A stretch of 64,000 nt of DNA, taken from positions 64,001-128,000 of the IMG/VR virus record IMGVR_UViG_3300031993_000024; one strand, 5' to 3'. Positions 1 through 64,000 of the stretch are shown in pieces. The notes under the pieces were generated by a model that saw only the letters and a program-made list of their open reading frames with translations, had not been told where the DNA came from and made no database searches. Origin of the DNA: a virus. Taxonomy: Duplodnaviria > Heunggongvirae > Uroviricota > Caudoviricetes. How positions within the stretch are numbered: the stretch's first letter is position 1; every line of letters starts with the position of its first letter. The position numbers and the translations under genes were made by a program.

Positions 1-21
1 TAACAAATTTAATTTAAGGAT

Positions 22-507
22 ATGAAAGCAGATTACATAAGCTTCGAAATTGCGAAGCTTCTTAAAGAAAGGGGATTTAACGAAAGTGTCTGGCAAGTTT
101 TTTATGAGGAACTGCCTTCGTCATTACGTACGGCATTTACGAAAAATAAAAAAAAGGTGATTGATTTCTTCTATTCAACAAAGGATACAGAGGTTCCGTC
201 TCTTTTTAGTAACAATAATGAAATTCCGAAATATATCGATACTAATGTCTATGCGGCGCCGACGCTTCAAATAGCAATGAAGTGGCTGAGAGAAGTACAT
301 AAATTATTCATTGAAATAGACTATGAACTCTATAGTAACGTTAATCAGGAAGATGAAAACGAAAAATACCAATATGGTATTGCAATAAAATTCATAAAAC
401 AAAAAGAATTTGAGGAGGTAAAGCGTCTTGTATTAAATACGTTATACAATACCTATGAAGAGGCTGCTATGGATGCCATCAAGTATTGCTTAACGAAACT
501 TTTATAG
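22..507 (+). CDS. hypothetical protein, paralog family B (SFEIAKLLKE...APTLQxAMKWLRE...TYEEA)
   Basis: ORF track; three conserved blocks shared with 2023, 2975, 3376, 51760, 52841, 56169. Confidence 0.85.
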   Translation: MKADYISFEIAKLLKERGFNESVWQVFYEELPSSLRTAFTKNKKKVIDFFYSTKDTEVPSLFSNNNEIPKYIDTNVYAAPTLQIAMKWLREVHKLFIEIDYELYSNVNQEDENEKYQYGIAIKFIKQKEFEEVKRLVLNTLYNTYEEAAMDAIKYCLTKLL

Positions 508-511
508 GCCT

Positions 512-655
512 ATGGTTATAGTAGTAATATATCATGATGAATATCAGTCTGTTCTGAGGTCAAAAGAATTCTATAGCTGGAATCAGGCCATTCCATTCTG
601 CGAATATCTTCACAGTAAAAATCTGTTTGTTGATACAAGAATGGTAATGAAATAG
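512..655 (+). CDS. small hypothetical protein (47 aa, below track cutoff)
   Basis: ATG512 to TAG655, read by hand; fills the gap after the first gene. Confidence 0.5.
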   Translation: MVIVVIYHDEYQSVLRSKEFYSWNQAIPFCEYLHSKNLFVDTRMVMK

Positions 656-736
656 GACTATGCCTATATTGCTGGAATTCGTCATGAAGGCATTCAAGGT
701 TGAAAGCGGAAGAATGAGCAAGGTTTAATGTTAAAT

Positions 737-749
737 GTTGTTTTTTATA
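737..749 (+). promoter_or_regulatory. repeated phage promoter-like motif GTTGTTTTTTATA (copy 1 of 12)
   Basis: identical 13-mer upstream of ORF 762. Confidence 0.7.
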
Positions 750-761
750 TAAAATGATTTT

Positions 762-1139
762 ATGAAAGTTGTAATAAACAATAAGATAGGAGTATTCCAT
801 TTTACCAAGGAACAGGCTGAATGGTTATTCAATAATGCGATGATACAATCAGTCATATCTCTTCTCATTAGTGATATTATTTCCAGTTTTGGAGATAAAA
901 ATTTGGCCTTTGTACAATTGGATAATTACTATTTGCACAGTTCTGTTTGGCACGAATATAAGTATCGTTCCCATCCATGGATAGTGGAGGCATGTGAGAA
1001 GTTCCCGGATGCGTCGCAGAAAATTGAGGAAATCAAAGGCAGCTATTACAGAATCATAGAACGAAAGGATGGTACTGAATATATAATTACTCCAAGCCTT
1101 GGTGATTTTATAAAGGGATTTGAATGGTTTATGATATGA
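762..1139 (+). CDS. hypothetical protein
   Basis: ORF track; follows motif; ATGA overlap with next gene. Confidence 0.75.
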   Translation: MKVVINNKIGVFHFTKEQAEWLFNNAMIQSVISLLISDIISSFGDKNLAFVQLDNYYLHSSVWHEYKYRSHPWIVEACEKFPDASQKIEEIKGSYYRIIERKDGTEYIITPSLGDFIKGFEWFMI

Positions 1140-1549
1140 AAGCAAAGAATTTACAAACAGGAGAGATTGTCGATAACTTCGGTTATTCAAGAGAGTATGG
1201 GACTGTATCATATATTGACAGTACTGGTCTGCTTAAATTTGATATGACGCCTGTCGATAAGTGGCAGGTTATCAATGATAACAATGAGCCAGAGGTTATG
1301 ACAATGGACGCGAACAAGTTCAAAGGGTTTATGTCTGATTATGCTCTTGATAAGAGAACACAGGTTGCAATATCCGCAATGAACGGCATTCTTGCCAATT
1401 ACGACCAGTTCCGTCATACAATAGTAGAAGCTTATGAAGAAGGTGAAATACATTCGATTCCTGTTGGAGTCGCAAAATTCGCGGTAGCTTGCGCTGACGC
1501 ATTGTTACAACAGTTATCGACTAAAAATAAAGAAAATGAAACCGTTTAA
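1136..1549 (+). CDS. hypothetical protein
   Basis: ORF track (start trimmed to coupled ATG1136). Confidence 0.75.
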   Translation: MKAKNLQTGEIVDNFGYSREYGTVSYIDSTGLLKFDMTPVDKWQVINDNNEPEVMTMDANKFKGFMSDYALDKRTQVAISAMNGILANYDQFRHTIVEAYEEGEIHSIPVGVAKFAVACADALLQQLSTKNKENETV

Positions 1550-1907
1550 TTTAGAGGATGCTAAGAAAGGTTGTCCAATCTGCACAAGAGATGGACATAA
1601 GGCCAGAATAATATGTTATGACTGTAAAGACAAAAAATATCCTATTATAGCGTTAATAGATGAGAACGATTATGAATATCCGGTTCACTACACTATAAAA
1701 GGTGAATATTCAAGTTCAAGTGGTGACAATAAGGCAGACCTCATGATGGCTCCAGTAAAGCATGAAAAATGGATAAACATTTACAGGTCTGAGAAAGGAA
1801 TTTATGCCGGTAATACCATATATGATACTAAAGAACAAGCTATAGAGGCAGGTATCGCCGGACGAGGATATGTTTCTACGTCTAAAATAGAATGGGAGGA
1901 GAAATAG
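1536..1907 (+). CDS. hypothetical phage protein (MKPFNLEDAK...TRDGHKARII type)
   Basis: ORF track; tight packing. Confidence 0.75.
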   Translation: MKPFNLEDAKKGCPICTRDGHKARIICYDCKDKKYPIIALIDENDYEYPVHYTIKGEYSSSSGDNKADLMMAPVKHEKWINIYRSEKGIYAGNTIYDTKEQAIEAGIAGRGYVSTSKIEWEEK

Positions 1908-2022
1908 ATATGATAGCTCTAATTATAATCGGATATTTAATAGGTATATTTTTCCCGATGACATTAGTTGCTGTTGCAATATTTTACATTGGACGTTTAT
2001 TGATTAAATTTTATGATTGGCT

Positions 2023-2412
2023 ATGAGAGAAGATTATGTTAGTTTTGAAATCGCGAAGCTCCTTAAAGAAAAGGGATTCGATTGGATGTGCTCCGTAATA
2101 TATGATTTGGACAGGCCTAAATCCTGCGAAATCAATAAGTACTATACTAATTTCGGGACATCAAACCATAACAAATGGACTGATTTAGTATCTGCACCGA
2201 CTCCACAGATGGCAATGAAGTGGCTGAGAGAGGTTAAGAATGTCTTTATCTCTATTGAGTATAGTTACATTTGCTATCAATATAAGTACACTATATGCCT
2301 TGCTGATTCTTCGTTAAATCATAAAAGTGGGGCAAATGTAGATTATGACTACAAAACTTATGAAGAGGCAGTCGAGGCTGCATTGAAATACGCATTAACA
2401 AATATAATATAA
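2023..2412 (+). CDS. hypothetical protein, family B
   Basis: VSFEIAKLLKEKGF / APTPQMAMKWLRE / YKTYEEAVEAALKY. Confidence 0.85.
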   Translation: MREDYVSFEIAKLLKEKGFDWMCSVIYDLDRPKSCEINKYYTNFGTSNHNKWTDLVSAPTPQMAMKWLREVKNVFISIEYSYICYQYKYTICLADSSLNHKSGANVDYDYKTYEEAVEAALKYALTNII

Positions 2413-2418
2413 ACGATT

Positions 2419-2742
2419 ATGACAAACTTAAGATTATCGACAATTACAAGCAAGATGAAGCAATTAAGGATTGCTGTCTATTCAGTACGTATCGCAAAAC
2501 TTTTAATGGCTTTACTGTACCTGATATTCTGTATAGCATACTACGTTATATGGTTTGCTATATTTCTGCCATTCTTTATCATAGGCATGATTATATCGAT
2601 GTTTGTCATACCTGCTGTTGTGTATGTCGCTACAGGTGATTGGGCTTATAACACATACTCTGACAAATTTTGTGAGCTTTGTACCGATATTCATGATTTC
2701 CCTGTAGATAATTGTTTTGAAAGTAAAATTTTAAGGTTATAA
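2419..2742 (+). CDS. predicted membrane protein
   Basis: long hydrophobic stretch. Confidence 0.65.
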   Translation: MTNLRLSTITSKMKQLRIAVYSVRIAKLLMALLYLIFCIAYYVIWFAIFLPFFIIGMIISMFVIPAVVYVATGDWAYNTYSDKFCELCTDIHDFPVDNCFESKILRL

Positions 2743-2746
2743 GATT

Positions 2747-2968
2747 ATGTGCATAGGATTTATTTTATTGATTTTAGCAGTCGTATCATTCTTTATGCTC
2801 GGCTGCATTCTTACAAGGCATTCTGAAAAGAAGAACTATAATAACAGCATCTGTCCAAAATGCGGCGAGAAGCTTCGGCAGTTCGATATTGCTTCTGACG
2901 GCAGCAGAGGATATACATGCAATAAATGCGGTTATACGACGTGGTGCTCATATAATGTTGATAAATAA
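2747..2968 (+). CDS. small membrane-anchored zinc-ribbon protein
   Basis: N-terminal hydrophobic helix; CPKC...CNKC. Confidence 0.65.
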   Translation: MCIGFILLILAVVSFFMLGCILTRHSEKKNYNNSICPKCGEKLRQFDIASDGSRGYTCNKCGYTTWCSYNVDK

Positions 2969-2974
2969 GTAGTT

Positions 2975-3373
2975 ATGACAGACGTATATATAGACGAAGC
3001 AACAGCTAAATTCCTGTACGACAAACAGTACGGCTGGGAATATACGGATACATACGTTCTTAATCCGTATAGTACGAATCGAGCGGTTTATCCAAAGATA
3101 ACTCAGGCCCTCGCTATGAAGTGGCTTCGAGACATCAAGGGAATCATTATAGAAGTGAATGTCAACTATGACATGACAGCTGATATGATGGACGCAAGCG
3201 ACGTCGGGCAAGCGAAAGAAATAGAGGGCAGTGTGACTCGTTTCTGCGGATATGGCTACACGATACATCGTAAGTCGCCTCATTCGATATTGCATGAGAG
3301 CGATAAGGATTTCACGACTTACGAAGAGGCGGTGGAAGCTGCATTGAAATACACGTTAATAAATCTTGTATAA
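2975..3373 (+). CDS. hypothetical protein, family B
   Basis: YPKITQALAMKWLRD / FTTYEEAVEAALKY. Confidence 0.85.
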   Translation: MTDVYIDEATAKFLYDKQYGWEYTDTYVLNPYSTNRAVYPKITQALAMKWLRDIKGIIIEVNVNYDMTADMMDASDVGQAKEIEGSVTRFCGYGYTIHRKSPHSILHESDKDFTTYEEAVEAALKYTLINLV

Positions 3374-3375
3374 TT

Positions 3376-3765
3376 ATGAGCGAATCTGAAGAATATGTAT
3401 CAAAGAAAACCGCGAAACTTTTGAATGGCAAAGGTTTTGACTGGGTATGCCGTACGCGATGCTTTTATCCGACAAGTAAGTTCGATTATGAAGAAGGAAT
3501 TTATGCGCCTACTCTTGCAACAGCCATCAGATGGCTGAGGGAAAGACATAAGCTGTACATTACAATCTTGCCTAAGGAAATCTGTCTAATCTATGATTAT
3601 GACAGTACAATAAATGCTTACTGTACAGGCAAATACACTTGGCTTGTCGCTAATGATAATGGGATGGAGGTTGTCAAAGGCAATGATGTAGATAAGAAAT
3701 TTCAGAAAAATTATGAAATGGCTGCAGATGCCGCTTTAAGGTATTGCCTGACAAATTTGCTTTAA
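3376..3765 (+). CDS. hypothetical protein, family B
   Basis: SKKTAKLLNGKGF / APTLATAIRWLRE / NYEMAADAALRYCL. Confidence 0.85.
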   Translation: MSESEEYVSKKTAKLLNGKGFDWVCRTRCFYPTSKFDYEEGIYAPTLATAIRWLRERHKLYITILPKEICLIYDYDSTINAYCTGKYTWLVANDNGMEVVKGNDVDKKFQKNYEMAADAALRYCLTNLL

Positions 3766-3777
3766 ACATAGTTAAAA

Positions 3778-4118
3778 TGATTTTAGGAGATAGATTAGTA
3801 GCAATCGTAGATTTATATGAGTCTGGATTTACGGTAACTCAGAAGCAGTTCCGTTGCAAGTACTCATTATATAAGGATTTGTGCAAAAATGAAGATATTG
3901 TCAGACAGCCGCCATGTGATGTTCTGAGGGCGTCTTATAAAGATTTCACGGATATGAATGGAATACAGCAGTTTCTCGACATCGAGCTTATGGATAATGA
4001 TATTATTATATGGAGATGTAATAGTGAATCTCCTGAAAGCTCAAAGTTTTTAGCTGGTCTGAAAGAAAGATATAAACAAAAAGATATTACGAACATCCGA
4101 AAAATTTTAGAGTTATGA
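3778..4118 (+). CDS. hypothetical protein
   Basis: ORF track 3744-4118, likely ATG3778. Confidence 0.7.
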
Positions 4119-4360
4119 TAGAAAACTATGTTATTGAAAGACACAATTCCGACGAAGCTACACACATAGCTGAAAAACATTGGAATGATTACAAGACTGC
4201 TTATAATGCTGCTATGACAATGGCTGAGCAGAAAGACAAATCGTTTGAAAAAGTTATGAGTACTTTGAAGGCTCACCTTGATGCGGCAGATTCATCAAAT
4301 GATAATGAGGGATTCTGTGAGGCGCTGAGAGAAATTTATTATGACATAGAAGTTTTATAG
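4115..4360 (+). CDS. hypothetical protein, family E-like (AMxMAxxKDxxF)
   Basis: AAMTMAEQKDKSF. Confidence 0.7.
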   Translation: MIENYVIERHNSDEATHIAEKHWNDYKTAYNAAMTMAEQKDKSFEKVMSTLKAHLDAADSSNDNEGFCEALREIYYDIEVL

Positions 4361-4362
4361 TT

Positions 4363-5163
4363 ATGAAAAATAAGAATATTTTATTGATAGCGGGTGTCCA
4401 CGGAGACGAACAGAATGCAATAAAGGTTTGTCATGATGTCGTTAAAGAAAACCCTTGGAAACTATTTGTCCTGCCTGAAAGCGAGGAGGCGCGTAAAAAG
4501 AATGTGAGGTGCGTTAACGGCTACGACTGGAACCGCCACGCATCTGAAATTGATTTGAAGAATGTTTCCGACTACGATGTCGTCATGGACGTGCATTGTT
4601 CTCCGAATCTACTTAACTGCGTAGTCATAGACAACAACAGGTACGCAGCCAACTATATAAAGTTCTGTAATGAGAATGACATACCGTATGCCTTGGTTGA
4701 CGCGAATGATACGATAAAGAATGCTGTTATCAGGAATACAAGCCTGCATGTAATGTCAGGAGCACATACCGCTGCGTTTACAGTGGAACTTAACGGTATG
4801 GGTATTACAAGCAGGGAGGTATATGACAATAACGTCAGATTTCTGAACAAACTCATAGAAGCTTTCTGTAAGAGCGACATCGATTTTTATGTGGTGCAGA
4901 ACCTCATCGATTTTACGTCTCAGCTTGCTGATGTCAAGTGCAATGACTTTACATACCATAATTATGGTGAGAAAGTTTTTATAAGCGAGGATATTCAAGG
5001 ATTCTATAAGAAAGGAGACACGATTCTTACATTATCGTTTCCAGGAAGGACTGATACAGTATATACGGCGCCTGAAGATGGATGGGTGATAGATTATGAT
5101 GACTGTCCGTATGTGTATTTCGGAAGCAGGTTGTTTGAATTCCAGAAAAAGATAATCATATAA
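4363..5163 (+). CDS. M14-type zinc hydrolase (succinylglutamate desuccinylase/aspartoacylase-like)
   Basis: AGVHGDE Zn motif, NRH, DVHC and FTVEL motifs. Confidence 0.7.
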   Translation: MKNKNILLIAGVHGDEQNAIKVCHDVVKENPWKLFVLPESEEARKKNVRCVNGYDWNRHASEIDLKNVSDYDVVMDVHCSPNLLNCVVIDNNRYAANYIKFCNENDIPYALVDANDTIKNAVIRNTSLHVMSGAHTAAFTVELNGMGITSREVYDNNVRFLNKLIEAFCKSDIDFYVVQNLIDFTSQLADVKCNDFTYHNYGEKVFISEDIQGFYKKGDTILTLSFPGRTDTVYTAPEDGWVIDYDDCPYVYFGSRLFEFQKKIII

Positions 5164-5173
5164 GAGTTGAGAC

Positions 5174-5773
5174 ATGAAAAAGAAATTGTCCGAAATGTAT
5201 AAGAATGTCATTATCCATAAAGGCAATATTGATATGGATAATGTTACCTGTATGCCTATTACCCAAATTATGAAAGATAATAAGGCAGCAGCGATAATCG
5301 CTGCAAAATGGGTTGAAAGCTATAAGAACCGTGAGAATAACATCACTATCGAAGAAGCTGTAAACAAGGCGTGTGACGAGATATACCGGGAAGAAGAACG
5401 CCAGCTTATGCGAATCGCGACTAATTTTGTGAAGGAGAACTTTATCTGGAATCAGAAGCTGATAAATGAGATGGAGGATAAGATGAGGAGGGTGAAGGCA
5501 GATTTCAAAGACAACCGGCCTATAGTAGAACTTGATGGTTGGAAGAAGGAAGAACCTGATACAGATTGCTATGTCCTGCTGATGACAGAAGAATTCCCGA
5601 AGAACTGTTTCTACATTGTCGCCGAATGGGATAATGATGCCAAATGTTTTTATTCTGAGGCTTCTGATATGCCTATAAAACATTGGGACTGCTGGAAGCT
5701 TATTGAAAGAAATGAATACTTAAAAGGCAAGTCTTACAAGGAAAGGCTTAATGAGATTGCTAATAACCTATAA
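5174..5773 (+). CDS. hypothetical protein
   Basis: ORF track. Confidence 0.75.
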   Translation: MKKKLSEMYKNVIIHKGNIDMDNVTCMPITQIMKDNKAAAIIAAKWVESYKNRENNITIEEAVNKACDEIYREEERQLMRIATNFVKENFIWNQKLINEMEDKMRRVKADFKDNRPIVELDGWKKEEPDTDCYVLLMTEEFPKNCFYIVAEWDNDAKCFYSEASDMPIKHWDCWKLIERNEYLKGKSYKERLNEIANNL

Positions 5774-5784
5774 ATCATATAATT

Positions 5785-6228
5785 ATGAAAATATTTAATT
5801 TTGGCATACCTCTTTTTGATGTCGATGTAAGGTTGATACAATCAGAAACAAATGATAACTATAAAGAAATTGTTGAGTCATGTGCATTCGCAGGTCTTCT
5901 TGAAGAAGATTTGAAGGATATTGAAGGTAAGCTGTCCAGAGGTTTTCATGACGGTGGAGAACTCTATTGGAATTTCAATGAGAAAAGGTTTCTTATAGTT
6001 TTCTATAATATGACTAACGAGAAGGATATGATAAAAATATATATGCACGAGAAACGCCATCTTGAAGACAGGATACTTGAATTCTGCAGCATACACGACA
6101 TGGAGACAGCTGCCTATCTGTCTGGCTACCTTGGAGTGATATTCTATAATTTTTTGATGAGAAAGCTTGCAACCGCCGAACGTAAGCAAGATAATTCTTG
6201 CGAAGAAAACGAAGAATTCCAAAATTGA
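5785..6228 (+). CDS. hypothetical protein (HExxH-like MHEKRH)
   Basis: ORF track; similar in layout to 54196-54627. Confidence 0.7.
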   Translation: MKIFNFGIPLFDVDVRLIQSETNDNYKEIVESCAFAGLLEEDLKDIEGKLSRGFHDGGELYWNFNEKRFLIVFYNMTNEKDMIKIYMHEKRHLEDRILEFCSIHDMETAAYLSGYLGVIFYNFLMRKLATAERKQDNSCEENEEFQN

Positions 6229-6259
6229 TAAATAAAATGAATCTATAAACTATATCATT

Positions 6260-6496
6260 ATGGGAAAATTGAAAACGTTTAGTAAAGTTATAGGCGAGTC
6301 GCAGCACAGTGTAGAAATGGTGAAGTCATTGTTTAAGCCTGGAGATAAGATTAAAATCGATTTTATGGTTGGCGAGCCTCAATACAGTGGCAAGACAGGA
6401 GAAGTTGAATATATTGACGACATCGGTCAGATTCACGGCTCATGGGGAGGTTGCGCGTTGATTTACGGTGAAGACCATTTCCACAAAATCGAATAA
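6260..6496 (+). CDS. DUF4314-like small protein
   Basis: GDKI...GKTGEVEYIDDIGQIHGSW...GEDHF pattern. Confidence 0.6.
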   Translation: MGKLKTFSKVIGESQHSVEMVKSLFKPGDKIKIDFMVGEPQYSGKTGEVEYIDDIGQIHGSWGGCALIYGEDHFHKIE

Positions 6497-6526
6497 AGTC
6501 TGTCAAATAATTCTTTTGAAATTAGA

Positions 6527-6560
6527 CCTATCGTTTATAAAAGCGATAGGCTTTCTTATT
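6527..6560 (+). terminator. intrinsic terminator
   Basis: CCTATCGTTT-ATAA-AAGCGATAGG hairpin followed by a T-rich tail. Confidence 0.7.
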
Positions 6561-6627
6561 TATAATGAAAATTTTTCTTACTGAAAATCAGTTAGTTACA
6601 TATATGTTATAAAAATTTTTAACAGTT

Positions 6628-6661
6628 TTTGTTAGAAATAAGATTTTTCATACTATATTTG
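6628..6661 (+). promoter_or_regulatory. Bacteroidota sigma-A-like promoter (TTTG ... TAnnTTTG)
   Basis: TTTG 6628-6631 and TATATTTG 6654-6661, directly after a terminator. Confidence 0.5.
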
Positions 6662-6690
6662 TGGAAACAAAACTTAAAATAAACAAAGAG

Positions 6691-6891
6691 ATGGAAATAA
6701 TAAAAGTATCAGGAAAGAGATTGTATCACGAATATACAGACGCAACTGAATTTGATGAGTTGCGCGCCTGGAAAGGATGTTCAGCACAGAAGAGCGCTAC
6801 CCACAAGAACTCATTCAAGAGAATCAAGAGAACTTTCACTAAGAAAGTTCGTCGCGCATTGAAGGTATCATTAAATAATCAAGAGTTATGA
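6691..6891 (+). CDS. small basic hypothetical protein
   Basis: ORF track 6661-6891; likely ATG6691. Confidence 0.65.
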   Translation: MEIIKVSGKRLYHEYTDATEFDELRAWKGCSAQKSATHKNSFKRIKRTFTKKVRRALKVSLNNQEL

Positions 6892-7127
6892 AAGCAATCG
6901 ATATTATAAAGGCAGACTGTGACAAGGCAGTCAGAGTCATAGAATCCTGCAAGACATACGAACATTACGACGCAGCTGTCCAATATGTGTCTCTTCTTAT
7001 GGACAAGGTATCAAGGCTTAGACATGAATGCGGCTATGGCGACGATACCGGTAAAATTCAGGATAAGATGATAAGCAACGTATATTCAGTCTTGCGGAAA
7101 TCTATGTATGCACACTGGAACAACTAA
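6888..7127 (+). CDS. hypothetical protein
   Basis: ORF track; ATGA overlap. Confidence 0.7.
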   Translation: MKAIDIIKADCDKAVRVIESCKTYEHYDAAVQYVSLLMDKVSRLRHECGYGDDTGKIQDKMISNVYSVLRKSMYAHWNN

Positions 7128-8034
7128 CAAAGCAGAAATAATTCAAAACAAAACAATTATGGAATTCGAAGTTAGAAAAAATACGAAGAGCCTGACAAAG
7201 TGTCTGGACGCAGTTATAAAGTTTGATACTTGCGACGGCAAGTTTGCCGAAGTGTCTTATGATGAGGTGAACAAGTTCATCAAAAGCGAAAACCTTAAAG
7301 GCGTCCTTTGTGACGGCAATTACGTCATAAGTGAAATCGGTGTTCTTGTCGAGACCGAATACCTCGACGGCAAGAAATATAAGATGTACCAACATTTTGT
7401 AGTTCGTGAGAACTATCTTGTTGCAACGCTGAATTACAAGAAGAAGATTATGTGGTCGGTTGTTTCAGACCGGGATATGAATACATTTGAGATGGAATGC
7501 GCTGAGGTTAAATCTGTCTCTTGCTATGTTTATCTGGATGAGTACAAAAAGGGTACAGGACAGCAACGTTTCCTAATAGGCACCGTTACCCCTGACAAGT
7601 TCAAAACCTCTAATATAGGCGGAAAGCAGAAAGTGACGAAAGAGATTGAGAAGAACTGGCAGGATGCGATTGACAAGGTTGTCGCATATCGTGGCTTTCC
7701 TTCCGAAGAATATATCGGCAGCTATCTGACGTCCTGTAAGGTGTATTCTTTGAACTATTCAAAAAATCGGAAGGCTAATATCTTGAGAGGATTGCTTGAC
7801 ACGCCTTTGAAACAGTCGAGCGAGAAACAACAGACATTTCTGTTAAAATTGCTTAACGGCAAGTATTCTGAACTTGATGTATCGTTGTTGAATACATTTC
7901 AATGCAGCGCTATGATAGGACATCTTACGGCAGACTGCCGCTCAGCCGCTGAATGCGATGAGAATGATGAAAAGCTCAAGAAGCTCTACGAATTCCTTCT
8001 TGACAGACAGAATAATAACATAAAAAATTTTTAG
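7108..8034 (+). CDS. hypothetical protein
   Basis: 308-aa ORF. Confidence 0.8.
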   Translation: MHTGTTNKAEIIQNKTIMEFEVRKNTKSLTKCLDAVIKFDTCDGKFAEVSYDEVNKFIKSENLKGVLCDGNYVISEIGVLVETEYLDGKKYKMYQHFVVRENYLVATLNYKKKIMWSVVSDRDMNTFEMECAEVKSVSCYVYLDEYKKGTGQQRFLIGTVTPDKFKTSNIGGKQKVTKEIEKNWQDAIDKVVAYRGFPSEEYIGSYLTSCKVYSLNYSKNRKANILRGLLDTPLKQSSEKQQTFLLKLLNGKYSELDVSLLNTFQCSAMIGHLTADCRSAAECDENDEKLKKLYEFLLDRQNNNIKNF

Positions 8035-8064
8035 TCAGTGGTTAGGCTGAATGATTTCACAAAC

Positions 8065-8077
8065 GTTGTTTTTTATA
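8065..8077 (+). promoter_or_regulatory. GTTGTTTTTTATA motif
   Basis: identical 13-mer upstream of ORF 8094. Confidence 0.7.
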
Positions 8078-8093
8078 TAAAAATATAAGAGAT

Positions 8094-8333
8094 ATGATAA
8101 TGGAAGACTTTAAGGCGGCTGATTCGCTTTATAACAAGATACAGCTGCTCAAGACAGAAAATCGCAAGCTTGAGAATTTTAAGGACAGAGTTCCGATAAC
8201 TCTGACTACAGGAATACATGAAAGCGATGTCGTAATCAGAGATTCCGAACGATGCAAAAGTATTGTCAATTTCATTCAGAGCGAGAACTTGAAGAAAATT
8301 AAGAATCTTGAAGAAGAATTCGAGAAGATATAA
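8094..8333 (+). CDS. hypothetical protein
   Basis: ORF track. Confidence 0.7.
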   Translation: MIMEDFKAADSLYNKIQLLKTENRKLENFKDRVPITLTTGIHESDVVIRDSERCKSIVNFIQSENLKKIKNLEEEFEKI

Positions 8334-8335
8334 CT

Positions 8336-8572
8336 ATGAAGAGATTCGTAAAAATATCCGTTATTATTTCTGTCCTGATACTGCCTATGCAGTCATATTG
8401 CCAGAAACTTACCGTTAGAAGTGATTACCTCATTCCGACTAACAAGGAAATCAAGGCTCATTGCTATGACTGTTCGCGGCAAGACGTCAAGGAGATGAGG
8501 GAAGAAATAATACTTGATATAAGAAAGCAGGAGTTTGATGACGCCGTGGAATTGAGGAAAACGAGAAATTAG
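8336..8572 (+). CDS. signal-peptide-bearing hypothetical protein; frame continues through TAG8570 and TGA8576 to TAA8641
   Basis: MKRFVKISVIISVLILP N-terminus; read-through frame translated by hand. Confidence 0.65.
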   Translation: MKRFVKISVIISVLILPMQSYCQKLTVRSDYLIPTNKEIKAHCYDCSRQDVKEMREEIILDIRKQEFDDAVELRKTRN

Positions 8573-8659
8573 GCGTGAAACATCGATTCTGGGACACTTT
8601 CACTAAGAATTAAGCAACAATACAAGAAAAAACAAAAATAACATCTTAAAACAAGCAAA

Positions 8660-9115
8660 ATGGAAGAAAATGTTAAAATAACGCAGAATCAGGATAGGTT
8701 ACCGGATGCAGGCATTCTGTCTATGGACCTCGCAAGTCGAGTTCCTTACGGCGTCAAGCTTGATTATTGCGACAGGAAATCAGGCGTGCATTATGAATGT
8801 ACGCTAATATCAGCCGGCTACCGGATACAAATCAAGGAAAGTCCGTTCTATTGCAATATAGACGACGTGAAGCCGTATTTGCGCTCGATGTCGAAAATAA
8901 CGAAAGACGAAAAGGCAAGCCTCAGAGCTACTTTCGGCATTAACGACAAATATGAATTCGAGAGATGGACGTATGGCGAGGGTATGACGAGCGTCAGCTT
9001 GAAAGATGTCGTCAAATTTTTCGACTGGCTGAACAGTCATCACATCGATTACCGGAATCTTATAAGAAAGGGTCTTGCTATCGAGGCCCCAGAAAATATG
9101 TATGACCTAAAATAG
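8660..9115 (+). CDS. hypothetical protein, paralog family A (DLxxRLPYGV...KPYLRxMSxMT...DWLN.HH.DYR.LI.KGLA.EAPE.MY)
   Basis: three conserved blocks shared with 10 other ORFs in the window. Confidence 0.85.
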   Translation: MEENVKITQNQDRLPDAGILSMDLASRVPYGVKLDYCDRKSGVHYECTLISAGYRIQIKESPFYCNIDDVKPYLRSMSKITKDEKASLRATFGINDKYEFERWTYGEGMTSVSLKDVVKFFDWLNSHHIDYRNLIRKGLAIEAPENMYDLK

Positions 9116-9123
9116 TTTCAATT

Positions 9124-9489
9124 ATGGAAATGGAAAGTATTGTCTATAGGACAAAATGTTATGAGCCGAAATCCGGCAGGTGGTATCAGAAATCGGTTTG
9201 TCTCGCCCATCTATACGGAGGAACCAGCTATGAATGGACAGATACCCCCGACCACAGACTGATGAAAGAGAAAGTTTGCATACGTGAGTTTCTGAATCCA
9301 GACAATATGGATATGTCATGGTACGAAGAAGATGACATCGACAAAGAATATAACAGCAATGACATTAAATATCAGATAAACTTTTCTGACAAGCTTGACG
9401 GCTTCCATCTTGAACGCCTTTTGTACAAAGGCAACGTGATTTATGCCGCTGCTACTGTCTGTACAAAGAAAATCCAAGTTAATTCTTAA
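9124..9489 (+). CDS. hypothetical protein
   Basis: ORF track. Confidence 0.7.
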   Translation: MEMESIVYRTKCYEPKSGRWYQKSVCLAHLYGGTSYEWTDTPDHRLMKEKVCIREFLNPDNMDMSWYEEDDIDKEYNSNDIKYQINFSDKLDGFHLERLLYKGNVIYAAATVCTKKIQVNS

Positions 9490-9500
9490 TTTCCGCGGTT

Positions 9501-9923
9501 ATGGATGATAAAAAATTTTTAGTGACAAGAACAGTAAACGTAAGCGTCAGCTTCCGTGTCACCAATGCCGTAGATGAATTTGTCTATGTCCATAAGGATG
9601 ATTTCCGCGGAGCAGTTAGAATGGATACCATGACGAAGATACACCTTACGTCCGGAGCACGAGACTCGAGAGACCTATATGTCAAGGAATCCGTCGAAGA
9701 GGTAAACGCTCTCGTTGACGAGGCAAAGCAGGTGTGGTTTAGAGAAACCAGCAAGGTAAAAAATTACGACTGTAAGAAGTCTAAGCTTATTGAGAAAGCG
9801 TGCGAATGGCTTGAAGAGAATGCCTATTCCTATAATTACATAAAGGTCGGTCTTGCAGGGCAAGGCGATACCTATGATATTGAAAGTATGCTTGAAGACT
9901 TCAAGAAAGCTATGGAAAAATAA
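9501..9923 (+). CDS. hypothetical protein
   Basis: ORF track. Confidence 0.7.
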   Translation: MDDKKFLVTRTVNVSVSFRVTNAVDEFVYVHKDDFRGAVRMDTMTKIHLTSGARDSRDLYVKESVEEVNALVDEAKQVWFRETSKVKNYDCKKSKLIEKACEWLEENAYSYNYIKVGLAGQGDTYDIESMLEDFKKAMEK

Positions 9924-9926
9924 CTT

Positions 9927-10214
9927 ATGATTACAGATAAGGAAAAAATAGAAGAGATAGTACAGATGTCTAACGCGTACCAGGTGTACGACGTGGTTGA
10001 TTTCGACGCCTTACGTGAAGCTCTAAGGGAAGACTTGCTCGAAATGGCGCAATGGAAAGATGAATGTCATAAGGTGGAAATGGAGAAGTGTGCGAAGGCG
10101 AAAGAGCAACAGATTTTCTCAATACTGCACCAGTTTGGATATGACTCCGCTCTTGTGGCAGTTCAGCATTATATTTCTACTGTAAATGAAGAGAGTCAGT
10201 TACATAAACAATAA
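9927..10214 (+). CDS. hypothetical protein, family E
   Basis: LLEMAQWKDE. Confidence 0.75.
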   Translation: MITDKEKIEEIVQMSNAYQVYDVVDFDALREALREDLLEMAQWKDECHKVEMEKCAKAKEQQIFSILHQFGYDSALVAVQHYISTVNEESQLHKQ

Positions 10215-10218
10215 GGAA

Positions 10219-10413
10219 ATGAAACGACAATATCGGAGAAATATAGTTAGGAGCTGTATCAATTCTGAACTTTCGAAACGAATAGCTTCAGAATATGCCG
10301 GTAAAGACATAGGCGAGCTTGATGTTGAAGTCGCATGCAGTGAAATCGCTAAACTGAAAGACGAAAAGTTTGACGAAGAAAGAAAATTTATGTTTGACGA
10401 GCTTCTCAAATGA
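10219..10413 (+). CDS. hypothetical protein, family E
   Basis: CSEIAKLKDEKF. Confidence 0.7.
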   Translation: MKRQYRRNIVRSCINSELSKRIASEYAGKDIGELDVEVACSEIAKLKDEKFDEERKFMFDELLK

Positions 10414-10544
10414 CTTGAAAAGAATTCATTGAACTATGTAGGCGTGATTGCGTCAGGACCTTGTTCGATAACGTTATCAGTCAAGGAGCTTGTCAACGAT
10501 TTCAAAAAAACTTAAATGATAAAAGTTATGGAAAAGAACAATGA
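10410..10544 (+). pseudogene. stop-interrupted small ORF MT(TGA)KEFIELCRRD...
   Basis: ATG overlaps the previous stop (ATGA coupling); TGA at codon 3. Confidence 0.4.
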
Positions 10545-11358
10545 AAATTTAACCTTCGAAAAAATGCAGGAGCTTTCGAAATGGAAAGACATGTATGACG
10601 AATTACGGCAGTACGTCTCTATTGAGCGTTTTGTCAAGCAAGCGAAAGCAAACGGGTATGATGACTCGAATGCCGAGAAGCTGTACAGTATTTTCTCTGC
10701 TGGATATTTCAAGAATCTGAGACTTATCGAAAGCGAACTTAACGGTAAGTTTGCGAAATACTTCCCAGAAGCTCTGAATATAGCGAAGGTTGCGTATGAC
10801 AACATACATAACTCAGTCACTCTGCATAGAAGAAGTTACGAAGAGCCTGCTGACATCAGAAGGTACTATTTCGAAAAGAAGGTCGAAGGGCAAGAAGGCG
10901 AAATGGAGGAGGTTGATGTGAACCTTTCAGAATCATCTGATATTCTCGCCCTTGCAGACATCCTGAGAAACCGTACTGACATCAAGTATGTAGGCCATTC
11001 TAAATTCTGTGAAGAAATCGAAACCGACAGCAGGGACAGAAAGAAGATAAAGATATTCGAGGGTGACATTATTTTTGTGCACCACGACTTGCACGACCAC
11101 ATGTTTTCATTGTATAAGGTAAAGGAAAAAGCAGGAGTCTATATCTGCGAGCGGGAAGGATGTTACGTCAAGCTGCGCTATATGCAGGATTCCGGGTATG
11201 TCGATGAAGATGGCAATCTGAACAAATCTGACAAGAGATGCAACCATTACGGCATTACAGGCATAGCTGACGCCCAGCATTTTGATGTCATCGGAAATAT
11301 CTACAAGGATATTTCAGTTCTTATGGACAATGAAATTCAGGAAGAGTCTGAGGATTAG
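10516..11358 (+). CDS. protein with C-terminal YopX-like domain
   Basis: DRKKIKIFEGDII and FDVIGNIYKD match YopX end motifs. Confidence 0.6.
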   Translation: MIKVMEKNNENLTFEKMQELSKWKDMYDELRQYVSIERFVKQAKANGYDDSNAEKLYSIFSAGYFKNLRLIESELNGKFAKYFPEALNIAKVAYDNIHNSVTLHRRSYEEPADIRRYYFEKKVEGQEGEMEEVDVNLSESSDILALADILRNRTDIKYVGHSKFCEEIETDSRDRKKIKIFEGDIIFVHHDLHDHMFSLYKVKEKAGVYICEREGCYVKLRYMQDSGYVDEDGNLNKSDKRCNHYGITGIADAQHFDVIGNIYKDISVLMDNEIQEESED

Positions 11359-11434
11359 TTATGAACTTATAATATATTGGTTATCAGTATAATAAAAATA
11401 ATTTATAGAATCTTCAAACTACTTTTGTTAAAAT

Positions 11435-11447
11435 GTTGTTTTTTATA
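11435..11447 (+). promoter_or_regulatory. GTTGTTTTTTATA motif
   Basis: identical 13-mer upstream of ORF 11474. Confidence 0.7.
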
Positions 11448-11473
11448 AGAAACAAAATAGCAAGGAGGTAAAA

Positions 11474-11944
11474 ATGCAAGTAAAACAGGTTAAGAAAGAA
11501 GTAATGTCGGAAGTCTTTGTTTCTATTGACGGAAAGGAATTTGTCGACAAGTATGATTGCGAGATGCACGAAGCTCAGTATGTCATAGACAGCTGCAAGG
11601 ATATGTTTGAAATCAAGCGAGTATTGTCTTATGATGGTAACAAGCGCCGTATGATGTTCACATATAATGAAATTGCCGCTAAGGAACATCCAGACTTATT
11701 CCGGAAGATGTTACTGCTTTTTATCAATACAGTTATAGATGAAGATTACAAGATTGCAAACATCGTAAAGGTTTCTAATATGTACATCATTTCTCATTTT
11801 CTTGATTCATATAAGTTCAAGCATCAAAAGAAATATGTCATTGAGCGAGAGCGGATGTTTGGTAGCAGCGAGCCGGATTCAATTTCATTGAATGTCATTG
11901 ATGTGGACAACTACCTTGAAGATATTCAAAAGCGAGTGGAATGA
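11474..11944 (+). CDS. hypothetical protein, paralog of 25402-25911; TGA11942 aligns to Trp of the paralog (frame continues to 12013)
   Basis: DGKEFVDKYDCEMHE vs DGKVFERVDDCICHE; C-terminal alignment. Confidence 0.75.
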   Translation: MQVKQVKKEVMSEVFVSIDGKEFVDKYDCEMHEAQYVIDSCKDMFEIKRVLSYDGNKRRMMFTYNEIAAKEHPDLFRKMLLLFINTVIDEDYKIANIVKVSNMYIISHFLDSYKFKHQKKYVIERERMFGSSEPDSISLNVIDVDNYLEDIQKRVE

Positions 11945-12016
11945 CTTAATTCGATATTCGGTTGCAGATATGTAATTTCTGACGATATGCCGAAAAAAGT
12001 AAAATGTAAGTAGCCT

Positions 12017-12217
12017 ATGGGAAAGTTTAATGATATACAAGTATCAGTTCTTGTAAAGACTGAAATCATAGACGGTGTCGAATGGTTTAAGGCGCCGACA
12101 GCAGTCATTGGAGTTTACAGGTCATTAAGAGACGCTCTCCGTGAAAAGGAAAAGCTTGAAGCCGGAAATAAAGACGAGAAAGTGATGTTTGACGTCATCC
12201 ATAAAGTTCTTTTGTAA
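12017..12217 (+). CDS. hypothetical protein
   Basis: ORF track. Confidence 0.65.
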   Translation: MGKFNDIQVSVLVKTEIIDGVEWFKAPTAVIGVYRSLRDALREKEKLEAGNKDEKVMFDVIHKVLL

Positions 12218-12238
12218 TTCTGTTTAAATAAACCAAGT

Positions 12239-12868
12239 ATGAAAAGTAAAAAGGAAATAATTCGTATACTCCACAATGAAGAAGTGCTATTCGCGCAAGA
12301 AATATGCGTAAATGAAGACAAGCGTGCTTTGTCTGATTTCGCGGATAATCCTCTTTTCGTTCACTTCGATGAATATCTGTCGATTCCCAAACAATACGTC
12401 ATCGTGCCGTATATCCATGAGAACTGTCTTCAAGGTTATGAAGTCACGACCTTAAAAGGCGGACATGGACTTGATGACCCATATTTAGGCAAGATATTCA
12501 CAATAGAAGGCCTGATTGATGAATTCTATAAGGAACCTTTGGATACCGCAGCCTGCCAGAAAAAGTCTGTCTTCGACAAGCTTGACGAAATTTCTGAAGA
12601 ATATGACAAGCTAATGAAGAGATTTGATAATCTCGTAGAGACTGAGCTGACTGATGTCTTGAAGGCATGGTTTAAAGAATACCGTTATGATGGCGAAAAG
12701 TTTGAACGTATTGAAAATGTTTATACAAAGCCTTTAAAGAACTGTGCGATACAGGAACCTTTTGTTCATTTCTATTATACCAATAGTAATAACGAAAAAA
12801 CTGAGGGATACTTGTCATTGAATACTTTGAAAGGATTCGAAATGACTTATGAAATAAAATGTGATTAA
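12239..12868 (+). CDS. hypothetical protein
   Basis: ORF track. Confidence 0.75.
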   Translation: MKSKKEIIRILHNEEVLFAQEICVNEDKRALSDFADNPLFVHFDEYLSIPKQYVIVPYIHENCLQGYEVTTLKGGHGLDDPYLGKIFTIEGLIDEFYKEPLDTAACQKKSVFDKLDEISEEYDKLMKRFDNLVETELTDVLKAWFKEYRYDGEKFERIENVYTKPLKNCAIQEPFVHFYYTNSNNEKTEGYLSLNTLKGFEMTYEIKCD

Positions 12869-12889
12869 CGTTTAATAAGTTGGAAAATT

Positions 12890-13204
12890 ATGGATGCTAC
12901 AATAGAAGAAGCAGTAATGGTTCTGCGAACTATTAGAATAGATAAGGAAAAAATTATCGAGAATGAGAAAAAGGTCATTACCGAAGTGTTTGGCAAAGCG
13001 GTAAGAAAATGGTTTGACAAGAATAAAGACATAAACAGAGACGCGCTTTGCCAGGTGGAAGAAGTAAACCTTAACCCTGACGCGCATTCGCCGATGCGGT
13101 TGCCTTATGTCAAATTCAGTTACCTTTGCAATGGAGAAAGCGTTAGACGTGAATGTATCCCCATAAAGGTTCTCCAGAACTATGAAGATGAAGAAACTAT
13201 ATAA
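12890..13204 (+). CDS. hypothetical protein
   Basis: ORF track. Confidence 0.7.
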   Translation: MDATIEEAVMVLRTIRIDKEKIIENEKKVITEVFGKAVRKWFDKNKDINRDALCQVEEVNLNPDAHSPMRLPYVKFSYLCNGESVRRECIPIKVLQNYEDEETI

Positions 13205-13215
13205 AATTAGATATT

Positions 13216-13602
13216 ATGATAGAAGGATTGACAAAAGAAAAGATAGACGAATTCAAGCGTCTTGAAGATGAGTGTAGGACACTTATTCTTGAGAGAGGAG
13301 CAGAAATTATCGAGAAGGCTGAAGAAAGAGGCGTAGAGCTTAACATATCGAAATGTGATGACGTCTCGTTGTATGATGATGATTTCGTAATAGCTGAATA
13401 CTACAGCTCAAGAGGTGAATCCTGGTATGATTATTCAGAAGAAATCCCTATAGACGCGTTTTATTCTGATGAAGCCCTTGAAAAATATTTTGACAGTGTA
13501 CTGCAGGAAATTGACGACAAAGACGAGCAATTACAGCAGGATATAGAAAAGTACGAGCGTTCAGAATACGAACGCCTTAAAGCGAAATACGAGGGAAAAT
13601 AA
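13216..13602 (+). CDS. acidic hypothetical protein
   Basis: ORF track. Confidence 0.75.
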   Translation: MIEGLTKEKIDEFKRLEDECRTLILERGAEIIEKAEERGVELNISKCDDVSLYDDDFVIAEYYSSRGESWYDYSEEIPIDAFYSDEALEKYFDSVLQEIDDKDEQLQQDIEKYERSEYERLKAKYEGK

Positions 13603-13603
13603 T

Positions 13604-14023
13604 ATGGAATCAACTTTTTCTACGAAGCTTGGAGACCTTTTCGGCAGCGAGTATTCCGAACATATCAAGGCAGGCGAGGAATATTGGTATAACTTCGGTG
13701 GATTACGAATAACCGACGGCACTGTCATATATTGGTGCAAGATAAAGGTGACGTATATCCGCTCAGGCGTAATGTTCTATATTTTTGACGGCTATCCGGA
13801 GGCAGGAGAAAGACATGCCGACCTAAATTCCATGATGACTGAGCTTATGGAAATTGCGATACTTGACCCTGTAAAGGATTTAGGAATTCCTGAAGAATCT
13901 TCATATAGGTTTGACGATACGCATACAAAGATAGTCAACTGGAATAATAACGGGGAAGGGAGTCAGAATCCTATTGACAGCGTAATCAATTCAGCTATAG
14001 AAGTTATTAAGAATAAAAAATAA
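13604..14023 (+). CDS. hypothetical protein
   Basis: ORF track. Confidence 0.7.
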   Translation: MESTFSTKLGDLFGSEYSEHIKAGEEYWYNFGGLRITDGTVIYWCKIKVTYIRSGVMFYIFDGYPEAGERHADLNSMMTELMEIAILDPVKDLGIPEESSYRFDDTHTKIVNWNNNGEGSQNPIDSVINSAIEVIKNKK

Positions 14024-14029
14024 GAAATT

Positions 14030-14557
14030 ATGTGGTGCGATAAGAAAAAATCAGGAGAGAAATCTAAAGAAAAACAAGGAGAGGAACAAGAAGAAAAATT
14101 TTATGACGTGAAAGTTCCGAAAGGATACGTCATAGATGAAGAGAAATCTTCTTTTTCAAGAATTGTGTTTAGAAAAGACGTAAGCTGGGCAGAGCGTGCG
14201 AAAACAGTACGTGAAGTCACCGGATATTATATTGATGAATCTGCAATGATTATCAAACAGAATAGTCCGCTACTGTTTACAGAGGACACGTATAACGTAT
14301 TCGCGACGGAGAAGCAGGCTTTGTGCTCGAAGTCTATGTCTCAGATTTCGCAGATACTTCTGCATGACAAAAGGTTTGGCGGCGTCATAAGTCCTGAGGA
14401 ATGGGACAAGGCTAACGCAATAATCGTGAGGGGCAGTAACGGACCTGAGATAAGTCCAGCATCCATATACCAGCTTCTTATATTCAAGAATAAGAAGTAT
14501 GCTACGTTGTTCCTTAAAGAATATCCAGAATTAGTTAAACAATATTTAATGATTTAA
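14030..14557 (+). CDS. hypothetical protein (VKVPKGYVIDEEKSSF motif)
   Basis: ORF track. Confidence 0.75.
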   Translation: MWCDKKKSGEKSKEKQGEEQEEKFYDVKVPKGYVIDEEKSSFSRIVFRKDVSWAERAKTVREVTGYYIDESAMIIKQNSPLLFTEDTYNVFATEKQALCSKSMSQISQILLHDKRFGGVISPEEWDKANAIIVRGSNGPEISPASIYQLLIFKNKKYATLFLKEYPELVKQYLMI

Positions 14558-14561
14558 AAAT

Positions 14562-15068
14562 ATGGGAAATTACAATTTGACTTTTGAAGACGCCCAATCA
14601 TACCAGATTGGCAGAGATTACACACTTGCTGCGAATGACGGCGACATCCACACGGATTACAAGAAGCCGACTCAGACCGAAGGAAACATATTGAAATGGG
14701 CAGACGACACCCACCTTAAATGGATGTCTAAGAAAATCCATGAAAAAAATGTCGAGAAGGGTTTCTATGATAAAAGCCGTGAACTCGGCACAATGCTGAT
14801 GCTTATTGTTTCAGAACTCTCAGAAGCTCTTGAGGCAGATAGGAACGGCAGACATTGCGACATAGAGGAGGTTGCGGCAAGCCACGACATTTCAGACCCT
14901 GTAGTTTTCAAGGGATTCATAAAGGATAGCTTCGAAGATGAGTTAGCCGACGTTTTTATAAGGATGTTTGACCTCTGCGGATACCTCGGTCTCGACATCC
15001 AGAAATATATAGACGCTAAGCTCAAGTATAACGAGCAGAGAGAGCATAAGCACGGCAAATCATATTAA
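14562..15068 (+). CDS. mazG: MazG-like nucleotide pyrophosphohydrolase
   Basis: LIVSELSEALEADR and EDELADVFIR (ExxE...ExxD). Confidence 0.8.
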   Translation: MGNYNLTFEDAQSYQIGRDYTLAANDGDIHTDYKKPTQTEGNILKWADDTHLKWMSKKIHEKNVEKGFYDKSRELGTMLMLIVSELSEALEADRNGRHCDIEEVAASHDISDPVVFKGFIKDSFEDELADVFIRMFDLCGYLGLDIQKYIDAKLKYNEQREHKHGKSY

Positions 15069-15071
15069 AAC

Positions 15072-15084
15072 GTTGTTTTTTATA
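15072..15084 (+). promoter_or_regulatory. GTTGTTTTTTATA motif
   Basis: identical 13-mer upstream of ORF 15107. Confidence 0.7.
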
Positions 15085-15106
15085 TTAAACAAAAACATTT
15101 ACAGAC

Positions 15107-15547
15107 ATGAACAATAAAATTATTTTGGCTTTGCAGGATAAAGAAACTATCTTGGAAGTCGCGAAAGACCCAGAAGTTCAAATTAAAATCAAGGACGCCA
15201 TCATTGACGGTGTAGCGAAAAGAGTGGCCAAGGGTGCTTTCGATAATGACTGCAATGTCAGCAAGCAGCTTCGAGAGGATGTTCTCAAGGCAATGTTTGA
15301 AAAGACATTCCTACGGTCATCGTTTACGAAAGACTACAAAGAGATTTTTGATGCAGCTGTGTCAGAATTGATAGAAAAGTCAGTTCAAGAAAATATCCAA
15401 GGCATTCAAGACAAAATCAACAAGCATATCAATATGTTCCAAACACATGCCGAAGAATTCCTTGCAAACTATGATTTCGAACACCGTGTTAACGAACAGA
15501 TTGAGAAGAAGCTTGGTGAAGTAGTGAAGAAGCTTGTAGAAAAATAA
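15107..15547 (+). CDS. hypothetical helical protein
   Basis: ORF track. Confidence 0.75.
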   Translation: MNNKIILALQDKETILEVAKDPEVQIKIKDAIIDGVAKRVAKGAFDNDCNVSKQLREDVLKAMFEKTFLRSSFTKDYKEIFDAAVSELIEKSVQENIQGIQDKINKHINMFQTHAEEFLANYDFEHRVNEQIEKKLGEVVKKLVEK

Positions 15548-15564
15548 TAAAGGCATAAAACAAA

Positions 15565-16053
15565 ATGACAAAATCAAAAGCATTAAAAATTATTCAGGCT
15601 CTTATAGAGAAATATGGCGGCGACCATGTTCTCTATAAGATTTGCGACGAATATAAGTTTCAGCTGAGAACGACTGAAGACGACATACATAATACAGGGT
15701 TAAGAAGATTCCGTGAAGACTATATCAGGGCATATTACACATTGTCATCCCTGTTTACCGATATTCAGGACTGCGAGAGTCTTTCAGGCAAGGCTGCAAT
15801 AAGCACAACGTCTATGAATTCGATAGGACAGTATGTACGTCAGTGCGACAGCAATATCGAATGGTTTAAATGCCAGCCTATTGTACTTGGCAATTTCGAA
15901 GATTCGAAGAAAGAGTACGACGAGTTTGTCAGCGATGAAACTAATGCGGAACTTATTAAAAAGCACAACGAGAAAATGCGTAGGCTGTTTGGGAATATGA
16001 TGATAGCAGGCAGCGCGCTTATGCAAGGGATTTCTCCAAAGCTTTACGTATAA
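15565..16053 (+). CDS. hypothetical protein
   Basis: ORF track. Confidence 0.75.
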   Translation: MTKSKALKIIQALIEKYGGDHVLYKICDEYKFQLRTTEDDIHNTGLRRFREDYIRAYYTLSSLFTDIQDCESLSGKAAISTTSMNSIGQYVRQCDSNIEWFKCQPIVLGNFEDSKKEYDEFVSDETNAELIKKHNEKMRRLFGNMMIAGSALMQGISPKLYV

Positions 16054-16070
16054 CTTAAAAATAAATTGCT

Positions 16071-16469
16071 ATGACTGATATTCAAAATTTACCAAAAGAT
16101 ATGTTTCATGACGCATGGGTCATAAGACATAGTGGAAGAATCAACAAAGCTGTAATTTATTCAGCAAACTCTGAAGAGGTAAGAGTTTATACTTATGATA
16201 ACGAGTGTAAAAAGGTATATCATACATTCAAATACAAAGACAGTAAATGGATTAGTTTTGATGATATGCTGGTATTTGACTTGTCATCTCAAGAAACAAA
16301 GGATATTATCGCGGAACGCCTTAATAAATACAGTACAAACATACATTCTGATTACAGGCTGGCTTTTGAAAACTACTTGAAACGTATGGAGCTTTTCCGT
16401 GATATTCTTGACAGTAATGCCGCCATTGAAAAAGAAGCTATCTTGAAGCAGCATAATCTAAATAATTGA
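16071..16469 (+). CDS. hypothetical protein
   Basis: ORF track. Confidence 0.7.
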   Translation: MTDIQNLPKDMFHDAWVIRHSGRINKAVIYSANSEEVRVYTYDNECKKVYHTFKYKDSKWISFDDMLVFDLSSQETKDIIAERLNKYSTNIHSDYRLAFENYLKRMELFRDILDSNAAIEKEAILKQHNLNN

Positions 16470-17014
16470 TACTGAAAAATCTTATGGGAAAAGTATTTTT
16501 TACATCAGACCTGCATTTCGGTCATGAGCTTCTTACGCAAGCTTTGAGGAAAATGTCAGCAAAGGAGTCAGACGAGCTTATTATCGAGAACTGGAACAGC
16601 ATCGTTACTAAACACGACAAGGTATATGTCCTCGGTGACCTGACTATGGAGAAACACTCGAATCTTTGTTTGCTGAAACAGCTTAGAGGCGATATAACCG
16701 TTGTAGGCGGGAATCATGACATACAGAAATGCTGCAAGGCGATTACTGGTATGAACATACCTGTTATGGGAGTGCTGAAGTACAAAGGTTTTCTATGTAC
16801 GCATATACCTATTCATCCTCTGTTTCTGAAAGAATGCCGTGGAAACATTCACGGACATATCCACGTACCTGACAGCGAACATGACTACGATATGACGCTG
16901 CCGGCCGGAAGCGATAAATACTATAACGTCAACTGTGAATTCCACGATTACAAACCTGTTGAATTCCAGGAGATAGAAAGTTATTTCAAGCAGCTTTCAG
17001 AAATGAATATCTAA
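16466..17014 (+). CDS. calcineurin-like metallophosphoesterase
   Basis: SDLHFGH, LGD, GNHD, TH, NIHGHIH motifs. Confidence 0.88.
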   Translation: MILKNLMGKVFFTSDLHFGHELLTQALRKMSAKESDELIIENWNSIVTKHDKVYVLGDLTMEKHSNLCLLKQLRGDITVVGGNHDIQKCCKAITGMNIPVMGVLKYKGFLCTHIPIHPLFLKECRGNIHGHIHVPDSEHDYDMTLPAGSDKYYNVNCEFHDYKPVEFQEIESYFKQLSEMNI

Positions 17015-17032
17015 TTATAAAAATAGAAAGAA

Positions 17033-17455
17033 ATGTATATAGCAGTAGATTTTGACGGAACATGCGTAAAGCATCAGTTTCCAGAAGTAGGAGAAGACAT
17101 AGGAGCAGTGCCTGTATTGAAAGAACTTGTAGAGGCAGGACACAAGTTGATATTGTGTACAATGAGGTCTCATCCGTCTGAAAAGACAAAGCACGCCTCT
17201 GAGAAAGGATATATAGCAACTGAAAAGGATACATTACAGGATGCTGTCGACTGGTTCAATGAGAACGGTATAGAATTATACGGCGTTAACGAGAATCCTT
17301 CACAGAAGGCCTGGACGGAAAGCAAGAAGATATATGCGAACATGTATATAGACGACTGCGCTCTCGGCGTGCCGCTTATCGCTGACGGAAGAGGTAATGT
17401 GTTCGTTGACTGGGAAGAGGTAAGAAAGTTGTTGGTAATAAGAAAGGTTCTTTAG
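17033..17455 (+). CDS. HAD-superfamily hydrolase (BT0820-like)
   Basis: IAVDFDGT motif I, CTMR, YIDD motif IV. Confidence 0.8.
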   Translation: MYIAVDFDGTCVKHQFPEVGEDIGAVPVLKELVEAGHKLILCTMRSHPSEKTKHASEKGYIATEKDTLQDAVDWFNENGIELYGVNENPSQKAWTESKKIYANMYIDDCALGVPLIADGRGNVFVDWEEVRKLLVIRKVL

Positions 17456-17456
17456 G

Positions 17457-17729
17457 ATGGAAAATACTGAACTCAATTATGACATCTGCTGCGTTAACTG
17501 CAAGCACTGCATCATATCTGAGACTAACCTGGCAGGAATAGGGACATGCTGTTGCAAGAAGGCTCCATTATATTCAAGGATTTATGGCCAAAGAAGCTTT
17601 CAATACTGCTACAAGGTTCTTGAGAAAAGTGTTATAAACGAATATTGCAAGGACTTCGAGCCTGACTTCACGACAAGGATAAAGATGTGGTTCAAACAAA
17701 AATGGCGCAAACATGGAAAGAAAAATTAG
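17457..17729 (+). CDS. Cys-rich hypothetical protein
   Basis: CxxCxxC pattern. Confidence 0.65.
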   Translation: MENTELNYDICCVNCKHCIISETNLAGIGTCCCKKAPLYSRIYGQRSFQYCYKVLEKSVINEYCKDFEPDFTTRIKMWFKQKWRKHGKKN

Positions 17730-17964
17730 AGAAGACATTGATGACGAACTTATTCAAAGAATTGTCGACGACATTACAGACAACGACACAGAGCTTGTAT
17801 TCGTGGAAGATGAGCTTAAGGCTGCTGTGAAGAAAATGGCCGTTACGAAGAACGAAGAATTCATAAAGTTTCTTACGAGCCTGAAACTAATGACTACTAC
17901 CCAGCATTTGTTTGAAATGATAGATAAGAAAATAGAAGAACTCAAAGCAAATAACAACCACTGA
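17713..17964 (+). CDS. hypothetical protein, distant family E
   Basis: VKKMAVTKNEEF. Confidence 0.65.
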   Translation: MERKIREDIDDELIQRIVDDITDNDTELVFVEDELKAAVKKMAVTKNEEFIKFLTSLKLMTTTQHLFEMIDKKIEELKANNNH

Positions 17965-17965
17965 G

Positions 17966-18682
17966 ATGGATAAAGAGCTGTTCATAAAAATGTATAAGGA
18001 GTTCGGGAATCTTAAAGATACCTGTAACTACCTTCATATTTCACAAGAGAAAGTACAGAAGATACGCAAGGTAGACGACGAGTTTGACGCAGCCTGCAAG
18101 CGTACTACCATAGAGAACTATAAGAAGAGCAAGGTTCCTGAAGGCAAACGCGAGAAGCAAATGAAGGTTTTCCTCGAAGCATATAAGTCAGGCAAGAACT
18201 TCATGACATCACTTAAAGAGTCTGGAATTACGACACACGCGTTTCAGGAAATCAAGAAAACCAATGATGAGTTCCGTAACGAATATGATAAAATCAAAAG
18301 GTCTGTGGGATTCAATACCGTACGGCAAAAGCAGCTTGCTGAAAGTAGGGCGAACGAGACAAAGGTATGCCAGGTTTGCGGGCAGGAACTGCCTTTGACT
18401 GCTTTCAAGTTCTCTGCGTATAAGACGTGCAACGAATGCCTGAAAAGACGGTCTGAGAAGAAAAGCCAGCCGGAGCAGAACACGCCAGCAATGATGGAAT
18501 ATAAGGCATTACGCGTAAAGTATAACGAGTTGATGAAGCTTGCAAAGGAATATGCACTCGAGCTTAACACCGAAAAATATATGGAGACATGTAAAGAAGC
18601 TCAGATTATAGCGTATAAGATGCAGGCCAGGATGCAGACAAAGAAAAATGTTTCTATGGAGGAATATCATATTCCGGTGTAA
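17966..18682 (+). CDS. putative DNA-binding protein (two HTH-like repeats plus C4 zinc finger)
   Basis: two FxxxYK...N...I...DEF repeats; CQVC...CNEC. Confidence 0.5.
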   Translation: MDKELFIKMYKEFGNLKDTCNYLHISQEKVQKIRKVDDEFDAACKRTTIENYKKSKVPEGKREKQMKVFLEAYKSGKNFMTSLKESGITTHAFQEIKKTNDEFRNEYDKIKRSVGFNTVRQKQLAESRANETKVCQVCGQELPLTAFKFSAYKTCNECLKRRSEKKSQPEQNTPAMMEYKALRVKYNELMKLAKEYALELNTEKYMETCKEAQIIAYKMQARMQTKKNVSMEEYHIPV

Positions 18683-18696
18683 ATCTATAGTCAAAC

Positions 18697-18709
18697 GTTG
18701 TTTTTTATA
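18697..18709 (+). promoter_or_regulatory. GTTGTTTTTTATA motif upstream of the tRNA locus
   Basis: identical 13-mer. Confidence 0.7.
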
Positions 18710-18794
18710 TATGTTATAACGTTAAATCAAAATTTGAAAAGTTATGAAGAAATTTAAATTTTAATCCGTCTGGCGGAGACAAGCGTCATTAGAT

Positions 18795-18834
18795 GGCGTG
18801 ATAGTTCAAATTAGAACAGAACACCGTCCTTTCT
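18795..18834 (+). pseudogene. 5' half of a tRNA-Glu(TTC)-like gene, truncated at the anticodon
   Basis: GGCGTGA TA GTTC...GAAC A CCGTC CT TTC; no T-arm follows. Confidence 0.4.
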
Positions 18835-18906
18835 GGCCCTGTAGTTCAATGGATAGAATAGAAGTTTCCTAAACTTTAGATTCGGGTTCGATTCCCGGCG
18901 AGGCTA
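18835..18906 (+). tRNA. trnR: tRNA-Arg(CCT)
   Basis: D-arm GTTC/GAAT, anticodon arm GAAGT-TTCCTAA-ACTTT, T-loop GGTTCGATTCC; weak acceptor stem, no encoded CCA. Confidence 0.88.
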
Positions 18907-18917
18907 CAAAATCAAAA

Positions 18918-19247
18918 TTGATAAATTCAGTTGTTATGAGTTGGACAGTGAAGTATGCAAGATTCGAAGACAAGGACAAAACAATTTATGCAAAGATTAT
19001 CACGCAAACAGACAACCTTGCATTTCTTATACGACAAGGTAACGACGCAAATGATTACGTACCTCATGCCGTGCTTGCAGTGAGCAAGATTATAGACAAT
19101 GGAATAATTCGCTACGAGAGACTTGTTTTCGGTGAAAATAGGATTCTTGCCATAAGCAAGGCTTCGAAAGTTGAATGGATTACTGAAGATGAATTTAATA
19201 TAGAGCTTAAAAAGTGCAAGGATGGGAATGCGAGCTACCATATATAA
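18918..19247 (+). CDS. hypothetical protein
   Basis: ORF track. Confidence 0.65.
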   Translation: MINSVVMSWTVKYARFEDKDKTIYAKIITQTDNLAFLIRQGNDANDYVPHAVLAVSKIIDNGIIRYERLVFGENRILAISKASKVEWITEDEFNIELKKCKDGNASYHI

Positions 19248-19713
19248 GGTCAGAAAAGAAATCTGGGAAGACTATCTTAATACTGACGATAATGAGAAAG
19301 TGGAAAATTTCTTGAGAGACTGTGACAATATATGCGAAATCCTACATACAGACTTCACGACGGATTTGTTTCGCGATATGGCCACTGACGGAAAAATAAA
19401 AAGGTTTTCTCTTATAAAGGCGTCATGGGAATGCGACATTTTCCAAGGCATACTTGACAAAGAGCTTTTCGAGGTATTCATAGGATACTGCCGCAAAAGA
19501 GTGTCACGCTTGCTTGACTCCATCCGCGAAAATGAGTTATGCGCTAATGAGCATAAGAGAATTTTTGAGTCAGGCATCTATCTGAAGATTAGTGAAGACA
19601 AAGATACTTTGTTGACAAGCACTGATACATGGTTTGACTGTTTATATGAGTCTTTGTACATATACAAGACTATGGATTGGGATAATTACGTTATTTTATA
19701 CTTGATAGGATGA
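19222..19713 (+). CDS. hypothetical protein
   Basis: ORF track. Confidence 0.75.
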   Translation: MGMRATIYKVRKEIWEDYLNTDDNEKVENFLRDCDNICEILHTDFTTDLFRDMATDGKIKRFSLIKASWECDIFQGILDKELFEVFIGYCRKRVSRLLDSIRENELCANEHKRIFESGIYLKISEDKDTLLTSTDTWFDCLYESLYIYKTMDWDNYVILYLIG

Positions 19714-20009
19714 ATATGATGTTTATAATTTTTAAGACGAATGCCCATATTATGGTTCTTTATGCCGTAATAGCTGCATTGTCGTACATTTATGCAATCA
19801 GAGTGATGAATGTACGAGATTTCAGGATAAAGATTATTAACGCGATTTTCGAGTATAATGATAAGGAAACGATAGACCGTCTTTTATCAGAATTCCACCT
19901 TATCAGTCATAGTAAGATGTTGTTTTCCTTAAAGAGATTGAAGGTAGACAATTATTACAGTAAGGAATTCTGCGAGAAGATAAAAATAAAATTAGCTATA
20001 ACAAAATAA
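19710..20009 (+). CDS. membrane-anchored hypothetical protein
   Basis: N-terminal hydrophobic helix. Confidence 0.65.
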   Translation: MNMMFIIFKTNAHIMVLYAVIAALSYIYAIRVMNVRDFRIKIINAIFEYNDKETIDRLLSEFHLISHSKMLFSLKRLKVDNYYSKEFCEKIKIKLAITK

Positions 20010-20023
20010 AACAGTAATAGACC

Positions 20024-20350
20024 ATGCAGTTAAATGATGTATATAACGTAAGGGTAGTCGCAGAGGCATTCGTTGCTTTCAAGGTTCATAACGCCAGGAT
20101 TGACGAAGAAATTGAAATCGATGTAAAAGATTTCGTAGAAGTGCATGCTGAACCTGAAGGTACTGTCATAACTATTTGCAGTTATGAAGGTGACGGCTAT
20201 CATCCAGAATATGATACCATCAATGTAGAAGAATCAGTTGGTGAAATAGAAGAGCGGTATAAGACGGCTCTTGATTATTATAACAGGATACTGGCCGCTT
20301 GCAATACTGAAAATATAGTTAAGAAATTAGAAACAAACACATTAGTATAA
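20024..20350 (+). CDS. hypothetical protein
   Basis: ORF track. Confidence 0.7.
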   Translation: MQLNDVYNVRVVAEAFVAFKVHNARIDEEIEIDVKDFVEVHAEPEGTVITICSYEGDGYHPEYDTINVEESVGEIEERYKTALDYYNRILAACNTENIVKKLETNTLV

Positions 20351-20355
20351 ATGAT

Positions 20356-21156
20356 ATGATTTATTCCGTAGAAATAAAGAACAACAAGAATACTCCTGTC
20401 GAGTATCTTCATAAATTACCTGCATTCAAGAACGGTACGAAATTTGAATTCAAACCAGGTGTGAATGTCATTATAGGTGAGAACGGATGCGGCAAGACAA
20501 CTTTGCTTTCCCTGATTACGTCTTATCTTATGGTTGACGACTATAATTGCGGGCTTGACGACTTCAATATGAATATGCACAGACTGCACAAGAATTATCT
20601 TGATTACAGTACGTTCCTTGACGGGGCAGACGTGAAATCAGACTGGTACAGGAATACCTTCAGGTTCAAACGTCTGACGGAAGTATCCGCAAAAGTCAGT
20701 ATGAACAACCTCGCCGACATTGTCGCGAAAATGGATTCTCAGTCGATGTCGCAGGGTGAGGGCACGAAGTTCGCCATGCAGCTGATGTTCAGCAAGGCGT
20801 TCTCAGCGAAGCCGGAAGAGCTTGTATTCAATTACGATAAAATCGCGAAAATACATGAGGCGACGAAATATCTTGAATATATCAAGAGAAACAGGGTTGA
20901 AGGTGATGAGTTCACATTCATTATCGATGAGCCAGACTCGTCATTGGATATAGACAACGTGGAAGACATTTATAAAATGTTCAAATTCCATAAGGAGCAG
21001 ACACAGATTATCATGGTTCTTCATAATCCGTTATTGATAGCAGCGCTGTCAAAAGTGGATTCTGTAAATTTCATAGAAATGACCGACGGTTATCTTGACA
21101 AGATAAAAGGAGGCATTAACAAAATGTTGAAACTTGTCGGACCATCTAAATTATAA
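20356..21156 (+). CDS. stand-alone ABC-type/AAA ATPase
   Basis: Walker A GENGCGKTT, signature MSQGEG, Walker B IIDEPD, H-loop VLHN. Confidence 0.85.
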   Translation: MIYSVEIKNNKNTPVEYLHKLPAFKNGTKFEFKPGVNVIIGENGCGKTTLLSLITSYLMVDDYNCGLDDFNMNMHRLHKNYLDYSTFLDGADVKSDWYRNTFRFKRLTEVSAKVSMNNLADIVAKMDSQSMSQGEGTKFAMQLMFSKAFSAKPEELVFNYDKIAKIHEATKYLEYIKRNRVEGDEFTFIIDEPDSSLDIDNVEDIYKMFKFHKEQTQIIMVLHNPLLIAALSKVDSVNFIEMTDGYLDKIKGGINKMLKLVGPSKL

Positions 21157-21159
21157 ACT

Positions 21160-21510
21160 ATGTGTAAGACTTATAAAAGCTGGAAAGAAAGTAATCAGAC
21201 AACTGAAGACAGTGACAGTTACATTGTCGAGCTTGCCTGTTATTACGCTGGAATTGAGAAAGAAGGCGATTTGTATATAGACATAGCGTATACATGCGCT
21301 GAAACTGATAAGATGTATGAAGGAGGTTTTCTGAATTATACGAAGACACCTTATGACGAAATTATCAAGATACTGGACCCGATACTGCAGGCAGCTGATG
21401 AAATAACTATCGTAAGATACCTGAATGACGGAGACGCTTTCAAAAAGCTTATAGATTATATAAAGTCTACATACTCTGGCAACAAGTCTGTAGAAGAGAA
21501 AGGAATTTAA
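21160..21510 (+). CDS. hypothetical protein
   Basis: ORF track. Confidence 0.7.
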   Translation: MCKTYKSWKESNQTTEDSDSYIVELACYYAGIEKEGDLYIDIAYTCAETDKMYEGGFLNYTKTPYDEIIKILDPILQAADEITIVRYLNDGDAFKKLIDYIKSTYSGNKSVEEKGI

Positions 21511-21524
21511 GAAAAACTTGTACA

Positions 21525-22586
21525 ATGATATTCAAGACGCTAAAAGATAGGACAAATTATTACCGTGACCTGTTCGACTATAAAATCACGCCGAACAGCT
21601 GGTATATCATTATGCTTGACGGCCATTCGTTTTCAAAGAGCATCAAAAAACGTTATAAGAGGCCGTTTGACGATGTTTTCGTCTCTGCTATGGACGAAAC
21701 AGCTCTTCACCTATGCAAGAAGCTTCAGAATATAAAATATGCGTTTATACAAAGCGATGAGATAAATCTCTTCTGCAAAGACGAGTCAGCATCAGGACTT
21801 GATTTCAACGGCAGGCTGTGCAAGCTACAGTCCATCTGCGCCGGTATTGCGACTGCCAAATTCAACCATATCCTATGGGAACTTGGTGACAAGAATGAGT
21901 ATGAGTTCGATTGCAAGGTATGGAGCGTTCCAAATGAGGATGAGGCCAACGCATGGCTGAGGTATAGAATGAATGACTGTGTCCGCAATGCCGTCAACAG
22001 CGTCGGTGAGCACGTCCTTGGACATAAGGCTATAAAGGGTAAGAAGCGGAATGAAGTAATAGAGATGCTTAACGATAAAGGCTATTATTATAACTTGCTG
22101 CCGGCTGGCATAAGGTTCGGAAGGATAATCAGTCAACATCTTGAAATTAGGAACGGCGTAATGAGGAATACCTATAAGCTGTCGCCAAGATGTAATGACG
22201 ATATGAGGACTATCTGCTTTGATAAGACATTGAGAGCAAATGATATATATGAGTATGAAGCATTATGTAATGAAAAGATGCTTGAAAGAGGTGAGGATGC
22301 TTATGCCGGTATAAATATCAGCTATCTCATAGATACCGATACGAAAATCATCGAGGCAAAGACGTATGCCGTAAAGAAAAAAGATAAAACACTCGAAAGT
22401 ATAATAGACAACTTCATTAAGAACAGATATAAGAAAGTTGTCATATCGTATGGAATTATCGGAATTCTTAAAGGAGTCGAGATGACGCATGAAGATAACT
22501 ACTATTATGCAGAGACAGAGGACGGCAAGGGATATTATCTGACTTGTGTCGCCAAGCTACAAGTTGTTGACGAAAAGGAGGAATAA
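21525..22586 (+). CDS. thg1: Thg1-like (tRNA-His guanylyltransferase / 3'-5' polymerase) with C-terminal extension
   Basis: IMLDGHSFSK, RPFD, QSDEI, GRLCKL, FDCKV, RMNDCVRN motifs. Confidence 0.85.
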   Translation: MIFKTLKDRTNYYRDLFDYKITPNSWYIIMLDGHSFSKSIKKRYKRPFDDVFVSAMDETALHLCKKLQNIKYAFIQSDEINLFCKDESASGLDFNGRLCKLQSICAGIATAKFNHILWELGDKNEYEFDCKVWSVPNEDEANAWLRYRMNDCVRNAVNSVGEHVLGHKAIKGKKRNEVIEMLNDKGYYYNLLPAGIRFGRIISQHLEIRNGVMRNTYKLSPRCNDDMRTICFDKTLRANDIYEYEALCNEKMLERGEDAYAGINISYLIDTDTKIIEAKTYAVKKKDKTLESIIDNFIKNRYKKVVISYGIIGILKGVEMTHEDNYYYAETEDGKGYYLTCVAKLQVVDEKEE

Positions 22587-22589
22587 GAA

Positions 22590-23042
22590 ATGGAAAAGAA
22601 AAGAGTAATTACAATAGGAGTTAACACGCACAGCAGTGATTTCACTGTCATAGTTTCCGATGGTAGATGCGCGACGGTTCAATATTGCAGCTTGCTCGAC
22701 GGGGATAACATCAATATCGGGGATTTCCTCAAAAATGTGAGAGGAATGATAGGACAGCCTGACGAAATATATATCGATGACAATTCGTCTGAGATGACAC
22801 TCAAATTGAAAGAACTCTGGCAGGCATTCAAACTCTGGCTTTACGGCACCTATTCTGATATTGTCAGAATACACTGCGACGACTTCGACGATGTGCATAG
22901 TATCAACCAGAATGAGAAAGCTCTTCTTGTTGACTTTATGAAATACCTTAACAGAAGGGGATTTATGGCTGAAGACCTGCAATGCGACATAGAGCACCAG
23001 GTAGAAACTTATTTGAAACAATTTAAATTCAAACAGCAATGA
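22590..23042 (+). CDS. hypothetical protein, possible degenerate RNase H-fold (terminase nuclease-like)
   Basis: ITIGVN..SDFTVI...IYIDDN pattern; weak. Confidence 0.35.
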   Translation: MEKKRVITIGVNTHSSDFTVIVSDGRCATVQYCSLLDGDNINIGDFLKNVRGMIGQPDEIYIDDNSSEMTLKLKELWQAFKLWLYGTYSDIVRIHCDDFDDVHSINQNEKALLVDFMKYLNRRGFMAEDLQCDIEHQVETYLKQFKFKQQ

Positions 23043-23242
23043 GTTTTATTATACATGACATCACACACTGCAAAGGCGAAACTTGTCCGGAGAAGAAAAG
23101 ACAGAAATGCTATAGGTATATAGCGTACAGGGACATCGTTGATAACAAGATAAGAGGAAATATAAGCCTCTTCATAGAATCGCCTTATGATAGCGAAAGT
23201 AAGACCTGTAAGAATTTTATGGATACAAAGCTGAAGAGATGA
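23039..23242 (+). CDS. small Cys-containing hypothetical protein
   Basis: HDITHCKGETCP...CYRY. Confidence 0.7.
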   Translation: MSFIIHDITHCKGETCPEKKRQKCYRYIAYRDIVDNKIRGNISLFIESPYDSESKTCKNFMDTKLKR

Positions 23243-23544
23243 GAGAGATTTATCTGAATTATTGCAAAGATATTTTTGGAACAGAGTTTGTCGAGGTTCT
23301 TATGAAGGATTCTCCGAGTTCTGCTTCCGGATATATGAAGCCAATTCGCCAGATAATGACAGTAATAGATAAGATAGACATAAGCAGCTATGCCTTTAAG
23401 GAACTTACAGAAAAGGTCTGCTCATATCTAAGGGATGACGATTATATAATTGTTGTCGAGAATTTCAATAACGGGATATTCAGAAAGTTATCTGAACATA
23501 TCCGTAATAATTATAACAAAGTAACGTTTAAAGATAGATTCTAA
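23239..23544 (+). CDS. hypothetical protein
   Basis: ORF track. Confidence 0.7.
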   Translation: MREIYLNYCKDIFGTEFVEVLMKDSPSSASGYMKPIRQIMTVIDKIDISSYAFKELTEKVCSYLRDDDYIIVVENFNNGIFRKLSEHIRNNYNKVTFKDRF

Positions 23545-23579
23545 AGTATTGATTTATAAACTCTTAAAATAAATAAATT

Positions 23580-24365
23580 ATGGAAGATTATGTTTTGCAG
23601 TGGTTTTATGCCACTTTCGGCAGTGAGGCTGACCAGACTAACAGCGAAGATATGAAGATTATCAGAGCTTTCGAAGACGGGAGGAATACGAAATACGTTC
23701 ACAACCTGTCAGACGATGAAATTAAAGAATACGCCTTGATGACATCCCATGAATGGTGGGAGCATGCTATGAACAGATTCAATGAGCTAAGCGAAAGTGA
23801 GAAGGCGAAATACAATCAGTTCATAGGGTTTAATGACGTGTCTGACCTCATCCTTAACGAAATCGTAAGGGCATGCAGGCAAGTAAGGGATTCCGGTACA
23901 TTAACTTATGAGAAGGGTAATATCGGAAAATGTGATTCAACCGGCAATGAAACTCTTAAGGTAGACATCGCAAAAGCTCATGAAGTCATTAACGCGAACG
24001 GCAGTAATCCGTCAGGGCCTGAAATAGACGAAGAGCAAGAGGACATTGCAAATGAGCCTGAAGCTAAACCTGAAGCTAAACCTGAAGCAAAGCCAGAAGC
24101 TAAACCTGAAGTCAAGACAGAAGGAGCTTATGACGGAACCGTGCCTGACCCCTATAAAGTCGCTGACATAGACAAATTCCGTGTAATGGAGTCTCAGGAC
24201 GAAGAATTGGATGACAACAGGCAGGGAAATCTGTTTGCTGTGAACTTGACAAGAAAGAAACCGTCAATTGGTAAAATGTTCCAGTTTAATAAAGACAAGA
24301 ATAAAATGAAGCCTGTCGGCGAGTTGTCTTTCATTAAAGACTATATAAAGAAACGTAATAAGTAG
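23580..24365 (+). CDS. hypothetical protein with PEAK tandem repeat
   Basis: ORF track. Confidence 0.75.
   Translation: MEDYVLQWFYATFGSEADQTNSEDMKIIRAFEDGRNTKYVHNLSDDEIKEYALMTSHEWWEHAMNRFNELSESEKAKYNQFIGFNDVSDLILNEIVRACRQVRDSGTLTYEKGNIGKCDSTGNETLKVDIAKAHEVINANGSNPSGPEIDEEQEDIANEPEAKPEAKPEAKPEAKPEVKTEGAYDGTVPDPYKVADIDKFRVMESQDEELDDNRQGNLFAVNLTRKKPSIGKMFQFNKDKNKMKPVGELSFIKDYIKKRNK
24057..24116 (+). repeat. 12-bp in-frame tandem repeat CCTGAAGCTAAA x5 (PEAK)
   Basis: read directly. Confidence 0.9.
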
Positions 24366-24370
24366 CTGAT

Positions 24371-24799
24371 ATGGAAATTTATCTGTCTGAGGTAAGACAA
24401 GAGGCTGAACGACTCGGAGGCAAATTTACTTTTGCTTTCGATGCCGACGGCAATGTGTGTGATAGGGGAATGTTCGAATATAGGTTCGCCATAGGAGAAC
24501 TTATTGACGGGAAAGATTATACTAACAGTCATTCAGTGGCCACTATCTATGTCTATATCAGGAAAGCTGACAACAGAATCATATTTTCAGATTATGACAG
24601 GTATAATCAGATGACATTGAATTTTAATAATTTCAATGGTGACGAAAACGACAGATACCTTATCAGAATATCCCTTATGAAATTTCTTGATGAGCTTTAT
24701 ATGTGTCGCAACCGCAGAGATGAACATCTATGGTGCGACGGCATGCTTGACGAAAATAATATCTATCATAGGTATGTTCAAATGACGTTAGTACAATGA
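24371..24799 (+). CDS. hypothetical protein, paralog of 45130-45600
   Basis: LGGK...GKDYT..VATxxVY shared. Confidence 0.8.
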   Translation: MEIYLSEVRQEAERLGGKFTFAFDADGNVCDRGMFEYRFAIGELIDGKDYTNSHSVATIYVYIRKADNRIIFSDYDRYNQMTLNFNNFNGDENDRYLIRISLMKFLDELYMCRNRRDEHLWCDGMLDENNIYHRYVQMTLVQ

Positions 24800-25365
24800 A
24801 GGCAGACACTAAGCTGAGTATACAAGAGATACTGTATTATCTCCATATAAGCTATCTATGGAATCAGAGGAGCGATACGTTTATAGCCAACCTGTCATGG
24901 GGACTTTTGAACCATGAAGCTGACTTTGTGGTCATTAACAAGACAGGCTATCTGACGGAAGTCGAAATTAAAAGGTCGTTCGCTGACTTCAAGGCTGATT
25001 TCCAGAAAGAAGTTTTCCACCGTGACGAAAAAGTTTATAAGTTCTATTATTGCGTGCCGTTGTCGATAGTAGGCAAGGTAAAGGAATACATGCTGACACA
25101 GAGGGAGAAGCTTTCCGAGTTCTACGGAACTTTCAGGATGCCTGCAATTCTTACCTATGACGATAACGGAATTATAGACGTAGACAAAGACTGCAGTTAT
25201 GCTTATACCGGATTCGGAAGGAAACTGTTCATTGAAGAGCGGGTTACGATAGCAAGACTTCTGTCACTAAGGTATTGGAGCGCTTTTGATAAGAAGATAG
25301 CTGAAGAAATAAAAGTGAAAAAGAACGGTGTGCAGGGAGTTCTGCCGCTTGAAAGCACGGAATGA
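24796..25365 (+). CDS. MmcB-like PD-(D/E)XK family protein
   Basis: HEADFVVI...EVEIKRSFADFKAD. Confidence 0.7.
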   Translation: MKADTKLSIQEILYYLHISYLWNQRSDTFIANLSWGLLNHEADFVVINKTGYLTEVEIKRSFADFKADFQKEVFHRDEKVYKFYYCVPLSIVGKVKEYMLTQREKLSEFYGTFRMPAILTYDDNGIIDVDKDCSYAYTGFGRKLFIEERVTIARLLSLRYWSAFDKKIAEEIKVKKNGVQGVLPLESTE

Positions 25366-25373
25366 TAGGAATC

Positions 25374-25386
25374 GTTGTTTTTTATA
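25374..25386 (+). promoter_or_regulatory. GTTGTTTTTTATA motif
   Basis: identical 13-mer upstream of ORF 25402. Confidence 0.7.
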
Positions 25387-25401
25387 TAAAATCAAATAGC
25401 T

Positions 25402-25911
25402 ATGGAAGTAAAAAGCGTATCTATGCAAAATGTCATAACGACTACAAAGAATGTTTATGTTGCAGTTGACGGCAAAGTATTCGAAAGAGTTGATGACTGT
25501 ATATGTCATGAACATTTCTTAGATATTGAGCAAGCCAAGAAAGAATATGGCCTGGAGCGCGTCTACGATTATAGAGCTTACAGTTTTAATTCTTTCACAT
25601 ATAAGTCAGGCAATCAAGAACTGTTTCAAAAAATGATGACAGCAATGCTTGCAGTATGGAATATCTGTAGTCCTGACAGAGGCTTGCGTGCTGTGTCTAA
25701 TATAGATTCAGAAGATTATACAAACGCCTTTAAAAAACTTATTGGCTATGACTATAAAGAAAATGGAATTTATTTTATAGGCATACATCATGTTGACATG
25801 TGTGATAGTTACGACACATTTGAGGTTGAGATAAAATCTGAAGACGATTACAGGAAAGAAATCAAAAAAATAAACAAATGGTTTACAACTACTTTTGGTA
25901 AAAATCTTTAG
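25402..25911 (+). CDS. hypothetical protein, paralog of 11474
   Basis: shared N- and C-terminal motifs. Confidence 0.8.
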   Translation: MEVKSVSMQNVITTTKNVYVAVDGKVFERVDDCICHEHFLDIEQAKKEYGLERVYDYRAYSFNSFTYKSGNQELFQKMMTAMLAVWNICSPDRGLRAVSNIDSEDYTNAFKKLIGYDYKENGIYFIGIHHVDMCDSYDTFEVEIKSEDDYRKEIKKINKWFTTTFGKNL

Positions 25912-25925
25912 GTAAAAATTGTAAA

Positions 25926-26360
25926 ATGAACGTATTTCTTCCATATAAGTCACCCCTCGAAACAGCGAGATGCCTTGACAAAAGACGTCTGAACAAGCAG
26001 ATTATTGAATGCGAGCAGATAGCGAATGCGATAAACGGTGTATCGGACGCCTGGAAAAATCATCCTATCGTTAGGATGTATAAGGACCACTTATATTTCT
26101 TACACTGCTATACTGAAATACTGAAGATGTATAAAGCGGAAGGATACAGTCAGGTTTCGTCTTTCGATTTGCGGGAAAGGAGTATCGACATTATGAAAAT
26201 AATGCCTGACTTCATAACAGACGAGTACTGCGACAATATGAAGAAGAGGTTGTTCACAAAAGACCCTGAACATTATAAGCAGTTTAAGCCATACGGCAAA
26301 TCATACGTCAATATGTATTTTGTCGAAGGCGAATGGAAATACTACTTACAAAAACATTGA
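25926..26360 (+). CDS. pyrimidine-dimer DNA glycosylase-like (DenV / MSMEG_6728 family)
   Basis: MNVFLP...LDKRRLNKQIIEC...WKNHP. Confidence 0.7.
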   Translation: MNVFLPYKSPLETARCLDKRRLNKQIIECEQIANAINGVSDAWKNHPIVRMYKDHLYFLHCYTEILKMYKAEGYSQVSSFDLRERSIDIMKIMPDFITDEYCDNMKKRLFTKDPEHYKQFKPYGKSYVNMYFVEGEWKYYLQKH

Positions 26361-26363
26361 GCT

Positions 26364-26567
26364 ATGGAAGTAAAAATTGGCAAGACGATAATAGAAGAGG
26401 CTGATGACGTTCTAAGACTCTGTTATAACACGATTCTTGGTGTGACATGATTGGATTCCGAAGAAGATTTCATCGCTGCAAGAAGGAAGCATAATAGCTC
26501 TCTTGTAAAGAGAATAGAAAAGGTTAGGAAAATGTTCAAGGTAAAAACAGGAAACGTAAAGAATTAA
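26364..26567 (+). pseudogene. stop-interrupted 67-codon ORF (TGA at 26448)
   Basis: one frame fills the whole intergenic gap: ...ILGVT*LDSEEDF... Confidence 0.6.
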
Positions 26568-26570
26568 GTT

Positions 26571-26885
26571 ATGAGACTATATGTAGTGAAATTCGTTAAG
26601 AAGGACGGGAAAGTCGTCTATTATACAAACAAGAGACAGTGGTCGCAGGACACGCTTCTCGGTACTGAAGACTTTAATCATGCAACTTTCTATAAATTGA
26701 AAGGAACCGCTGTAAACGTAATGAAAGACAAGATTCATACATTCAAGTTGATGATGGATGACGATACACGTAATTACAGATACAAGGATGAAGTCAAGAG
26801 TGTCGTGTCCGTAAGCGTCGTCTCAGTCAATATAGTCGAAGGAGAAACTGAAAGCGAAGAGTTCCTCACCGATACCGATAAGTAA
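26571..26885 (+). CDS. hypothetical protein
   Basis: ORF track. Confidence 0.7.
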   Translation: MRLYVVKFVKKDGKVVYYTNKRQWSQDTLLGTEDFNHATFYKLKGTAVNVMKDKIHTFKLMMDDDTRNYRYKDEVKSVVSVSVVSVNIVEGETESEEFLTDTDK

Positions 26886-26955
26886 AGCAAAGTGAAAAAC
26901 TAAATCACTTTAGAATGTAGTAACTTTAATATGAAATAATAAACTTAACTAAGAT

Positions 26956-27183
26956 ATGGCTATAGAATCAGACAATTGTCCAAACTGCGGATGGTATCCA
27001 CCAAGTGGTAAAGATTATCATCCAAGCAAAAAATACCCAAATGCAATATATCCGTGTCATCATACGGAATTCGGAATTGACTATGAGACACACTGCTGTC
27101 CTAATTGTGAAATTTTGTTTAAACGCACTTGTATTAGACAGCCGAGAATGGAGCAGTGGAGTCCCTATCGCCGAAATATATAA
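26956..27183 (+). CDS. zinc-ribbon hypothetical protein
   Basis: CPNC x2. Confidence 0.6.
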   Translation: MAIESDNCPNCGWYPPSGKDYHPSKKYPNAIYPCHHTEFGIDYETHCCPNCEILFKRTCIRQPRMEQWSPYRRNI

Positions 27184-27216
27184 CTTTAATAATAAGAAGA
27201 ATAAAACTTAATTAAC

Positions 27217-27510
27217 ATGACATACAAAGAATTGATGGACAAATGCTCCGAAATTTGGAAGCGATACGCTCAAGAAGGTAACAGCTATCTTGGCTTGACT
27301 AAGGGTAAAGAATACTGTGTAAGGCATTATCTCGAATGCGAAGACATTACTCCAGAACAGAAAGCAAACATAGAAAGCATGGATGAGTATAAGGAGTATA
27401 TCCGAGAAATTGAAAGAGAAAAACGCAAGAAGGAGATTGATGACAACATCAAGAACAATCCTGAAGAGTATCAGAAATATCTTGAGGACAAAAAGAGATT
27501 TGAGCTATGA
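27217..27510 (+). CDS. hypothetical protein
   Basis: ORF track. Confidence 0.7.
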   Translation: MTYKELMDKCSEIWKRYAQEGNSYLGLTKGKEYCVRHYLECEDITPEQKANIESMDEYKEYIREIEREKRKKEIDDNIKNNPEEYQKYLEDKKRFEL

Positions 27511-27725
27511 AGATTCTTGAGAGGATATTTCATAACTGTAACGGAAAACTGGTATATATCGAGGGCAGCAGGTTTCCTGAGACAGGTACGACAAACGGCG
27601 GAGAAGTCTGGCGTAATTACAGGTGTTCTGTATGCAAGAGACTTTATACGACATGCGGCAACAAGCTGCATAAGATATATTTCCCTCAACAGATGCCTTC
27701 ACAACATTTAATTGATAACATTTAA
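27507..27725 (+). CDS. small zinc-binding hypothetical protein
   Basis: ATGA overlap; CSVC. Confidence 0.6.
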   Translation: MKILERIFHNCNGKLVYIEGSRFPETGTTNGGEVWRNYRCSVCKRLYTTCGNKLHKIYFPQQMPSQHLIDNI

Positions 27726-27920
27726 AAATACTTACTATGACTATTGAAGAATATAAGAAATTACCGTTCAAATATGACGGAGAAGGTAAGCCAGTTCTGA
27801 TAGAAGAAGAATGGGACAGTTTATCGCGCCGCGTAAGACGCTTTATAGAAAGAGAGCTTAAGAAAGGCAAGGTGCCTAATTTCATTGATTTTTTATGCAG
27901 ACCAGAAGAAGATTGAAGCC

Positions 27921-28259
27921 ATGGAATTTGAAGGTAAGACATATTCGACGTTTGACGAGATATTTTTAGAATGTCTCAGACTTGCTGAACAAAAAAGTCC
28001 GAAAACCCAGGAATTCTTCGAGGCATATATAAAGTATATATCCGTCGAGAATAACTGTACGTATGAGGAGGCAGAGAAAATCGCGAAAAGCAATATAGGC
28101 TACTATGCTGGATATTGCGGACAAGAGACGACCGAGCTTATATACAAGACATACAATACAAAGCATCCGATATTGGGAGAAAAACCTTATGAGAATACTA
28201 TGGAGAAAGTTACGAGGGCTCTCAATAACGGACTGAAGCCGATAGAAGGATTCGTGTAA
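27921..28259 (+). CDS. hypothetical protein
   Basis: ORF track 27885-28259, likely ATG27921. Confidence 0.7.
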   Translation: MEFEGKTYSTFDEIFLECLRLAEQKSPKTQEFFEAYIKYISVENNCTYEEAEKIAKSNIGYYAGYCGQETTELIYKTYNTKHPILGEKPYENTMEKVTRALNNGLKPIEGFV

Positions 28260-28289
28260 AAATGAATATAGACTTAAATTTATAACAAG

Positions 28290-28574
28290 ATGACTGAATT
28301 ACAGATTTACAAGTTCATACATGAAAACGAGCTTGAATGCAGATGGCAGGACTTCTACGAAAACGGAAAGTACGTAAAGAAGCTGAACTTATGGGTACCA
28401 GCTTATTTGTTGAAGGATTTCTGTGATTTGTTAGGATACAGTGCATTTGACGACAGAGTGCTATGTGAAACGACATTATGCTATGACGGCAGTACGTTTA
28501 TCGAAAACCTTGATGAGGTCCTGGAATGCTATGATATTGATGCTGAAAACATTCTTAAAAAATGTGAGAACTGA
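28290..28574 (+). CDS. hypothetical protein
   Basis: ORF track. Confidence 0.75.
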   Translation: MTELQIYKFIHENELECRWQDFYENGKYVKKLNLWVPAYLLKDFCDLLGYSAFDDRVLCETTLCYDGSTFIENLDEVLECYDIDAENILKKCEN

Positions 28575-28618
28575 AAATAATGTGAAATGCTGGTGTTAAA
28601 GAATCTTAAATAGGTGTT

Positions 28619-29038
28619 ATGACTATGGATATAAAACGTAAAGAGCTATTACTCAAAGATTTATCAGCAAGACTGATATATGGAGTCAAATGTTTTGTCT
28701 ATGGAGACATTCAGAACACCCATATTCTTTCAGGTATAAAAGATGATGACACCGCATATTTCAAGGAGCTTGACTGGAAGGAATCAGACGGTTTCGTCGA
28801 GATAGAATTCGTAACGCCTCTACTCAGACCGATGTCAAGTATGACTGACGACGAGAAGAAATTTGTTGCGAACCTTAAAGGAGGCCTCGTCGTACTTAGG
28901 CATAAAGAAACCAATGACATCGTAGGTGTATGGAATGAAACGGAAGCTACAGACTGGCTTAATAAAAATCATTTCGATTACAGAGGCCTAATTGAGAAAG
29001 GTCTCGCCATGAGAGCGTCTGAAGACATGTATAAGTAA
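28619..29038 (+). CDS. hypothetical protein, family A
   Basis: LLLKDLSARL / LLRPMSSMT / DWLNKNHFDYRGLIEKGLA. Confidence 0.85.
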   Translation: MTMDIKRKELLLKDLSARLIYGVKCFVYGDIQNTHILSGIKDDDTAYFKELDWKESDGFVEIEFVTPLLRPMSSMTDDEKKFVANLKGGLVVLRHKETNDIVGVWNETEATDWLNKNHFDYRGLIEKGLAMRASEDMYK

Positions 29039-29085
29039 GCTTCACAAGATTAAGCAAGATAATTTCAGGCAATTGTTAGAATTTT

Positions 29086-29098
29086 GTTGTTTTTTATA
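29086..29098 (+). promoter_or_regulatory. GTTGTTTTTTATA motif
   Basis: identical 13-mer upstream of ORF 29112. Confidence 0.7.
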
Positions 29099-29111
29099 TA
29101 AAAACAATAAA

Positions 29112-29285
29112 ATGAAGAATAACATTACAACTGACAAAATTAAGATTGAGACAGAGAAATGTCGCTCTGACATAGCTTATTTCGCAAAGAAATATCTTAG
29201 GATAAAGCGGAATGATGGCAGTTCCGCTAATCTGTCTGAAGATACTATTAAAAGGCTTAAATCAATTCATATACAAAAAATATAA
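29112..29285 (+). CDS. small protein resembling the N-terminus of T4 gp17-type terminase
   Basis: ETEKCRSDIAYFAKKYLRI resembles ExxKCxxDxxYFxxxY. Confidence 0.5.
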   Translation: MKNNITTDKIKIETEKCRSDIAYFAKKYLRIKRNDGSSANLSEDTIKRLKSIHIQKI

Positions 29286-29288
29286 ATT

Positions 29289-29762
29289 ATGGAAACAACG
29301 ACTACAATAAGCACTGACAATAAGCTGAAAACTAATAACTTTAAGCCAAAGTTCAAAGTTGGTGATTGGATTATAGGCAGAGCAACAGAGAATGAACCAA
29401 GACAAATTGCAGAGGTTACAAAAGACGGATATAAGACAACTTATGGTGGATGGATTGGTTCTTCTTTTGAAGAAGAAATACACCTTTGGACCATAGAGGA
29501 TGCGAAGGATGGAGATGTAATATTTTACGATAGTGGATGGACTTGTATTTTTAAGTACATTCATGGAATATGGTATAGTTCACATTGTTTCATAACTGCA
29601 GATGGAGAGTTTCATACAGGTTATGAGGAGCATTCTATTGATGCTAAAATGAATGGTAATGCTCATCCTGCAACAAAAGAACAACGAGACCGCTTGTTTC
29701 GAAGGATGAAAAAAACAGGGTATGAATGGGATTCAGAAAAGAAAGAACTAAATAAGATATAA
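29289..29762 (+). CDS. single-module protein, family C
   Basis: KFKVGDW / HLWTIEDAKDGDV / HPATKEQRD...GYEWD. Confidence 0.85.
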   Translation: METTTTISTDNKLKTNNFKPKFKVGDWIIGRATENEPRQIAEVTKDGYKTTYGGWIGSSFEEEIHLWTIEDAKDGDVIFYDSGWTCIFKYIHGIWYSSHCFITADGEFHTGYEEHSIDAKMNGNAHPATKEQRDRLFRRMKKTGYEWDSEKKELNKI

Positions 29763-29784
29763 GTTATCATATAAAGTATAAATT

Positions 29785-29991
29785 ATGGAAATTACGGTTA
29801 CGATAAACACTGACAACCTACTTGAACATACAAGCAGGCAGTAGGATGAAGCAATAGGCAATTAGTTCTGTGTGAACGCATCTGACGAAGCCTTAATAAA
29901 CGAAATTCAGTCAAGAAAGCTATTCGACGAATTACTTAGCATCATTCCTGATGAAATGATTATTAGCAAGGCGCAAGAATTAACGGAGTAA
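29785..29991 (+). pseudogene. 68-codon ORF with two in-frame TAG (29842, 29863)
   Basis: start region homologous to the start of gene 29289; single frame to TAA. Confidence 0.65.
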
Positions 29992-30034
29992 AAAATATGG
30001 ATTTCAAATAACAACAGATTAAAAAAACAAAGCT

Positions 30035-30406
30035 ATGAAGATAAAACGCACGAGTACATATAAAATAATATATGATAACGAGACGTCGGATATAGATATA
30101 TTCGAAATAGAATGTAACCTGGAGCAGCATGAAGATGGTTATTGCACCGAGATTCATGTCACGTCCAATATAGGAAATATCATTAAATACACTACTAAAA
30201 AGCAAGCTGCCTGCGAATTTGATATGGATTCCTTCTGTAAGAATACAGATTCCATAAACAGATTACATAGCTGGCTTTGGGAATGCCATGACAACAAACC
30301 TACAGATTTTAAGTCTGCGGAGCTTCGTCATAAGACGCTCTTAGACGAGCTTGGTATTATTGTGGATGTGTATTGTAAAATGTACGGATTTGACTATGAC
30401 TTATAA
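30035..30406 (+). CDS. hypothetical protein
   Basis: ORF track. Confidence 0.7.
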   Translation: MKIKRTSTYKIIYDNETSDIDIFEIECNLEQHEDGYCTEIHVTSNIGNIIKYTTKKQAACEFDMDSFCKNTDSINRLHSWLWECHDNKPTDFKSAELRHKTLLDELGIIVDVYCKMYGFDYDL

Positions 30407-30649
30407 TTTATGGGATTATGATAACAGAAGATAAAAAAGAACAAGCAATGCAACTTATGGATGAATGTTCAAAGTGTATAAACGAAGGAAATACTGATTC
30501 TTTTCGTAGTTATGAAGAAGGAGTTAAAGATGCTCTTGATTGGGTCTATTGTAATGGTCAAAAACCCTTAATTCTTGAGGAGGAATAGTTATGACTACGC
30601 CTGTGACATAAACAAAAGAACTAAAGTATATAACTAAATATTAAATAGT

Positions 30650-30907
30650 ATGGATGCAAAAGTAAGAGAAAAAGCAAGAGACCTTGCAAGAGATTATTTC
30701 AGAAGAGGTCAATTAGGAATCGCTTCACCAGATACTGAGAGTGCAGGCTTTGCGTGTGCTATGGAGATGGCTAAGTGGAAAGATGAGCAGTTTGCTAAGA
30801 TTCTTGATGAAGCATACGAAATGAGGAAAGAAATATGTAGAAACAATGTTTCATTTGCTGATTGCACCGAGTTAATTCACCGTTTAAGAAAGAAATTGGA
30901 GGAATAG
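30650..30907 (+). CDS. hypothetical protein, family E
   Basis: AMEMAKWKDEQF. Confidence 0.8.
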   Translation: MDAKVREKARDLARDYFRRGQLGIASPDTESAGFACAMEMAKWKDEQFAKILDEAYEMRKEICRNNVSFADCTELIHRLRKKLEE

Positions 30908-30909
30908 TT

Positions 30910-31386
30910 ATGACAGCAGAAGAAAAGCAATTACTGTTAAAAGAACTTTGTACGAGACTACCATATAAGGTCAAGGTGCTTGATGATATGGGAAGAATGT
31001 ATGAGTTACATATAGGCGACTCATACATTATAGATTTATTCTATGGAAACGGTGATTATATAGAGCCACCAGTAAAGCCATATCTCCGTCCATTGTCTTC
31101 AATGACGGATAAGGAAAAACTGGAATTGGTTACCCTTTATCTTGCAAGAGATAAAAGATGTAGGAAAGATTTGAGGATAAAGGAAACTGAACTCTTCCTT
31201 GATAATTGCTGGTGCGTACAAATTGCCTACAAAGATGAAAATGACAAAGAAGTTGTTTCAACTGTGTATGTAGGACGAGGTTCCTATATTGAAGAAATTG
31301 ACTGGCTCAATGAGAATCACTTCGACTACCGTGGTTTGATTCCAATGGGTTTGGCATTGCAGGCTCCAGATGGTATGTATGACTAA
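30910..31386 (+). CDS. hypothetical protein, family A
   Basis: three conserved blocks. Confidence 0.85.
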   Translation: MTAEEKQLLLKELCTRLPYKVKVLDDMGRMYELHIGDSYIIDLFYGNGDYIEPPVKPYLRPLSSMTDKEKLELVTLYLARDKRCRKDLRIKETELFLDNCWCVQIAYKDENDKEVVSTVYVGRGSYIEEIDWLNENHFDYRGLIPMGLALQAPDGMYD

Positions 31387-31398
31387 TACTAAAATACT

Positions 31399-31620
31399 AT
31401 GGGATATTATAAATTTCGTAAAAAAGACTTATTGAAGGAATTAGAACAAGTTCCTGATGACGGTTTCATTATGATTAACATGGGAGGTCATACTGCTACA
31501 AATCACCCTATTACAAATATTGAAGACTCTACATCATGCGGTTTTTGGGAACTGCGATGTGATTCATCAATAAGTTTTTGGGATGCTTTGGATGAAGCAA
31601 AGAAAAATAACGAATTATAA
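31399..31620 (+). CDS. hypothetical protein
   Basis: ORF track. Confidence 0.65.
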   Translation: MGYYKFRKKDLLKELEQVPDDGFIMINMGGHTATNHPITNIEDSTSCGFWELRCDSSISFWDALDEAKKNNEL

Positions 31621-31669
31621 TTACAAAAGATTTCGAAACGTCCGGAAGGAATGTAAAATAGATTAGGCC

Positions 31670-32155
31670 ATGGAACAAAAGAAAAAAGAATTATTGATTA
31701 AGGATTTATGCGCAAGACAGCCTCACGACGTAAAAATCAAATGCTTATATAAACCTGATGAAATATATACATTAAATTATGTGGATGTAAATTCATTAAG
31801 TATAAAGTATTCTTTTTCGAAAAGGAAAGAAAGTAATTTGGAATTCGCTGGAGAAGATAAACTTATACACAAGGATAAATTACGATATAAGCCATACCTT
31901 CGTCCACTATCGTCAATGACAAAAAAAGAATTGGATGAGTTTAGAATTGAATTCTTTGAATTTGATACTGTTGAATTGATGAAGAGAGATAATTCAAATT
32001 ACGCTTTCATAGACTTATGGCTTGACGAATATCCTCTTTATTCCATTGTAGATGCTATTGATTGGCTCACAGAACATCATTTTGACTGTCACAACTTAAT
32101 TGAGAAAGATTTGGCATTGGAGGCTCCAGAGGGAATGTACAATTTAAATAATTAA
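31670..32155 (+). CDS. hypothetical protein, family A
   Basis: three conserved blocks. Confidence 0.85.
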   Translation: MEQKKKELLIKDLCARQPHDVKIKCLYKPDEIYTLNYVDVNSLSIKYSFSKRKESNLEFAGEDKLIHKDKLRYKPYLRPLSSMTKKELDEFRIEFFEFDTVELMKRDNSNYAFIDLWLDEYPLYSIVDAIDWLTEHHFDCHNLIEKDLALEAPEGMYNLNN

Positions 32156-32580
32156 AGCTATGACACAAGAGGAAAAACAAATTTTATTTAAGGACATTTC
32201 GGCAAGATTGCCGTATGGAGTCAAAGTCCTATACCAAAATGAAATTGGTACGATTGATTCCTTATGTTCTGACTCGAAACTACTTTTGAAAAATGAATGC
32301 GGTACTTTATTACCAGATGGTGACACACTTTTTGCTGACATAGAAGATGTTAAGCCGTATCTTCGTCCAATGAGTTCAATGACAAAAGTAGAGAAAGCAG
32401 TTTATCGTCACCATCAAATATTAGTTAGAAGAGTTGGATTAACATTTGAATATAATATAGCGTTTACTATTGAATGGCTCATTGAACATCATTTTGATTT
32501 TCTTGGACTTATTGACAGAGGTCTTGCATTAGATGCTCCTGAGGGTATGTACAATTTAAATAATTAAAGCTATGACACAA
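32135..32580 (+). repeat. exact 34-bp direct repeat (32135-32168, 32547-32580) flanking a family A gene
   Basis: ATGTACAATTTAAATAATTAAAGCTATGACACAA twice. Confidence 0.9.
32160..32567 (+). CDS. hypothetical protein, family A
   Basis: three conserved blocks. Confidence 0.85.
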   Translation: MTQEEKQILFKDISARLPYGVKVLYQNEIGTIDSLCSDSKLLLKNECGTLLPDGDTLFADIEDVKPYLRPMSSMTKVEKAVYRHHQILVRRVGLTFEYNIAFTIEWLIEHHFDFLGLIDRGLALDAPEGMYNLNN

Positions 32581-33360
32581 AAAGAGTTAAACGACATAAT
32601 AGAACAACATCAGCATTGGTTAAACAAGGACTGTGACGGATGGGAACTTATGCGTGCCAGCTTGAGAGGTGATTTGAGTAATGTCACTTTGACAGGTGCC
32701 GATTTGAGGAAAGCCTGTATGATTGGTGCCAATTTAGAAGGAGTCGATTTAGATGGCGCCGATTTAAGATTAGCTCATTTGAGGAATGCTAATTTAGCTG
32801 GAGCCAATTTATTTGAAGCCAATTTAACAGGAGCCAATTTGAGTGACGCCTATTTAGCTGGCGCTTATTTGAATGAAGCCAGTTTTTATGAAGCCAATTT
32901 AAGAGGAGCTAATTTGAGTAATGCCGGTTTGACCGGCGCAGATTTGAGTCGTGCTGATTTAGACGGCGCAGACTTGAGAGGAGCCATTTTAGGTAAGACT
33001 ACTTTTAGCGGAGCTAATCTGAATGGAGCCAAATTTGACGATTCCGAAAAATGCAGGCTCGGTATGGTTTTAAAAGAACCGATGAAAGGATACAAGAAGA
33101 CGTTCGAAGGAAACGTAATAGAATTGGAGATACCGGAAGGAGCGACAGTGTTTTCAATAAACAAGGACAAATGCCGTACCAATAAGGCAATCGTAAAGAA
33201 ATGCAAGGGCATCCAGCACTCGATATTATTCTATAGTTTCGAGTATAGAAAGGGTGATGTATTGGAGATTAAAAATTTCAATACAAAATATAATGTTGAA
33301 TGCGGAGAAGGTATACATTTTTTCAGAACTAAGGAAGAAGCGGAACGATATGACATCTAA
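32572..33360 (+). CDS. pentapeptide-repeat protein with DUF5758-like C-terminus
   Basis: A(N/D)LxG repeats; LEIP...KCR...C..GIHFF. Confidence 0.85.
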   Translation: MTQKELNDIIEQHQHWLNKDCDGWELMRASLRGDLSNVTLTGADLRKACMIGANLEGVDLDGADLRLAHLRNANLAGANLFEANLTGANLSDAYLAGAYLNEASFYEANLRGANLSNAGLTGADLSRADLDGADLRGAILGKTTFSGANLNGAKFDDSEKCRLGMVLKEPMKGYKKTFEGNVIELEIPEGATVFSINKDKCRTNKAIVKKCKGIQHSILFYSFEYRKGDVLEIKNFNTKYNVECGEGIHFFRTKEEAERYDI

Positions 33361-33377
33361 AAATAAAAATCTTAAAC

Positions 33378-33674
33378 ATGGCGACTTATATTCAATTTTT
33401 ATCATACAAACGGAAATTACCATGGTATAAAAGAATCTTATTCCCACTGTTTTTGAATAAGAAAGAATATGATGATTTTGTCGAGAGATTCTGTACCGAG
33501 CAAACAGCAGAGGAAAGGTATCAGGACTTATTATACTTCGCATATAAGAAATATGAAGAGGACCCTTGCTATTCGAACCAGCAAACAGTAAAATTTTATG
33601 AGGATATGGTCAAATTCGAGAGACAATATCAAAGGCGTGAGGAAGAACGACGAAATTCTGAAATCACAAGGTAG
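33378..33674 (+). CDS. hypothetical protein
   Basis: ORF track. Confidence 0.7.
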   Translation: MATYIQFLSYKRKLPWYKRILFPLFLNKKEYDDFVERFCTEQTAEERYQDLLYFAYKKYEEDPCYSNQQTVKFYEDMVKFERQYQRREEERRNSEITR

Positions 33675-33726
33675 TAATTAAATAATAGCTACCATTAAAA
33701 TTTTATTTTCCATTTATCCAAATAAT

Positions 33727-33739
33727 GTTGTTTTTTATA
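33727..33739 (+). promoter_or_regulatory. GTTGTTTTTTATA motif
   Basis: identical 13-mer upstream of ORF 33774. Confidence 0.7.
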
Positions 33740-33773
33740 TAAGTAATGATAAACTATAAAAAATAAAAATATT

Positions 33774-34550
33774 ATGGAACAATCAAAATTTATAAACCAC
33801 TCTATTTCCTACTTACTGACGACATCTTTTAAGAGTTCGGTAAAAAAATTGGTATTTGAAAATTCTTGTGATAAAATTGAGAGTGTTACAAAAGATGACA
33901 TCAACAAGATTTTAGAAAAAATGGAATCAGGTCAGAATATGGTGGAGAATTCTACCGAAATGCTTGCGCTAAAAGACGCTGATATTTTAAATGTCCTGAT
34001 TTATGTGATAAAATCGGCTTTAGACCATTACTATGCAGATAGAGAACAGCAAACGATTTATATTGTATGCCATAAAACGCATTATTTTTATCAGAGAATA
34101 TATACGTTCTTGGAAGAAGTATTTAAAGGTACAACAACAAAAAGAGGTTCTAATCTTGTTGAAACTGAAGAATTTAAGATAATCTTTGCAAACTATGATT
34201 CAAGAGATTTTATAGGAATGAATGTAAATTACCTTATTATAGAGGATGATTCTTATGGAGATATTGAAAAACAGCATAGCCATATACATAAAATCATAGA
34301 AAGCGAATATCCGGTAATTTCAGCAAGATATAATGGCGGAAGAGTTATACTTGTTGAAAATAAAATAGAATCAACAGCATACCAACTTTTATTAAATAAC
34401 GCTCTTAGCTATTATGGTTCTGAAGTCGGATGCAGAACGAATGTTAATTTAGAAAATCCAAATATCGTGCATTGTACAAGTTCTCTTGGAACGGTTGACG
34501 TACCTGTTGAAGAAATTATTAAAGCATATAAGGAACACTTAAACAAATAG
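33774..34550 (+). CDS. degenerate terminase-ATPase-like protein
   Basis: TIYIVCHK...SRDFIGMNVNYLIIEDD...YPVISA...RVILVE pattern like gp17; no Walker A. Confidence 0.5.
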   Translation: MEQSKFINHSISYLLTTSFKSSVKKLVFENSCDKIESVTKDDINKILEKMESGQNMVENSTEMLALKDADILNVLIYVIKSALDHYYADREQQTIYIVCHKTHYFYQRIYTFLEEVFKGTTTKRGSNLVETEEFKIIFANYDSRDFIGMNVNYLIIEDDSYGDIEKQHSHIHKIIESEYPVISARYNGGRVILVENKIESTAYQLLLNNALSYYGSEVGCRTNVNLENPNIVHCTSSLGTVDVPVEEIIKAYKEHLNK

Positions 34551-34565
34551 CTATGTCAATATCTT

Positions 34566-34790
34566 ATGATAATGGAAACAGGCAAGAATTATGAAATAGT
34601 TGAAAATGGTATTGTTGACAATACGTTAACATGCGATTTCTGTAATTGTAAATTTAAGGTTACACCGGAAAGCGTAGATACTGTACAGGAATTTTCGTCA
34701 GTAGGATACTATCATAAAAACATTTACAAAATTATAAAATGTCCTATTTGTGATGAGGTCGTACGGAAACGAAAAATAGCTGAACAGTAA
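34566..34790 (+). CDS. zinc-ribbon hypothetical protein
   Basis: CDFCNC...CPIC. Confidence 0.65.
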   Translation: MIMETGKNYEIVENGIVDNTLTCDFCNCKFKVTPESVDTVQEFSSVGYYHKNIYKIIKCPICDEVVRKRKIAEQ

Positions 34791-34810
34791 AAATACTAAA
34801 AAACAGAATT

Positions 34811-35052
34811 ATGATAAAAGAAAATTGGAAAAAATCATATTGTACTTAAAGAACGTTTTTGAATTATGAAAGACTGGTTGAAAGATATTGACATGATTGT
34901 GACAAAGCACAATAACGAATCTTACGACGTAGCGATAGACATAATCCTTTTAGAAAAATAGAGGATATAACACAAGAAAGACACAAATTTGTGAAAACCG
35001 ATGGATATAATTTATATATCAAAGTAGAAAAGATTACAGATTTTCAATAACA
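34811..35052 (+). pseudogene. decayed ORF (two A-run frameshifts plus in-frame TGA 34860)
   Basis: protein-like text split over three frames. Confidence 0.35.
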
Positions 35053-35101
35053 AAATACTATGTTCAATTCTACAGAAGAATCTAAATTTGATTAAAAAAT
35101 T

Positions 35102-35392
35102 ATGAAAGCATTTGATAAATATTATTTAAAAACCGCATTTCGAAAAAATATTGCAGTTAGCAGCAGATTGCAGAGTATATTGCAATGGTTTGGCATTGCC
35201 ATACATAACCCATTGAGAGACGAGTGTTGCGTAGATTTCGCTTGCTGTTCACCAACAGGCAAGGAACGCTGCTGGTTATCAATCTCGGTAAACAATCTGC
35301 CATATCGCCGGGTAGTATGGTACGAACCTACGGCATCAAAGGGGACACCATGCAGGACATTTAAAAAGTGTACAAAATTAGTAAGACAATAA
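35102..35392 (+). CDS. hypothetical protein
   Basis: ORF track. Confidence 0.6.
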   Translation: MKAFDKYYLKTAFRKNIAVSSRLQSILQWFGIAIHNPLRDECCVDFACCSPTGKERCWLSISVNNLPYRRVVWYEPTASKGTPCRTFKKCTKLVRQ

Positions 35393-35396
35393 CAAT

Positions 35397-38300
35397 ATGG
35401 AAAATTACAACAAACTATTAGAGAAAGCGAGAGAGGCATACTCAAAGAGTGTGACAGGTGCAGAAAAAAGAAGGTTGGAATCCATCTTTCCAGAACTTGT
35501 AGAGAGCTTGGATGAGAAGATAAGGAAAGAAATACTTGATTATTTCAAAGACCTTTATGAACACGGTTATCCGACCAAAGAATGGGTTGCTTGGATTGAA
35601 AAGCAAGACAAGAAGGAAATCGATAAGGTTGAACTTTGTTTCGACCATAGTCCTGAATTGAAAGGACAAGACGGAAAAATGCTGGAATCAATCATTGAAT
35701 GTATAGACGGGACTGGTTTACTTGATTCCGACCAGATAGATTGGCTCAAATCTTTTAAAGACAAATGCTCTATAAAAGATGATAAGGCTTTGCTTGAAAA
35801 ACGAGTTGAGCAAGCCGACTACAATCCATATAAGGCAACGATTGAGTCAATTGCTGCCATGGTTGAAAGGTATGCAGATAATGGCGATTTGAAGGATTTC
35901 TATGACAATATCAAGGTCAAATGCAAGGATGCCATGGAATATGGTAAGACTTTGTCTGAAAAACGAGGTGAGCAGAAACTTGTTTGGAGTGAAGAAGATA
36001 ATGGGTTTGTGGATTTACTCTTAGCTATATTCACTAATATGCACCCAAACGAACTTTTCACGACTAATAACATAACTGTATTTAATGGAGATAATGTCTC
36101 TTCAGGCAGAATTGCCACTTGGCTTAAATCTTTCAAGGACAAATGCAAAGATGTCATAGAATACAATAAAGCTTTACTTGAAAACAAAAATAAAGATGGT
36201 AAAGTAATATTTCCTAAGTTTACATTCGATGATGTTCTTGCCTTGGAATGTTGTATGAAAATGACTGAAAAAGAAGAAGAACTCCATGAGCAACTGCAAA
36301 GCCTCCATGATAGAGTTCATGATGTTTATCAGCCTGATAAGAAAGGCAATTCAGCACAAGAAGAAATCAAAGAACGAGATTTATTCAAATTTCGTGATTC
36401 AGTATCTAAAGCAACCAAAGAAGGACGAGATTTCTTTAAATTTCATAAGGGCGATTGGATTGTTCATAATGATAAGAAAGAAGTATTTTTTATAAAGAAT
36501 ATTAGTTGCGGATATTTGTCATTAGAGGGCGTTGATGGTATCACTCATTATCCTTGCTTACCATTGGATAGTGAATTTCATCATTGGACTATCGAAGATG
36601 TGAAGGATGGTGATGTATTGGCTAATAAGTATGGTGTCATATTTATAAACGATGGTAATAGAGGGGGAAAAGCAACATTGGATTCTTATTGTTATCTTTC
36701 AGTTCAATATGAGTTTTGTATAAATGAACACAAAACAGATTGTTGGCTATATAAGGATGACATAAAACCAGCAACTAAAGAGCAGCGAGACTTCTTTTTC
36801 GCTAAAATGAAAAAGGCAGGCTACGAATGGGATTCTGAAAATAAGGAATTGAGAAAACAATGTAATCAGGAATCTATTGATAAGGTTGAGGCAAAGTTCA
36901 AAGTTGGTGATTGGGTTGTCTGCGATGGGCTTAAAACTGCACTTATAGTGAACATTGATGATGATAAATATGAAGTTGAATTTATTGATGGTGACAAAGG
37001 GTTCCCACATATTGTCTATATAGACAGGTTGTTCCATCATTGGACCATAGAAGATGCAAAAGATGGTGATGTGGTTGTTGACAAATCTAATGGGACTATT
37101 GGTATATTTCAAAGCATAGGACACGACCCAGATGGTGGCAGTCATAATGACCCTTCCTACTGTTTCTTGCATTGTCGTTATGTTAACGGATTCTTTTATG
37201 CAGACTTTGAAAATGGAAATATGATTGATGCAGATGATTTAATACCAGCAATCAAAGAACAACGTGACATTTTATTTGCAAAGATGGCAGAAGCCGGTTA
37301 CGAATGGGACCCTAAAAATAAATCATTAGGAAAACAATGTAATAAGGAACTTAATAACCTTAAGTCAAAGTTTAAGGTTGGTGATTGGATTGTACATAAT
37401 GGTGTAGGCGTATACAAGATTGTCGAGGTTTGTGAGTCTTGGTATGAAGTAATCTCGTATAATAATGACGGAATTGTAATACAATATTCTATTGGTTTTG
37501 ATAAGGAAAATGACTGTCGGCTTTGGACTATTCAAGATGCAAAGAATGGCGATGTACTTGCAAATACCGCCAGGTGTATTCTTATCGCTAATGACAATAA
37601 ATCTTGTTTATGTTATTTAGATAAAAATGAAAAATTCCATGCACATAATAATAAGTGGCTTTTCTCAAATTTTAGTGATAATGTTCTAACACCAGCAACC
37701 AAGGAACAACGTGACCTACTATTCTCAAAAATGAAGGAGGCAGGCTACGAATGGGACGCTAAAAATAAGGAATTGAGAAAACGAAGTAATCCAGAATCTA
37801 ATAAAGTTGGACCAAAATTCAAAGTAGGGGACTGGGTTATAGGTGAAGGATTTAACCCTATACTTATAACGGACATCAAAAATAATAGGTATGAATTTGA
37901 ATTCATTGACGGCACCAAACGTTTTTCCGGCATTGATTGTATAGACAGCGACTTCAATCTTTGGACTATCGAAGATGCAAAGGATGGTGATGTACTTGCA
38001 GGTCACGAATGTTATGTACTATTCAAAAACATTGCCGGATTGAATATTAGATGTCACTGTACATATCATTATATGGGGTACAATCCAAGTTTTCATGTAG
38101 AAACTTTACAAAATAAGACAGCTTTCCGTCCTGCTACCAACGAACAACGTGACTTACTACTTCAAAAGATTGAAGACGCCGGTTACGAATGGGATGCTAA
38201 AAATAAGGAATTGAGAAAACAATGTAATCAGGAATCTATCGTTAGGGCTTACCCAAAGTTCAAGGTAGGTGACTGGATTGTGCATAATGATGTAAGCGTA

Positions 38301-39173
38301 TACAAAATTATAGAGGTTTGCGAGTCTTGGTATGAGGTAATCTCGTATAATGGCGAAACAGGAAAACAGTATTCCATTGGTTTTGATAATGAAAATAACT
38401 GTCGTCTTTGGACTATCGAAGATGCAAAAGAAGGAGATGTACTTGCATGGGATGGTAGTATGTGTCTTGCTTTATTCAAAAGTATTTACAATAAAGAGGA
38501 TTTTTGCAGTTACGGACTTGTAGGGCACTGTACTCAATCTTTCGAAAATAGAGAAGGTTTCCATGACATAGAAGGAGCTCATCCTGCCACTAAAGAACAA
38601 CGTGACCTATTCTTTCAAAAGATGAAAGAAGCAGGCTACGAATGGAATGCTAAAAATAAAGAATTAAGAAAACAATGTAATCAGGAACCTGTTGACAAGG
38701 TTGGTCCAAAGTTTCAGAAAGGGCAGTGGATTTTTCATGAAGGATTTCATCCCATGTTTATAGTAAACATTGACGGTGATAAGTATGAAATTGAATTTAC
38801 TGACAATGGTACCAAAGGAACTCAGCCTATTGATTTTATAGATAAAATCTGTCATCTCTGGACTATCGAAGATGCAAAAGAAGGTGATGTACTTGCAATC
38901 GGAAATACGTATTTCCTATTTAAAGGAGCAATATTTAAAAGTTTTCCTACATCACCGACTGTTTATATCAGCCATTGTTTTGCCCATGCAACTGGAGCAT
39001 TTAGGCTTACCAATGGAATGGATTGCGGTAAGTTTCATGCTATTGAAGATGGCATTGAGGTCTGCCCTGCCACCAAAGAAGAGCGTGACCTGCTATTTCA
39101 TAAGATGAAAGAAGCCGGCTACGAATGGGATGCCAAAAAGAAAGAGATGGTAAAGGAAATAAACTATAAGTAA
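35397..39173 (+). CDS. 1258-aa mosaic repeat protein: family D N-terminus plus six tandem family C modules
   Basis: modules start at 36438, 36894, 37368, 37815, 38256, 38709. Confidence 0.9.
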   Translation: MENYNKLLEKAREAYSKSVTGAEKRRLESIFPELVESLDEKIRKEILDYFKDLYEHGYPTKEWVAWIEKQDKKEIDKVELCFDHSPELKGQDGKMLESIIECIDGTGLLDSDQIDWLKSFKDKCSIKDDKALLEKRVEQADYNPYKATIESIAAMVERYADNGDLKDFYDNIKVKCKDAMEYGKTLSEKRGEQKLVWSEEDNGFVDLLLAIFTNMHPNELFTTNNITVFNGDNVSSGRIATWLKSFKDKCKDVIEYNKALLENKNKDGKVIFPKFTFDDVLALECCMKMTEKEEELHEQLQSLHDRVHDVYQPDKKGNSAQEEIKERDLFKFRDSVSKATKEGRDFFKFHKGDWIVHNDKKEVFFIKNISCGYLSLEGVDGITHYPCLPLDSEFHHWTIEDVKDGDVLANKYGVIFINDGNRGGKATLDSYCYLSVQYEFCINEHKTDCWLYKDDIKPATKEQRDFFFAKMKKAGYEWDSENKELRKQCNQESIDKVEAKFKVGDWVVCDGLKTALIVNIDDDKYEVEFIDGDKGFPHIVYIDRLFHHWTIEDAKDGDVVVDKSNGTIGIFQSIGHDPDGGSHNDPSYCFLHCRYVNGFFYADFENGNMIDADDLIPAIKEQRDILFAKMAEAGYEWDPKNKSLGKQCNKELNNLKSKFKVGDWIVHNGVGVYKIVEVCESWYEVISYNNDGIVIQYSIGFDKENDCRLWTIQDAKNGDVLANTARCILIANDNKSCLCYLDKNEKFHAHNNKWLFSNFSDNVLTPATKEQRDLLFSKMKEAGYEWDAKNKELRKRSNPESNKVGPKFKVGDWVIGEGFNPILITDIKNNRYEFEFIDGTKRFSGIDCIDSDFNLWTIEDAKDGDVLAGHECYVLFKNIAGLNIRCHCTYHYMGYNPSFHVETLQNKTAFRPATNEQRDLLLQKIEDAGYEWDAKNKELRKQCNQESIVRAYPKFKVGDWIVHNDVSVYKIIEVCESWYEVISYNGETGKQYSIGFDNENNCRLWTIEDAKEGDVLAWDGSMCLALFKSIYNKEDFCSYGLVGHCTQSFENREGFHDIEGAHPATKEQRDLFFQKMKEAGYEWNAKNKELRKQCNQEPVDKVGPKFQKGQWIFHEGFHPMFIVNIDGDKYEIEFTDNGTKGTQPIDFIDKICHLWTIEDAKEGDVLAIGNTYFLFKGAIFKSFPTSPTVYISHCFAHATGAFRLTNGMDCGKFHAIEDGIEVCPATKEERDLLFHKMKEAGYEWDAKKKEMVKEINYK

Positions 39174-39197
39174 TGACACAAACAAAAAGTAAATGTT

Positions 39198-39410
39198 ATG
39201 ATTTCACAAGAAGAAAAAAGAAAAAATGATTTTGTCAGCGGAAAATTCCTTACGTGCCAAAAATCCTTCAATGAGTTTAAAGAAGGAAACACTTATTGGC
39301 TTGAATACATAGGCGCTGACACATACGTTGGAAGGAGTGACAATATTCTCAATCGAAAATTTCACATAACCCCGTCCCAATTGTTCAGCTTATTTGTAAA
39401 TAACAATTAA
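39198..39410 (+). CDS. hypothetical protein
   Basis: ORF track. Confidence 0.6.
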   Translation: MISQEEKRKNDFVSGKFLTCQKSFNEFKEGNTYWLEYIGADTYVGRSDNILNRKFHITPSQLFSLFVNNN

Positions 39411-39420
39411 ATTTATAACT

Positions 39421-39606
39421 ATGGCATTTGAATTGTTTGGAAATATTTATGAAGAGGTTGAGGATAACCGTTCTGAATCAGACTGCTTATCTTGTGCATT
39501 GCTCAAAATTTGTGAGAAGACAAAGCCACTTTTACCGTGTAAAAGAAAAGACGGCAACATAAACAGACATTTCATCATTGTAGAAAAATTAAATGAGGAG
39601 AAATAA
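39421..39606 (+). CDS. small Cys-containing hypothetical protein
   Basis: CLSC...C...C. Confidence 0.6.
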   Translation: MAFELFGNIYEEVEDNRSESDCLSCALLKICEKTKPLLPCKRKDGNINRHFIIVEKLNEEK

Positions 39607-39608
39607 TT

Positions 39609-39857
39609 ATGATACCTAAACTATTAAAACGTCATTACTTAAAACCAAACTCATCTCAAAGAGATTATGTAAGTATCTGGCAAACAGATGAATGTTATAT
39701 TATACCATTCTTTTCAGTCACCAATATCATGAACATCATGCGCAAAGGCAACGCTTACGTGAGACTTGGGTGGCTATGCTGGTATATAGAATATTTTAAT
39801 GATAGTGTCCTTTCAGCTTGGTGTTATGAAGAAGATTCCCAAGAAAAAGAAAATTAA
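39609..39857 (+). CDS. hypothetical protein
   Basis: ORF track. Confidence 0.6.
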   Translation: MIPKLLKRHYLKPNSSQRDYVSIWQTDECYIIPFFSVTNIMNIMRKGNAYVRLGWLCWYIEYFNDSVLSAWCYEEDSQEKEN

Positions 39858-39868
39858 ATACAAAGGAT

Positions 39869-40342
39869 ATGGAAACAATATTCAAAGAAGGAGATTGGAT
39901 TGTAAGAATTGACGGTTCTGACATTGTACCAAAAGTACGTACTATGTTAGTTCGAAAGATTGATACGGATTGTGTGCACTGTGAATATGAAACGTCAACT
40001 AAATTTGTCTATGGGTACTTAATACCAAACGAATTACTCAATAATTTTAGATTATGGAATATCAACGATGCAAAAAGAGGTGATTTTCTATGGGATAGTG
40101 AAAACTATACGGCAGTTGTATTTGATGAATTATTTGAAGATTCATTCAATGTATTTTGCTTGGTTATATATGGTGATTTAAGTAGGGCTAACAAGCTTTA
40201 TGTAAAGCATTTTAAACTCAATCCAGAAAAAGTTCTGTCATATACCCCGATACCAGCAAGATATAATATTGTGGATTATGTTTTAGGAGACTACGGATAT
40301 AAGTGGGATAAGGATAAAAATGAATTGATAAAAATAAAATAA
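39869..40342 (+). CDS. divergent single-module family C protein
   Basis: FKEGDWIV / RLWNINDAKRGD / GYKWDKDKNEL. Confidence 0.8.
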   Translation: METIFKEGDWIVRIDGSDIVPKVRTMLVRKIDTDCVHCEYETSTKFVYGYLIPNELLNNFRLWNINDAKRGDFLWDSENYTAVVFDELFEDSFNVFCLVIYGDLSRANKLYVKHFKLNPEKVLSYTPIPARYNIVDYVLGDYGYKWDKDKNELIKIK

Positions 40343-40351
40343 GCAAAGGAT

Positions 40352-40648
40352 ATGGCAAAGAGAAGTTCAATATGGATTGGTAAAGAAGCATATCAGTACT
40401 TACTAACGTTATCGATAACTCAAAGATGCGGCAAAAGGCCAGATGCTGAAACTCTTGAAAAGAAGTGGCGTTACAAACTGTCAGTCGCCGGCGAGAACGA
40501 TATGGTGCAAATCATGGATGGTGACTTAGGTGGTGCGGATTCTGTCGGTATATGGCACAATTGGACTTTGCAGGATATAAAGTACTTCTTGAAAAGAAAA
40601 GGATTGAAATGGCAAAGAGGTAAAATGGTTGAATATACTACGATATAA
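40352..40648 (+). CDS. hypothetical protein
   Basis: ORF track. Confidence 0.7.
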   Translation: MAKRSSIWIGKEAYQYLLTLSITQRCGKRPDAETLEKKWRYKLSVAGENDMVQIMDGDLGGADSVGIWHNWTLQDIKYFLKRKGLKWQRGKMVEYTTI

Positions 40649-40683
40649 ACAGTTATTTAATATGTAATTAAAATAGGAGATAT

Positions 40684-41061
40684 ATGGAAGATATGCAAAA
40701 AATGACAGGAATGTGTGAATATGGATTCTATGTGAATACTGATGTGACAAAATTTATCGGTGCGATATTGAGCGCACCTGGAAATTTGATAGGTATTGGA
40801 GAATTAAAGGAACCAATAACTATTGACCATAACTTATGTCTTAGAATTTCAAGATTGCTTGAAATAACTGCGGATATATCCTATTCACCAATAAATGATA
40901 AATGCTTTTATGTAAACATAGGACTTTTAAGTTTCATTAACCGTGTATTAAATGTTGGATTTGGAACTGAAATTCAAATTGACAATGCGAGGACAGAGAA
41001 GGATTATTTGCTTGACGTGTCAAAACATCCGCTTATATGTTCGGTAATAACAAAACATTAA
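40684..41061 (+). CDS. hypothetical protein
   Basis: ORF track. Confidence 0.65.
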   Translation: MEDMQKMTGMCEYGFYVNTDVTKFIGAILSAPGNLIGIGELKEPITIDHNLCLRISRLLEITADISYSPINDKCFYVNIGLLSFINRVLNVGFGTEIQIDNARTEKDYLLDVSKHPLICSVITKH

Positions 41062-41162
41062 CAACATCAAAGAATGTATTTAAGTTGATAAACTAAATAA
41101 ATATAATAAATTTTATTAGAACTTTATAGTTTAGTTTTATATAAAATTTTTTAGTTAGTATA

Positions 41163-41387
41163 TTGAAATGATATAAGGTTGCTACTAAAACATTTCCTTA
41201 GTAGTGTAAAATCATCAAGGATTCGGAATGACCAATACATGAATTCTCAAGACTGTTCGAAAGAATAGAATCATAGAGACTTAAAAAAGTAAAAGTAGTC
41301 ACAGATGAGCAAATATTGCTCTTACGTGATAGAGGTGATGTTGTTTCGCAATTGATGTTAGAAATAACTCATAAACATTCTTTATAA
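41163..41387 (+). pseudogene. 74-codon frame with 2 TGA + 3 TAG and no TAA
   Basis: hand translation; preceded by the motif variant GTTTAGTTTTATATAAAA; no ATG start. Confidence 0.4.
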
Positions 41388-41642
41388 ATTTTATATAATT
41401 TATTAAAAATGATACAATATGTACAATTAAAAATTGATATATGGAAAATTTAGCAGACGGACAAATTGATTTGCTATTCACAATGCTTATGGCTGAAGCA
41501 ACAGATACCGACCCATTTGAAATGGAACAAGAATTAAAAAATAAAGGTTTGATTGAGCAGCCATCTACAATAGGATTAAGCAGTGGAGAATAGCTGTTGA
41601 AAGTGTAAAAATTACAAAGAAGAAAATTAAAATATAAAGGAT

Positions 41643-42917
41643 ATGGAAAGACAAGAAGCAATAGAAGTTATAAAAAAGAATTGGCCTCACAGTGGTTACA
41701 CAATGTTACGTGAGGCTCTGGAAACCTTAATTCCGGAGCTAAAAGAGAGCAAAGATGAAAAGATGAGGAAAGACCTTATTAAGTTTGTCCTACAATATGG
41801 TGATAGTCATTATTCTCAAATAGATAAAGAATCCGCAATTTCCTGGCTTGAAAAACAAGGAGAACAGAAGCCTTCTTGGAGTGAGGAGGATGAGATTGGA
41901 TATAATGACGTACTATTTGCAATAGGAAAAGCAAGACTTGTTGCTAAAGATGAAAATGATATGGGTAATCTTTGGTTTGCTGAAAATTGGCTTAAATCAT
42001 TAAAAAGAAATAGAGTTGTAAAGATTGAAAAACAAGATGTGAGGATACTTAAAGATAATTCAACATCCGAACTCAATGAGAGCGAGGATGAGGAGATAAG
42101 AAAATGGATTATTAACGAAATCAAGATTAAGCATCATAACTTAGATGAAGATAGTGTTGATTTTGTAGATAAGGCAATTACTTGGCTTGAAAAGCAAGGA
42201 GAACAAAAACGATTAGACTATCCTTATGTTACTGGATGGAGAGAAAATCGCCCAGATAATAAGCCACAAATAAAGCATTCCGTTCTTATGCTTACAACTC
42301 ATGGCGTAGCAGAAGGAGAATGGCTTGGCGAAGAATGGTGTCAATACAGATGGTCCGGTAAAGTAAAAGATACCGATGTCTTATATTGGCTTCATTTATC
42401 TGACTTAGAATCCCTTGAAAAAGAAGGTAATAGCAATTCAATTTCTCCAGAAGAAATGAATAAATCCATTTGCAGAGGCATTGCATCTTCACTCACTAAA
42501 TATCTTGACGATAACAGATACGCAGGAGCTATGAATATGTCAAACATGGAATGCGAAGATTTGGAAAAATCAATACTTGATTCGAATTGGGAGAAAGTGT
42601 ACCGTTATATGCGAAAGAAACTTGAAAAGCAAGGTGGACAGAAGTCTTATTGGAGTGAGGAGGATGAAAATCTGTTCAATAATTTGGTTTATCTTATTGA
42701 AAACAGTAATACGGGGAAAGCGACTCAAAAAGGATTTATTACATTTATAACCAAACTAAAATCATTACTGAAATCATTCAAACCTCAATGGAAACCCAGT
42801 GAAGAGCAAATGCAGACTCTTAACAACTTCTTAACTTTTGGAGGCACAACATGGAGACAAGATACCGGAGTGCTTTCCTCTCTATACGAAGACTTACAAA
42901 AACTACTAAAAGAATAA
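41643..42917 (+). CDS. mosaic repeat protein, family D (ESxDExIRK / WLEKQGEQK / WSEEDE)
   Basis: internal repeats shared with the N-terminus of 35397. Confidence 0.85.
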   Translation: MERQEAIEVIKKNWPHSGYTMLREALETLIPELKESKDEKMRKDLIKFVLQYGDSHYSQIDKESAISWLEKQGEQKPSWSEEDEIGYNDVLFAIGKARLVAKDENDMGNLWFAENWLKSLKRNRVVKIEKQDVRILKDNSTSELNESEDEEIRKWIINEIKIKHHNLDEDSVDFVDKAITWLEKQGEQKRLDYPYVTGWRENRPDNKPQIKHSVLMLTTHGVAEGEWLGEEWCQYRWSGKVKDTDVLYWLHLSDLESLEKEGNSNSISPEEMNKSICRGIASSLTKYLDDNRYAGAMNMSNMECEDLEKSILDSNWEKVYRYMRKKLEKQGGQKSYWSEEDENLFNNLVYLIENSNTGKATQKGFITFITKLKSLLKSFKPQWKPSEEQMQTLNNFLTFGGTTWRQDTGVLSSLYEDLQKLLKE

Positions 42918-42921
42918 AACT

Positions 42922-43326
42922 ATGGAAACAAAGATAGCGACATCATTGGAGCAAAGTATCAAACTAACTACTGAGCTGAGAATAGACCCAAACACAGCAG
43001 ACATGCACTGGGAGTCTATATCTGGTGAGGAATATAGATTGGCTATGCTTACAACTAAAGAAGCAATAGCATCTATTAAAAGAACACAGGATTCGTTAAA
43101 AACAACATTTAATGTAAAATTGGTTCCTGCTTGGAGTCTTTCGGCATTGCTTAATATTTTACCATTAGAAGTTTCACTTAATAAACAGACTGATGGTATA
43201 AAAACATATTATTATATAGCATCTTATGAAGCACGTTATTTTGATGTATATTCGAACAGGCACCTCGATGCTGTTGATGCTTGTGTAGAAATGATAGCTA
43301 AGCTTAAAAAAAGAAATTTGATATAA
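42922..43326 (+). CDS. hypothetical protein (ATSLEQSxKL...PAWSLSALL), distantly family B-like layout
   Basis: ORF track. Confidence 0.75.
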   Translation: METKIATSLEQSIKLTTELRIDPNTADMHWESISGEEYRLAMLTTKEAIASIKRTQDSLKTTFNVKLVPAWSLSALLNILPLEVSLNKQTDGIKTYYYIASYEARYFDVYSNRHLDAVDACVEMIAKLKKRNLI

Positions 43327-43342
43327 CAAATGAACTATACAC

Positions 43343-43609
43343 TTGAAAATAAAAAATAATACAGATATGGAAAATAATACTAAACATACAAATAAGTTCA
43401 GATACATAATAGAATTTGACAACTGCGACAATTGCCCACTTAAAAAGTTTGTTGATGATGATTATTCGCCAACACATACCGAGTGCGAACGAACAAATGA
43501 ATATATAGAGCAGTGGTTGTTTGAGAACGAACATCGAGACTATCGTAATTATGAAACAGGTGTATTGGATAATTGCCCATTCTTAAAAAATAATACTATA
43601 ACTGCATAA
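43343..43609 (+). CDS. Cys-rich hypothetical protein
   Basis: CDNCP...C...CP. Confidence 0.65.
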   Translation: MKIKNNTDMENNTKHTNKFRYIIEFDNCDNCPLKKFVDDDYSPTHTECERTNEYIEQWLFENEHRDYRNYETGVLDNCPFLKNNTITA

Positions 43610-43613
43610 AATT

Positions 43614-44072
43614 ATGACAACAGAAGAAAAACAGTTGCTATTAAAAGACCTTTGCGCGAGGTTGCCGTATGGTGTAAAATTATACCACGAAGGTGATTAC
43701 GGGGACAATATCGGAAAACTTGAATCTGTTAATATAAATGACGACGAATGTGTCATTTGGAATTATAACGGAACAGACACCGATATTTTTGACATAGAAG
43801 CATGCAAGCCATATCTCCGCCCGGTATCCTCAATAACGGAGAATGAAATGGATAAGCTTTTCGAAATTGCGAAGGTTAATCCGGATGGCACCGATGAAGA
43901 CTGGATTTCGATAAATGATGTGAAAGGTATCAGATTCCATTTCTTAACAGGCAGGTATGCTGATACCATCGGCAAAATATGCGACTACCTGGACTCTATC
44001 TACATAGATTATAGAGAACTTATTCCTAAGGGGCTTGCTCTTGAAGCCCCGAAAGATATGTATAAAATATAA
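43614..44072 (+). CDS. hypothetical protein, family A
   Basis: three conserved blocks. Confidence 0.85.
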   Translation: MTTEEKQLLLKDLCARLPYGVKLYHEGDYGDNIGKLESVNINDDECVIWNYNGTDTDIFDIEACKPYLRPVSSITENEMDKLFEIAKVNPDGTDEDWISINDVKGIRFHFLTGRYADTIGKICDYLDSIYIDYRELIPKGLALEAPKDMYKI

Positions 44073-44087
44073 CTTAAAAGAATAATT

Positions 44088-44906
44088 ATGACTGCAGAAA
44101 ATGAAACATTGCTGATGAGAGACCTGATAGCAAGGCTTCCATACGGCGTAAAATTAGATTTCTATGCTAAGGCGACTAAAAGTCATTACACTTGCGAACT
44201 AATAGGTATCGAGCCTGAAAATAACGACAAGCCTCTTATTGCGAAAGTGGACAGCGGCGCGTTCAGGTTCACGCAAGACCATGTCAAGTTGTTTCTTCGT
44301 CCGATGTCAAGTATGACGGACATGGAGAAAAGCATTTATGAGGCTTTGACATTTACGGATGATATAAGCAAAATAAATCCTGAATGGTGTTCCAAAGTCA
44401 TTACGTGGCTTAATGAAAATCATTTCGATTATAATCATTTAATTGAAAAGGGTCTCGCTCTGGAAGCTCCTGAAGGAATGTATGCGAAATCTGAAGGCAC
44501 CGTTGAAAAAGATGAGTTGTCAAGTGAAGAGTCTGAGTTGCTGCGTAAGGACTTGTTCGCAAGATTACCTTATGGCATATTCGTAAAGGAAAAAAGAGAC
44601 GGACTTGATAACAGTCTGATTATTTATACTGACATGTATCATCCTCTTATAAGCAGCTGCAGGCCATATCTTCGTCCGATGCAATCAATGACCGAAGAAG
44701 AATTTAATAAGTATCGTGAGCTTGTTAAAGGAGTGTTCAGCCCTGTACCTAACAATATCGAGATGCTATATGATTTTCTTAATGGACGTTACTTTGATTA
44801 CAGAGGGTTGATTGCGAAAGGACTCGCATTAAAAGCTCCTGACGATATGTATAATAATAAAAAAAATAATTATGAAAAACAAGGAGAAAGCAGAGCTGAT
44901 AGCTAA
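44088..44906 (+). CDS. family A tandem fusion (two units)
   Basis: EAPEGMY...KDLFARLPYG internal junction. Confidence 0.85.
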   Translation: MTAENETLLMRDLIARLPYGVKLDFYAKATKSHYTCELIGIEPENNDKPLIAKVDSGAFRFTQDHVKLFLRPMSSMTDMEKSIYEALTFTDDISKINPEWCSKVITWLNENHFDYNHLIEKGLALEAPEGMYAKSEGTVEKDELSSEESELLRKDLFARLPYGIFVKEKRDGLDNSLIIYTDMYHPLISSCRPYLRPMQSMTEEEFNKYRELVKGVFSPVPNNIEMLYDFLNGRYFDYRGLIAKGLALKAPDDMYNNKKNNYEKQGESRADS

Positions 44907-45105
44907 CGGTATAATGATAGGCGTACAGTCAAATATCTATCATACGAACGTTTATAATACAAATGTTAGATGTTATAATCATAGCGACCTACAAAGGGCG
45001 GCTATGGAGATGGCAAAGTGGAAAGATGAAGAGTTTGAAAAGAGAAAAAAGAAAATCCATGATAATCTTATTAAACTCCTTCATGCAAGAGGTCTGATGA
45101 GATAA
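44872..45105 (+). CDS. hypothetical protein, family E
   Basis: AAMEMAKWKDEEF. Confidence 0.8.
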   Translation: MKNKEKAELIANGIMIGVQSNIYHTNVYNTNVRCYNHSDLQRAAMEMAKWKDEEFEKRKKKIHDNLIKLLHARGLMR

Positions 45106-45129
45106 ATGAGAGAATAATATTAAAGCGAT

Positions 45130-45600
45130 ATGAACAAGTATCACAAAAAGAATAGGATTATGGAAGCTTATATGAATCTCGTTGAGGAGGAGATTAAGAA
45201 TCTCGGAGGAAAGATTAGCTATACGCTTGATACTTCCGAACAATTTTGTGGCAAGGCGATGTTTGTATTTAAGTATGCGTTGGGTAAATTAGTAGAAGGA
45301 AAAGATTACACAGGACATTGTACAGTTGCAACATTGTTTGTTTATTTCAGGAAGAATACTTTTAATCAGATTGAATTTTCTGATTATAATAAACACATTT
45401 GTAGGACATTGGCTAATTCAAATTTTGATGGGAGTGAAAGAGATAGGAAACTTATAAGGTTTTCACTATTCAGAATTCTTGAGAGTATTTATAAGGACTG
45501 TTATACAAGCGTTGATGAATCGTTATGGAAGGAAGGACTTCTTGATGAGAAAAACATATACCATAAAGACAAACAATTTTTCAAATTATTGAATAAGTAA
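45130..45600 (+). CDS. hypothetical protein, paralog of 24371
   Basis: shared motifs. Confidence 0.8.
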   Translation: MNKYHKKNRIMEAYMNLVEEEIKNLGGKISYTLDTSEQFCGKAMFVFKYALGKLVEGKDYTGHCTVATLFVYFRKNTFNQIEFSDYNKHICRTLANSNFDGSERDRKLIRFSLFRILESIYKDCYTSVDESLWKEGLLDEKNIYHKDKQFFKLLNK

Positions 45601-45625
45601 GAACTGTTTATTAAGATTGAAAATT

Positions 45626-46165
45626 ATGACAACAGAAGAAAATGAATTATTAAGAGACCTTTCGGCGAGACTGTCGTACGGCGTAATATGCAAAGGAATA
45701 AACAGGTACTTTGATATAGACAAAGATAAGTATATTATAGACAGGGAAGCCGTCGGTCCATTGACAAACATTGGATATGATTATTGTACACTTGGTCTTA
45801 CACAAAAATGTAAACTAAGTACAATTAGACCATATTTGCGCCCATTAGAAAGTATGACTGATGAGGATTTAATTTCCTATGCTAAATATGACTTTGCTTA
45901 TGACGATATTTATAAGATAGTTGGCTTCCGTTGTACAGGAAAGGGTTTCATAAATATTCATTGTTCATTAGTACGTGACCCAGAACATTATCAAGTAATT
46001 TTCCAAAAGACAAGAACTTCGCCATTAGAAAACTGGCGAGGAATTGATTGGCTCAACTCACATCACTTCGACTTCAGAGGTTTAATTAAGAAAGGCCTCG
46101 CATTAAAAGCTCCTGAAGATATGTACAATTTTTTAAATAATCAAGCAAATGATAATAGAAAGTAA
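45626..46165 (+). CDS. hypothetical protein, family A
   Basis: three conserved blocks. Confidence 0.85.
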   Translation: MTTEENELLRDLSARLSYGVICKGINRYFDIDKDKYIIDREAVGPLTNIGYDYCTLGLTQKCKLSTIRPYLRPLESMTDEDLISYAKYDFAYDDIYKIVGFRCTGKGFINIHCSLVRDPEHYQVIFQKTRTSPLENWRGIDWLNSHHFDFRGLIKKGLALKAPEDMYNFLNNQANDNRK

Positions 46166-46358
46166 AATGAAGAATCAAGCTTGTCTTAAACAATGTCCAC
46201 ACGCAGATTTTGTATTGAGGGTAGGTAGTATTGTATGTAGTAGGTGTAAGTATAACAAGCTTACAAGATATGATTTTGATAGTTGTTACGTTGACTGTAT
46301 ATGTCCAGATGATAAGATATTAAAGAATTTTGAAGATTTACAAAATAAAGATGCCTGA
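46149..46358 (+). CDS. small Cys-rich hypothetical protein
   Basis: ORF track. Confidence 0.6.
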   Translation: MIIESKMKNQACLKQCPHADFVLRVGSIVCSRCKYNKLTRYDFDSCYVDCICPDDKILKNFEDLQNKDA

Positions 46359-46385
46359 AGATAATTTTAATAAACGATTACTATT

Positions 46386-46690
46386 ATCAACCACCCACGA
46401 ACTAAAGATTCGTGGGTTTGGCGGAAACGCTGAACCCAAGGTTGATTAGACTGAGTAAGACCGGCAGCTGACGAGTTTCAGCGATGGTTGCACTACGTTA
46501 TGTGGAAATATATAGACACCAAGGGATGTTCATCCAAGTCCCTTGCTCTGTGGCTGATGTTTAAACAACTCCGTTGGGTAGGAGCAGTGATGTCAGCATC
46601 AAAACTCCACGATAACATTGTCTATGGATGTTTTTACGAGTTAAGACTCTCGGCTTACAGCAACTAAAAGTCTATTTTTTAACTATTTAA
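46386..46690 (+). ncRNA. omegaRNA (HEARO-type) scaffold of IscB
   Basis: TCAACCACCCACG...GGTTGATTAG...CTACGTT...GGGATG...TCCAAGTCCC...CTCTG...AACATTG layout upstream of iscB; 3' end approximate. Confidence 0.75.
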
Positions 46691-46701
46691 TAAACTAACA
46701 A

Positions 46702-47937
46702 ATGGTAGTATATATACTTGACATAAATGGCAATCCTTTGATGCCGACATCACGAAACCGAAAGGTTCGTAAGATGTTGGAACAAGGGTTATGTCATATA
46801 GTCAAGAATACACTATTCACAATCCAATTAGACTATGAGACAGCTAATTTTAAACAAGGCATCACCCTCGGTGTTGACTGCGGTACGAAACACATAGGTT
46901 TATCCGCAACAACCGACAAAAAAGAACTGCTATCAGCAGAAATCATTTTAAGAACAGACATTGTTGAACTACTATCAACTCGGAGGGAAACAAGAAGAAC
47001 TCGTAGAGCGAGACTAAGACATCGCAAGGCAAGGTTTGACAACAGAATTTCACGAAAAAGAAAAGGATGGTTAGCACCAAGCGTGGAGAATAAAATCAAC
47101 TCCCACTTGTCGATTATACGCAAACTTCACCAAATCTTGCCGATAACGAGGATAAATCTTGAAGTAGGTAGTTTTGATACACAAAAGATGCAAGACGATA
47201 CAATTCAAGGTGTAGGTTATCAGCAAGGTGTACAATATGGATTTTGGAATGTAAGGGAATATGTTCTTGCAAGAGACAAGCATACCTGCCAATATTGCAA
47301 AGGAAAGTCCAAAGACCAAGTGCTGAATGTTCACCACATTGAAAGCAGAAAGATTGGTGGAGACTCACCAAACAATTTGATTACATTGTGCGAGACTTGC
47401 CACGGCAAATACCATAAAGGATTGTTACCTAAATTCCAACCAAAGAGGGGAAAGTCACTCCATGACGCTGCGGTTATGGGTATATTCAAGTGGCGGTTGT
47501 ACGAACTTGTGAAACAAGAGTTCAGTAATGTTGGTATGACCTTTGGCTACATAACAAAATGTAATCGAATACAATACGGATTGCCGAAATCACACAATGT
47601 AGATGCTTATTGTATCGCTTGTAACTTTGCTGCAATACAACTTGGTTATATGTATAAGTTTAGGCAGTTGAGGAAACATAACAGACAAATCCACAAGTAT
47701 TCCATTTTGCGAGGAGGGGTAAGAAAACTTAATCAAACTCCCTATAAGGTGTTTGGATTTAGGTTGTTTGACAAGGTTTCTTGGGAAGGTCAAGACTGCT
47801 TTATAGGAGGAAGGAGGTCAAGCGGAGCGTTCAAGTTGGTTGACATAAACAACAAGTTGGTTAAGGATGGTGTTTCATACAAGAAATTAAGGTTGTTAGA
47901 ACCAAAAAGAACCTATATATGTTCAATAGTAAAATAA
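46702..47937 (+). CDS. iscB: RNA-guided endonuclease IscB
   Basis: PLMP domain, RuvC-I GVDCG, Arg-rich bridge helix, RuvC-II LEVG, HNH CxxC..VHHI..N..CxxCH, RuvC-III SHNVDA. Confidence 0.93.
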   Translation: MVVYILDINGNPLMPTSRNRKVRKMLEQGLCHIVKNTLFTIQLDYETANFKQGITLGVDCGTKHIGLSATTDKKELLSAEIILRTDIVELLSTRRETRRTRRARLRHRKARFDNRISRKRKGWLAPSVENKINSHLSIIRKLHQILPITRINLEVGSFDTQKMQDDTIQGVGYQQGVQYGFWNVREYVLARDKHTCQYCKGKSKDQVLNVHHIESRKIGGDSPNNLITLCETCHGKYHKGLLPKFQPKRGKSLHDAAVMGIFKWRLYELVKQEFSNVGMTFGYITKCNRIQYGLPKSHNVDAYCIACNFAAIQLGYMYKFRQLRKHNRQIHKYSILRGGVRKLNQTPYKVFGFRLFDKVSWEGQDCFIGGRRSSGAFKLVDINNKLVKDGVSYKKLRLLEPKRTYICSIVK

Positions 47938-48010
47938 GTTAAACTAAAAAAGGCTTGTGGCGATTCCTCCCCGAAACTAAAGATTTCGGGGTTTCCTTGC
48001 CACCAATTAT

Positions 48011-48289
48011 ATGAAAAACGATGAAAAAGCAAAGAATATGACCAAAGGCTTTTTACAGCAAGGATTGATAAAGAAAAGTCGATTGCAAGAATTATTAACA
48101 AAAGCTATGCAATGGAAAGATGAGCAATACCAAATAGATAAAGCTCATTTAGATATGATATATAAGGCCCTTGGTAGATTGTATCAAGTTAGATATGGAA
48201 AAGAGCCTATTCTTAACACAGGAAGTCAAACCGATGTTTTCCTGTATATGATTGAAGATATTATTAACGAAGCAAATTCAAAAAAATAA
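48011..48289 (+). CDS. hypothetical protein, family E
   Basis: KAMQWKDEQY. Confidence 0.75.
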   Translation: MKNDEKAKNMTKGFLQQGLIKKSRLQELLTKAMQWKDEQYQIDKAHLDMIYKALGRLYQVRYGKEPILNTGSQTDVFLYMIEDIINEANSKK

Positions 48290-48293
48290 AATT

Positions 48294-48683
48294 ATGACAG
48301 CAGAAGAAAAAGAATTATTGCTTAAAGATTTAAGCGCGAGACAGCCGTATGGCGTAATGTTTCAATATCAGACAGGTAGTTATAATTCAACAGTAACAAG
48401 TGACTATTTTCCAATGGTTGGAATAATTCAGAATGCTGTTGTCCTTGATATAAAGAATAGAGGATTATTCAATTTATCTTTAGAAGATAGCCAATGCAAG
48501 CCTTACCTACGTCCACTATCTTCAATGACAGAGGATGAGAAAGACATTTATGACAGACTGGTCATGTTCAATGCAGCTTGGGTAGTCATGGACTGGCTTA
48601 ATGAAAATCATTTTGACTATCATAAGCTTATTGAAAAAGGTCTCGCGCTGGAAGCTCCGGAAGGAATGTATAATTTTAAATAA
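48294..48683 (+). CDS. hypothetical protein, family A
   Basis: three conserved blocks. Confidence 0.85.
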   Translation: MTAEEKELLLKDLSARQPYGVMFQYQTGSYNSTVTSDYFPMVGIIQNAVVLDIKNRGLFNLSLEDSQCKPYLRPLSSMTEDEKDIYDRLVMFNAAWVVMDWLNENHFDYHKLIEKGLALEAPEGMYNFK

Positions 48684-48690
48684 TAAGAAT

Positions 48691-49089
48691 ATGACAACAG
48701 AAGAAAAACAACTTTTATTGGAAGACCTCTGCGCGAGGCTGCCGTATGGTTTGAAGGTCCATATTGATGGAGTTGCCGATAGCGTCCTTACAGGAGTATA
48801 TGATGACAGAGTCTCTACGGAGAGAGGAATAAACTATCCAATAAGACTGGTTAAGCTATACTTGCGTCCTCTGTCAAGTATGACAGAAAAGGAAATGGAA
48901 TCACTAAGGCAGGAACATCTTAAAGACGAAAAACTTTATGTCGAAGCAATCAATGGAGACGGCAGTATGAGAGGAAAAGTCATAACTCATTATGCTGCTG
49001 ATTATTGTGATGAACATCACTTGGATTACAGAGGGCTGATTCAGAAGGGCTTAGCATTGGAAGCACCAGAAGATATGTATCTAAAATAG
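48691..49089 (+). CDS. hypothetical protein, family A
   Basis: three conserved blocks. Confidence 0.85.
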   Translation: MTTEEKQLLLEDLCARLPYGLKVHIDGVADSVLTGVYDDRVSTERGINYPIRLVKLYLRPLSSMTEKEMESLRQEHLKDEKLYVEAINGDGSMRGKVITHYAADYCDEHHLDYRGLIQKGLALEAPEDMYLK

Positions 49090-49242
49090 TTGGCTATGAA
49101 AGAACTACAAGAAGCAATTCAATCGGCAATACAAAATGTATTAGACGGTGATTGTGATGAGTTAAAAGGTTTATCAATACATATTGATGTTTTTATTGAT
49201 GAGCAAGGATTTGTTGATGTAAACGTATTAAATTAAGATATT

Positions 49243-49647
49243 ATGGCAGCAGAAGAAAAAGAATTATTACTTAAAGATTTATGCGCAAGGCTACCGTATC
49301 AAATTAAGGTAGCAGTTGTTGATTTTGATGGAACTATCCATAAAAGGCCAGTCACATTGCTTCGTGGCGGATGGTATGCCGAATACGAAAATGGAGAATA
49401 CATGTTTATAACTTCTTATTACGGAATAGCTCATAAAGCTGAAGAGATAAGGCCTTATCTCCGTTCAGTATCAAGTATGACGGAAGAAGAGAGGAAGGAT
49501 TTATATGCAATGGAGGATAAGATGTCTTTTTCAAAGGATTGCCCTTATTCGCCTGACAGGTCTGATTGGTATATAAGACATAACTTTGACTTCAGAGGCT
49601 TGATTGAGAAAGGCCTCGCGCTGGAAGCTCCAGAAAGCATGTACTAA
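49243..49647 (+). CDS. hypothetical protein, family A
   Basis: three conserved blocks. Confidence 0.85.
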   Translation: MAAEEKELLLKDLCARLPYQIKVAVVDFDGTIHKRPVTLLRGGWYAEYENGEYMFITSYYGIAHKAEEIRPYLRSVSSMTEEERKDLYAMEDKMSFSKDCPYSPDRSDWYIRHNFDFRGLIEKGLALEAPESMY

Positions 49648-49661
49648 AAGATAACTGAAAC

Positions 49662-49674
49662 GTTGTTTTTTATA
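49662..49674 (+). promoter_or_regulatory. GTTGTTTTTTATA motif
   Basis: identical 13-mer upstream of ORF 49697. Confidence 0.7.
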
Positions 49675-49696
49675 TAAAATTTTACGGTTATAAGTT

Positions 49697-50176
49697 ATGA
49701 ATGACAAGAAAGTTCAAATAGAAAAATGTATTACTGAGATATATGACAGTTTTGTAGAGTTGCATACTAAAAAATGCAAGACTCAAAAAGAGATGGAAGA
49801 ATTTTCAGGCTTTCTACAGATAATGGCCGTTCATCTTACGAACTTGGTAAGAGAACTTGTTCTTGACCTTAAAGGCTGCGAAATCATTATAGCTGCCGCA
49901 TATAAGGTGAAGTCAGAATATGTCTGTAATGATGGAGGCGTATATAAGACAGGCACGAAGGAAAGGGATGACATTTACCACTGCAGGATAGGCCGTCATC
50001 ATGCAGAAATCCTGCATATATTTGGAGATGAGGTTGATGAGCTTTCTGATGGTTTCTACACTTCTTATGGAAGATGGGTAGACAGAGAGGAGGCCGCCAA
50101 AATAGCTCTCGCAGCAGGACAATGCAAGAAGCCTCTGATTATGGGTGACAGATTGGATAGCAGTGATGTGTTTTAA
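49697..50176 (+). CDS. hypothetical protein (C-terminal GRHH...GFYTS.GRWVDREEA..IA..AGQ domain)
   Basis: ORF track. Confidence 0.75.
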   Translation: MNDKKVQIEKCITEIYDSFVELHTKKCKTQKEMEEFSGFLQIMAVHLTNLVRELVLDLKGCEIIIAAAYKVKSEYVCNDGGVYKTGTKERDDIYHCRIGRHHAEILHIFGDEVDELSDGFYTSYGRWVDREEAAKIALAAGQCKKPLIMGDRLDSSDVF

Positions 50177-50207
50177 TGACTTGTTGCTATAAAATAAAAT
50201 TCAGGAC

Positions 50208-50561
50208 ATGAGCAAGAATAAAGCTGAAAAATGGAAAACTTGGGAGTATGAGCATCCAAGCGGTATTTACAAGAAAGGTGATTTAGTTGCCATTGATAAC
50301 GGTTTCACGCATATATTCTCATTTTATGCAATAACGGAGAAGGCGAATGTCATAGTGGAGGATGTCGTATTATATAGCCGCTTGACAAAATGGTCATCAT
50401 ACTTTTGTGACGGACATCCGGTGGAATATATCAGCTGTGCAGGATTGCGGTTCGCCACTGGCGAAGAAATCAAAATATATAATTCGACGAAGGCTGGCTT
50501 CAAGAAAGAATCAAAACGTTGTAAAATTATATGTTGTAAAAAATATAAGGATTGTAGATAA
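50208..50561 (+). CDS. hypothetical protein
   Basis: ORF track. Confidence 0.7.
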   Translation: MSKNKAEKWKTWEYEHPSGIYKKGDLVAIDNGFTHIFSFYAITEKANVIVEDVVLYSRLTKWSSYFCDGHPVEYISCAGLRFATGEEIKIYNSTKAGFKKESKRCKIICCKKYKDCR

Positions 50562-50591
50562 GTGATAAACTAAATATAAATTTTAGGAATT

Positions 50592-51278
50592 ATGGATAAA
50601 AAACGGTATGTGTATTTCGACATAGAGACTGTCGGAAAATATAAAGACTATGATACTATGGTTTGCTCTGATTTAAGGCAGAGCGAGTTGTTTGAGAAGA
50701 AATGCAAAAGGTTTAAGGAGAAAGACCCTTCTTGGGAAGGACCGGTTGAAGAGGTGTTCCTTAAAAAGTGTGGATTGTATCCGGAATACGCGAAAGTCGC
50801 ATGTGTTTCATACGCCTACTATACAGCGGACGGAGAGCTTCATATAAATTCATTCAATGACCTGAACGAAGAAGTCTTGCTGACCGGCGCAAAAAACTTG
50901 TTTCTGTCAGCAATAAAGAGAAACCTTATCCTATGCGGATTCAATATCAAGAATTTCGACATACCGTTTCTGTTTAAGAAATTCCTTCATTACGGAATAA
51001 CGCCGCCTGAAAACGTAAATTTCTTTAATAAGAAACCTTGGGAAGTAAACTGTCTTGACCTTATGGACTTATGGAAAAGCAATTCGACACTTATGGCGAC
51101 GACATTCGATGAGTTCGCGTATATGCTTCACGTCGATTCGCCGAAAGACAAGCTTGACGGGTCAGAGGTTCACGACGCATATTATAATAAGCAGGAATAT
51201 GGCTTGATTCGTGAGTATTGCGAAAAAGACGTAAGATGTTGCGCCGAATGCGTTTCAGCTATAGAAGGTTTGTTATAA
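50592..51278 (+). CDS. DEDDy 3'-5' exonuclease (PolB-exo-like)
   Basis: FDIET (ExoI), GFNIKNFDIPF (ExoII), YCEKDV (ExoIII). Confidence 0.88.
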   Translation: MDKKRYVYFDIETVGKYKDYDTMVCSDLRQSELFEKKCKRFKEKDPSWEGPVEEVFLKKCGLYPEYAKVACVSYAYYTADGELHINSFNDLNEEVLLTGAKNLFLSAIKRNLILCGFNIKNFDIPFLFKKFLHYGITPPENVNFFNKKPWEVNCLDLMDLWKSNSTLMATTFDEFAYMLHVDSPKDKLDGSEVHDAYYNKQEYGLIREYCEKDVRCCAECVSAIEGLL

Positions 51279-51329
51279 CAGCTTGAATTATAATACATTA
51301 AAGATATTTCTAACAGATTCTCATAAAAT

Positions 51330-51342
51330 GTTGTTTTTTATA
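51330..51342 (+). promoter_or_regulatory. GTTGTTTTTTATA motif
   Basis: identical 13-mer upstream of ORF 51364. Confidence 0.7.
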
Positions 51343-51363
51343 TAAAACAAAAATAACAAAACT

Positions 51364-51741
51364 ATGGGAATCAAAGTAGATAAAAAGAGCGGACTTAATC
51401 CAGCTGTGGCTGTCTGTCCGTGTTGCGGAAAAGAATACGGCATTCTTCTCCTCGGAACATCTTATAAGGAAAACGGCAAGCCTGCAAAAGCTCCTTTCAA
51501 AATTATGACAGACAAACTTTGCGACAGCTGCTCGGATGTTATTAAGAGCGGTAAGCGATTCTTTATAGAAGTTCGTGACGGAGAGTCACATGAAAATCCT
51601 TACCGTACAGGCCGGATTGCGGCTGTCAAGAAAGAAATCTGTGACGAAATCTTTAATGTCAAGGTGCAAAATGTCAACTACATGGAACAGGCGGCATTCT
51701 CACAACTTTTTGCAAACGCGCCTTGTGTCGATGAGTTTTAA
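51364..51741 (+). CDS. zinc-binding hypothetical protein
   Basis: CPCC...CDSC. Confidence 0.75.
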   Translation: MGIKVDKKSGLNPAVAVCPCCGKEYGILLLGTSYKENGKPAKAPFKIMTDKLCDSCSDVIKSGKRFFIEVRDGESHENPYRTGRIAAVKKEICDEIFNVKVQNVNYMEQAAFSQLFANAPCVDEF

Positions 51742-51759
51742 TAATAACGGTATTCTAAG

Positions 51760-52164
51760 ATGGAAGGAGCAAAAGAAATATACGTAAGCGTTGAGATTGC
51801 CAGAAAGCTTTGGAGAGTTAAGTTTAACGGCGATTGGCATAAGCATTACTGGGGATATAAGTATGGCCAGGAATTCCTGTCTTCATCCTTATATAATCCC
51901 GAATATGATTATCCGGCACCGACTCACCAGACTGTTCTTGCATGGCTGCGTCGAGACAAACACATCATGATTTCAATCCAGCTTGACAAGGTGACTGACA
52001 ACAGCTTCAGGTATTGCGCGGTCATCACCAACCTTGACACGCTTGAGGTCATGAACAAAGAAAAGATAGGCGCGCCGACATACGAGTCAGCTACAGAGAA
52101 AGCTATAATGTTTGTATTCGATTACCTTATAAGCCAGGAAAATGAAGATAGTCAGCAAGATTAA
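51760..52164 (+). CDS. hypothetical protein, family B
   Basis: VSVEIARKL / PAPTHQTVLAWLR / TYESATEKAI. Confidence 0.8.
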   Translation: MEGAKEIYVSVEIARKLWRVKFNGDWHKHYWGYKYGQEFLSSSLYNPEYDYPAPTHQTVLAWLRRDKHIMISIQLDKVTDNSFRYCAVITNLDTLEVMNKEKIGAPTYESATEKAIMFVFDYLISQENEDSQQD

Positions 52165-52816
52165 GGATTTTTATGATTTCCAAGTCCAGAAATGGGGGCT
52201 TGACGAGAAGGTCGTATATGTCCGTAACGGGCAGAGACTGTCAAGTGTCGATGAATTCCGGATTTATGTCGAAGGCGATAATGATGCGAGGTATGTCGGG
52301 AAAGAGGCATTATTGAAAGAGGGCAGCGACGGAAATATCATTCAGAATAGTGTATGGGGTAAACGTATAGGACATTGGGTAAGCTGTGACTTTAATTATG
52401 TCGTCGTTTTATGGGTTGGAGATAACAGATACATCTTCGCCGTCCAACGTTACCAGAAATATAATAGCGATGACGTTACCTCGAATGTATGGCTTCTCGA
52501 CTACAAGGGCGACTTCAAGAGGGTAAGCGACGCGCCTGTCTATGTCGAGCTGTACAGCCATAACGGAAGTATGAAAAGATTTGCGGGCAGGGACGCCTAC
52601 CATCTTGCCTGCAATAATCCTATAAAGACAGTCGAGAATCCTGTACTTATGAATTCAAAGATTACGAAGTTCCTGAATCCTGAAGAAATATATCTTGCGA
52701 TATACTCATATATAAGTGCAAGAAACGAGAAGGATATAAAGGACAGCAGGACAAACGACGAAAAAATAATGTCTAACGGCTTTGACACGAAAACGAGCTT
52801 CCGTAATGTCAAATAA
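52142..52816 (+). CDS. hypothetical phage protein (KDFYD...KIxSxGFDxKTSFR)
   Basis: ORF track. Confidence 0.8.
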   Translation: MKIVSKIKDFYDFQVQKWGLDEKVVYVRNGQRLSSVDEFRIYVEGDNDARYVGKEALLKEGSDGNIIQNSVWGKRIGHWVSCDFNYVVVLWVGDNRYIFAVQRYQKYNSDDVTSNVWLLDYKGDFKRVSDAPVYVELYSHNGSMKRFAGRDAYHLACNNPIKTVENPVLMNSKITKFLNPEEIYLAIYSYISARNEKDIKDSRTNDEKIMSNGFDTKTSFRNVK

Positions 52817-52840
52817 ATACATTGATAAAAAATAGGAAAG

Positions 52841-53227
52841 ATGAAAACGATAAAAGATGAAATAGTTGATTTCAAGCTCGCGCTGCTCCTGGAAAAGAAA
52901 GGATTCCCGCAAGGGACATCTGCCATATTTTATTTCAGGGACGAGGATAATAACAACAGAACTATCACGACCATAGAGAAAGCTCTTGCAATGAATATAA
53001 AGACTCTTGACGCTCCTTCGCACCAAAGGGTTATAAAATGGCTTAGAGAAGTCTATAACATCCATCTCATGCCTGAAATCAAAATAAGTAACGGCATAGT
53101 ATGGCAGACGTCTATCATCAAATTCAATGACAGCGCGTATGCCGTTATAGAAGAAGGCGGAATCTATAAGAGTTATGAGGCTTCGCTCAGCAATGCAATT
53201 AAGGCAGTTCTTGAAAAATATATCTAA
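52841..53227 (+). CDS. hypothetical protein, family B
   Basis: VDFKLALLLEKKGF / APSHQRVIKWLRE / YKSYEASL. Confidence 0.8.
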   Translation: MKTIKDEIVDFKLALLLEKKGFPQGTSAIFYFRDEDNNNRTITTIEKALAMNIKTLDAPSHQRVIKWLREVYNIHLMPEIKISNGIVWQTSIIKFNDSAYAVIEEGGIYKSYEASLSNAIKAVLEKYI

Positions 53228-53241
53228 AACAAAGTCAAGTA

Positions 53242-53613
53242 ATGGCTAATATCATTGAAATCGAAGGTAAGAAATATAAGCTCGTGCCTGTAAAGGAGAA
53301 AAAGCCTGAAAAGGAAACTTATGCAGTCTTTATGCTGACAATGCCAGCCGTCGGCTCATGGAACGGAAAATGGACCGGCGCCGGAGAATTTTATGCAGTT
53401 ACAAAGAAGATAGTAGAAAGAGGCAAACAGCTGTATCCTGATTTAAGACCTGGAAACTATTCCTATGATTTCGGCGGCGGCTGGCTCGCAAACATCAATG
53501 TCGAGTTCGTTACGCCGTCAAAAGCAAAGGAGGTTGAGAAGAAAGCGAAAGGCTTTATGAACTACGAATGGATGATAGACTCAATTCTTAAGCACGGAAA
53601 AATTACGGTATAG
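53242..53613 (+). CDS. hypothetical protein
   Basis: ORF track. Confidence 0.75.
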   Translation: MANIIEIEGKKYKLVPVKEKKPEKETYAVFMLTMPAVGSWNGKWTGAGEFYAVTKKIVERGKQLYPDLRPGNYSYDFGGGWLANINVEFVTPSKAKEVEKKAKGFMNYEWMIDSILKHGKITV

Positions 53614-53617
53614 GTCG

Positions 53618-54199
53618 ATGGGCTGGAAAACTCTAAAAGAACATTACGGTATACGGCATCTCGTCCAAGTCAAGACACATATCGACGGCCTTGACGGTGA
53701 CAGATTTATCGTCATAGGTACCACAAGTATGTATGACTTAATTGTCATCAGATGTTCAGACGGGAAAATAGTAAAGGCCAATACTTTCTGTAACAACGTA
53801 TTACAAGACTATCTCAATAAAATGGGTCGAGACGGAAGAGCGATTGTGAAGGAACTCATAGACACAGAAGACTGCTTTAACGAAGACAAGCTTTCTGATG
53901 TCTACGTTATAGAGGAATATGAAGGCAGGAAAAGAATAGTTCTGAAGCGTGCCGAGAAATTCGGATGGCCGAATGTCACGACCGACGGAATGCTGATGTC
54001 GTCGTCCAATTCGTTCAAGACGAAGGACGATGCCGTTAAGGAATTGCTGAGAGTGTCAAAGTTGGATGCAAAGAAGCTCGCTACGGGCTTTTTGGACGCG
54101 TATAAGGCCGCTTTTGACAAAAGGCTTGCACTTTATAAGGAAATATGGAATTATTTGTTTACGATGCTTATAAGCAGATATAAAATCATAAAGAAATGA
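53618..54199 (+). CDS. hypothetical protein
   Basis: ORF track. Confidence 0.75.
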   Translation: MGWKTLKEHYGIRHLVQVKTHIDGLDGDRFIVIGTTSMYDLIVIRCSDGKIVKANTFCNNVLQDYLNKMGRDGRAIVKELIDTEDCFNEDKLSDVYVIEEYEGRKRIVLKRAEKFGWPNVTTDGMLMSSSNSFKTKDDAVKELLRVSKLDAKKLATGFLDAYKAAFDKRLALYKEIWNYLFTMLISRYKIIKK

Positions 54200-54627
54200 T
54201 AAGAGAATACCAAAACATCTTTCCTGTGCGAATTTTCATAGGCACAGGCATTACAGCGGAAGAATATAAGGAATTCTTCGAATATGATGACGTGAATGTC
54301 GACGATGTCATCGCTATGAACTGTTCCGTAAAAGTGAACGCTAAGAAAAAGTCAGAGTTCATATATACGTCGCCAAACATTAAGAAATCCGTCCTCATTA
54401 TAATTCAGGAGGAGGATATGTTCTCAATGCCAGTCGTCATGCACGAGATAATACATAACGAGGTATTCACATTCAAGTATATCGAGCACGGTATATCGGA
54501 TGAGGACGAATCAATGGCGTATTACGCGGAATACCTTATGAACTGTTACCTTGACTTTCTTGGCAAGGTGAAGAAATTCCAGGAGAAATTCAAGGTTCTG
54601 AAGGATAACCTCAATTTACTGAAGTAA
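54196..54627 (+). CDS. hypothetical protein with HExxH motif (MHEIIH)
   Basis: HExxH...E...AY. Confidence 0.7.
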   Translation: MIREYQNIFPVRIFIGTGITAEEYKEFFEYDDVNVDDVIAMNCSVKVNAKKKSEFIYTSPNIKKSVLIIIQEEDMFSMPVVMHEIIHNEVFTFKYIEHGISDEDESMAYYAEYLMNCYLDFLGKVKKFQEKFKVLKDNLNLLK

Positions 54628-54629
54628 AC

Positions 54630-54642
54630 GTTGTTTTTTATA
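54630..54642 (+). promoter_or_regulatory. GTTGTTTTTTATA motif
   Basis: identical 13-mer upstream of ORF 54657. Confidence 0.7.
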
Positions 54643-54656
54643 TATAAAATCTGAAG

Positions 54657-55082
54657 ATGAAAACGATAGTGACATATAACATCAGCAAGCTTATACAGAA
54701 GCTTGACTTTTGCGACGATTCTTTTTTTAAGGAATCAGATGGTAAAGTTTTCTACTATACGACAAAAACGGTGAGCCTTGACGGTAAGAAAATACCTGGC
54801 AAGGTGCTCATAGATGTAAACACAGAAGGCGCATTATACGCTCCATCGGTTGAATTCGTCAAAGACTATATCTGGGACAAATTTCACGACATCCTGACAG
54901 TAAGGGCCAACATAGTCAATGACGAGATAGAATATACCGGTGTCGTTCAGTCCGTACGCCATGCAGCAGGCGTTAAGTCTGCTTTCGAGAAAGCGATTGT
55001 CAGCGGCGAAAAAATAAAAGAGCTGTGCGAGCTCGCCCTGCTTGAAGAGTATTTGAAAAGATATTTTAAAATAAAAAAATAA
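54657..55082 (+). CDS. hypothetical protein, distant family B
   Basis: TYNISKLIQKLDF / YAPSVEFVKDYI. Confidence 0.65.
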   Translation: MKTIVTYNISKLIQKLDFCDDSFFKESDGKVFYYTTKTVSLDGKKIPGKVLIDVNTEGALYAPSVEFVKDYIWDKFHDILTVRANIVNDEIEYTGVVQSVRHAAGVKSAFEKAIVSGEKIKELCELALLEEYLKRYFKIKK

Positions 55083-55083
55083 G

Positions 55084-55764
55084 ATGGAGAACAGAAACAA
55101 GCAAAGAAGAGGACGATACAATGGAGGATATAAGCGTCCGCTAATCAAAAACAATCATCAAAACAGAACAATGAAACCTGAAACAAAAGAAACGATTTAC
55201 TCCACGCCTGAGAATGTGGCAATGTTGAAACGCTACGCAAGCTTGAGGTTTGCTCTTTCGAAATACGTATGGCTGCGCGAGGATGAGAATGGCAAGAGAT
55301 ATATCGAGTACGCCTTCATTGAAGGAAAGCCTCACGATAATACCTGTCTTTCGTGGTATAACAGCCTTCAGCCGGAGGCCTTGAAGCGGAATCACCACGA
55401 CCCTGCGACTTGGAAGATTTCGAAAGTCAATGAAATCTATTACCTTAATATGTTCTCATGCGGCCATCAGGATGCCGACGGCGAACATCATTGCTCACCT
55501 GGACATTACTGCGAAACATGTCGCAAAGGGTTTGAGGAGAGAGGACATCAGACATACTGGTCTTACGACGAACCTGTGAAGTGTGCCTGCTGGTACCTGC
55601 AGAAGGTGAACTATGACGACATCCGTAATTCAGAAATTATGAAGGTCGCCGGTATTACCGATAAGGAAAAGAAGGAGAAAGCAAAGAAATCCTTCATAAC
55701 AGGATATGTTATAGGCGTAGGCATGACAATTGTAGCGTTGCTCGCATCGTACTTAATTTTCTAA
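55084..55764 (+). CDS. hypothetical protein with C-terminal membrane anchor
   Basis: ORF track. Confidence 0.7.
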   Translation: MENRNKQRRGRYNGGYKRPLIKNNHQNRTMKPETKETIYSTPENVAMLKRYASLRFALSKYVWLREDENGKRYIEYAFIEGKPHDNTCLSWYNSLQPEALKRNHHDPATWKISKVNEIYYLNMFSCGHQDADGEHHCSPGHYCETCRKGFEERGHQTYWSYDEPVKCACWYLQKVNYDDIRNSEIMKVAGITDKEKKEKAKKSFITGYVIGVGMTIVALLASYLIF

Positions 55765-55770
55765 ACTGCT

Positions 55771-55965
55771 ATGGAGATTGATGCTTTTTATCTTATCTAT
55801 ATTCTGCTATGCGTCGTGGCATGGAGCCTTTATATGGCTATAGAGATTTGCGGTATTATCGAAACCTCGAAAAATAAGCTGGTAAAAGCTCTATGCCTGT
55901 TTTTGATACTATCGACGGCATTCACGACATTTAACTGCTGCAAGGCTCTTTTTAACTTATTTTAG
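55771..55965 (+). CDS. small two-TM membrane protein
   Basis: hydrophobicity; similar layout to 55968. Confidence 0.6.
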   Translation: MEIDAFYLIYILLCVVAWSLYMAIEICGIIETSKNKLVKALCLFLILSTAFTTFNCCKALFNLF

Positions 55966-55967
55966 AT

Positions 55968-56168
55968 ATGATACTGGATACGACATTATTCTACAAGATA
56001 GGCGCTATGGTTTACGCCGTAGTTATAGGGCTTTTAGTCATACGTGAGTTCTACAGAATAGCAGTGAGCAAATCAAATATTTTCCTGAGTATCTTGCTTG
56101 CAGTCTTGACGTTCATCGTGGTGTTTATGACATCAAGTTTCTGTGTCGTACTTAATCAATTACTATAG
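55968..56168 (+). CDS. small two-TM membrane protein
   Basis: hydrophobicity. Confidence 0.6.
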   Translation: MILDTTLFYKIGAMVYAVVIGLLVIREFYRIAVSKSNIFLSILLAVLTFIVVFMTSSFCVVLNQLL

Positions 56169-56765
56169 ATGGAAACAAATAATATCACTTATAAGAAATG
56201 CAGCTTCGAGCTTGCAAAACTATTAAAGGAGCATAATTACGGATATGACGTCGATTTCTGGTATGACGCCGACGGTAATATAATGTTGGTCGAGTCGGAA
56301 TACAAGGCACCGCTCCTCGCACAGGTAAAGTCATGGCTGCGTAATAAAAAATACCTTGATGTCACGATTACGTCGAAAAGCGCGGGCAACGGCAATTCTT
56401 CAAAGTATTATTATGTCATAGACGACATAAAAGAAAACCTGTCTTATGTGCGTGAATCCAAAAATCAGAATTCTGAAGAAGAATGCCTTGAAGAAGCCCT
56501 TATGTTTGCTATCGATGAAATTGCAGACAGAAAGCTTGACAAAAATCCGGAAGGAACTGTTATCATAAGCAAGAATAAAGTCCCGAAGATGAACAAGCCT
56601 GTTAGCGAGATGATGCTAAAAATGCCTGCGATGACATACTGCTACACCGACAGCAAACCTACGAAGGGAGGCAGGCTGAAAATGCAGAAGCCTCATAGTT
56701 TCTATCAGGAGGAAAGGCGTAAGAAGAATAGGCAGAGAAGGCAGTCAAGAAGAAACAGAAAATAA
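56169..56765 (+). CDS. family B protein with basic C-terminal extension
   Basis: CSFELAKLLKE / APLLAQVKSWLR; RRKKNRQRRQSRRNRK tail. Confidence 0.75.
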   Translation: METNNITYKKCSFELAKLLKEHNYGYDVDFWYDADGNIMLVESEYKAPLLAQVKSWLRNKKYLDVTITSKSAGNGNSSKYYYVIDDIKENLSYVRESKNQNSEEECLEEALMFAIDEIADRKLDKNPEGTVIISKNKVPKMNKPVSEMMLKMPAMTYCYTDSKPTKGGRLKMQKPHSFYQEERRKKNRQRRQSRRNRK

Positions 56766-56780
56766 AACATAATGATTATG

Positions 56781-56812
56781 ATGTCTCATCGTTTGGCCGG
56801 TGGGACATTTTC
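56781..56812 (+). terminator. intrinsic terminator closing the accessory region
   Basis: ATGTCTCATCG-TTTGGC-CGGTGGGACAT hairpin followed by TTT. Confidence 0.6.
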
Positions 56813-56820
56813 CATAAATA
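56813..56820 (+). promoter_or_regulatory. T4 late-promoter-like CATAAATA
   Basis: one mismatch from TATAAATA; lies between the terminator and a 1358-aa gene. Confidence 0.4.
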
Positions 56821-56844
56821 TAAGGAAAGAAAAAATAATTTGGC

Positions 56845-59800
56845 ATGAATTCAAATTCGATTACTGAACTTTTTCAGAAGATACTTGCTCAGTCAAACAA
56901 CGCCCTTAGAATTTACAAAGGTATGTCTGACGCCGTATCATCTAAAGACCAAGAGGTTTCTATAGAAATAGAAGACCCTGATAATCCAGACAGTACGTTA
57001 ACCATAAAGGTTCCGTCTTTCGGATACCTTCTCTCAGCTGTCGACAGGCTTGACACGACCATGAAGACTTTGCAGAATGTCAACGGCGGCGGCAGTTCCG
57101 TAAGGCTTTCAGACGGCACGTACAGAAAGCTTATGCTCGCGAAGATTCCTTCAGAGGCTCCGACAGTAAAGACAGTCAACTCCGTAACAGAATTCAAGTT
57201 TAAGAATAACTGGTTTTTCGAAGACTTGATTAACCCTAAGCTGTATGCCGAAATCGATTTGACAGGCCAGGTTCCTGTCGATACGGAAAGAGTCTATACA
57301 GAGAGATATATCATAAAGGTAGCTAACGACACCCAGAAGGAATACTTTAACGCTGCATTCCGTGGCAAGACAGACATAGACTACAAGTCGTTCCTTTACC
57401 AGCTTATCCAGAATAATATCACATATATACTCGACAGCGAGGAACGCGACCTGCCAATGCGTAAGAAACGCTATACCGGTAATTTCTCCGTTACAGACAT
57501 TAACGAGATACAGGTCACGAGGACAATCAACGGCACCGAGTATACCGTTATGGATAAGGAATACATACTCGATACGTTTGAATACACCGACAACGGAAGC
57601 GGATACGAAAATTCTATGAAGCTGTCCCAGGGCGATATGCTTGAAGTTATCGGAGACACCATAACGACAAGGTATGAGATAACGGCGGTAGACAATTCCC
57701 GTCTTGCCGTACGCCTAAGGCTTGTAGAAGGCTATGAGGATATTCGTGCCGGCGAGAACGTGCTTAGGATGTCGGGAGCAAAGGATAATATCATAAAGGT
57801 AGAAGTTCCTATAGGATATGACGAATACACGGTAGTATTCGTAAAACCGATAGACCCTGATTCGAATATAGCTGCAACTGAATTTTCGCCTGGTACCGGA
57901 TTCTATACGTCAGACCTCGTATACACCAATCCATCTGGGTCAGTCGAGTCATTGCAGCAATTCTATTCGAAATATGTTGTTGATATAGGGCGTATGCTTA
58001 TATCGATGGCGAAAGACAGCTATCCGACAATCGCCGACGGTATCATACCGAACACTCCTGAACTCGACGTATCGAATTTCAGGGTTGTGCAGATTAACAA
58101 GCAGAAAAACTCGACTTCGTCAACTGAAAAGATGCAGAGCCTTATAGCAGAGAAGATTCAGCTGCAGAGCGGCATTTCTTCCCTTGACGATGAAATAAGG
58201 AGTTTGAACAAGAAAATTCAGACGACGATATATGATAATATGTCATCAAGGACGTCTGACGAACAAAGCCTTGCAGAGACCATAGAGAAAAGGAACACCC
58301 AGCAGGCGACATATAATACTGTCATAAACGAGATAGCAGCTCTTGCGAACAGCTCGACATACCTTGATGAGGCGAAATACCACATCAGAGGCTTCTGGCG
58401 CATTCCTGAAGAACAGAAGACGCCTAACGGCACGCAAAAGATTATCAAGTTCAAATACAGGTACAGATATGTATCGCTTGACGGTAAAAGCAATCCTAAC
58501 GACGAATACGAATATACGGACGGCAACGGCAATATCGTGAAAGCAGTTTATTCAAGCTGGAACGAAGGTGAGACGAAGCTGAGGAAAAGAAGCCTTGATA
58601 CTGCTACCGGCATGTACTATTGGGATGAAATCGACAACCTTGACGCCGAAAGCATAGACATAAACCAGATAGATATTGCGATAACATCTGGTGAGAAAGT
58701 CGAAATACAGGTTGCGTCCGTATCAGAGGCAGGCTATCCGGCCAACCCTCTTACATCGCCTTATTCAAAGTCTGTCATCATAGATTATCCAGAAGACGCT
58801 GTGACGGCGATAAACGCGAACTATATCGAGCAGAATAAGATGGACCTCGTATCTGCCCAGGTAAATTCCATACTCGACAGCCTTAACATCGACAAGCACA
58901 TGCAGACTGCGTTTTCTGTAGACAACAGATATGTGGCGCATACTGCGGACCAGATAAGTTCTGGATTCCTTACCCAGGAACAGACTCCTATCACGCTTTA
59001 TGACAAGCTGCTTTCGATTTCAAACGACATAGACGCGATAATTTCAAGGATTTCGAATACGGAAGACGAGATTATCGTCGATATGGTTACGCCTGAAGGC
59101 GACATCGTCAAGCTTAACGAGAACGCGAGGACATACATCTTTGCTGGATATTATAAAGAATGGGTTGACGCGAACATATCTGAGAACAGCATAATGCTTT
59201 CGACGAACACGGTAATATATCCTAAGGCTGGTGCCATTATGCAGAAGGAATACTATTTGCGCGTCGGCATCAAGTCAAACCTAAGGCTTAAGCTGTACTC
59301 GAAACTCAATGGTTCAAGGACGTCAATGGTACCTAACAGTATCGGAAACGCTTTCGAGCTTGCTGAAAACCCAGAATATCTTAAGAAGAAATACAGCTAC
59401 AGGTATGACTGGTATGACAATATCGTCCGTGATGACGTTGTCAATGACAATTATTATAACACGAAAGGACGGTATGACCTCGTGCCTATAAACTTGAGGG
59501 CTTCCGACTACTGCGATTTCCAGACTGCTTCTCCTAACATGTATCAGTCGTCTCAGCAAAGAGGCCAGTTCATATACTCGAGGTTCCGTGATATAACGAA
59601 CTCTTTCAATATGTATGCGAACGGCTCCGACAGCGATAAATTTAATGACGACGGATACTGGTCGTTAGAAGACGGTTACGGAATACTTAGCAACAAAGGT
59701 AATGACAATATGCAGCGAAGTGAACTGTTCGGAGCAGAAAGATGGGTTACTGCGTCGCAAGCCGTTCCTATTGACTATTCTTCAAAGAGTGGCATGTATT

Positions 59801-60921
59801 ACTTTACTATAAATGGAATAGGACAAGGATGTCTTGCGAACAGTGCAGATGCTCGTTCCGGCATAAGCCCTGATTTACTTGCTACTGTAAAGAAAAATTC
59901 ACTTTACAAGTTCACTTACAATCCTGCCCTTTCTTCAGTAAATGCTGAAAAAGAGGAGTATGAAAGATATAACGACCTTACCGGCTCCAGCTTGGCAGGA
60001 CCTGTTCATTGGAATCATACCGAGCATCACGATGACGCTCAGGAATTAAGCGATATGAATTATTTCACAGAATCATACCTTAGTATCCTTTACAGAATAC
60101 CGAGAACTTATAAGTATAAATCTTCGAATATCAGCGGGCTTTCAAACAACAGCCTTGTGAAAGCACGTGTTAGCAATATCACAATGGCTATGAAGGGGCG
60201 TGACCAGTATCTTAAGAGGGTATCGAAGAGGAGCACTGGTAATGAGACTACCATAATTCCAAGAATCCAGACAACATACGGATTCGGCAATTTCTTCAAA
60301 GAAGTAGAAGGTTCAGAGGCATCTGAAGGCTCTGAAAGCTCTGAAATGAGGGAGCAGTATATGACGACACATAAAATCGGATATACTACTGAAGACCAGT
60401 TCCTTGGTAACGCGCTTAATTCGAAAGACACATGTTTCAATACGTGTGGCTCGTATCTGTTCTTGTCTCCAACGACTCATACCGACATTCAGGTTGATGG
60501 CGATTCTTTAAGCTCTTATAAAGAGATAACCGATTACGAGAGCAAAATCATCATACCGGTCATATATCAGTCAAGAATGACTACATATCCTACAGATGAA
60601 GAGGCAAGAAGTCAAGGTAATGTTGATATTGTCGCACCTAAGGAATATTGGAGCGACAATGAGGAAAGTAAGAAATACAGAGGATACATATTCGGAGACC
60701 CTGGCCTTACTAATTATTCCGCTGAGACAATCAATACGATATACGCGAATATCATAGGTATCGACATCTGGCTTACAAATTCAGTATTGAGGCAGTATGA
60801 CATCATTATCTATTCGAAATATATCAGAGATGCTTCGTCGAGGTCGTCGCTTACTGTCGATATTTCAAGCGCGATTTCAGACGCAAGACAGACAATTAAC
60901 TCTAAATCAATAAAACTGTAA
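56845..60921 (+). CDS. large hypothetical protein, probably virion structural (baseplate/tail region)
   Basis: 1358 aa, S/T/N-rich, coiled-coil segment, near the terminase; function not recognisable. Confidence 0.55.
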   Translation: MNSNSITELFQKILAQSNNALRIYKGMSDAVSSKDQEVSIEIEDPDNPDSTLTIKVPSFGYLLSAVDRLDTTMKTLQNVNGGGSSVRLSDGTYRKLMLAKIPSEAPTVKTVNSVTEFKFKNNWFFEDLINPKLYAEIDLTGQVPVDTERVYTERYIIKVANDTQKEYFNAAFRGKTDIDYKSFLYQLIQNNITYILDSEERDLPMRKKRYTGNFSVTDINEIQVTRTINGTEYTVMDKEYILDTFEYTDNGSGYENSMKLSQGDMLEVIGDTITTRYEITAVDNSRLAVRLRLVEGYEDIRAGENVLRMSGAKDNIIKVEVPIGYDEYTVVFVKPIDPDSNIAATEFSPGTGFYTSDLVYTNPSGSVESLQQFYSKYVVDIGRMLISMAKDSYPTIADGIIPNTPELDVSNFRVVQINKQKNSTSSTEKMQSLIAEKIQLQSGISSLDDEIRSLNKKIQTTIYDNMSSRTSDEQSLAETIEKRNTQQATYNTVINEIAALANSSTYLDEAKYHIRGFWRIPEEQKTPNGTQKIIKFKYRYRYVSLDGKSNPNDEYEYTDGNGNIVKAVYSSWNEGETKLRKRSLDTATGMYYWDEIDNLDAESIDINQIDIAITSGEKVEIQVASVSEAGYPANPLTSPYSKSVIIDYPEDAVTAINANYIEQNKMDLVSAQVNSILDSLNIDKHMQTAFSVDNRYVAHTADQISSGFLTQEQTPITLYDKLLSISNDIDAIISRISNTEDEIIVDMVTPEGDIVKLNENARTYIFAGYYKEWVDANISENSIMLSTNTVIYPKAGAIMQKEYYLRVGIKSNLRLKLYSKLNGSRTSMVPNSIGNAFELAENPEYLKKKYSYRYDWYDNIVRDDVVNDNYYNTKGRYDLVPINLRASDYCDFQTASPNMYQSSQQRGQFIYSRFRDITNSFNMYANGSDSDKFNDDGYWSLEDGYGILSNKGNDNMQRSELFGAERWVTASQAVPIDYSSKSGMYYFTINGIGQGCLANSADARSGISPDLLATVKKNSLYKFTYNPALSSVNAEKEEYERYNDLTGSSLAGPVHWNHTEHHDDAQELSDMNYFTESYLSILYRIPRTYKYKSSNISGLSNNSLVKARVSNITMAMKGRDQYLKRVSKRSTGNETTIIPRIQTTYGFGNFFKEVEGSEASEGSESSEMREQYMTTHKIGYTTEDQFLGNALNSKDTCFNTCGSYLFLSPTTHTDIQVDGDSLSSYKEITDYESKIIIPVIYQSRMTTYPTDEEARSQGNVDIVAPKEYWSDNEESKKYRGYIFGDPGLTNYSAETINTIYANIIGIDIWLTNSVLRQYDIIIYSKYIRDASSRSSLTVDISSAISDARQTINSKSIKL

Positions 60922-60925
60922 GCTT

Positions 60926-61597
60926 ATGAACTTAAACTGTGATGAAAAAGTAGAGAGCGTAAGTTATAACATAACTACAGACGAAGTTAAGACAGCCTTG
61001 AGGGATTCCGGCCTTGAGGTCTGTTTTAACATTTTCTTCTCAGATAACAACGGAAATCTGCTGTCGGTTGATGACATCTCAATGATTCGGCTAACGTTTA
61101 TGAATAATTACTGCGAGTATCCGTTCCATGCTTTATACGGCATAGAAGAATCAGAGGAACATATCGAACTTTTCCCTTACGAAAACGAAGATTCCGAAGA
61201 TATGAGGATGCTTGCCCCGGATTCTGAGGCAGGCATAAAGGGCGGAATGCTGTACCATTATACTGATAATGCAAAGAAATACACGATAGAAGTACCTGAA
61301 GGCAGCAATAACATAGTGGTCGACGCGAACAGTTTCGGGAAGATAGACGCTCTTGAAGAACTTGAATTCACGACTGCCGAAAACGGATTCACTCTGTATG
61401 TTGAAGGAGCTGACGAAGATTCACCTGTATTCATATACAGAAATAATTCGCAGAGTGTTGGAGGGTTCTGGATGTGCCTCAAACCCGAATACATAGACAA
61501 GATGTCTGCAGGACCTTTGTATGCGTCAGCCGTAATAGGCTTGAAGAATGGTAAAATCTTTACGACTGGAAGTATCAAGCTTGCAGACGTAAAATAA
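60926..61597 (+). CDS. acidic hypothetical protein, possibly structural
   Basis: ORF track. Confidence 0.7.
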   Translation: MNLNCDEKVESVSYNITTDEVKTALRDSGLEVCFNIFFSDNNGNLLSVDDISMIRLTFMNNYCEYPFHALYGIEESEEHIELFPYENEDSEDMRMLAPDSEAGIKGGMLYHYTDNAKKYTIEVPEGSNNIVVDANSFGKIDALEELEFTTAENGFTLYVEGADEDSPVFIYRNNSQSVGGFWMCLKPEYIDKMSAGPLYASAVIGLKNGKIFTTGSIKLADVK

Positions 61598-61654
61598 GTC
61601 CATTTAGGGACTTTATCTCTAACCGAAAGTAAAACGATTAGTTTCTACAAGAAA

Positions 61655-61873
61655 ATGTCCCAGAATCAAGATATTGACAATTTTATGATGTTTCTTAAGC
61701 TCGCCGAGATTAAGGACATCGGTAATGCCGCCATACGGAGGGTACAGGACGAAAACCGCCTTAAAGGAATTCCTCTTGTATATTCGGTCGACGGTAAAAT
61801 CTATTACGAGCTCGCTGACGGGACAGTCACTACGAAAAGTCCGTTCACGGATGATAATAAGAAAAGCCATTGA
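61655..61873 (+). CDS. small protein resembling partners of zeta-toxin-like genes
   Basis: IGNAAIRRVQDENRLKGIPLVYSVDGKIYYELADG pattern, from recollection only. Confidence 0.45.
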   Translation: MSQNQDIDNFMMFLKLAEIKDIGNAAIRRVQDENRLKGIPLVYSVDGKIYYELADGTVTTKSPFTDDNKKSH

Positions 61874-61916
61874 ACCTGAATCCAATGACTTTCCTTTTTT
61901 AACTGCCCTACTGGTC

Positions 61917-62210
61917 TTAATAGCTCAGATGCTCGTATAGTTCAAGCCTGAGGTTGTTCGCATTGAGCTCAGGATATTTCTTCATGAGAAAATCTTCCAT
62001 ATCCTTGTCCGCCTGCATTATGGTATTCAGCTTCTCAAGGGTTTCGTCAGATTCTTTTTTCAGGTCCAGGTATTCCTGTATCCTGTCAGATGTAAGGTTT
62101 GACTTGATTTCTATAAGCGATTTCTTCAGCTTCGCAAGCTTGTCTGAAAGCTGCCCGTAAGCCTCTATGATGTTAAGGCATGTCTGCTTTTCTTCTTTTG
62201 TAAGTATCAT
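61917..62210 (-). CDS. coiled-coil hypothetical protein
   Basis: ATGA overlap with the upstream glycosyltransferase. Confidence 0.7.
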   Translation of the reverse strand: MILTKEEKQTCLNIIEAYGQLSDKLAKLKKSLIEIKSNLTSDRIQEYLDLKKESDETLEKLNTIMQADKDMEDFLMKKYPELNANNLRLELYEHLSY

Positions 62211-63049
62211 TTCAATTCGTTCCTTAATTTATAAAAAGCATCTCTTATAGTCGTGTCCTCTGTATCATAGCCGCCGAAAAATATATTGTCATATATCGAT
62301 TCCTGGTACCAAGGCTTGTCAGACGCCGCACTGCCTCTTCTGAGCTTATACCGCCAGTCCTGGTATGATTTTATGTGATAATGATAAATCCTCAGAGGGA
62401 ATTCATAATCAGTTTCCGCATACGAGGAACTGTCATCATATACCTGCAGCGAACCGTCTTTTTCGTCGTCATACAATATGGATGTCGTCAGCTTTCCGTT
62501 TATAAGCGGCGTATGCAGCGGCAGATGTTCTTCTGAAATCTTGGTGACATAATCGTAAGTATATGACTTCGTAAAGTATACGAATGTCTTTACCTGTGAT
62601 GACTTGTCATCACGGCGCATACAGCAGAAGTCAGGCATATTCGCAAATCCTCTGTCCGCTGCAAGGACTTTTGTCGACATAAGAATTTCAGGCACCTTAT
62701 AAGACACCCTTAAATATTCTTCGAACAGTTGAGACAGATTTTTTCCATATACCTTGTCATCATAGTACAGGTATTCGTCGTCGTCAAGGAATATGACATA
62801 ATCGCCTTCAGGAATATCGCAATGCTTCATGTATTCGGTATAAAGCTCTTTCTGCTTATGGAATCCTTCATACGGCTGTACTTTCACGAATTCTATAAAG
62901 TCTGCCTGAAATGTGTAATACCACGGAAAATTACAGAACACTGTTATCTTCCGTATAGATAATGCCTCTCTGTTCAAGACATACCACTCGAGGAGGTTGT
63001 CAAGGTCCGAAAGGAATCTCGGTTTTGTTAAAATGCAAATGTGTATCAT
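62207..63049 (-). CDS. GT-A fold glycosyltransferase (GT2/GT92-like)
   Basis: LLEWY, VIFLDDDEY (DxD), IYHYHIKS...W..KL.RG; likely ATG at 63049. Confidence 0.75.
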   Translation of the reverse strand: MIHICILTKPRFLSDLDNLLEWYVLNREALSIRKITVFCNFPWYYTFQADFIEFVKVQPYEGFHKQKELYTEYMKHCDIPEGDYVIFLDDDEYLYYDDKVYGKNLSQLFEEYLRVSYKVPEILMSTKVLAADRGFANMPDFCCMRRDDKSSQVKTFVYFTKSYTYDYVTKISEEHLPLHTPLINGKLTTSILYDDEKDGSLQVYDDSSSYAETDYEFPLRIYHYHIKSYQDWRYKLRRGSAASDKPWYQESIYDNIFFGGYDTEDTTIRDAFYKLRNELK

Positions 63050-63055
63050 AATGTA

Positions 63056-63068
63056 TATAAAAAACAAC
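63056..63068 (-). promoter_or_regulatory. GTTGTTTTTTATA motif on the minus strand
   Basis: reverse-complement copy just upstream of the minus-strand glycosyltransferase. Confidence 0.75.
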
Positions 63069-63070
63069 TT

Positions 63071-64000
63071 TTACCAGCTGTTTCCAAAGATATTTTCAGT
63101 CATCATTCCGGAATACCTTCGGCTCTGCCCGACTTGAATCGAGCCTGAAAATCCGCTGTCTGAATCCGACACGGTATCGAGGTTCGCCTCATAGTCTTCA
63201 AACTTGCCGTTGATTTCAAGCAGTTCGTCCATGAACTGTACGAAGTCCGTGGTATCAATGAAAGCAGATGAATCGACAAGGGCCATTATAGTATCGTCAT
63301 GGCTGCCGGCCGAGCCGTTCGCCTTATATGTGTCGCCGACCCTCGAGAAGCATTCCGATTCCATAATGGTATTCTTTTCAGAGATGTCATACTGGCCGTT
63401 TGAGCACATTCCCCTGAAACGTATGCAGAAAGCCTTCTTATTCTGGTTGTTCAGATACAGGCCGTAAGACTTCGTATCCTGCATCTGGTTTTTAATGAAC
63501 CGGCATATACAGTCTTTCGTGAAGTCATTGTTTTCTCCGTCCACCTTCAAAAGCGCTGTCATAAACAGCGAGCCGTATGTATTCGACTCGATAATAAGGC
63601 GCACGTTGTCGACACCGATAACCTGGACCACTATCCTGTAAAGGAGTTCTGCGGCAGTATCAAGCGATGTCGTATTTGACCTGAATATTCCGACCTGCTC
63701 GAATTTGAACAGATTCTTTTTGTCAGTCTCTTTATCGAAGTTTTCCTTCAGCTTCATTTCAAGGAACTGGAATATGATATAGTCGGCATTCCTTCCGCCG
63801 CCTTCTGCGAGGTCGCATGAAATGACAAACCTTCTGTTAGGGTCTGCAAGGTTTTCTATATCAAAATCATTCCGCCATACGAGATGCTGCCAGTCTTCCT
63901 TATAGTTGTTTTCAAGGACGCTGATGTCTTTGTATATGTATTCCTTTATGTTCTTGTTAAAGTGTTCGAGTGTTTCAGCTGAAAGCAGTATCGACCCTGA
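63071..64000 (-). CDS. terL: large terminase subunit, C-terminal nuclease part (T4 gp17-like; 5' end beyond the window)
   Basis: open frame from 64000; VISCDLAEG..DY, LIIESN, HDDTIMAL RNase H motifs. Confidence 0.88.
   Translation of the reverse strand, partial: SGSILLSAETLEHFNKNIKEYIYKDISVLENNYKEDWQHLVWRNDFDIENLADPNRRFVISCDLAEGGGRNADYIIFQFLEMKLKENFDKETDKKNLFKFEQVGIFRSNTTSLDTAAELLYRIVVQVIGVDNVRLIIESNTYGSLFMTALLKVDGENNDFTKDCICRFIKNQMQDTKSYGLYLNNQNKKAFCIRFRGMCSNGQYDISEKNTIMESECFSRVGDTYKANGSAGSHDDTIMALVDSSAFIDTTDFVQFMDELLEINGKFEDYEANLDTVSDSDSGFSGSIQVGQSRRYSGMMTENIFGNSW

Follow-up and report, generated by a model that had tools for sequence, protein, structure and literature searches.

The in-frame TAG and TGA codons in the 64,000 nt stretch of phage DNA analysed here (the window) are very probably recent nonsense mutations in accessory genes of a phage that retains the standard genetic code, rather than a sign of recoding. 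The stops can be read in the sequence, relatives have sense codons at the same positions, one site is polymorphic between strains, and no recoding machinery was found in 92% of the genome. Ordinary nonsense decay, the least novel of the explanations offered in the original prediction, is therefore the one that the evidence supports. Single-base changes would have turned sense codons into stops in five small accessory genes, truncating each of them. These genes lie in a plus-strand block of small, fast-turning-over ORFans, where the stop alleles would persist at the tip of the strain's lineage beside indels and one gene deletion. The affected genes appear to be dispensable, at least in the short term, which would be why nonsense alleles persist on this lineage. 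The parts 3' of the stops are probably no longer produced in useful amounts.

These loci belong to a T4-like jumbo phage that comes from the bovine gut and has a genome of ~239 kb. Three records (G000, G002 and G003) were joined into 219.9 kb, representing about 220 of the 238.6 kb (~92%) of one phage, and another 10 kb was covered as a gene list. The relatives compared, including contigs L001 and L007, have ~90% DNA identity. The closest strain is represented by the X2 contig, which is 99.5% identical over 8.6 kb; coverage in this comparison essentially ends at 19.4 kb. Contigs L002, L003 and L004 are identical assemblies and may come from one sample.

Interrupted genes

Gene-like frames broken by TAG or TGA had been proposed at six loci. 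At four of these, L2 to L5, the sequence is coding-like on both sides of the stop, scoring 11–18 in codon usage per 40 codons when read in frame and about -5 when read out of frame, and each has orthologs that are open across the stop position. An unbiased tblastn search of the relatives' ORFs against the window identified these four interrupted loci only. Their features are as follows.

10186–10413, + strand: L2, ORFan of 75 codons with a premature TGA at 10411–10413, where contig L001 has TGG (Trp) inside a 122-aa gene
10414–10515, + strand: L2 remnant of 33 coding-like codons, ending with TAA at 10513
11474–11944, + strand: L3, ORFan of 156 codons with a premature TGA at 11942–11944, a Trp position in orthologs P0006 and P0007 (177–178 aa)
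11945–12013, + strand: L3 remnant of 22 codons, with TAG 12011–12013 as the natural stop of the full-length form
12017–12217, + strand: distinct gene of 66 aa that starts at an ATG of its own, called independently in relatives and outside any read-through product
26364–26450, + strand: L4, 28 codons with a premature TGA at 26448–26450, which is GGA (Gly) in four relative contigs
26451–26567, + strand: L4 remnant of 38 coding-like codons to a TAA, called by the gene caller as a 38-aa TTG-start product (P0010)
29785–29991, + strand: L5, ORFan of 68 codons with TAG at 29842–29844 (CAG in relatives) and TAG at 29863–29865 (CAA in relatives), ending with TAA at 29989
29992–30034, + strand: remnant of the tail of a 112-aa gene that relatives have (L007:10212–10550) and the window has lost by deletion

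The L2 stop had been placed at 10416, which is out of frame; the true stop is the TGA at 10411–10413. Indel-type lesions are also present, as a check suggested in the original prediction had sought. Relative to L001, L2 has a 250 nt indel (about 10102–10348) that splits the gene and a 1 nt deletion that alters the C-terminal tail, and a neighbouring gene has been lost at L5.

The L3 stop is the polymorphic site. Position 11944 is G, giving TGG, in contigs from four bovine/gut runs, including the 99.5% identical X2 strain. Since all four runs read G, the window allele is the derived one, and because so close a strain keeps TGG at 11942 the stop must be very recent, younger than about 0.5% divergence. 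The truncation of L3 costs only 22 of 178 residues. The Trp-site TGAs of L2 and L3 are both followed by C, an observation that was counted against decay.

In L5 the two TAGs, 21 nt apart, each fall on a Gln, and all five replacements that lie downstream are conservative; this was likewise counted against decay. A bypass in the style of T4 gene 60 was considered for L5 and rejected, there being no matching landing codon and the orthologs being collinear.

A fifth interrupted gene lies outside the window, with a TGA at position 59315 of G000. The corresponding residue is an Arg that is invariant in four distant homologs, within the motif WYIRG.

All five affected genes are small, at 68–178 aa in full length. 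None has a match in Pfam, and one of the five matches a PHROG family of unknown function, weakly. No paralogs of the four window genes or of the 250 nt L2 segment are present in the genome. Neither a DNA search with the 1258-aa gene nor a protein search with L3 matched anything in the phage GenBank collection. IMG/VR protein-pattern scans with L3 and with the G000 59315 gene found no relatives, and exact patterns in which the stop sites were masked as N had 0 matches for L5 and L3 in viral_contigs and for L5 and L4 in metagenome_contigs.

Loci without an interrupted gene

The remaining two of the six proposed loci do not contain broken genes.

8336–8572, + strand: L1, intact 78-aa signal-peptide gene with its natural stop, TAG 8570, identical in L001
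41062–41642, no strand: L6, intergenic sequence of 26% GC, with TAA, TAG and TGA in all three + frames and no coding signal

At L1, the TAG at 8570 and the TGA at 8576 had been taken to interrupt one frame. The TAG is natural and conserved, and the TGA falls in the 3' untranslated spacer, where the sequence has no coding score and contains a 1 nt indel between strains. The five stops in 41163–41387 had been read as an interrupted gene, and this part of L6 is a gap without coding score. An 80-codon TAA-free run like the one in L6 arises in 29% of dinucleotide-Markov simulations (P=0.29) and is within chance. It had also been suggested that some loci hold both types of stop. No real frame does so, because the frames proposed at 8570/8576 and 41163–41387 are not real and TAG 12011 is a natural end.

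Sense codons in relatives and the mutation spectrum

At every real site the relatives carry sense codons, including CAG and TGG. The homologs have W, W, G and R at the TGA sites, and Q twice, in a single gene, at the TAG sites. As TGA stands for W, W, G and R, no single reassignment explains the sites. The suggestion that the frames read naturally with TAG as Gln and TGA as Trp is borne out for both TAGs and for the TGAs of L2 and L3, and fails for the Gly at L4 and the Arg at G000 59315. A reading of this kind is expected anyway, since few transitions create stops more often than CAG>TAG and TGG>TGA. Selenocysteine and pyrrolysine decoding were rejected on the same homolog residues (W, W, G, R, Q and Q), which are not Cys/Sec or Lys/Pyl, and a general Rfam scan of the window found no SECIS- or PYLIS-type RNA element.

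The one-step changes are TGG>TGA twice, GGA>TGA, which is the G>T transversion at L4, and CAG>TAG. The CAA>TAG change at 29863 requires two steps or a CAG intermediate. In a mutation model, 3.9% of random substitutions are nonsense, with an expected spectrum of 0.39 TAA, 0.40 TAG and 0.21 TGA; the absence of TAA lesions in 4 genes is not significant (P=0.13). Among the differences listed between the window and X2, ~18 in 8.6 kb are window-derived, which translates into about three neutral nonsense hits in 35 kb, of the same order as the number found. Downstream versus upstream of the stops, pN/pS is 0.41 versus 0 for L5 and 0.25 versus 0.31 for L3, in lesions too recent and segments too short to tell neutral evolution from selection.

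In the reverse direction, a search over about 40 kb of the relatives turned up no real stops. All five nonsense-bearing genes are on the window strain's side, which on a coin-flip view is a mild excess at roughly P=0.06. This one-sidedness was also counted against decay.

Genome-wide tests of recoding

The coding density of the joined 219.9 kb is 0.890 under code 11, 0.902 with TGA=W, 0.895 with TAG=Q and 0.910 with both. A control in which TAA is read through reaches 0.926. The gains are therefore 1.2 percentage points for TGA=W, about 0.4 for TAG=Q and 2.0 for both, all below the 3.6 of the TAA control. Recoded phages have been recognised by a density rise of >5% for contigs of >=100 kb (Borges et al., bioRxiv 10.1101/2021.08.26.457843), and here the alternative codes add at most 2%. 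Among 298 genes the terminators are TAA in 205, TGA in 47 and TAG in 46, such that TAG and TGA together end 31% of genes. The long genes are intact. Coding density and the use of terminators led to the rejection of global recoding. Recoding has been reported to accumulate in structural and lysis genes (Borges et al., bioRxiv 10.1101/2021.08.26.457843). In this phage the long and structural genes are open and only five small ORFans are hit.

The window and the 131 kb record each contain the same sole tRNA, which is not a suppressor.

18835–18907, + strand: tRNA-Arg(CCT)

Joining the records to ~220 kb established the tRNA and tmRNA set of the phage. Over about 220 kb, ARAGORN and Rfam identified Arg-CCT and 11 further tRNAs, namely Gln-CTG, His, Met (two), Ser, Asn, Leu-AAG, Ile, Glu, Ala and one aberrant tRNA-like gene, as well as a tmRNA. 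The aberrant gene and the tmRNA sit in the tRNA cluster. The loop of the aberrant gene, UUAAAA or AUUAAAAC, yields neither a CUA nor a UCA anticodon. Suppressor tRNAs and release factors had been proposed as a check on recoding. No tRNA with a CTA or TCA anticodon is present in G000, G002 and G003 (about 220 of 238.6 kb), nor is there any match to the RF-1 domain (PF00472) in these records, for which the controls were positive. Conditional suppression of the stops, the most novel explanation in the original prediction, is contradicted by this absence, by the orthologs having TGG, TGG, GGA, CAG and CAA, and by the indels and deletion at the same loci.

Alternative explanations

The stops could be true nonsense codons that leak, near-cognate read-through giving a few percent of full-length protein with no phage machinery, especially at the two TGA-C sites. 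TGA followed by C is the weakest termination context in E. coli, and both L2 and L3 have TGA CTT; some full-length protein may therefore come from these Trp-site TGAs. If so, such read-through could be why the stop alleles are tolerated. The small loss of residues at L3 fits this explanation, as does the gene-like codon usage past the stops, although the latter is expected after any very recent lesion. The TGA-C context is missing at L4 (TGA-T), at the gene outside the window (TGA-G) and at the double TAG of L5, and passive leakiness is unlikely to account for the stops. Sequencing error, assembly error or damage is a still poorer candidate and seems highly improbable. Of the changes in the five genes, five are G>A, C>T or G>T, classes typical of damage, and the TAG at 29863 additionally shows an A>G difference from the relatives. 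However, three other assemblies, from ENA, JGI and Logan, also have the TGAs at 10411 and 11942, with no more than 1 nt of difference from the window over 20 kb, and the assemblies are consensus contigs at metagenomic depth.

It is also conceivable, and very unlikely, that a code change is just beginning, this strain having gained suppression of TAG and/or TGA through a tRNA in the remaining 7–18 kb or a modified host or aberrant tRNA, so that in-frame stops are starting to accumulate in non-essential genes. Every stop is on the lineage of the window strain and none is on those of the relatives, Gln is the residue at both TAGs and Trp at two of the TGAs, and the tRNA cluster has its aberrant member and tmRNA. 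There is precedent for a change of code between phages of >90% ANI and for gain of suppressor tRNAs in relatives using the standard code (Borges et al., bioRxiv 10.1101/2021.08.26.457843). Against this are the lack of a CTA/TCA tRNA or RF-1 domain in the ~220 kb covered of the 239 kb genome, the loop of the aberrant tRNA-like gene, the Gly and Arg of the homologs at two TGA sites, the location of the hits in small accessory ORFans rather than structural or lysis genes, the 31% of genes still ended by TAG or TGA, and the indels and deletion at the same loci. Were it true, the strain would capture a rarely seen moment at which recoding sets in, and would be the first phage seen to tolerate both stop types at once. 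Import of already interrupted genes from a relative reading TAG as Gln or TGA as Trp, also raised in the original prediction, is almost certainly wrong, even though recoded phages are known from the cattle gut (Borges et al., bioRxiv 10.1101/2021.08.26.457843). It fails because the stops lie in DNA that is collinear with 90–99.5% identical relatives having sense codons there; the flanking DNA is equally similar and TGA matches four ancestral contexts (W, W, G and R).

Nonsense decay under the standard code, the preferred explanation, also serves as a warning. When a few in-frame TAG and TGA codons make good sense as Gln and Trp, they are what ordinary transitions produce and are not evidence of recoding. 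To claim recoding, one needs suppressor tRNAs, a higher coding density, and agreement on a single residue in the homolog columns.

Comparison with known systems

Gut phages recoded to TAG=Gln (code 15) or TGA=Trp (code 4) include the crAss-like, Lak, Jade and Agate phages (Borges et al., bioRxiv 10.1101/2021.08.26.457843; Peters et al. 2022, PMC9523058). The phage described here shares with them a low GC content, a preference for TAA, a large genome, an animal gut origin, a probable Bacteroidota host and a small number of in-frame TAG and TGA codons where Gln and Trp belong. Unlike them, it has no density gain under code 4 or 15 and lacks both suppressor tRNAs and release factors across 92% of its genome, its stops are outside the late genes, its TGAs are also at Gly and Arg, and both codons are still common terminators.

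Programmed read-through, as in Qbeta A1 and functional read-through extensions (PMC5133446), likewise features a coding-like frame after a TGA in the weak TGA-C context. In that system the stop and extension are conserved among relatives, whereas here relatives carry TGG, GGA, CAG or CAA. Programmed read-through is contradicted by these sense codons replacing the stop in orthologs.

The closest parallel is with the nonsense pseudogenes in the hyperplastic accessory regions of T4-like and jumbo phages. These are likewise small ORFans in a variable block, truncated by single-base changes from sense codons, and are polymorphic between near-identical strains, together with indels and gene deletions. 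Five genes in one strain is rather high, and one gene has two TAGs, but nothing essential differs.

Phage genome and source

The 130,999-bp virus record, here called the 131-kb record, has no terminal repeat and is a fragment of a larger phage genome; its bases 64001-128000 form the window. The same genes are present on an ENA contig of 238,631 bp, and the runs containing the window sequence are bovine gut metagenomes. Scanning IMG/VR with the phage promoter motif returned three contigs. A contig of 44.9 kb (G002) overlaps the end of the 131-kb record by 3,187 bp with 100% identity and is in turn overlapped over 41.7 kb, with 99.998% identity, by another of 88.9 kb (G003), generating 219.9 kb of the approximately 238.6-kb genome. 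The approximately 10 kb upstream of the 131-kb record, represented by a gene list rather than DNA, contain tightly packed protein genes. Approximately 95% of the window genes are on the + strand, the majority being small ORFans, and GC content ranges from 32 to 44%.

Coding frames at the interrupted loci

Six gene-like loci broken by TAG or TGA had been predicted in the window (L1 to L6). A fifth interrupted ORFan, just outside the window, came to light when all intergenic gaps were scanned for frames resembling coding sequence.

L1, 8570: TAG stop of a 78-aa gene that is intact and whose N-terminus resembles a signal peptide
L2, 10411-10413: interrupting TGA, originally placed at 10416, where the TGA is in another frame
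L3, 11942: TGA
L4, 26448: TGA
L5, 29842 and 29863: two TAG codons
L6, 41062-41642: gap of 26% GC with TAA, TAG and TGA in every + frame
Fifth case, window -4712 to -4446 (59288-59554 of the 131-kb record; contig L011:4288-4554): 88-codon ORF immediately downstream of the RtcB gene and of one copy of the promoter motif GTTGTTTTTTATA

With a codon-usage score trained on 98 long ORFs, 40-codon windows reach 14 +/- 5 in the coding frame and about -5 in the other frames. Beyond the stops of L2, L3, L4 and L5 the sequence scores 11–18 when the upstream ORF is read on in its own frame, while 8579-8641 at L1 and 41154-41366 at L6 have no coding-like score. An unbiased tblastn comparison of every ORF of the relatives with the window found real in-frame stops at L2 to L5 only, and the reverse search found none in the relatives. 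Four of the six loci are therefore upheld by coding score and orthologs. L001, a relative with approximately 90% DNA identity that is collinear over window 256-18880, matches the window at L1 in the TAG and the bases just after it and then has a 1-nt indel, beyond which the two share no common frame; this TAG is the natural stop of the 78-aa gene rather than an internal one. At L6 the longest TAA-free run has 80 codons, a length reached in 29% of dinucleotide-Markov simulations (P=0.29), and the gene with five stops proposed at 41163-41387 does not stand.

Assembler error is unlikely to be behind the stops, since the ENA, JGI and Logan assemblies share the TGAs at 10411 and 11942. These assemblies and the window disagree at no more than one base in 20 kb. 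Only one run contains all sampled words of the window, and the three assemblies may come from one sample; they are not counted as independent populations.

Sense codons in related phages

Sense codons were found in relatives at all of the real sites (TGG, Trp/TGG, GGA, CAG and CAA). In L001, L2 is a single gene of 122 aa, in which TGG stands in place of the TGA. In the window a 250-nt segment (10102-10348) absent from L001 splits this gene, leaving two ORFs, of 95 and 75 aa, that overlap, and a 1-nt deletion in the window alters its tail. The segment, for which no paralog was found in the genome, is either an insertion in the window or a deletion in L001. Two orthologs of L3, one of them in L001, are 177–178 aa, 81–84% identical, have Trp at the TGA site and stop no more than a few codons away from the window TAG at 12011; the 66-aa gene that follows has its own ATG and is called separately in the relatives. 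The L4 site reads GGA (Gly) in two proteins and four contigs, which makes the change to TGA a G>T transversion. For L5, a 68-aa protein with 93% identity has Gln at both TAG sites (CAG and CAA), and the 112-aa gene 3' of it in the relatives is deleted in the window except for its tail.

In the fifth case the TGA is codon 10 and the next 50 codons are without a start codon. The alignment with four distant homologs starts at residue 1, and all four have Arg at the site, within the motif M-E-x-x-x-x-W-Y-I-R-G. The original reading of TAG as Gln and TGA as Trp therefore fits both L5 codons, L2 and L3, but not L4 (Gly) or the fifth case (Arg). TGA occupies Trp, Trp, Gly and Arg positions across the four genes that carry it, which contradicts any single reassignment, whether to Trp, to Gly as in code 25, or to Sec. 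One-step mutation from TGG, TGG, GGA and CGA/AGA explains all four. No interrupted coding frames were found in the 89 kb added by G002 and G003.

Age and spectrum of the mutations

Logan contigs from four gut runs were aligned to window 10300-29950, and base 11944 is G (TGG) in 4/4. One of these, a 19-kb contig, has 46 differences from the window in 8.6 kb (99.5% identity), and the L3 stop must therefore have arisen after these two strains split. About 18 among the differences listed, roughly 0.2% of sites, are window-derived, since this contig and more distant strains agree against the window. Since most divergence is older than the lesions, pairwise pN/pS downstream of the stops says little about selection after they arose.

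In a model that combines the codon usage of this genome with the transition bias observed, 3.9% of substitutions made at random yield a stop (TAA 0.39, TAG 0.40, TGA 0.21), the leading routes being CAG>TAG (0.13), CAA>TAA (0.12) and TGG>TGA and TGG>TAG (0.09 each). The neutral expectation is about 3 per 35 kb of accessory DNA, of the same order as observed, and the lack of TAA among four genes has P=0.13. A remnant of an IS200-type TnpA (43319-43985 of the 131-kb record) has in-frame TAG and TAA stops, hence TAA lesions also arise in decaying genes of this genome.

Strain-variable elements

A block of approximately 15 kb (window about 34800-50340) is a large strain-variable insert, absent from the relative L007, which joins 34821 to 50338. 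It contains a 1258-aa gene, the AT-rich gap at 41 kb and an IscB element. The IscB-omegaRNA element noted originally is consistent with an Rfam HEARO RNA (46386-46636, 115 bits) upstream of a 411-aa ORF (46702-47937). IS607/IS605-type insertions in L001 (4547-6357 and 11734-12930), absent from the same window sites, carry a resolvase-type TnpA and TnpB, and then a second TnpB matching the copy at 42118-43766 of the 131-kb record. A 420-bp stretch (window 24365-24786), comprising most of a 142-aa ORF (24371-24799), is skipped exactly by contigs of two runs and by the compared contigs L006, L007 and L008, and is a single-gene presence/absence polymorphism.

Translation machinery

The sole tRNA in the 131-kb record is tRNA-Arg(CCT). 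The added 89 kb have 11 tRNAs: Gln-CTG, His-GTG, Met-CAT (two), Ser-GCT, Asn-GTT, Leu-AAG, Ile-GAT, Glu-TTC, Ala-TGC and one aberrant.

G003:C1:47298-50768 (pieces L018 and L032): cluster of 11 tRNAs and a tmRNA, the same in another record, G001
G003:C1:49353-49425 (L032:1113-1185), - strand: aberrant tRNA-like gene, Rfam 33 bits, identical in G001 and G003

The tmRNA is genuine (Rfam RF00023, 86 bits), and ...APVAMRMAA is the end of the tag peptide that ARAGORN predicts for it; a tmRNA encoded by a jumbo phage of the Bacteroidota type may deserve separate study. Depending on how the stem is drawn, the aberrant anticodon loop is 6 nt, UUAAAA (ARAGORN), or 8 nt, AUUAAAAC (Rfam), and CUA and UCA are absent under both. 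A degenerate Leu/Phe tRNA and a decoder of the frameshift type are two candidate explanations for this gene. No tRNA with a CTA or TCA anticodon was found in 219.9 of approximately 238.6 kb, and no RF-1 domain in the 131-kb record, G002 or G003.

Origin of the stop codons

The evidence supports ordinary, recent nonsense mutations in accessory genes that are presumably dispensable: the relatives' sense codons are one substitution away, except for CAA at 29863, which is two away, and the L3 stop postdates a split at 99.5% identity. Such lesions would be seen before selection or deletion clears them. Collinear relatives have sense codons at these sites, which contradicts acquisition from recoded donors. 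Conditional suppression of both stops fails: neither suppressor tRNAs nor release factors were found in the 219.9 kb, and the class of the genes, the residues in homologs and the use of terminators also speak against it. Three observations stay odd, in that all five lesions are on the side of this strain, L5 has two TAGs, and C follows both Trp-site TGAs. For these a small probability is kept that passive leakiness helps the alleles to be tolerated, which is unlikely, and that suppression is incipient in this strain, which is less likely still, at a very low probability.

The doubt originally expressed about global recoding is justified, and such recoding is ruled out by coding density and terminator usage. 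Among 298 called genes, 205 end in TAA, 47 in TGA and 46 in TAG, so that TGA and TAG still terminate 93. Code 11 covers 88% of the 131-kb record (ORFs of at least 80 aa). On the same basis, reading TGA as sense changes coverage by +1.4 points, TAG by -0.1 and both by +1.9, while TAA read-through, a meaningless control, adds 4.2. In the 219.9-kb composite these values are +1.2, +0.4 and +2.0, with +3.6 for the TAA control. The coding-density gains in both are under the 5% that Borges et al. (bioRxiv 10.1101/2021.08.26.457843) use as the cut-off for flagging recoded contigs of at least 100 kb.

Follow-up and report, generated by a model that had tools for sequence, protein, structure and literature searches.

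How does a phage come to carry three expanded families of small proteins that are all built to one plan, and do the conserved parts of that plan serve as anchors at which recombination exchanges the variable ones? This question is raised by a stretch of 64,000 nt, here called the window, within a 131-kb record that is a fragment of the ~239-kb genome of a T4-like jumbo phage, an uncultured virus of the cattle gut. The families, termed A, B and C, each consist of three conserved blocks (C1, C2 and C3) around two variable segments (V1 and V2), and they sit in variable, hyperplastic-type regions of the phage genome. A first-pass annotation, made from the window alone, had read this layout as a combinatorial diversification system with the conserved blocks as recombination anchors. 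The recombination reading is largely supported by the sequence comparisons described below, and it is other genomes that support it, not this genome alone.

Family A was recovered by all-vs-all BLASTP of every ORF of at least 45 aa, giving 11 ORFs and 12 units (Table 1), one of the ORFs holding two complete units fused in frame. The consensus blocks read MTxEEKxLLLKDLxARLPYGVK (C1), VKPYLRPxSSMTxxEK (C2) and DWLNEHHFDYRGLIxKGLALEAPExMY (C3), and the segments between them are free to differ in length (in the window, V1 25-50 aa and V2 16-60 aa) and in sequence. Two-unit forms recur in databases (P0002-P0005, P0026, P0033, P0151). In public data the family comprises 7,784 representative clusters at 50% identity, and in its relatives, which are huge gut and rumen phages, tandem arrays reach up to 21 genes per 20 kb. 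It has no name, Pfam family or solved structure, and no paper on it was found in the literature. Seven family A proteins gave no Pfam match at E <=0.1, and all six searched against PHROG matched PHROG 10841 (E 1e-7 to 4.8e-4), weakly and over partial stretches.

Family B is represented in the window by six clear ORFs and a divergent seventh, and four further members lie directly upstream. Family C comprises eight modules, six of them in tandem within a giant gene and two standing alone; a nearby 424-aa protein has in common with the giant gene only the repeats of its helical N-terminal scaffold and contains no family C module. The five-part layout, the counts for all three families, the free variation of the segments and the in-frame fusion had all been read correctly in the annotation. 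The families are unrelated as far as profiles tell (hhalign of A against B, probability 0.9%), and all are soluble and acidic (median pI 4.8-5.3), with no hydrophobic segment in any of them. Every copy lies on the plus strand as an intact, separately startable ORF, and the upstream regions hold no common motif, being merely A-rich. No fold or family match points to a function for these proteins, and no published description of the families was found in the literature.

Table 1. Positions of family members and related features in the window; aa, amino acids.
Feature	Position	Strand	Blocks	Basis or remark
A8660	8660..9115	+	C1 8705-8758, V1 8759-8866, C2 8867-8914, V2 8915-9022, C3 9023-9103	151 aa, N-terminal extension
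A28619	28619..29038	+	C1 28625-28690, C2 28811-28858, C3 28952-29032	
A30910	30910..31386	+	C1 30910-30975, C2 31072-31119, C3 31300-31380	ORF start 30862/30910
A31670	31670..32155	+	C1 31670-31735, C2 31886-31933, C3 32060-32140	
A32160	32160..32567	+	C1 32160-32225, C2 32349-32396, C3 32472-32552	tandem with A31670
A43614	43614..44072	+	C1 43614-43679, C2 43803-43850, C3 43983-44063	
Family A two-unit in-frame fusion	44088..44906	+		272 aa; BLASTP, block map
Fusion unit a		+	C1 44088-44153, C2 44283-44330, C3 44403-44480	
Fusion unit b		+	C1 44520-44582, C2 44658-44705, C3 44772-44852	
A45626	45626..46165	+	C1 45626-45688, C2 45824-45871, C3 46046-46126	ORF start 45617/45626
A48294	48294..48683	+	C1 48294-48359, C2 48495-48542, C3 48591-48671	ORF start 48252/48294
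A48691	48691..49089	+	C1 48691-48756, V1 48757-48849, C2 48850-48897, V2 48898-48999, C3 49000-49080	AF2-folded; ORF start 48601/48691
A49243	49243..49647	+	C3 49564-49644	absent in sister strain
Family B member	22..507	+		PHROG 12005 (phrog_12005) match, E 1.6e-8
Family B member	2017..2412	+		folded from ATG 2023; AF2 model, pLDDT 85
Family B member	2975..3373	+		PHROG 12005 match, E 1.8e-5
Family B member	3376..3765	+		tandem with 2975; BLASTP/HMM
Family B member	51760..52164	+		BLASTP/HMM
Family B member	52841..53227	+		BLASTP/HMM
Divergent family B member	56169..56765	+		198 aa; HMM iE 5e-8, profile positions 8-126
Family C stand-alone module	29289..29762	+		BLASTP
Family C giant gene	35397..39173	+		1258 aa; helical N-terminal part and six tandem modules (aa 341-1258)
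C2 of module 1 to first C3 codon of module 3	36582..37694	+		contains sister-strain replacement
Family C stand-alone module	39869..40342	+		absent in sister strain; BLASTP, joint, gene order
424-aa protein	41643..42917	+		shares only the helical N-terminal scaffold repeats with the giant gene; BLASTP to its aa 24-260, E 1e-5

The annotation had pointed to DNA-level similarity of the constant blocks. The pair that it cited, 44405-44483 and 48595-48670, is indeed similar (~82% identity across 78 nt, 20 nt of them in one exact run) but atypical: family A constant blocks share a mean nucleotide identity of 63% within the genome, and the longest exact tracts common to resident copies are at most 22 nt. 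At identical residues of these blocks, codon identity is 0.416 against 0.370 expected from codon usage. As this is barely above expectation, most of the resident similarity comes from protein conservation, and the saturation of synonymous sites, which the annotation would have counted against recombination, is nearly reached within this genome. No V segment is common to two family A copies here; together with near-random synonymous sites, this means that exchange among resident copies is infrequent on the time scale of synonymous divergence. Across family A as a whole the same-codon excess is modest (0.45-0.52 versus 0.37-0.39) and could reflect ancestry, codon preference or homogenisation. 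Taken alone, this genome, with blocks conserved at the protein level and V segments that cannot be aligned, fits another account, namely ordinary paralogs with a conserved core whose loops diverge by point mutation and indels, and no recombination.

Relatives give a different picture. The comparison covered 460 family A units, none identical, of related large phages: V1 is at least 90% identical in 29 pairs, V2 in 48 and both in 7; a V1 of at least 60% identity accompanies an unrelated V2 in 136 pairs, and the reverse holds in 189. In a set drawn from loci only, which carries no protein-clustering bias, a V1 type is common to 38 pairs, a V2 type to 48 and both to one; 20 of the 21 multi-member V1 types occur with at least two V2 types, and the AMI between V1 and V2 types is 0.026. 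V1 and V2 are thus paired almost at random in family A, their histories being incongruent, and related genomes do carry new pairings, two outcomes by which the annotation had proposed to judge recombination. The 460 units contain 346 V1 types and 318 V2 types, an open-ended supply and so no small combinatorial set. The family A set yielded no quartet in which two V1 types and two V2 types occur in every combination. Some pairs have V1 segments that are 100% identical next to V2 segments of other length that cannot be aligned, and the reverse is also seen, a pattern at odds with gradual divergence of paralogs.

The exchange has a consistent boundary. DNA tracts that are 85-93% identical extend either from the start of the gene into C2 or from within C2 to its end, with unrelated sequence on their flanks. 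The mean identity profile of family A pairs drops between the two halves of C2, and a linkage map at the level of residues puts the crossover in PYLRPxSSMT, the core of C2. Re-pairing within single genomes was also detected in relatives (L017, 10001 versus 19350, and one pair in L058). The window's own genes compare in the same manner: A45626 is a mosaic with respect to other phages, with a V1 that matches L003:9543 (59% identity) and a V2 that matches another gene, L023:6661 (71%); the best partners of the V1 and V2 of A48691 are different genes; and the V1 of A30910 is 66% identical to P0088, with no partner found for its V2.

The other families follow suit. In family B, V1 is common to 20 pairs, V2 to nine and both to none. 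One clean trio comprises a recombinant, L004:17603, and two genes of L046 as its parent types: its left part is 97.6% identical to L046:7950, its right part 89.5% identical to L046:14803, and the switch falls in C2, a second finding at odds with mutation alone. In the giant gene of family C, the nucleotide identity of modules 3 and 5 is 84% in V1 and 46%, the background level, in V2, and modules 2, 4 and 6 have V1 segments of ~65% identity next to unrelated V2 segments.

Recent activity is visible in a sister strain from an independent sample and study, in which families A and C account for all three structural differences across 20 kb. In the giant gene, positions 36624-37693 are replaced by a novel V2 of 155 nt with the frame kept and flanks 97-99% identical. 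The joint, carried by the X2 and X3 contigs, leaves the window sequence at 36623, the last base of module 1 C2, and re-enters it at 37694, the third base of the codon that opens module 3 C3. In the sister strain this V1 is therefore followed by another V2, and the two junctions coincide exactly with the end of C2 and the beginning of C3. Such in-frame replacement, added to the re-paired segments of family A and the family B trio, makes divergence of paralogs without recombination extremely improbable. A second joint, from 49080 to 49650 in X2/X3 runs and L077, removes A49243; its left partner is A48691 and the exit lies inside C3. The third, from 39813 to 40330 with 47 nt between, affects the 39869 module, and the gene order of a 235.7-kb contig lacks both A49243 and 39869. 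At the A49243 joint the C3 tail of the second strain departs at several sites from the two window copies, so that the precise point of crossover and the precise partner are ambiguous there. These strain differences may be losses or gains.

Constant blocks are repeats, and all data come from short-read metagenome assemblies, so apparent re-pairings might be assembly chimeras formed at those repeats. Short contigs do link constant blocks of different copies, with 20-40 nt on the sides of the joint. This explanation is scarcely credible for the events described here: the matching halves are 85-93% identical and lie on contigs from different samples, which argues against mis-joining of the same molecules, and exact repeats between blocks are mostly shorter than 25 nt, below usual final k-mer sizes. 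In addition, the A49243 joint appears in three independent assemblies (JGI L077, Logan X2/X3 and the 235.7-kb ENA contig), and long contigs carry the family C joint with at least 255 nt on each side.

These observations are probably best explained by expanded families in which general homologous recombination acts at protein-constrained blocks, with exchange between paralogs and co-infecting phages. Directly observed are the exchange itself, the position of its breakpoints and the fact that strains have undergone it recently. The three constant blocks would be kept because they build the fold, leaving the two segments between them free to vary. As the constant blocks are the only stretches alignable between copies, general or short-homology recombination would resolve there and yield in-frame, foldable chimeras. 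Acting on the paralogs of a single genome or on related phages that infect the same cell, it could then have three outcomes: free re-pairing of V1 and V2 through a crossover in C2, gain or loss of whole copies or modules through a crossover in C3, C1 or C2, and tandem fusions. The machinery would be the general recombination of phage or host, with no dedicated enzyme, and selection on the binding partners of the variable surfaces may maintain the diversity.

A rival reading is a dedicated, programmed process in which a site-specific recombinase, a homing-type nuclease (RRXRR-HNH) or the reverse transcriptase of a DGR would act on the constant blocks and create variants at high frequency in a phage population. 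An RRXRR-HNH gene does lie within the main family A cluster (46702-47937), its product measuring 411 versus 343 aa between strains; the confinement of the strain differences to families A and C, and the same layout in three unrelated families, also agree with a dedicated process. We nevertheless regard it as highly unlikely. RecA, reverse transcriptase (RVT_1), and tyrosine (Phage_integrase) and serine (Resolvase) recombinases gave no match on the 131-kb record, although a missing recombinase proves nothing on a fragment of a larger genome. The variation consists of wholesale replacement with length change and not of adenine-directed substitution, and the family copies are intact, co-directional and separately startable, with no silent cassettes or inverted repeats seen among them. 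Constant-block DNA in this genome is conserved barely beyond what the protein requires, which gives no sign of a recognition site, and the 7-15% divergence that the matching halves in family A have accumulated since exchange speaks against very frequent events.

General recombination at conserved blocks has counterparts in several known systems. In Type I restriction-modification, HsdS carries two target-recognition domains parted by conserved regions and reassorted by recombination. The families share this variable-constant-variable-constant logic, with two independently exchangeable recognition segments, but the seven family A proteins searched gave no Methylase_S (PF01420) match, the genes have no linkage to hsdM or hsdR, and the family A fold is a predicted helix plus small beta-barrel. 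In Neisseria pilE/pilS and in the homology blocks of Plasmodium var genes, conserved blocks of a multigene family likewise act as recombination substrates that reassort variable segments; those cellular pathogens rely on silent donors or mutually exclusive expression, whereas the phage copies look expressible and exchange is mainly between genomes. PHROG 10841 and 12005, the function-less profiles matched by families A and B, come with no described cassette structure.

Among phages, the T4-type gp38 adhesin is described as having short conserved motifs that are both structural core and preferred exchange sites, its variable segments being reassorted in a large shared pool (2011, PMC3157838, citing Tetart et al. 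1998). The likeness lies in the intragenic modular design and exchange at conserved motifs, and concerns the mechanism of diversification only. In contrast to gp38, a single-copy virion adhesin with a known role that forms the tail-fibre tip and is encoded at the distal tail-fibre locus, the present families are three multi-copy sets of small, putatively non-structural proteins, each unit having two variable segments, with tandem arrays and fusions and without gp38 homology or glycine-rich motifs (5.3% Gly in the constant blocks). No Pfam or PHROG adhesin match was obtained among the family proteins tested, and the genes next to them comprise small uncharacterised ORFs along with those for an HNH endonuclease and a pentapeptide-repeat protein. 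PeSL/PmSL mobile regulatory cassettes shuffle small genes in T4-like hyperplastic regions via short repeats (Arbiol et al. 2010, PMC2839356; Comeau et al. 2014, PMC4122927). There too, recombination at short repeats drives shuffling, loss and gain of small accessory genes; however, these are intergenic promoter and stem-loop elements that move whole genes, whereas half-genes move here, with breakpoints in the coding C2. Two further designs were considered. DGR template/variable repeats, which form a pair of equal length with differences at adenines, were rejected, with V1 (25-67 aa) and V2 (12-60 aa) unequal in length and unalignable between copies. A check for a shufflon gave no Phage_integrase or Resolvase match on the 131-kb fragment, with all copies on the plus strand.

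Structure prediction outlines how family A may be built. In the AF2 model of A48691 (pLDDT 84), C1 forms a helix, V1 a beta-barrel and C2 a strand plus helix; family A as a whole is predicted to have C1 as N-terminal helix, V1 as most of a small beta-barrel, C2 as a strand-loop-helix hinge and C3 as C-terminal helix plus tail. Compared with solved small beta-barrels (SH3/Tudor/KOW/Sm-like), the V1 region finds its best matches in a Tudor domain (3pnw_C, Z 3.9, rmsd 1.6 A, 48 aligned) and Hfq (4y91_A, Z 3.8, rmsd 2.4 A, 57 aligned) at scores far below the level that parts relatives from common arrangements. A homodimer model scored 0.47 against 0.14 for the best control, a mark reached by 20 of 30 proteins solved as one-chain pairs and by 1 of 23 single-chain proteins, counts that apply only approximately because a custom alignment was used. 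The homodimer runs agree in at least 96% of contacts, with partner pLDDT of at least 79. The model supports binding between subunits without being a demonstration of it, and the recurrent two-unit fusions of family A fit it. The proteins may act by binding, as dimers, to variable targets in the host or in competitors, for example targets of defence or takeover. A bolder proposal, which we consider rather unlikely, is that the three families together form a repertoire of dimeric counter-defence or host-takeover binders, whose specificity would be multiplied by V1/V2 re-pairing and by homo- and hetero-dimerisation through the C1 helix, the layout being kept partly because it is recombinogenic.

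If such a repertoire exists, it would be a general and previously undescribed way for huge phages to track variable host targets. If the variable segments are binding surfaces, the families would constitute a large untapped source of natural binders or inhibitors of bacterial proteins, and the re-pairing pattern could help to identify which targets lie behind the arms race of rumen and gut. With two further unrelated families of the same design and exchange ongoing between near-identical strains, these families offer a tractable model for the diversification of phage proteins outside tail fibres.

Comparison of all ORFs against one another by BLASTP recovered the three expanded small-protein families proposed in the first-pass annotation, in each of which constant blocks (C) and variable segments (V) alternate as C1-V1-C2-V2-C3. 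Family A comprises 11 ORFs in the window, and the one at 44088 consists of two complete units in frame. Its constant blocks have the consensus MTxEEKxLLLKDLxARLPYGVK (C1), VKPYLRPxSSMTxxEK (C2), and DWLNEHHFDYRGLIxKGLALEAPExMY (C3), and its V1 and V2 vary freely in length and sequence between copies. Family B contains six clear ORFs and one divergent member, with four further ORFs just upstream of the window, and family C is formed by six tandem modules in a 1258-aa ORF (the giant gene at 35397) plus two stand-alone genes. Profile comparison between families A and B revealed no relationship. All family copies are intact, co-directional ORFs, embedded among small, tightly packed genes with A-rich leaders that lie on the plus strand in nearly all cases. 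Promoter motifs of the Bacteroidota host type are not in excess, occurring three times in the window against three expected by chance.

The window forms positions 64001-128000 of an IMG/VR viral record of 130,999 bp. Its DNA is present in bovine gut metagenome runs from two studies, one of which may be the source, and ENA assemblies include contigs of 238,631 and 235,706 bp near-identical to its phage. Runs X4–X9, with small word shares, were left out of the habitat and strain claims; X4 covers little of the window besides the HNH gene. Beyond this phage, the family A profile matched 7,784 cluster representatives (50% identity) at E ≤ 0.001 among 1.84 billion proteins, as well as 286 places in IMG/VR, for the most part on contigs of 100–410 kb, forming arrays of up to 21 copies in 20 kb. 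Among the relatives, L006 (IMGVR_UViG_3300031994_000001, 413 kb), L058, and L046 carry 21, 15, and 11 family A ORFs per 20 kb, respectively, and families B and C share 20-kb neighbourhoods with family A in many of the 76 loci. By megablast and tblastn, neither the region nor A48691, the family A unit starting at 48691, matched any of the INPHARED phages, and literature searches found no description of families A–C. Other features of the region are collected in the table.

Features and strain joints in and near the window (window coordinates, except for the last row)
Feature	Position	Strand	Observation
Paralog group, three members	10186-10413; 30650-30907; 44872-45105		Interleaved with families A–C
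Paralog group, two members	11474-11944; 25402-25911		Interleaved with families A–C
Paralog group, two members	24371-24799; 45130-45600		Interleaved with families A–C; product of the 45130 gene 156 aa, 142 aa in sister strain
Thg1-like tRNA-His guanylyltransferase domain protein	21525-22586	+	PF04446, E 3.6e-24; uncommon phage cargo
Pentapeptide-repeat protein with C-terminal DUF5758	32572-33360	+	Immediately 3' of tandem family A pair 31670/32160
N-terminal 340 aa of giant family C protein	35397-36416	+	Repeats of a helical unit whose end carries a WLEKQGEQK...WSEEDE-type motif
424-aa protein	41643-42917	+	Same helical units and motif; the scaffold thus occurs with and without C modules
Rejected 'paralog group'	36747-37172; 37725-38006; 38664-38855	-	Antisense shadow of repeated family C modules; no gene family
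RRXRR + HNH endonuclease gene, free-standing	46702-47937	+	Within main family A cluster; Pfam E 1e-55 and 2e-10; 411 aa, also in the 238.6-kb contig; 343 aa in sister strain (319 aa in contig L077)
T4_Y16D domain gene, next after family A cluster	49697-50176	+	PF26092, precomputed annotation of sister contigs; consistent with T4-like affiliation
Sister-strain joint, giant family C gene	36623->37694		155 unlike nucleotides between; frame kept (gain or loss)
Sister-strain joint, family A	49080->49650		569 bp; A49243 absent (gain or loss)
Sister-strain difference, stand-alone family C gene	39869		47 nt in its place (gain or loss)
Family A copy in G000, about 15 kb before the window	48777-49699 of G000		Probably degraded: C1-like and C3-like pieces in separate short ORFs, stop codon between

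The two variable segments of a unit do not share one history. When 460 non-identical family A units were split into their five parts by alignment to the family HMM and V1 and V2 were compared separately, 29 pairs reached at least 90% identity in V1 and 48 in V2, and only 7 did so in both; a V1 of at least 60% identity accompanied an unrelated V2 in 136 pairs, and the reverse held in 189. Since clustering of protein databases strips concordant pairs, the comparison was repeated on units read straight from the loci, where the discordance expected by the first-pass annotation was again found: 38 pairs have a common V1 type, 48 a common V2 type, and a single pair both (AMI 0.026), and of the 21 V1 types with several members, 20 are found alongside two or more V2 types. 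The common halves are tracts of 85–93% identity running either from the start codon into C2 or from inside C2 to the stop codon, with unrelated flanks, on contigs of different samples. The breakpoints fall in C2: mean identity declines between its two halves, and linkage mapped residue by residue locates the crossover within the invariant core PYLRPxSSMT. Two discordant pairs are intragenomic, one each in the relatives L017 and L058, and for several copies in the window the closest relatives of V1 and V2 are different genes in different phages. No quartet holding all four combinations of two V1 and two V2 types was found among family A units, which is attributed to thin sampling of a highly open-ended range of types.

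Families B and C behave like family A in exchanging variable segments. In family B (85 units compared), 20 pairs have V1 in common and 9 have V2 in common, and no pair has both. The clearest case is a trio in which the gene at 17603 on contig L004 has 97.6% identity with L046:7950 between its start codon and C2, and 89.5% with L046:14803 over the remainder, from C2 down to the stop codon; the parental switch falls within the block APTLQMAMKWLRE, and the flanks are alike at family level only. The trio is a textbook case of two parents and their recombinant, L004:17603. In the giant family C gene, modules 3 and 5 have V1 segments of 84% nucleotide identity with V2 at background (46%), and modules 2, 4, and 6 combine a second common V1 type (~65%) with three unrelated V2 segments.

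Recent changes were observed in a sister strain, found in runs X2 and X3 (an independent sample and study), in JGI contig L077, and in the 235.7-kb ENA contig. In a 20-kb comparison with the window, this strain shows three well-supported structural changes, all within families A and C. The joint in the giant family C gene runs from the final base of module 1 C2 to the third position in the first codon of module 3 C3, so that the sister strain pairs the V1 of module 1 with a different V2 and lacks a stretch equivalent to two modules. Two genomes with 97–99% identical flanks differ here by a new V1/V2 pairing, as the first-pass annotation had anticipated for related genomes. At the family A joint, L077 matches the window to 49080 and resumes from 49578, leaving a 67-bp overlap that is block C3; base-by-base alignment places the switch somewhere within C3 at an ambiguous point, and the C3 tail of the sister strain shows several differences from both copies in the window. 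Joints of the presumed source run X1 with short sides of 20–40 nt were left out of the evidence; they connect constant blocks belonging to distinct family A copies (e.g., 32177->49600, 43677->48865, 44321->44406) and most probably stem from further members of the family in the metagenome. The strain differences support an exchange of variable segments that is still active between strains.

Two alternatives were weighed against this exchange. Divergence alone, with no recombination, is excluded by the discordant V1/V2 pairs, the family B trio, and the strain joints. The re-pairings are also unlikely to be chimeras created by assembly: the common halves come from different samples and are 7–15% diverged, exact repeats are short, and the A49243 joint is present in three independent assemblies.

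The first-pass annotation held that the constant blocks stay similar at the nucleotide level, which is hardly so within the window's genome, where family A blocks average 63% nucleotide identity and the longest exact tract between any two copies is 17–22 nt. Identical residues use the same codon in 41.6% of comparisons versus 37.0% expected from codon usage, a small excess that is equally present in the variable segments. In 203 units of other phages the excess is larger, still modest (0.45–0.52 versus 0.37–0.39), and exact homology per block between co-resident copies reaches at most 14–32 nt. Given the small codon excess and the short exact tracts, the constant blocks are maintained by protein constraint, and no evidence of upkeep as DNA sites was seen.

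There is no positive evidence of a dedicated, programmed diversification system. As already noted for the window, no dedicated recombinase is visible, and neither a reverse transcriptase nor a tyrosine or serine recombinase nor RecA/UvsX was found on the 131-kb record; as this covers only part of the genome, these absences, that of RecA/UvsX included, are uninformative. Variation proceeds by replacement with length change rather than by adenine-directed substitution. T4-type phages perform general homologous and short-homology recombination efficiently (see also PMC3157838). In the simplest account, such recombination would act on the only alignable stretches of the family genes, and selection would retain in-frame chimeras still able to fold. 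Local exchange could possibly be stimulated by the RRXRR-HNH endonuclease.

The confident AlphaFold2 model of A48691 (pLDDT 84) shows how the blocks map onto the predicted fold. A helix and the first strand come from C1. Of a small beta-barrel, V1 supplies a further four strands and C2 the final one, after which C2 continues through a loop into a helix. The V2 segment is a poorly predicted hairpin, and C3 consists of one helix plus an extended tail that includes a short strand. The complete family A fold has no counterpart among solved structures; a Foldseek search of the PDB with the family A and family B models returned nothing at E ≤ 0.001, and the hits to family A in the wide VIA search were all generic small beta-barrels (Z ≤ 3.9; e.g., TDRD3 Tudor, Z 3.9, rmsd 1.6 Å, 48 aligned). 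A family A homodimer model passed its controls, scoring 0.47 against 0.14 for the best of them; of proteins with solved structures, 20 of 30 one-chain pairs and 1 of 23 single chains attained that mark, counts that are rough because the alignment used was our own. Contact agreement between runs was at least 96% and partner pLDDT at least 79, with a modelled interface formed by the C1 helix (residues 7–18), V1 residues 34–42, and residues 84–104. The modelling supports self-binding of family A as a putative dimer, and the repeated occurrence of natural two-unit fusions is compatible with a paired unit.

Family B adopts a confidently predicted alpha/beta unit (pLDDT 85), for which the wide VIA search gave generic beta-beta-alpha matches over residues 67–129 only (best 6q2z_B, Z 5.7, rmsd 2.4 Å, 53 aligned). 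Matches to AcrIF4, AcrIF5, and T7 Gp1.2 in that search were disregarded, their Z of 4–4.9 being too weak for use. The Atlas model of a family C module has weak KOW-like matches. All three families are acidic (median pI 4.8–5.3) and devoid of hydrophobic segments, with variable segments that exceed the constant ones in both acidity and aromatic content. Pfam, NCBIfam, and the PDB sequence profile yielded nothing meaningful for them, and short DUF4250 and PROCT matches on the 1258-aa protein were set aside as probably spurious. Neighbours in AFDB and Atlas are uncharacterised viral proteins without exception. None of the libraries searched gives a function for families A–C, and any role proposed for them would be inferential.

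The closest described case is the T-even gp38/gp37 adhesin, where conserved motifs are both structural core and preferred exchange sites, with hypervariable segments between them (PMC3157838). The likeness is one of working, not of membership. HsdS target-recognition domains and PeSL gene cassettes (PMC2839356, PMC4122927) are further analogues to which families A–C likewise do not belong. The families described here consist of multiple copies of small, putatively non-structural proteins and are organised into half-gene cassettes, fusions, and arrays. The proposal that their constant blocks are the places where variable segments are swapped is supported as an evolutionary process still active between strains, and is not supported as a dedicated system.
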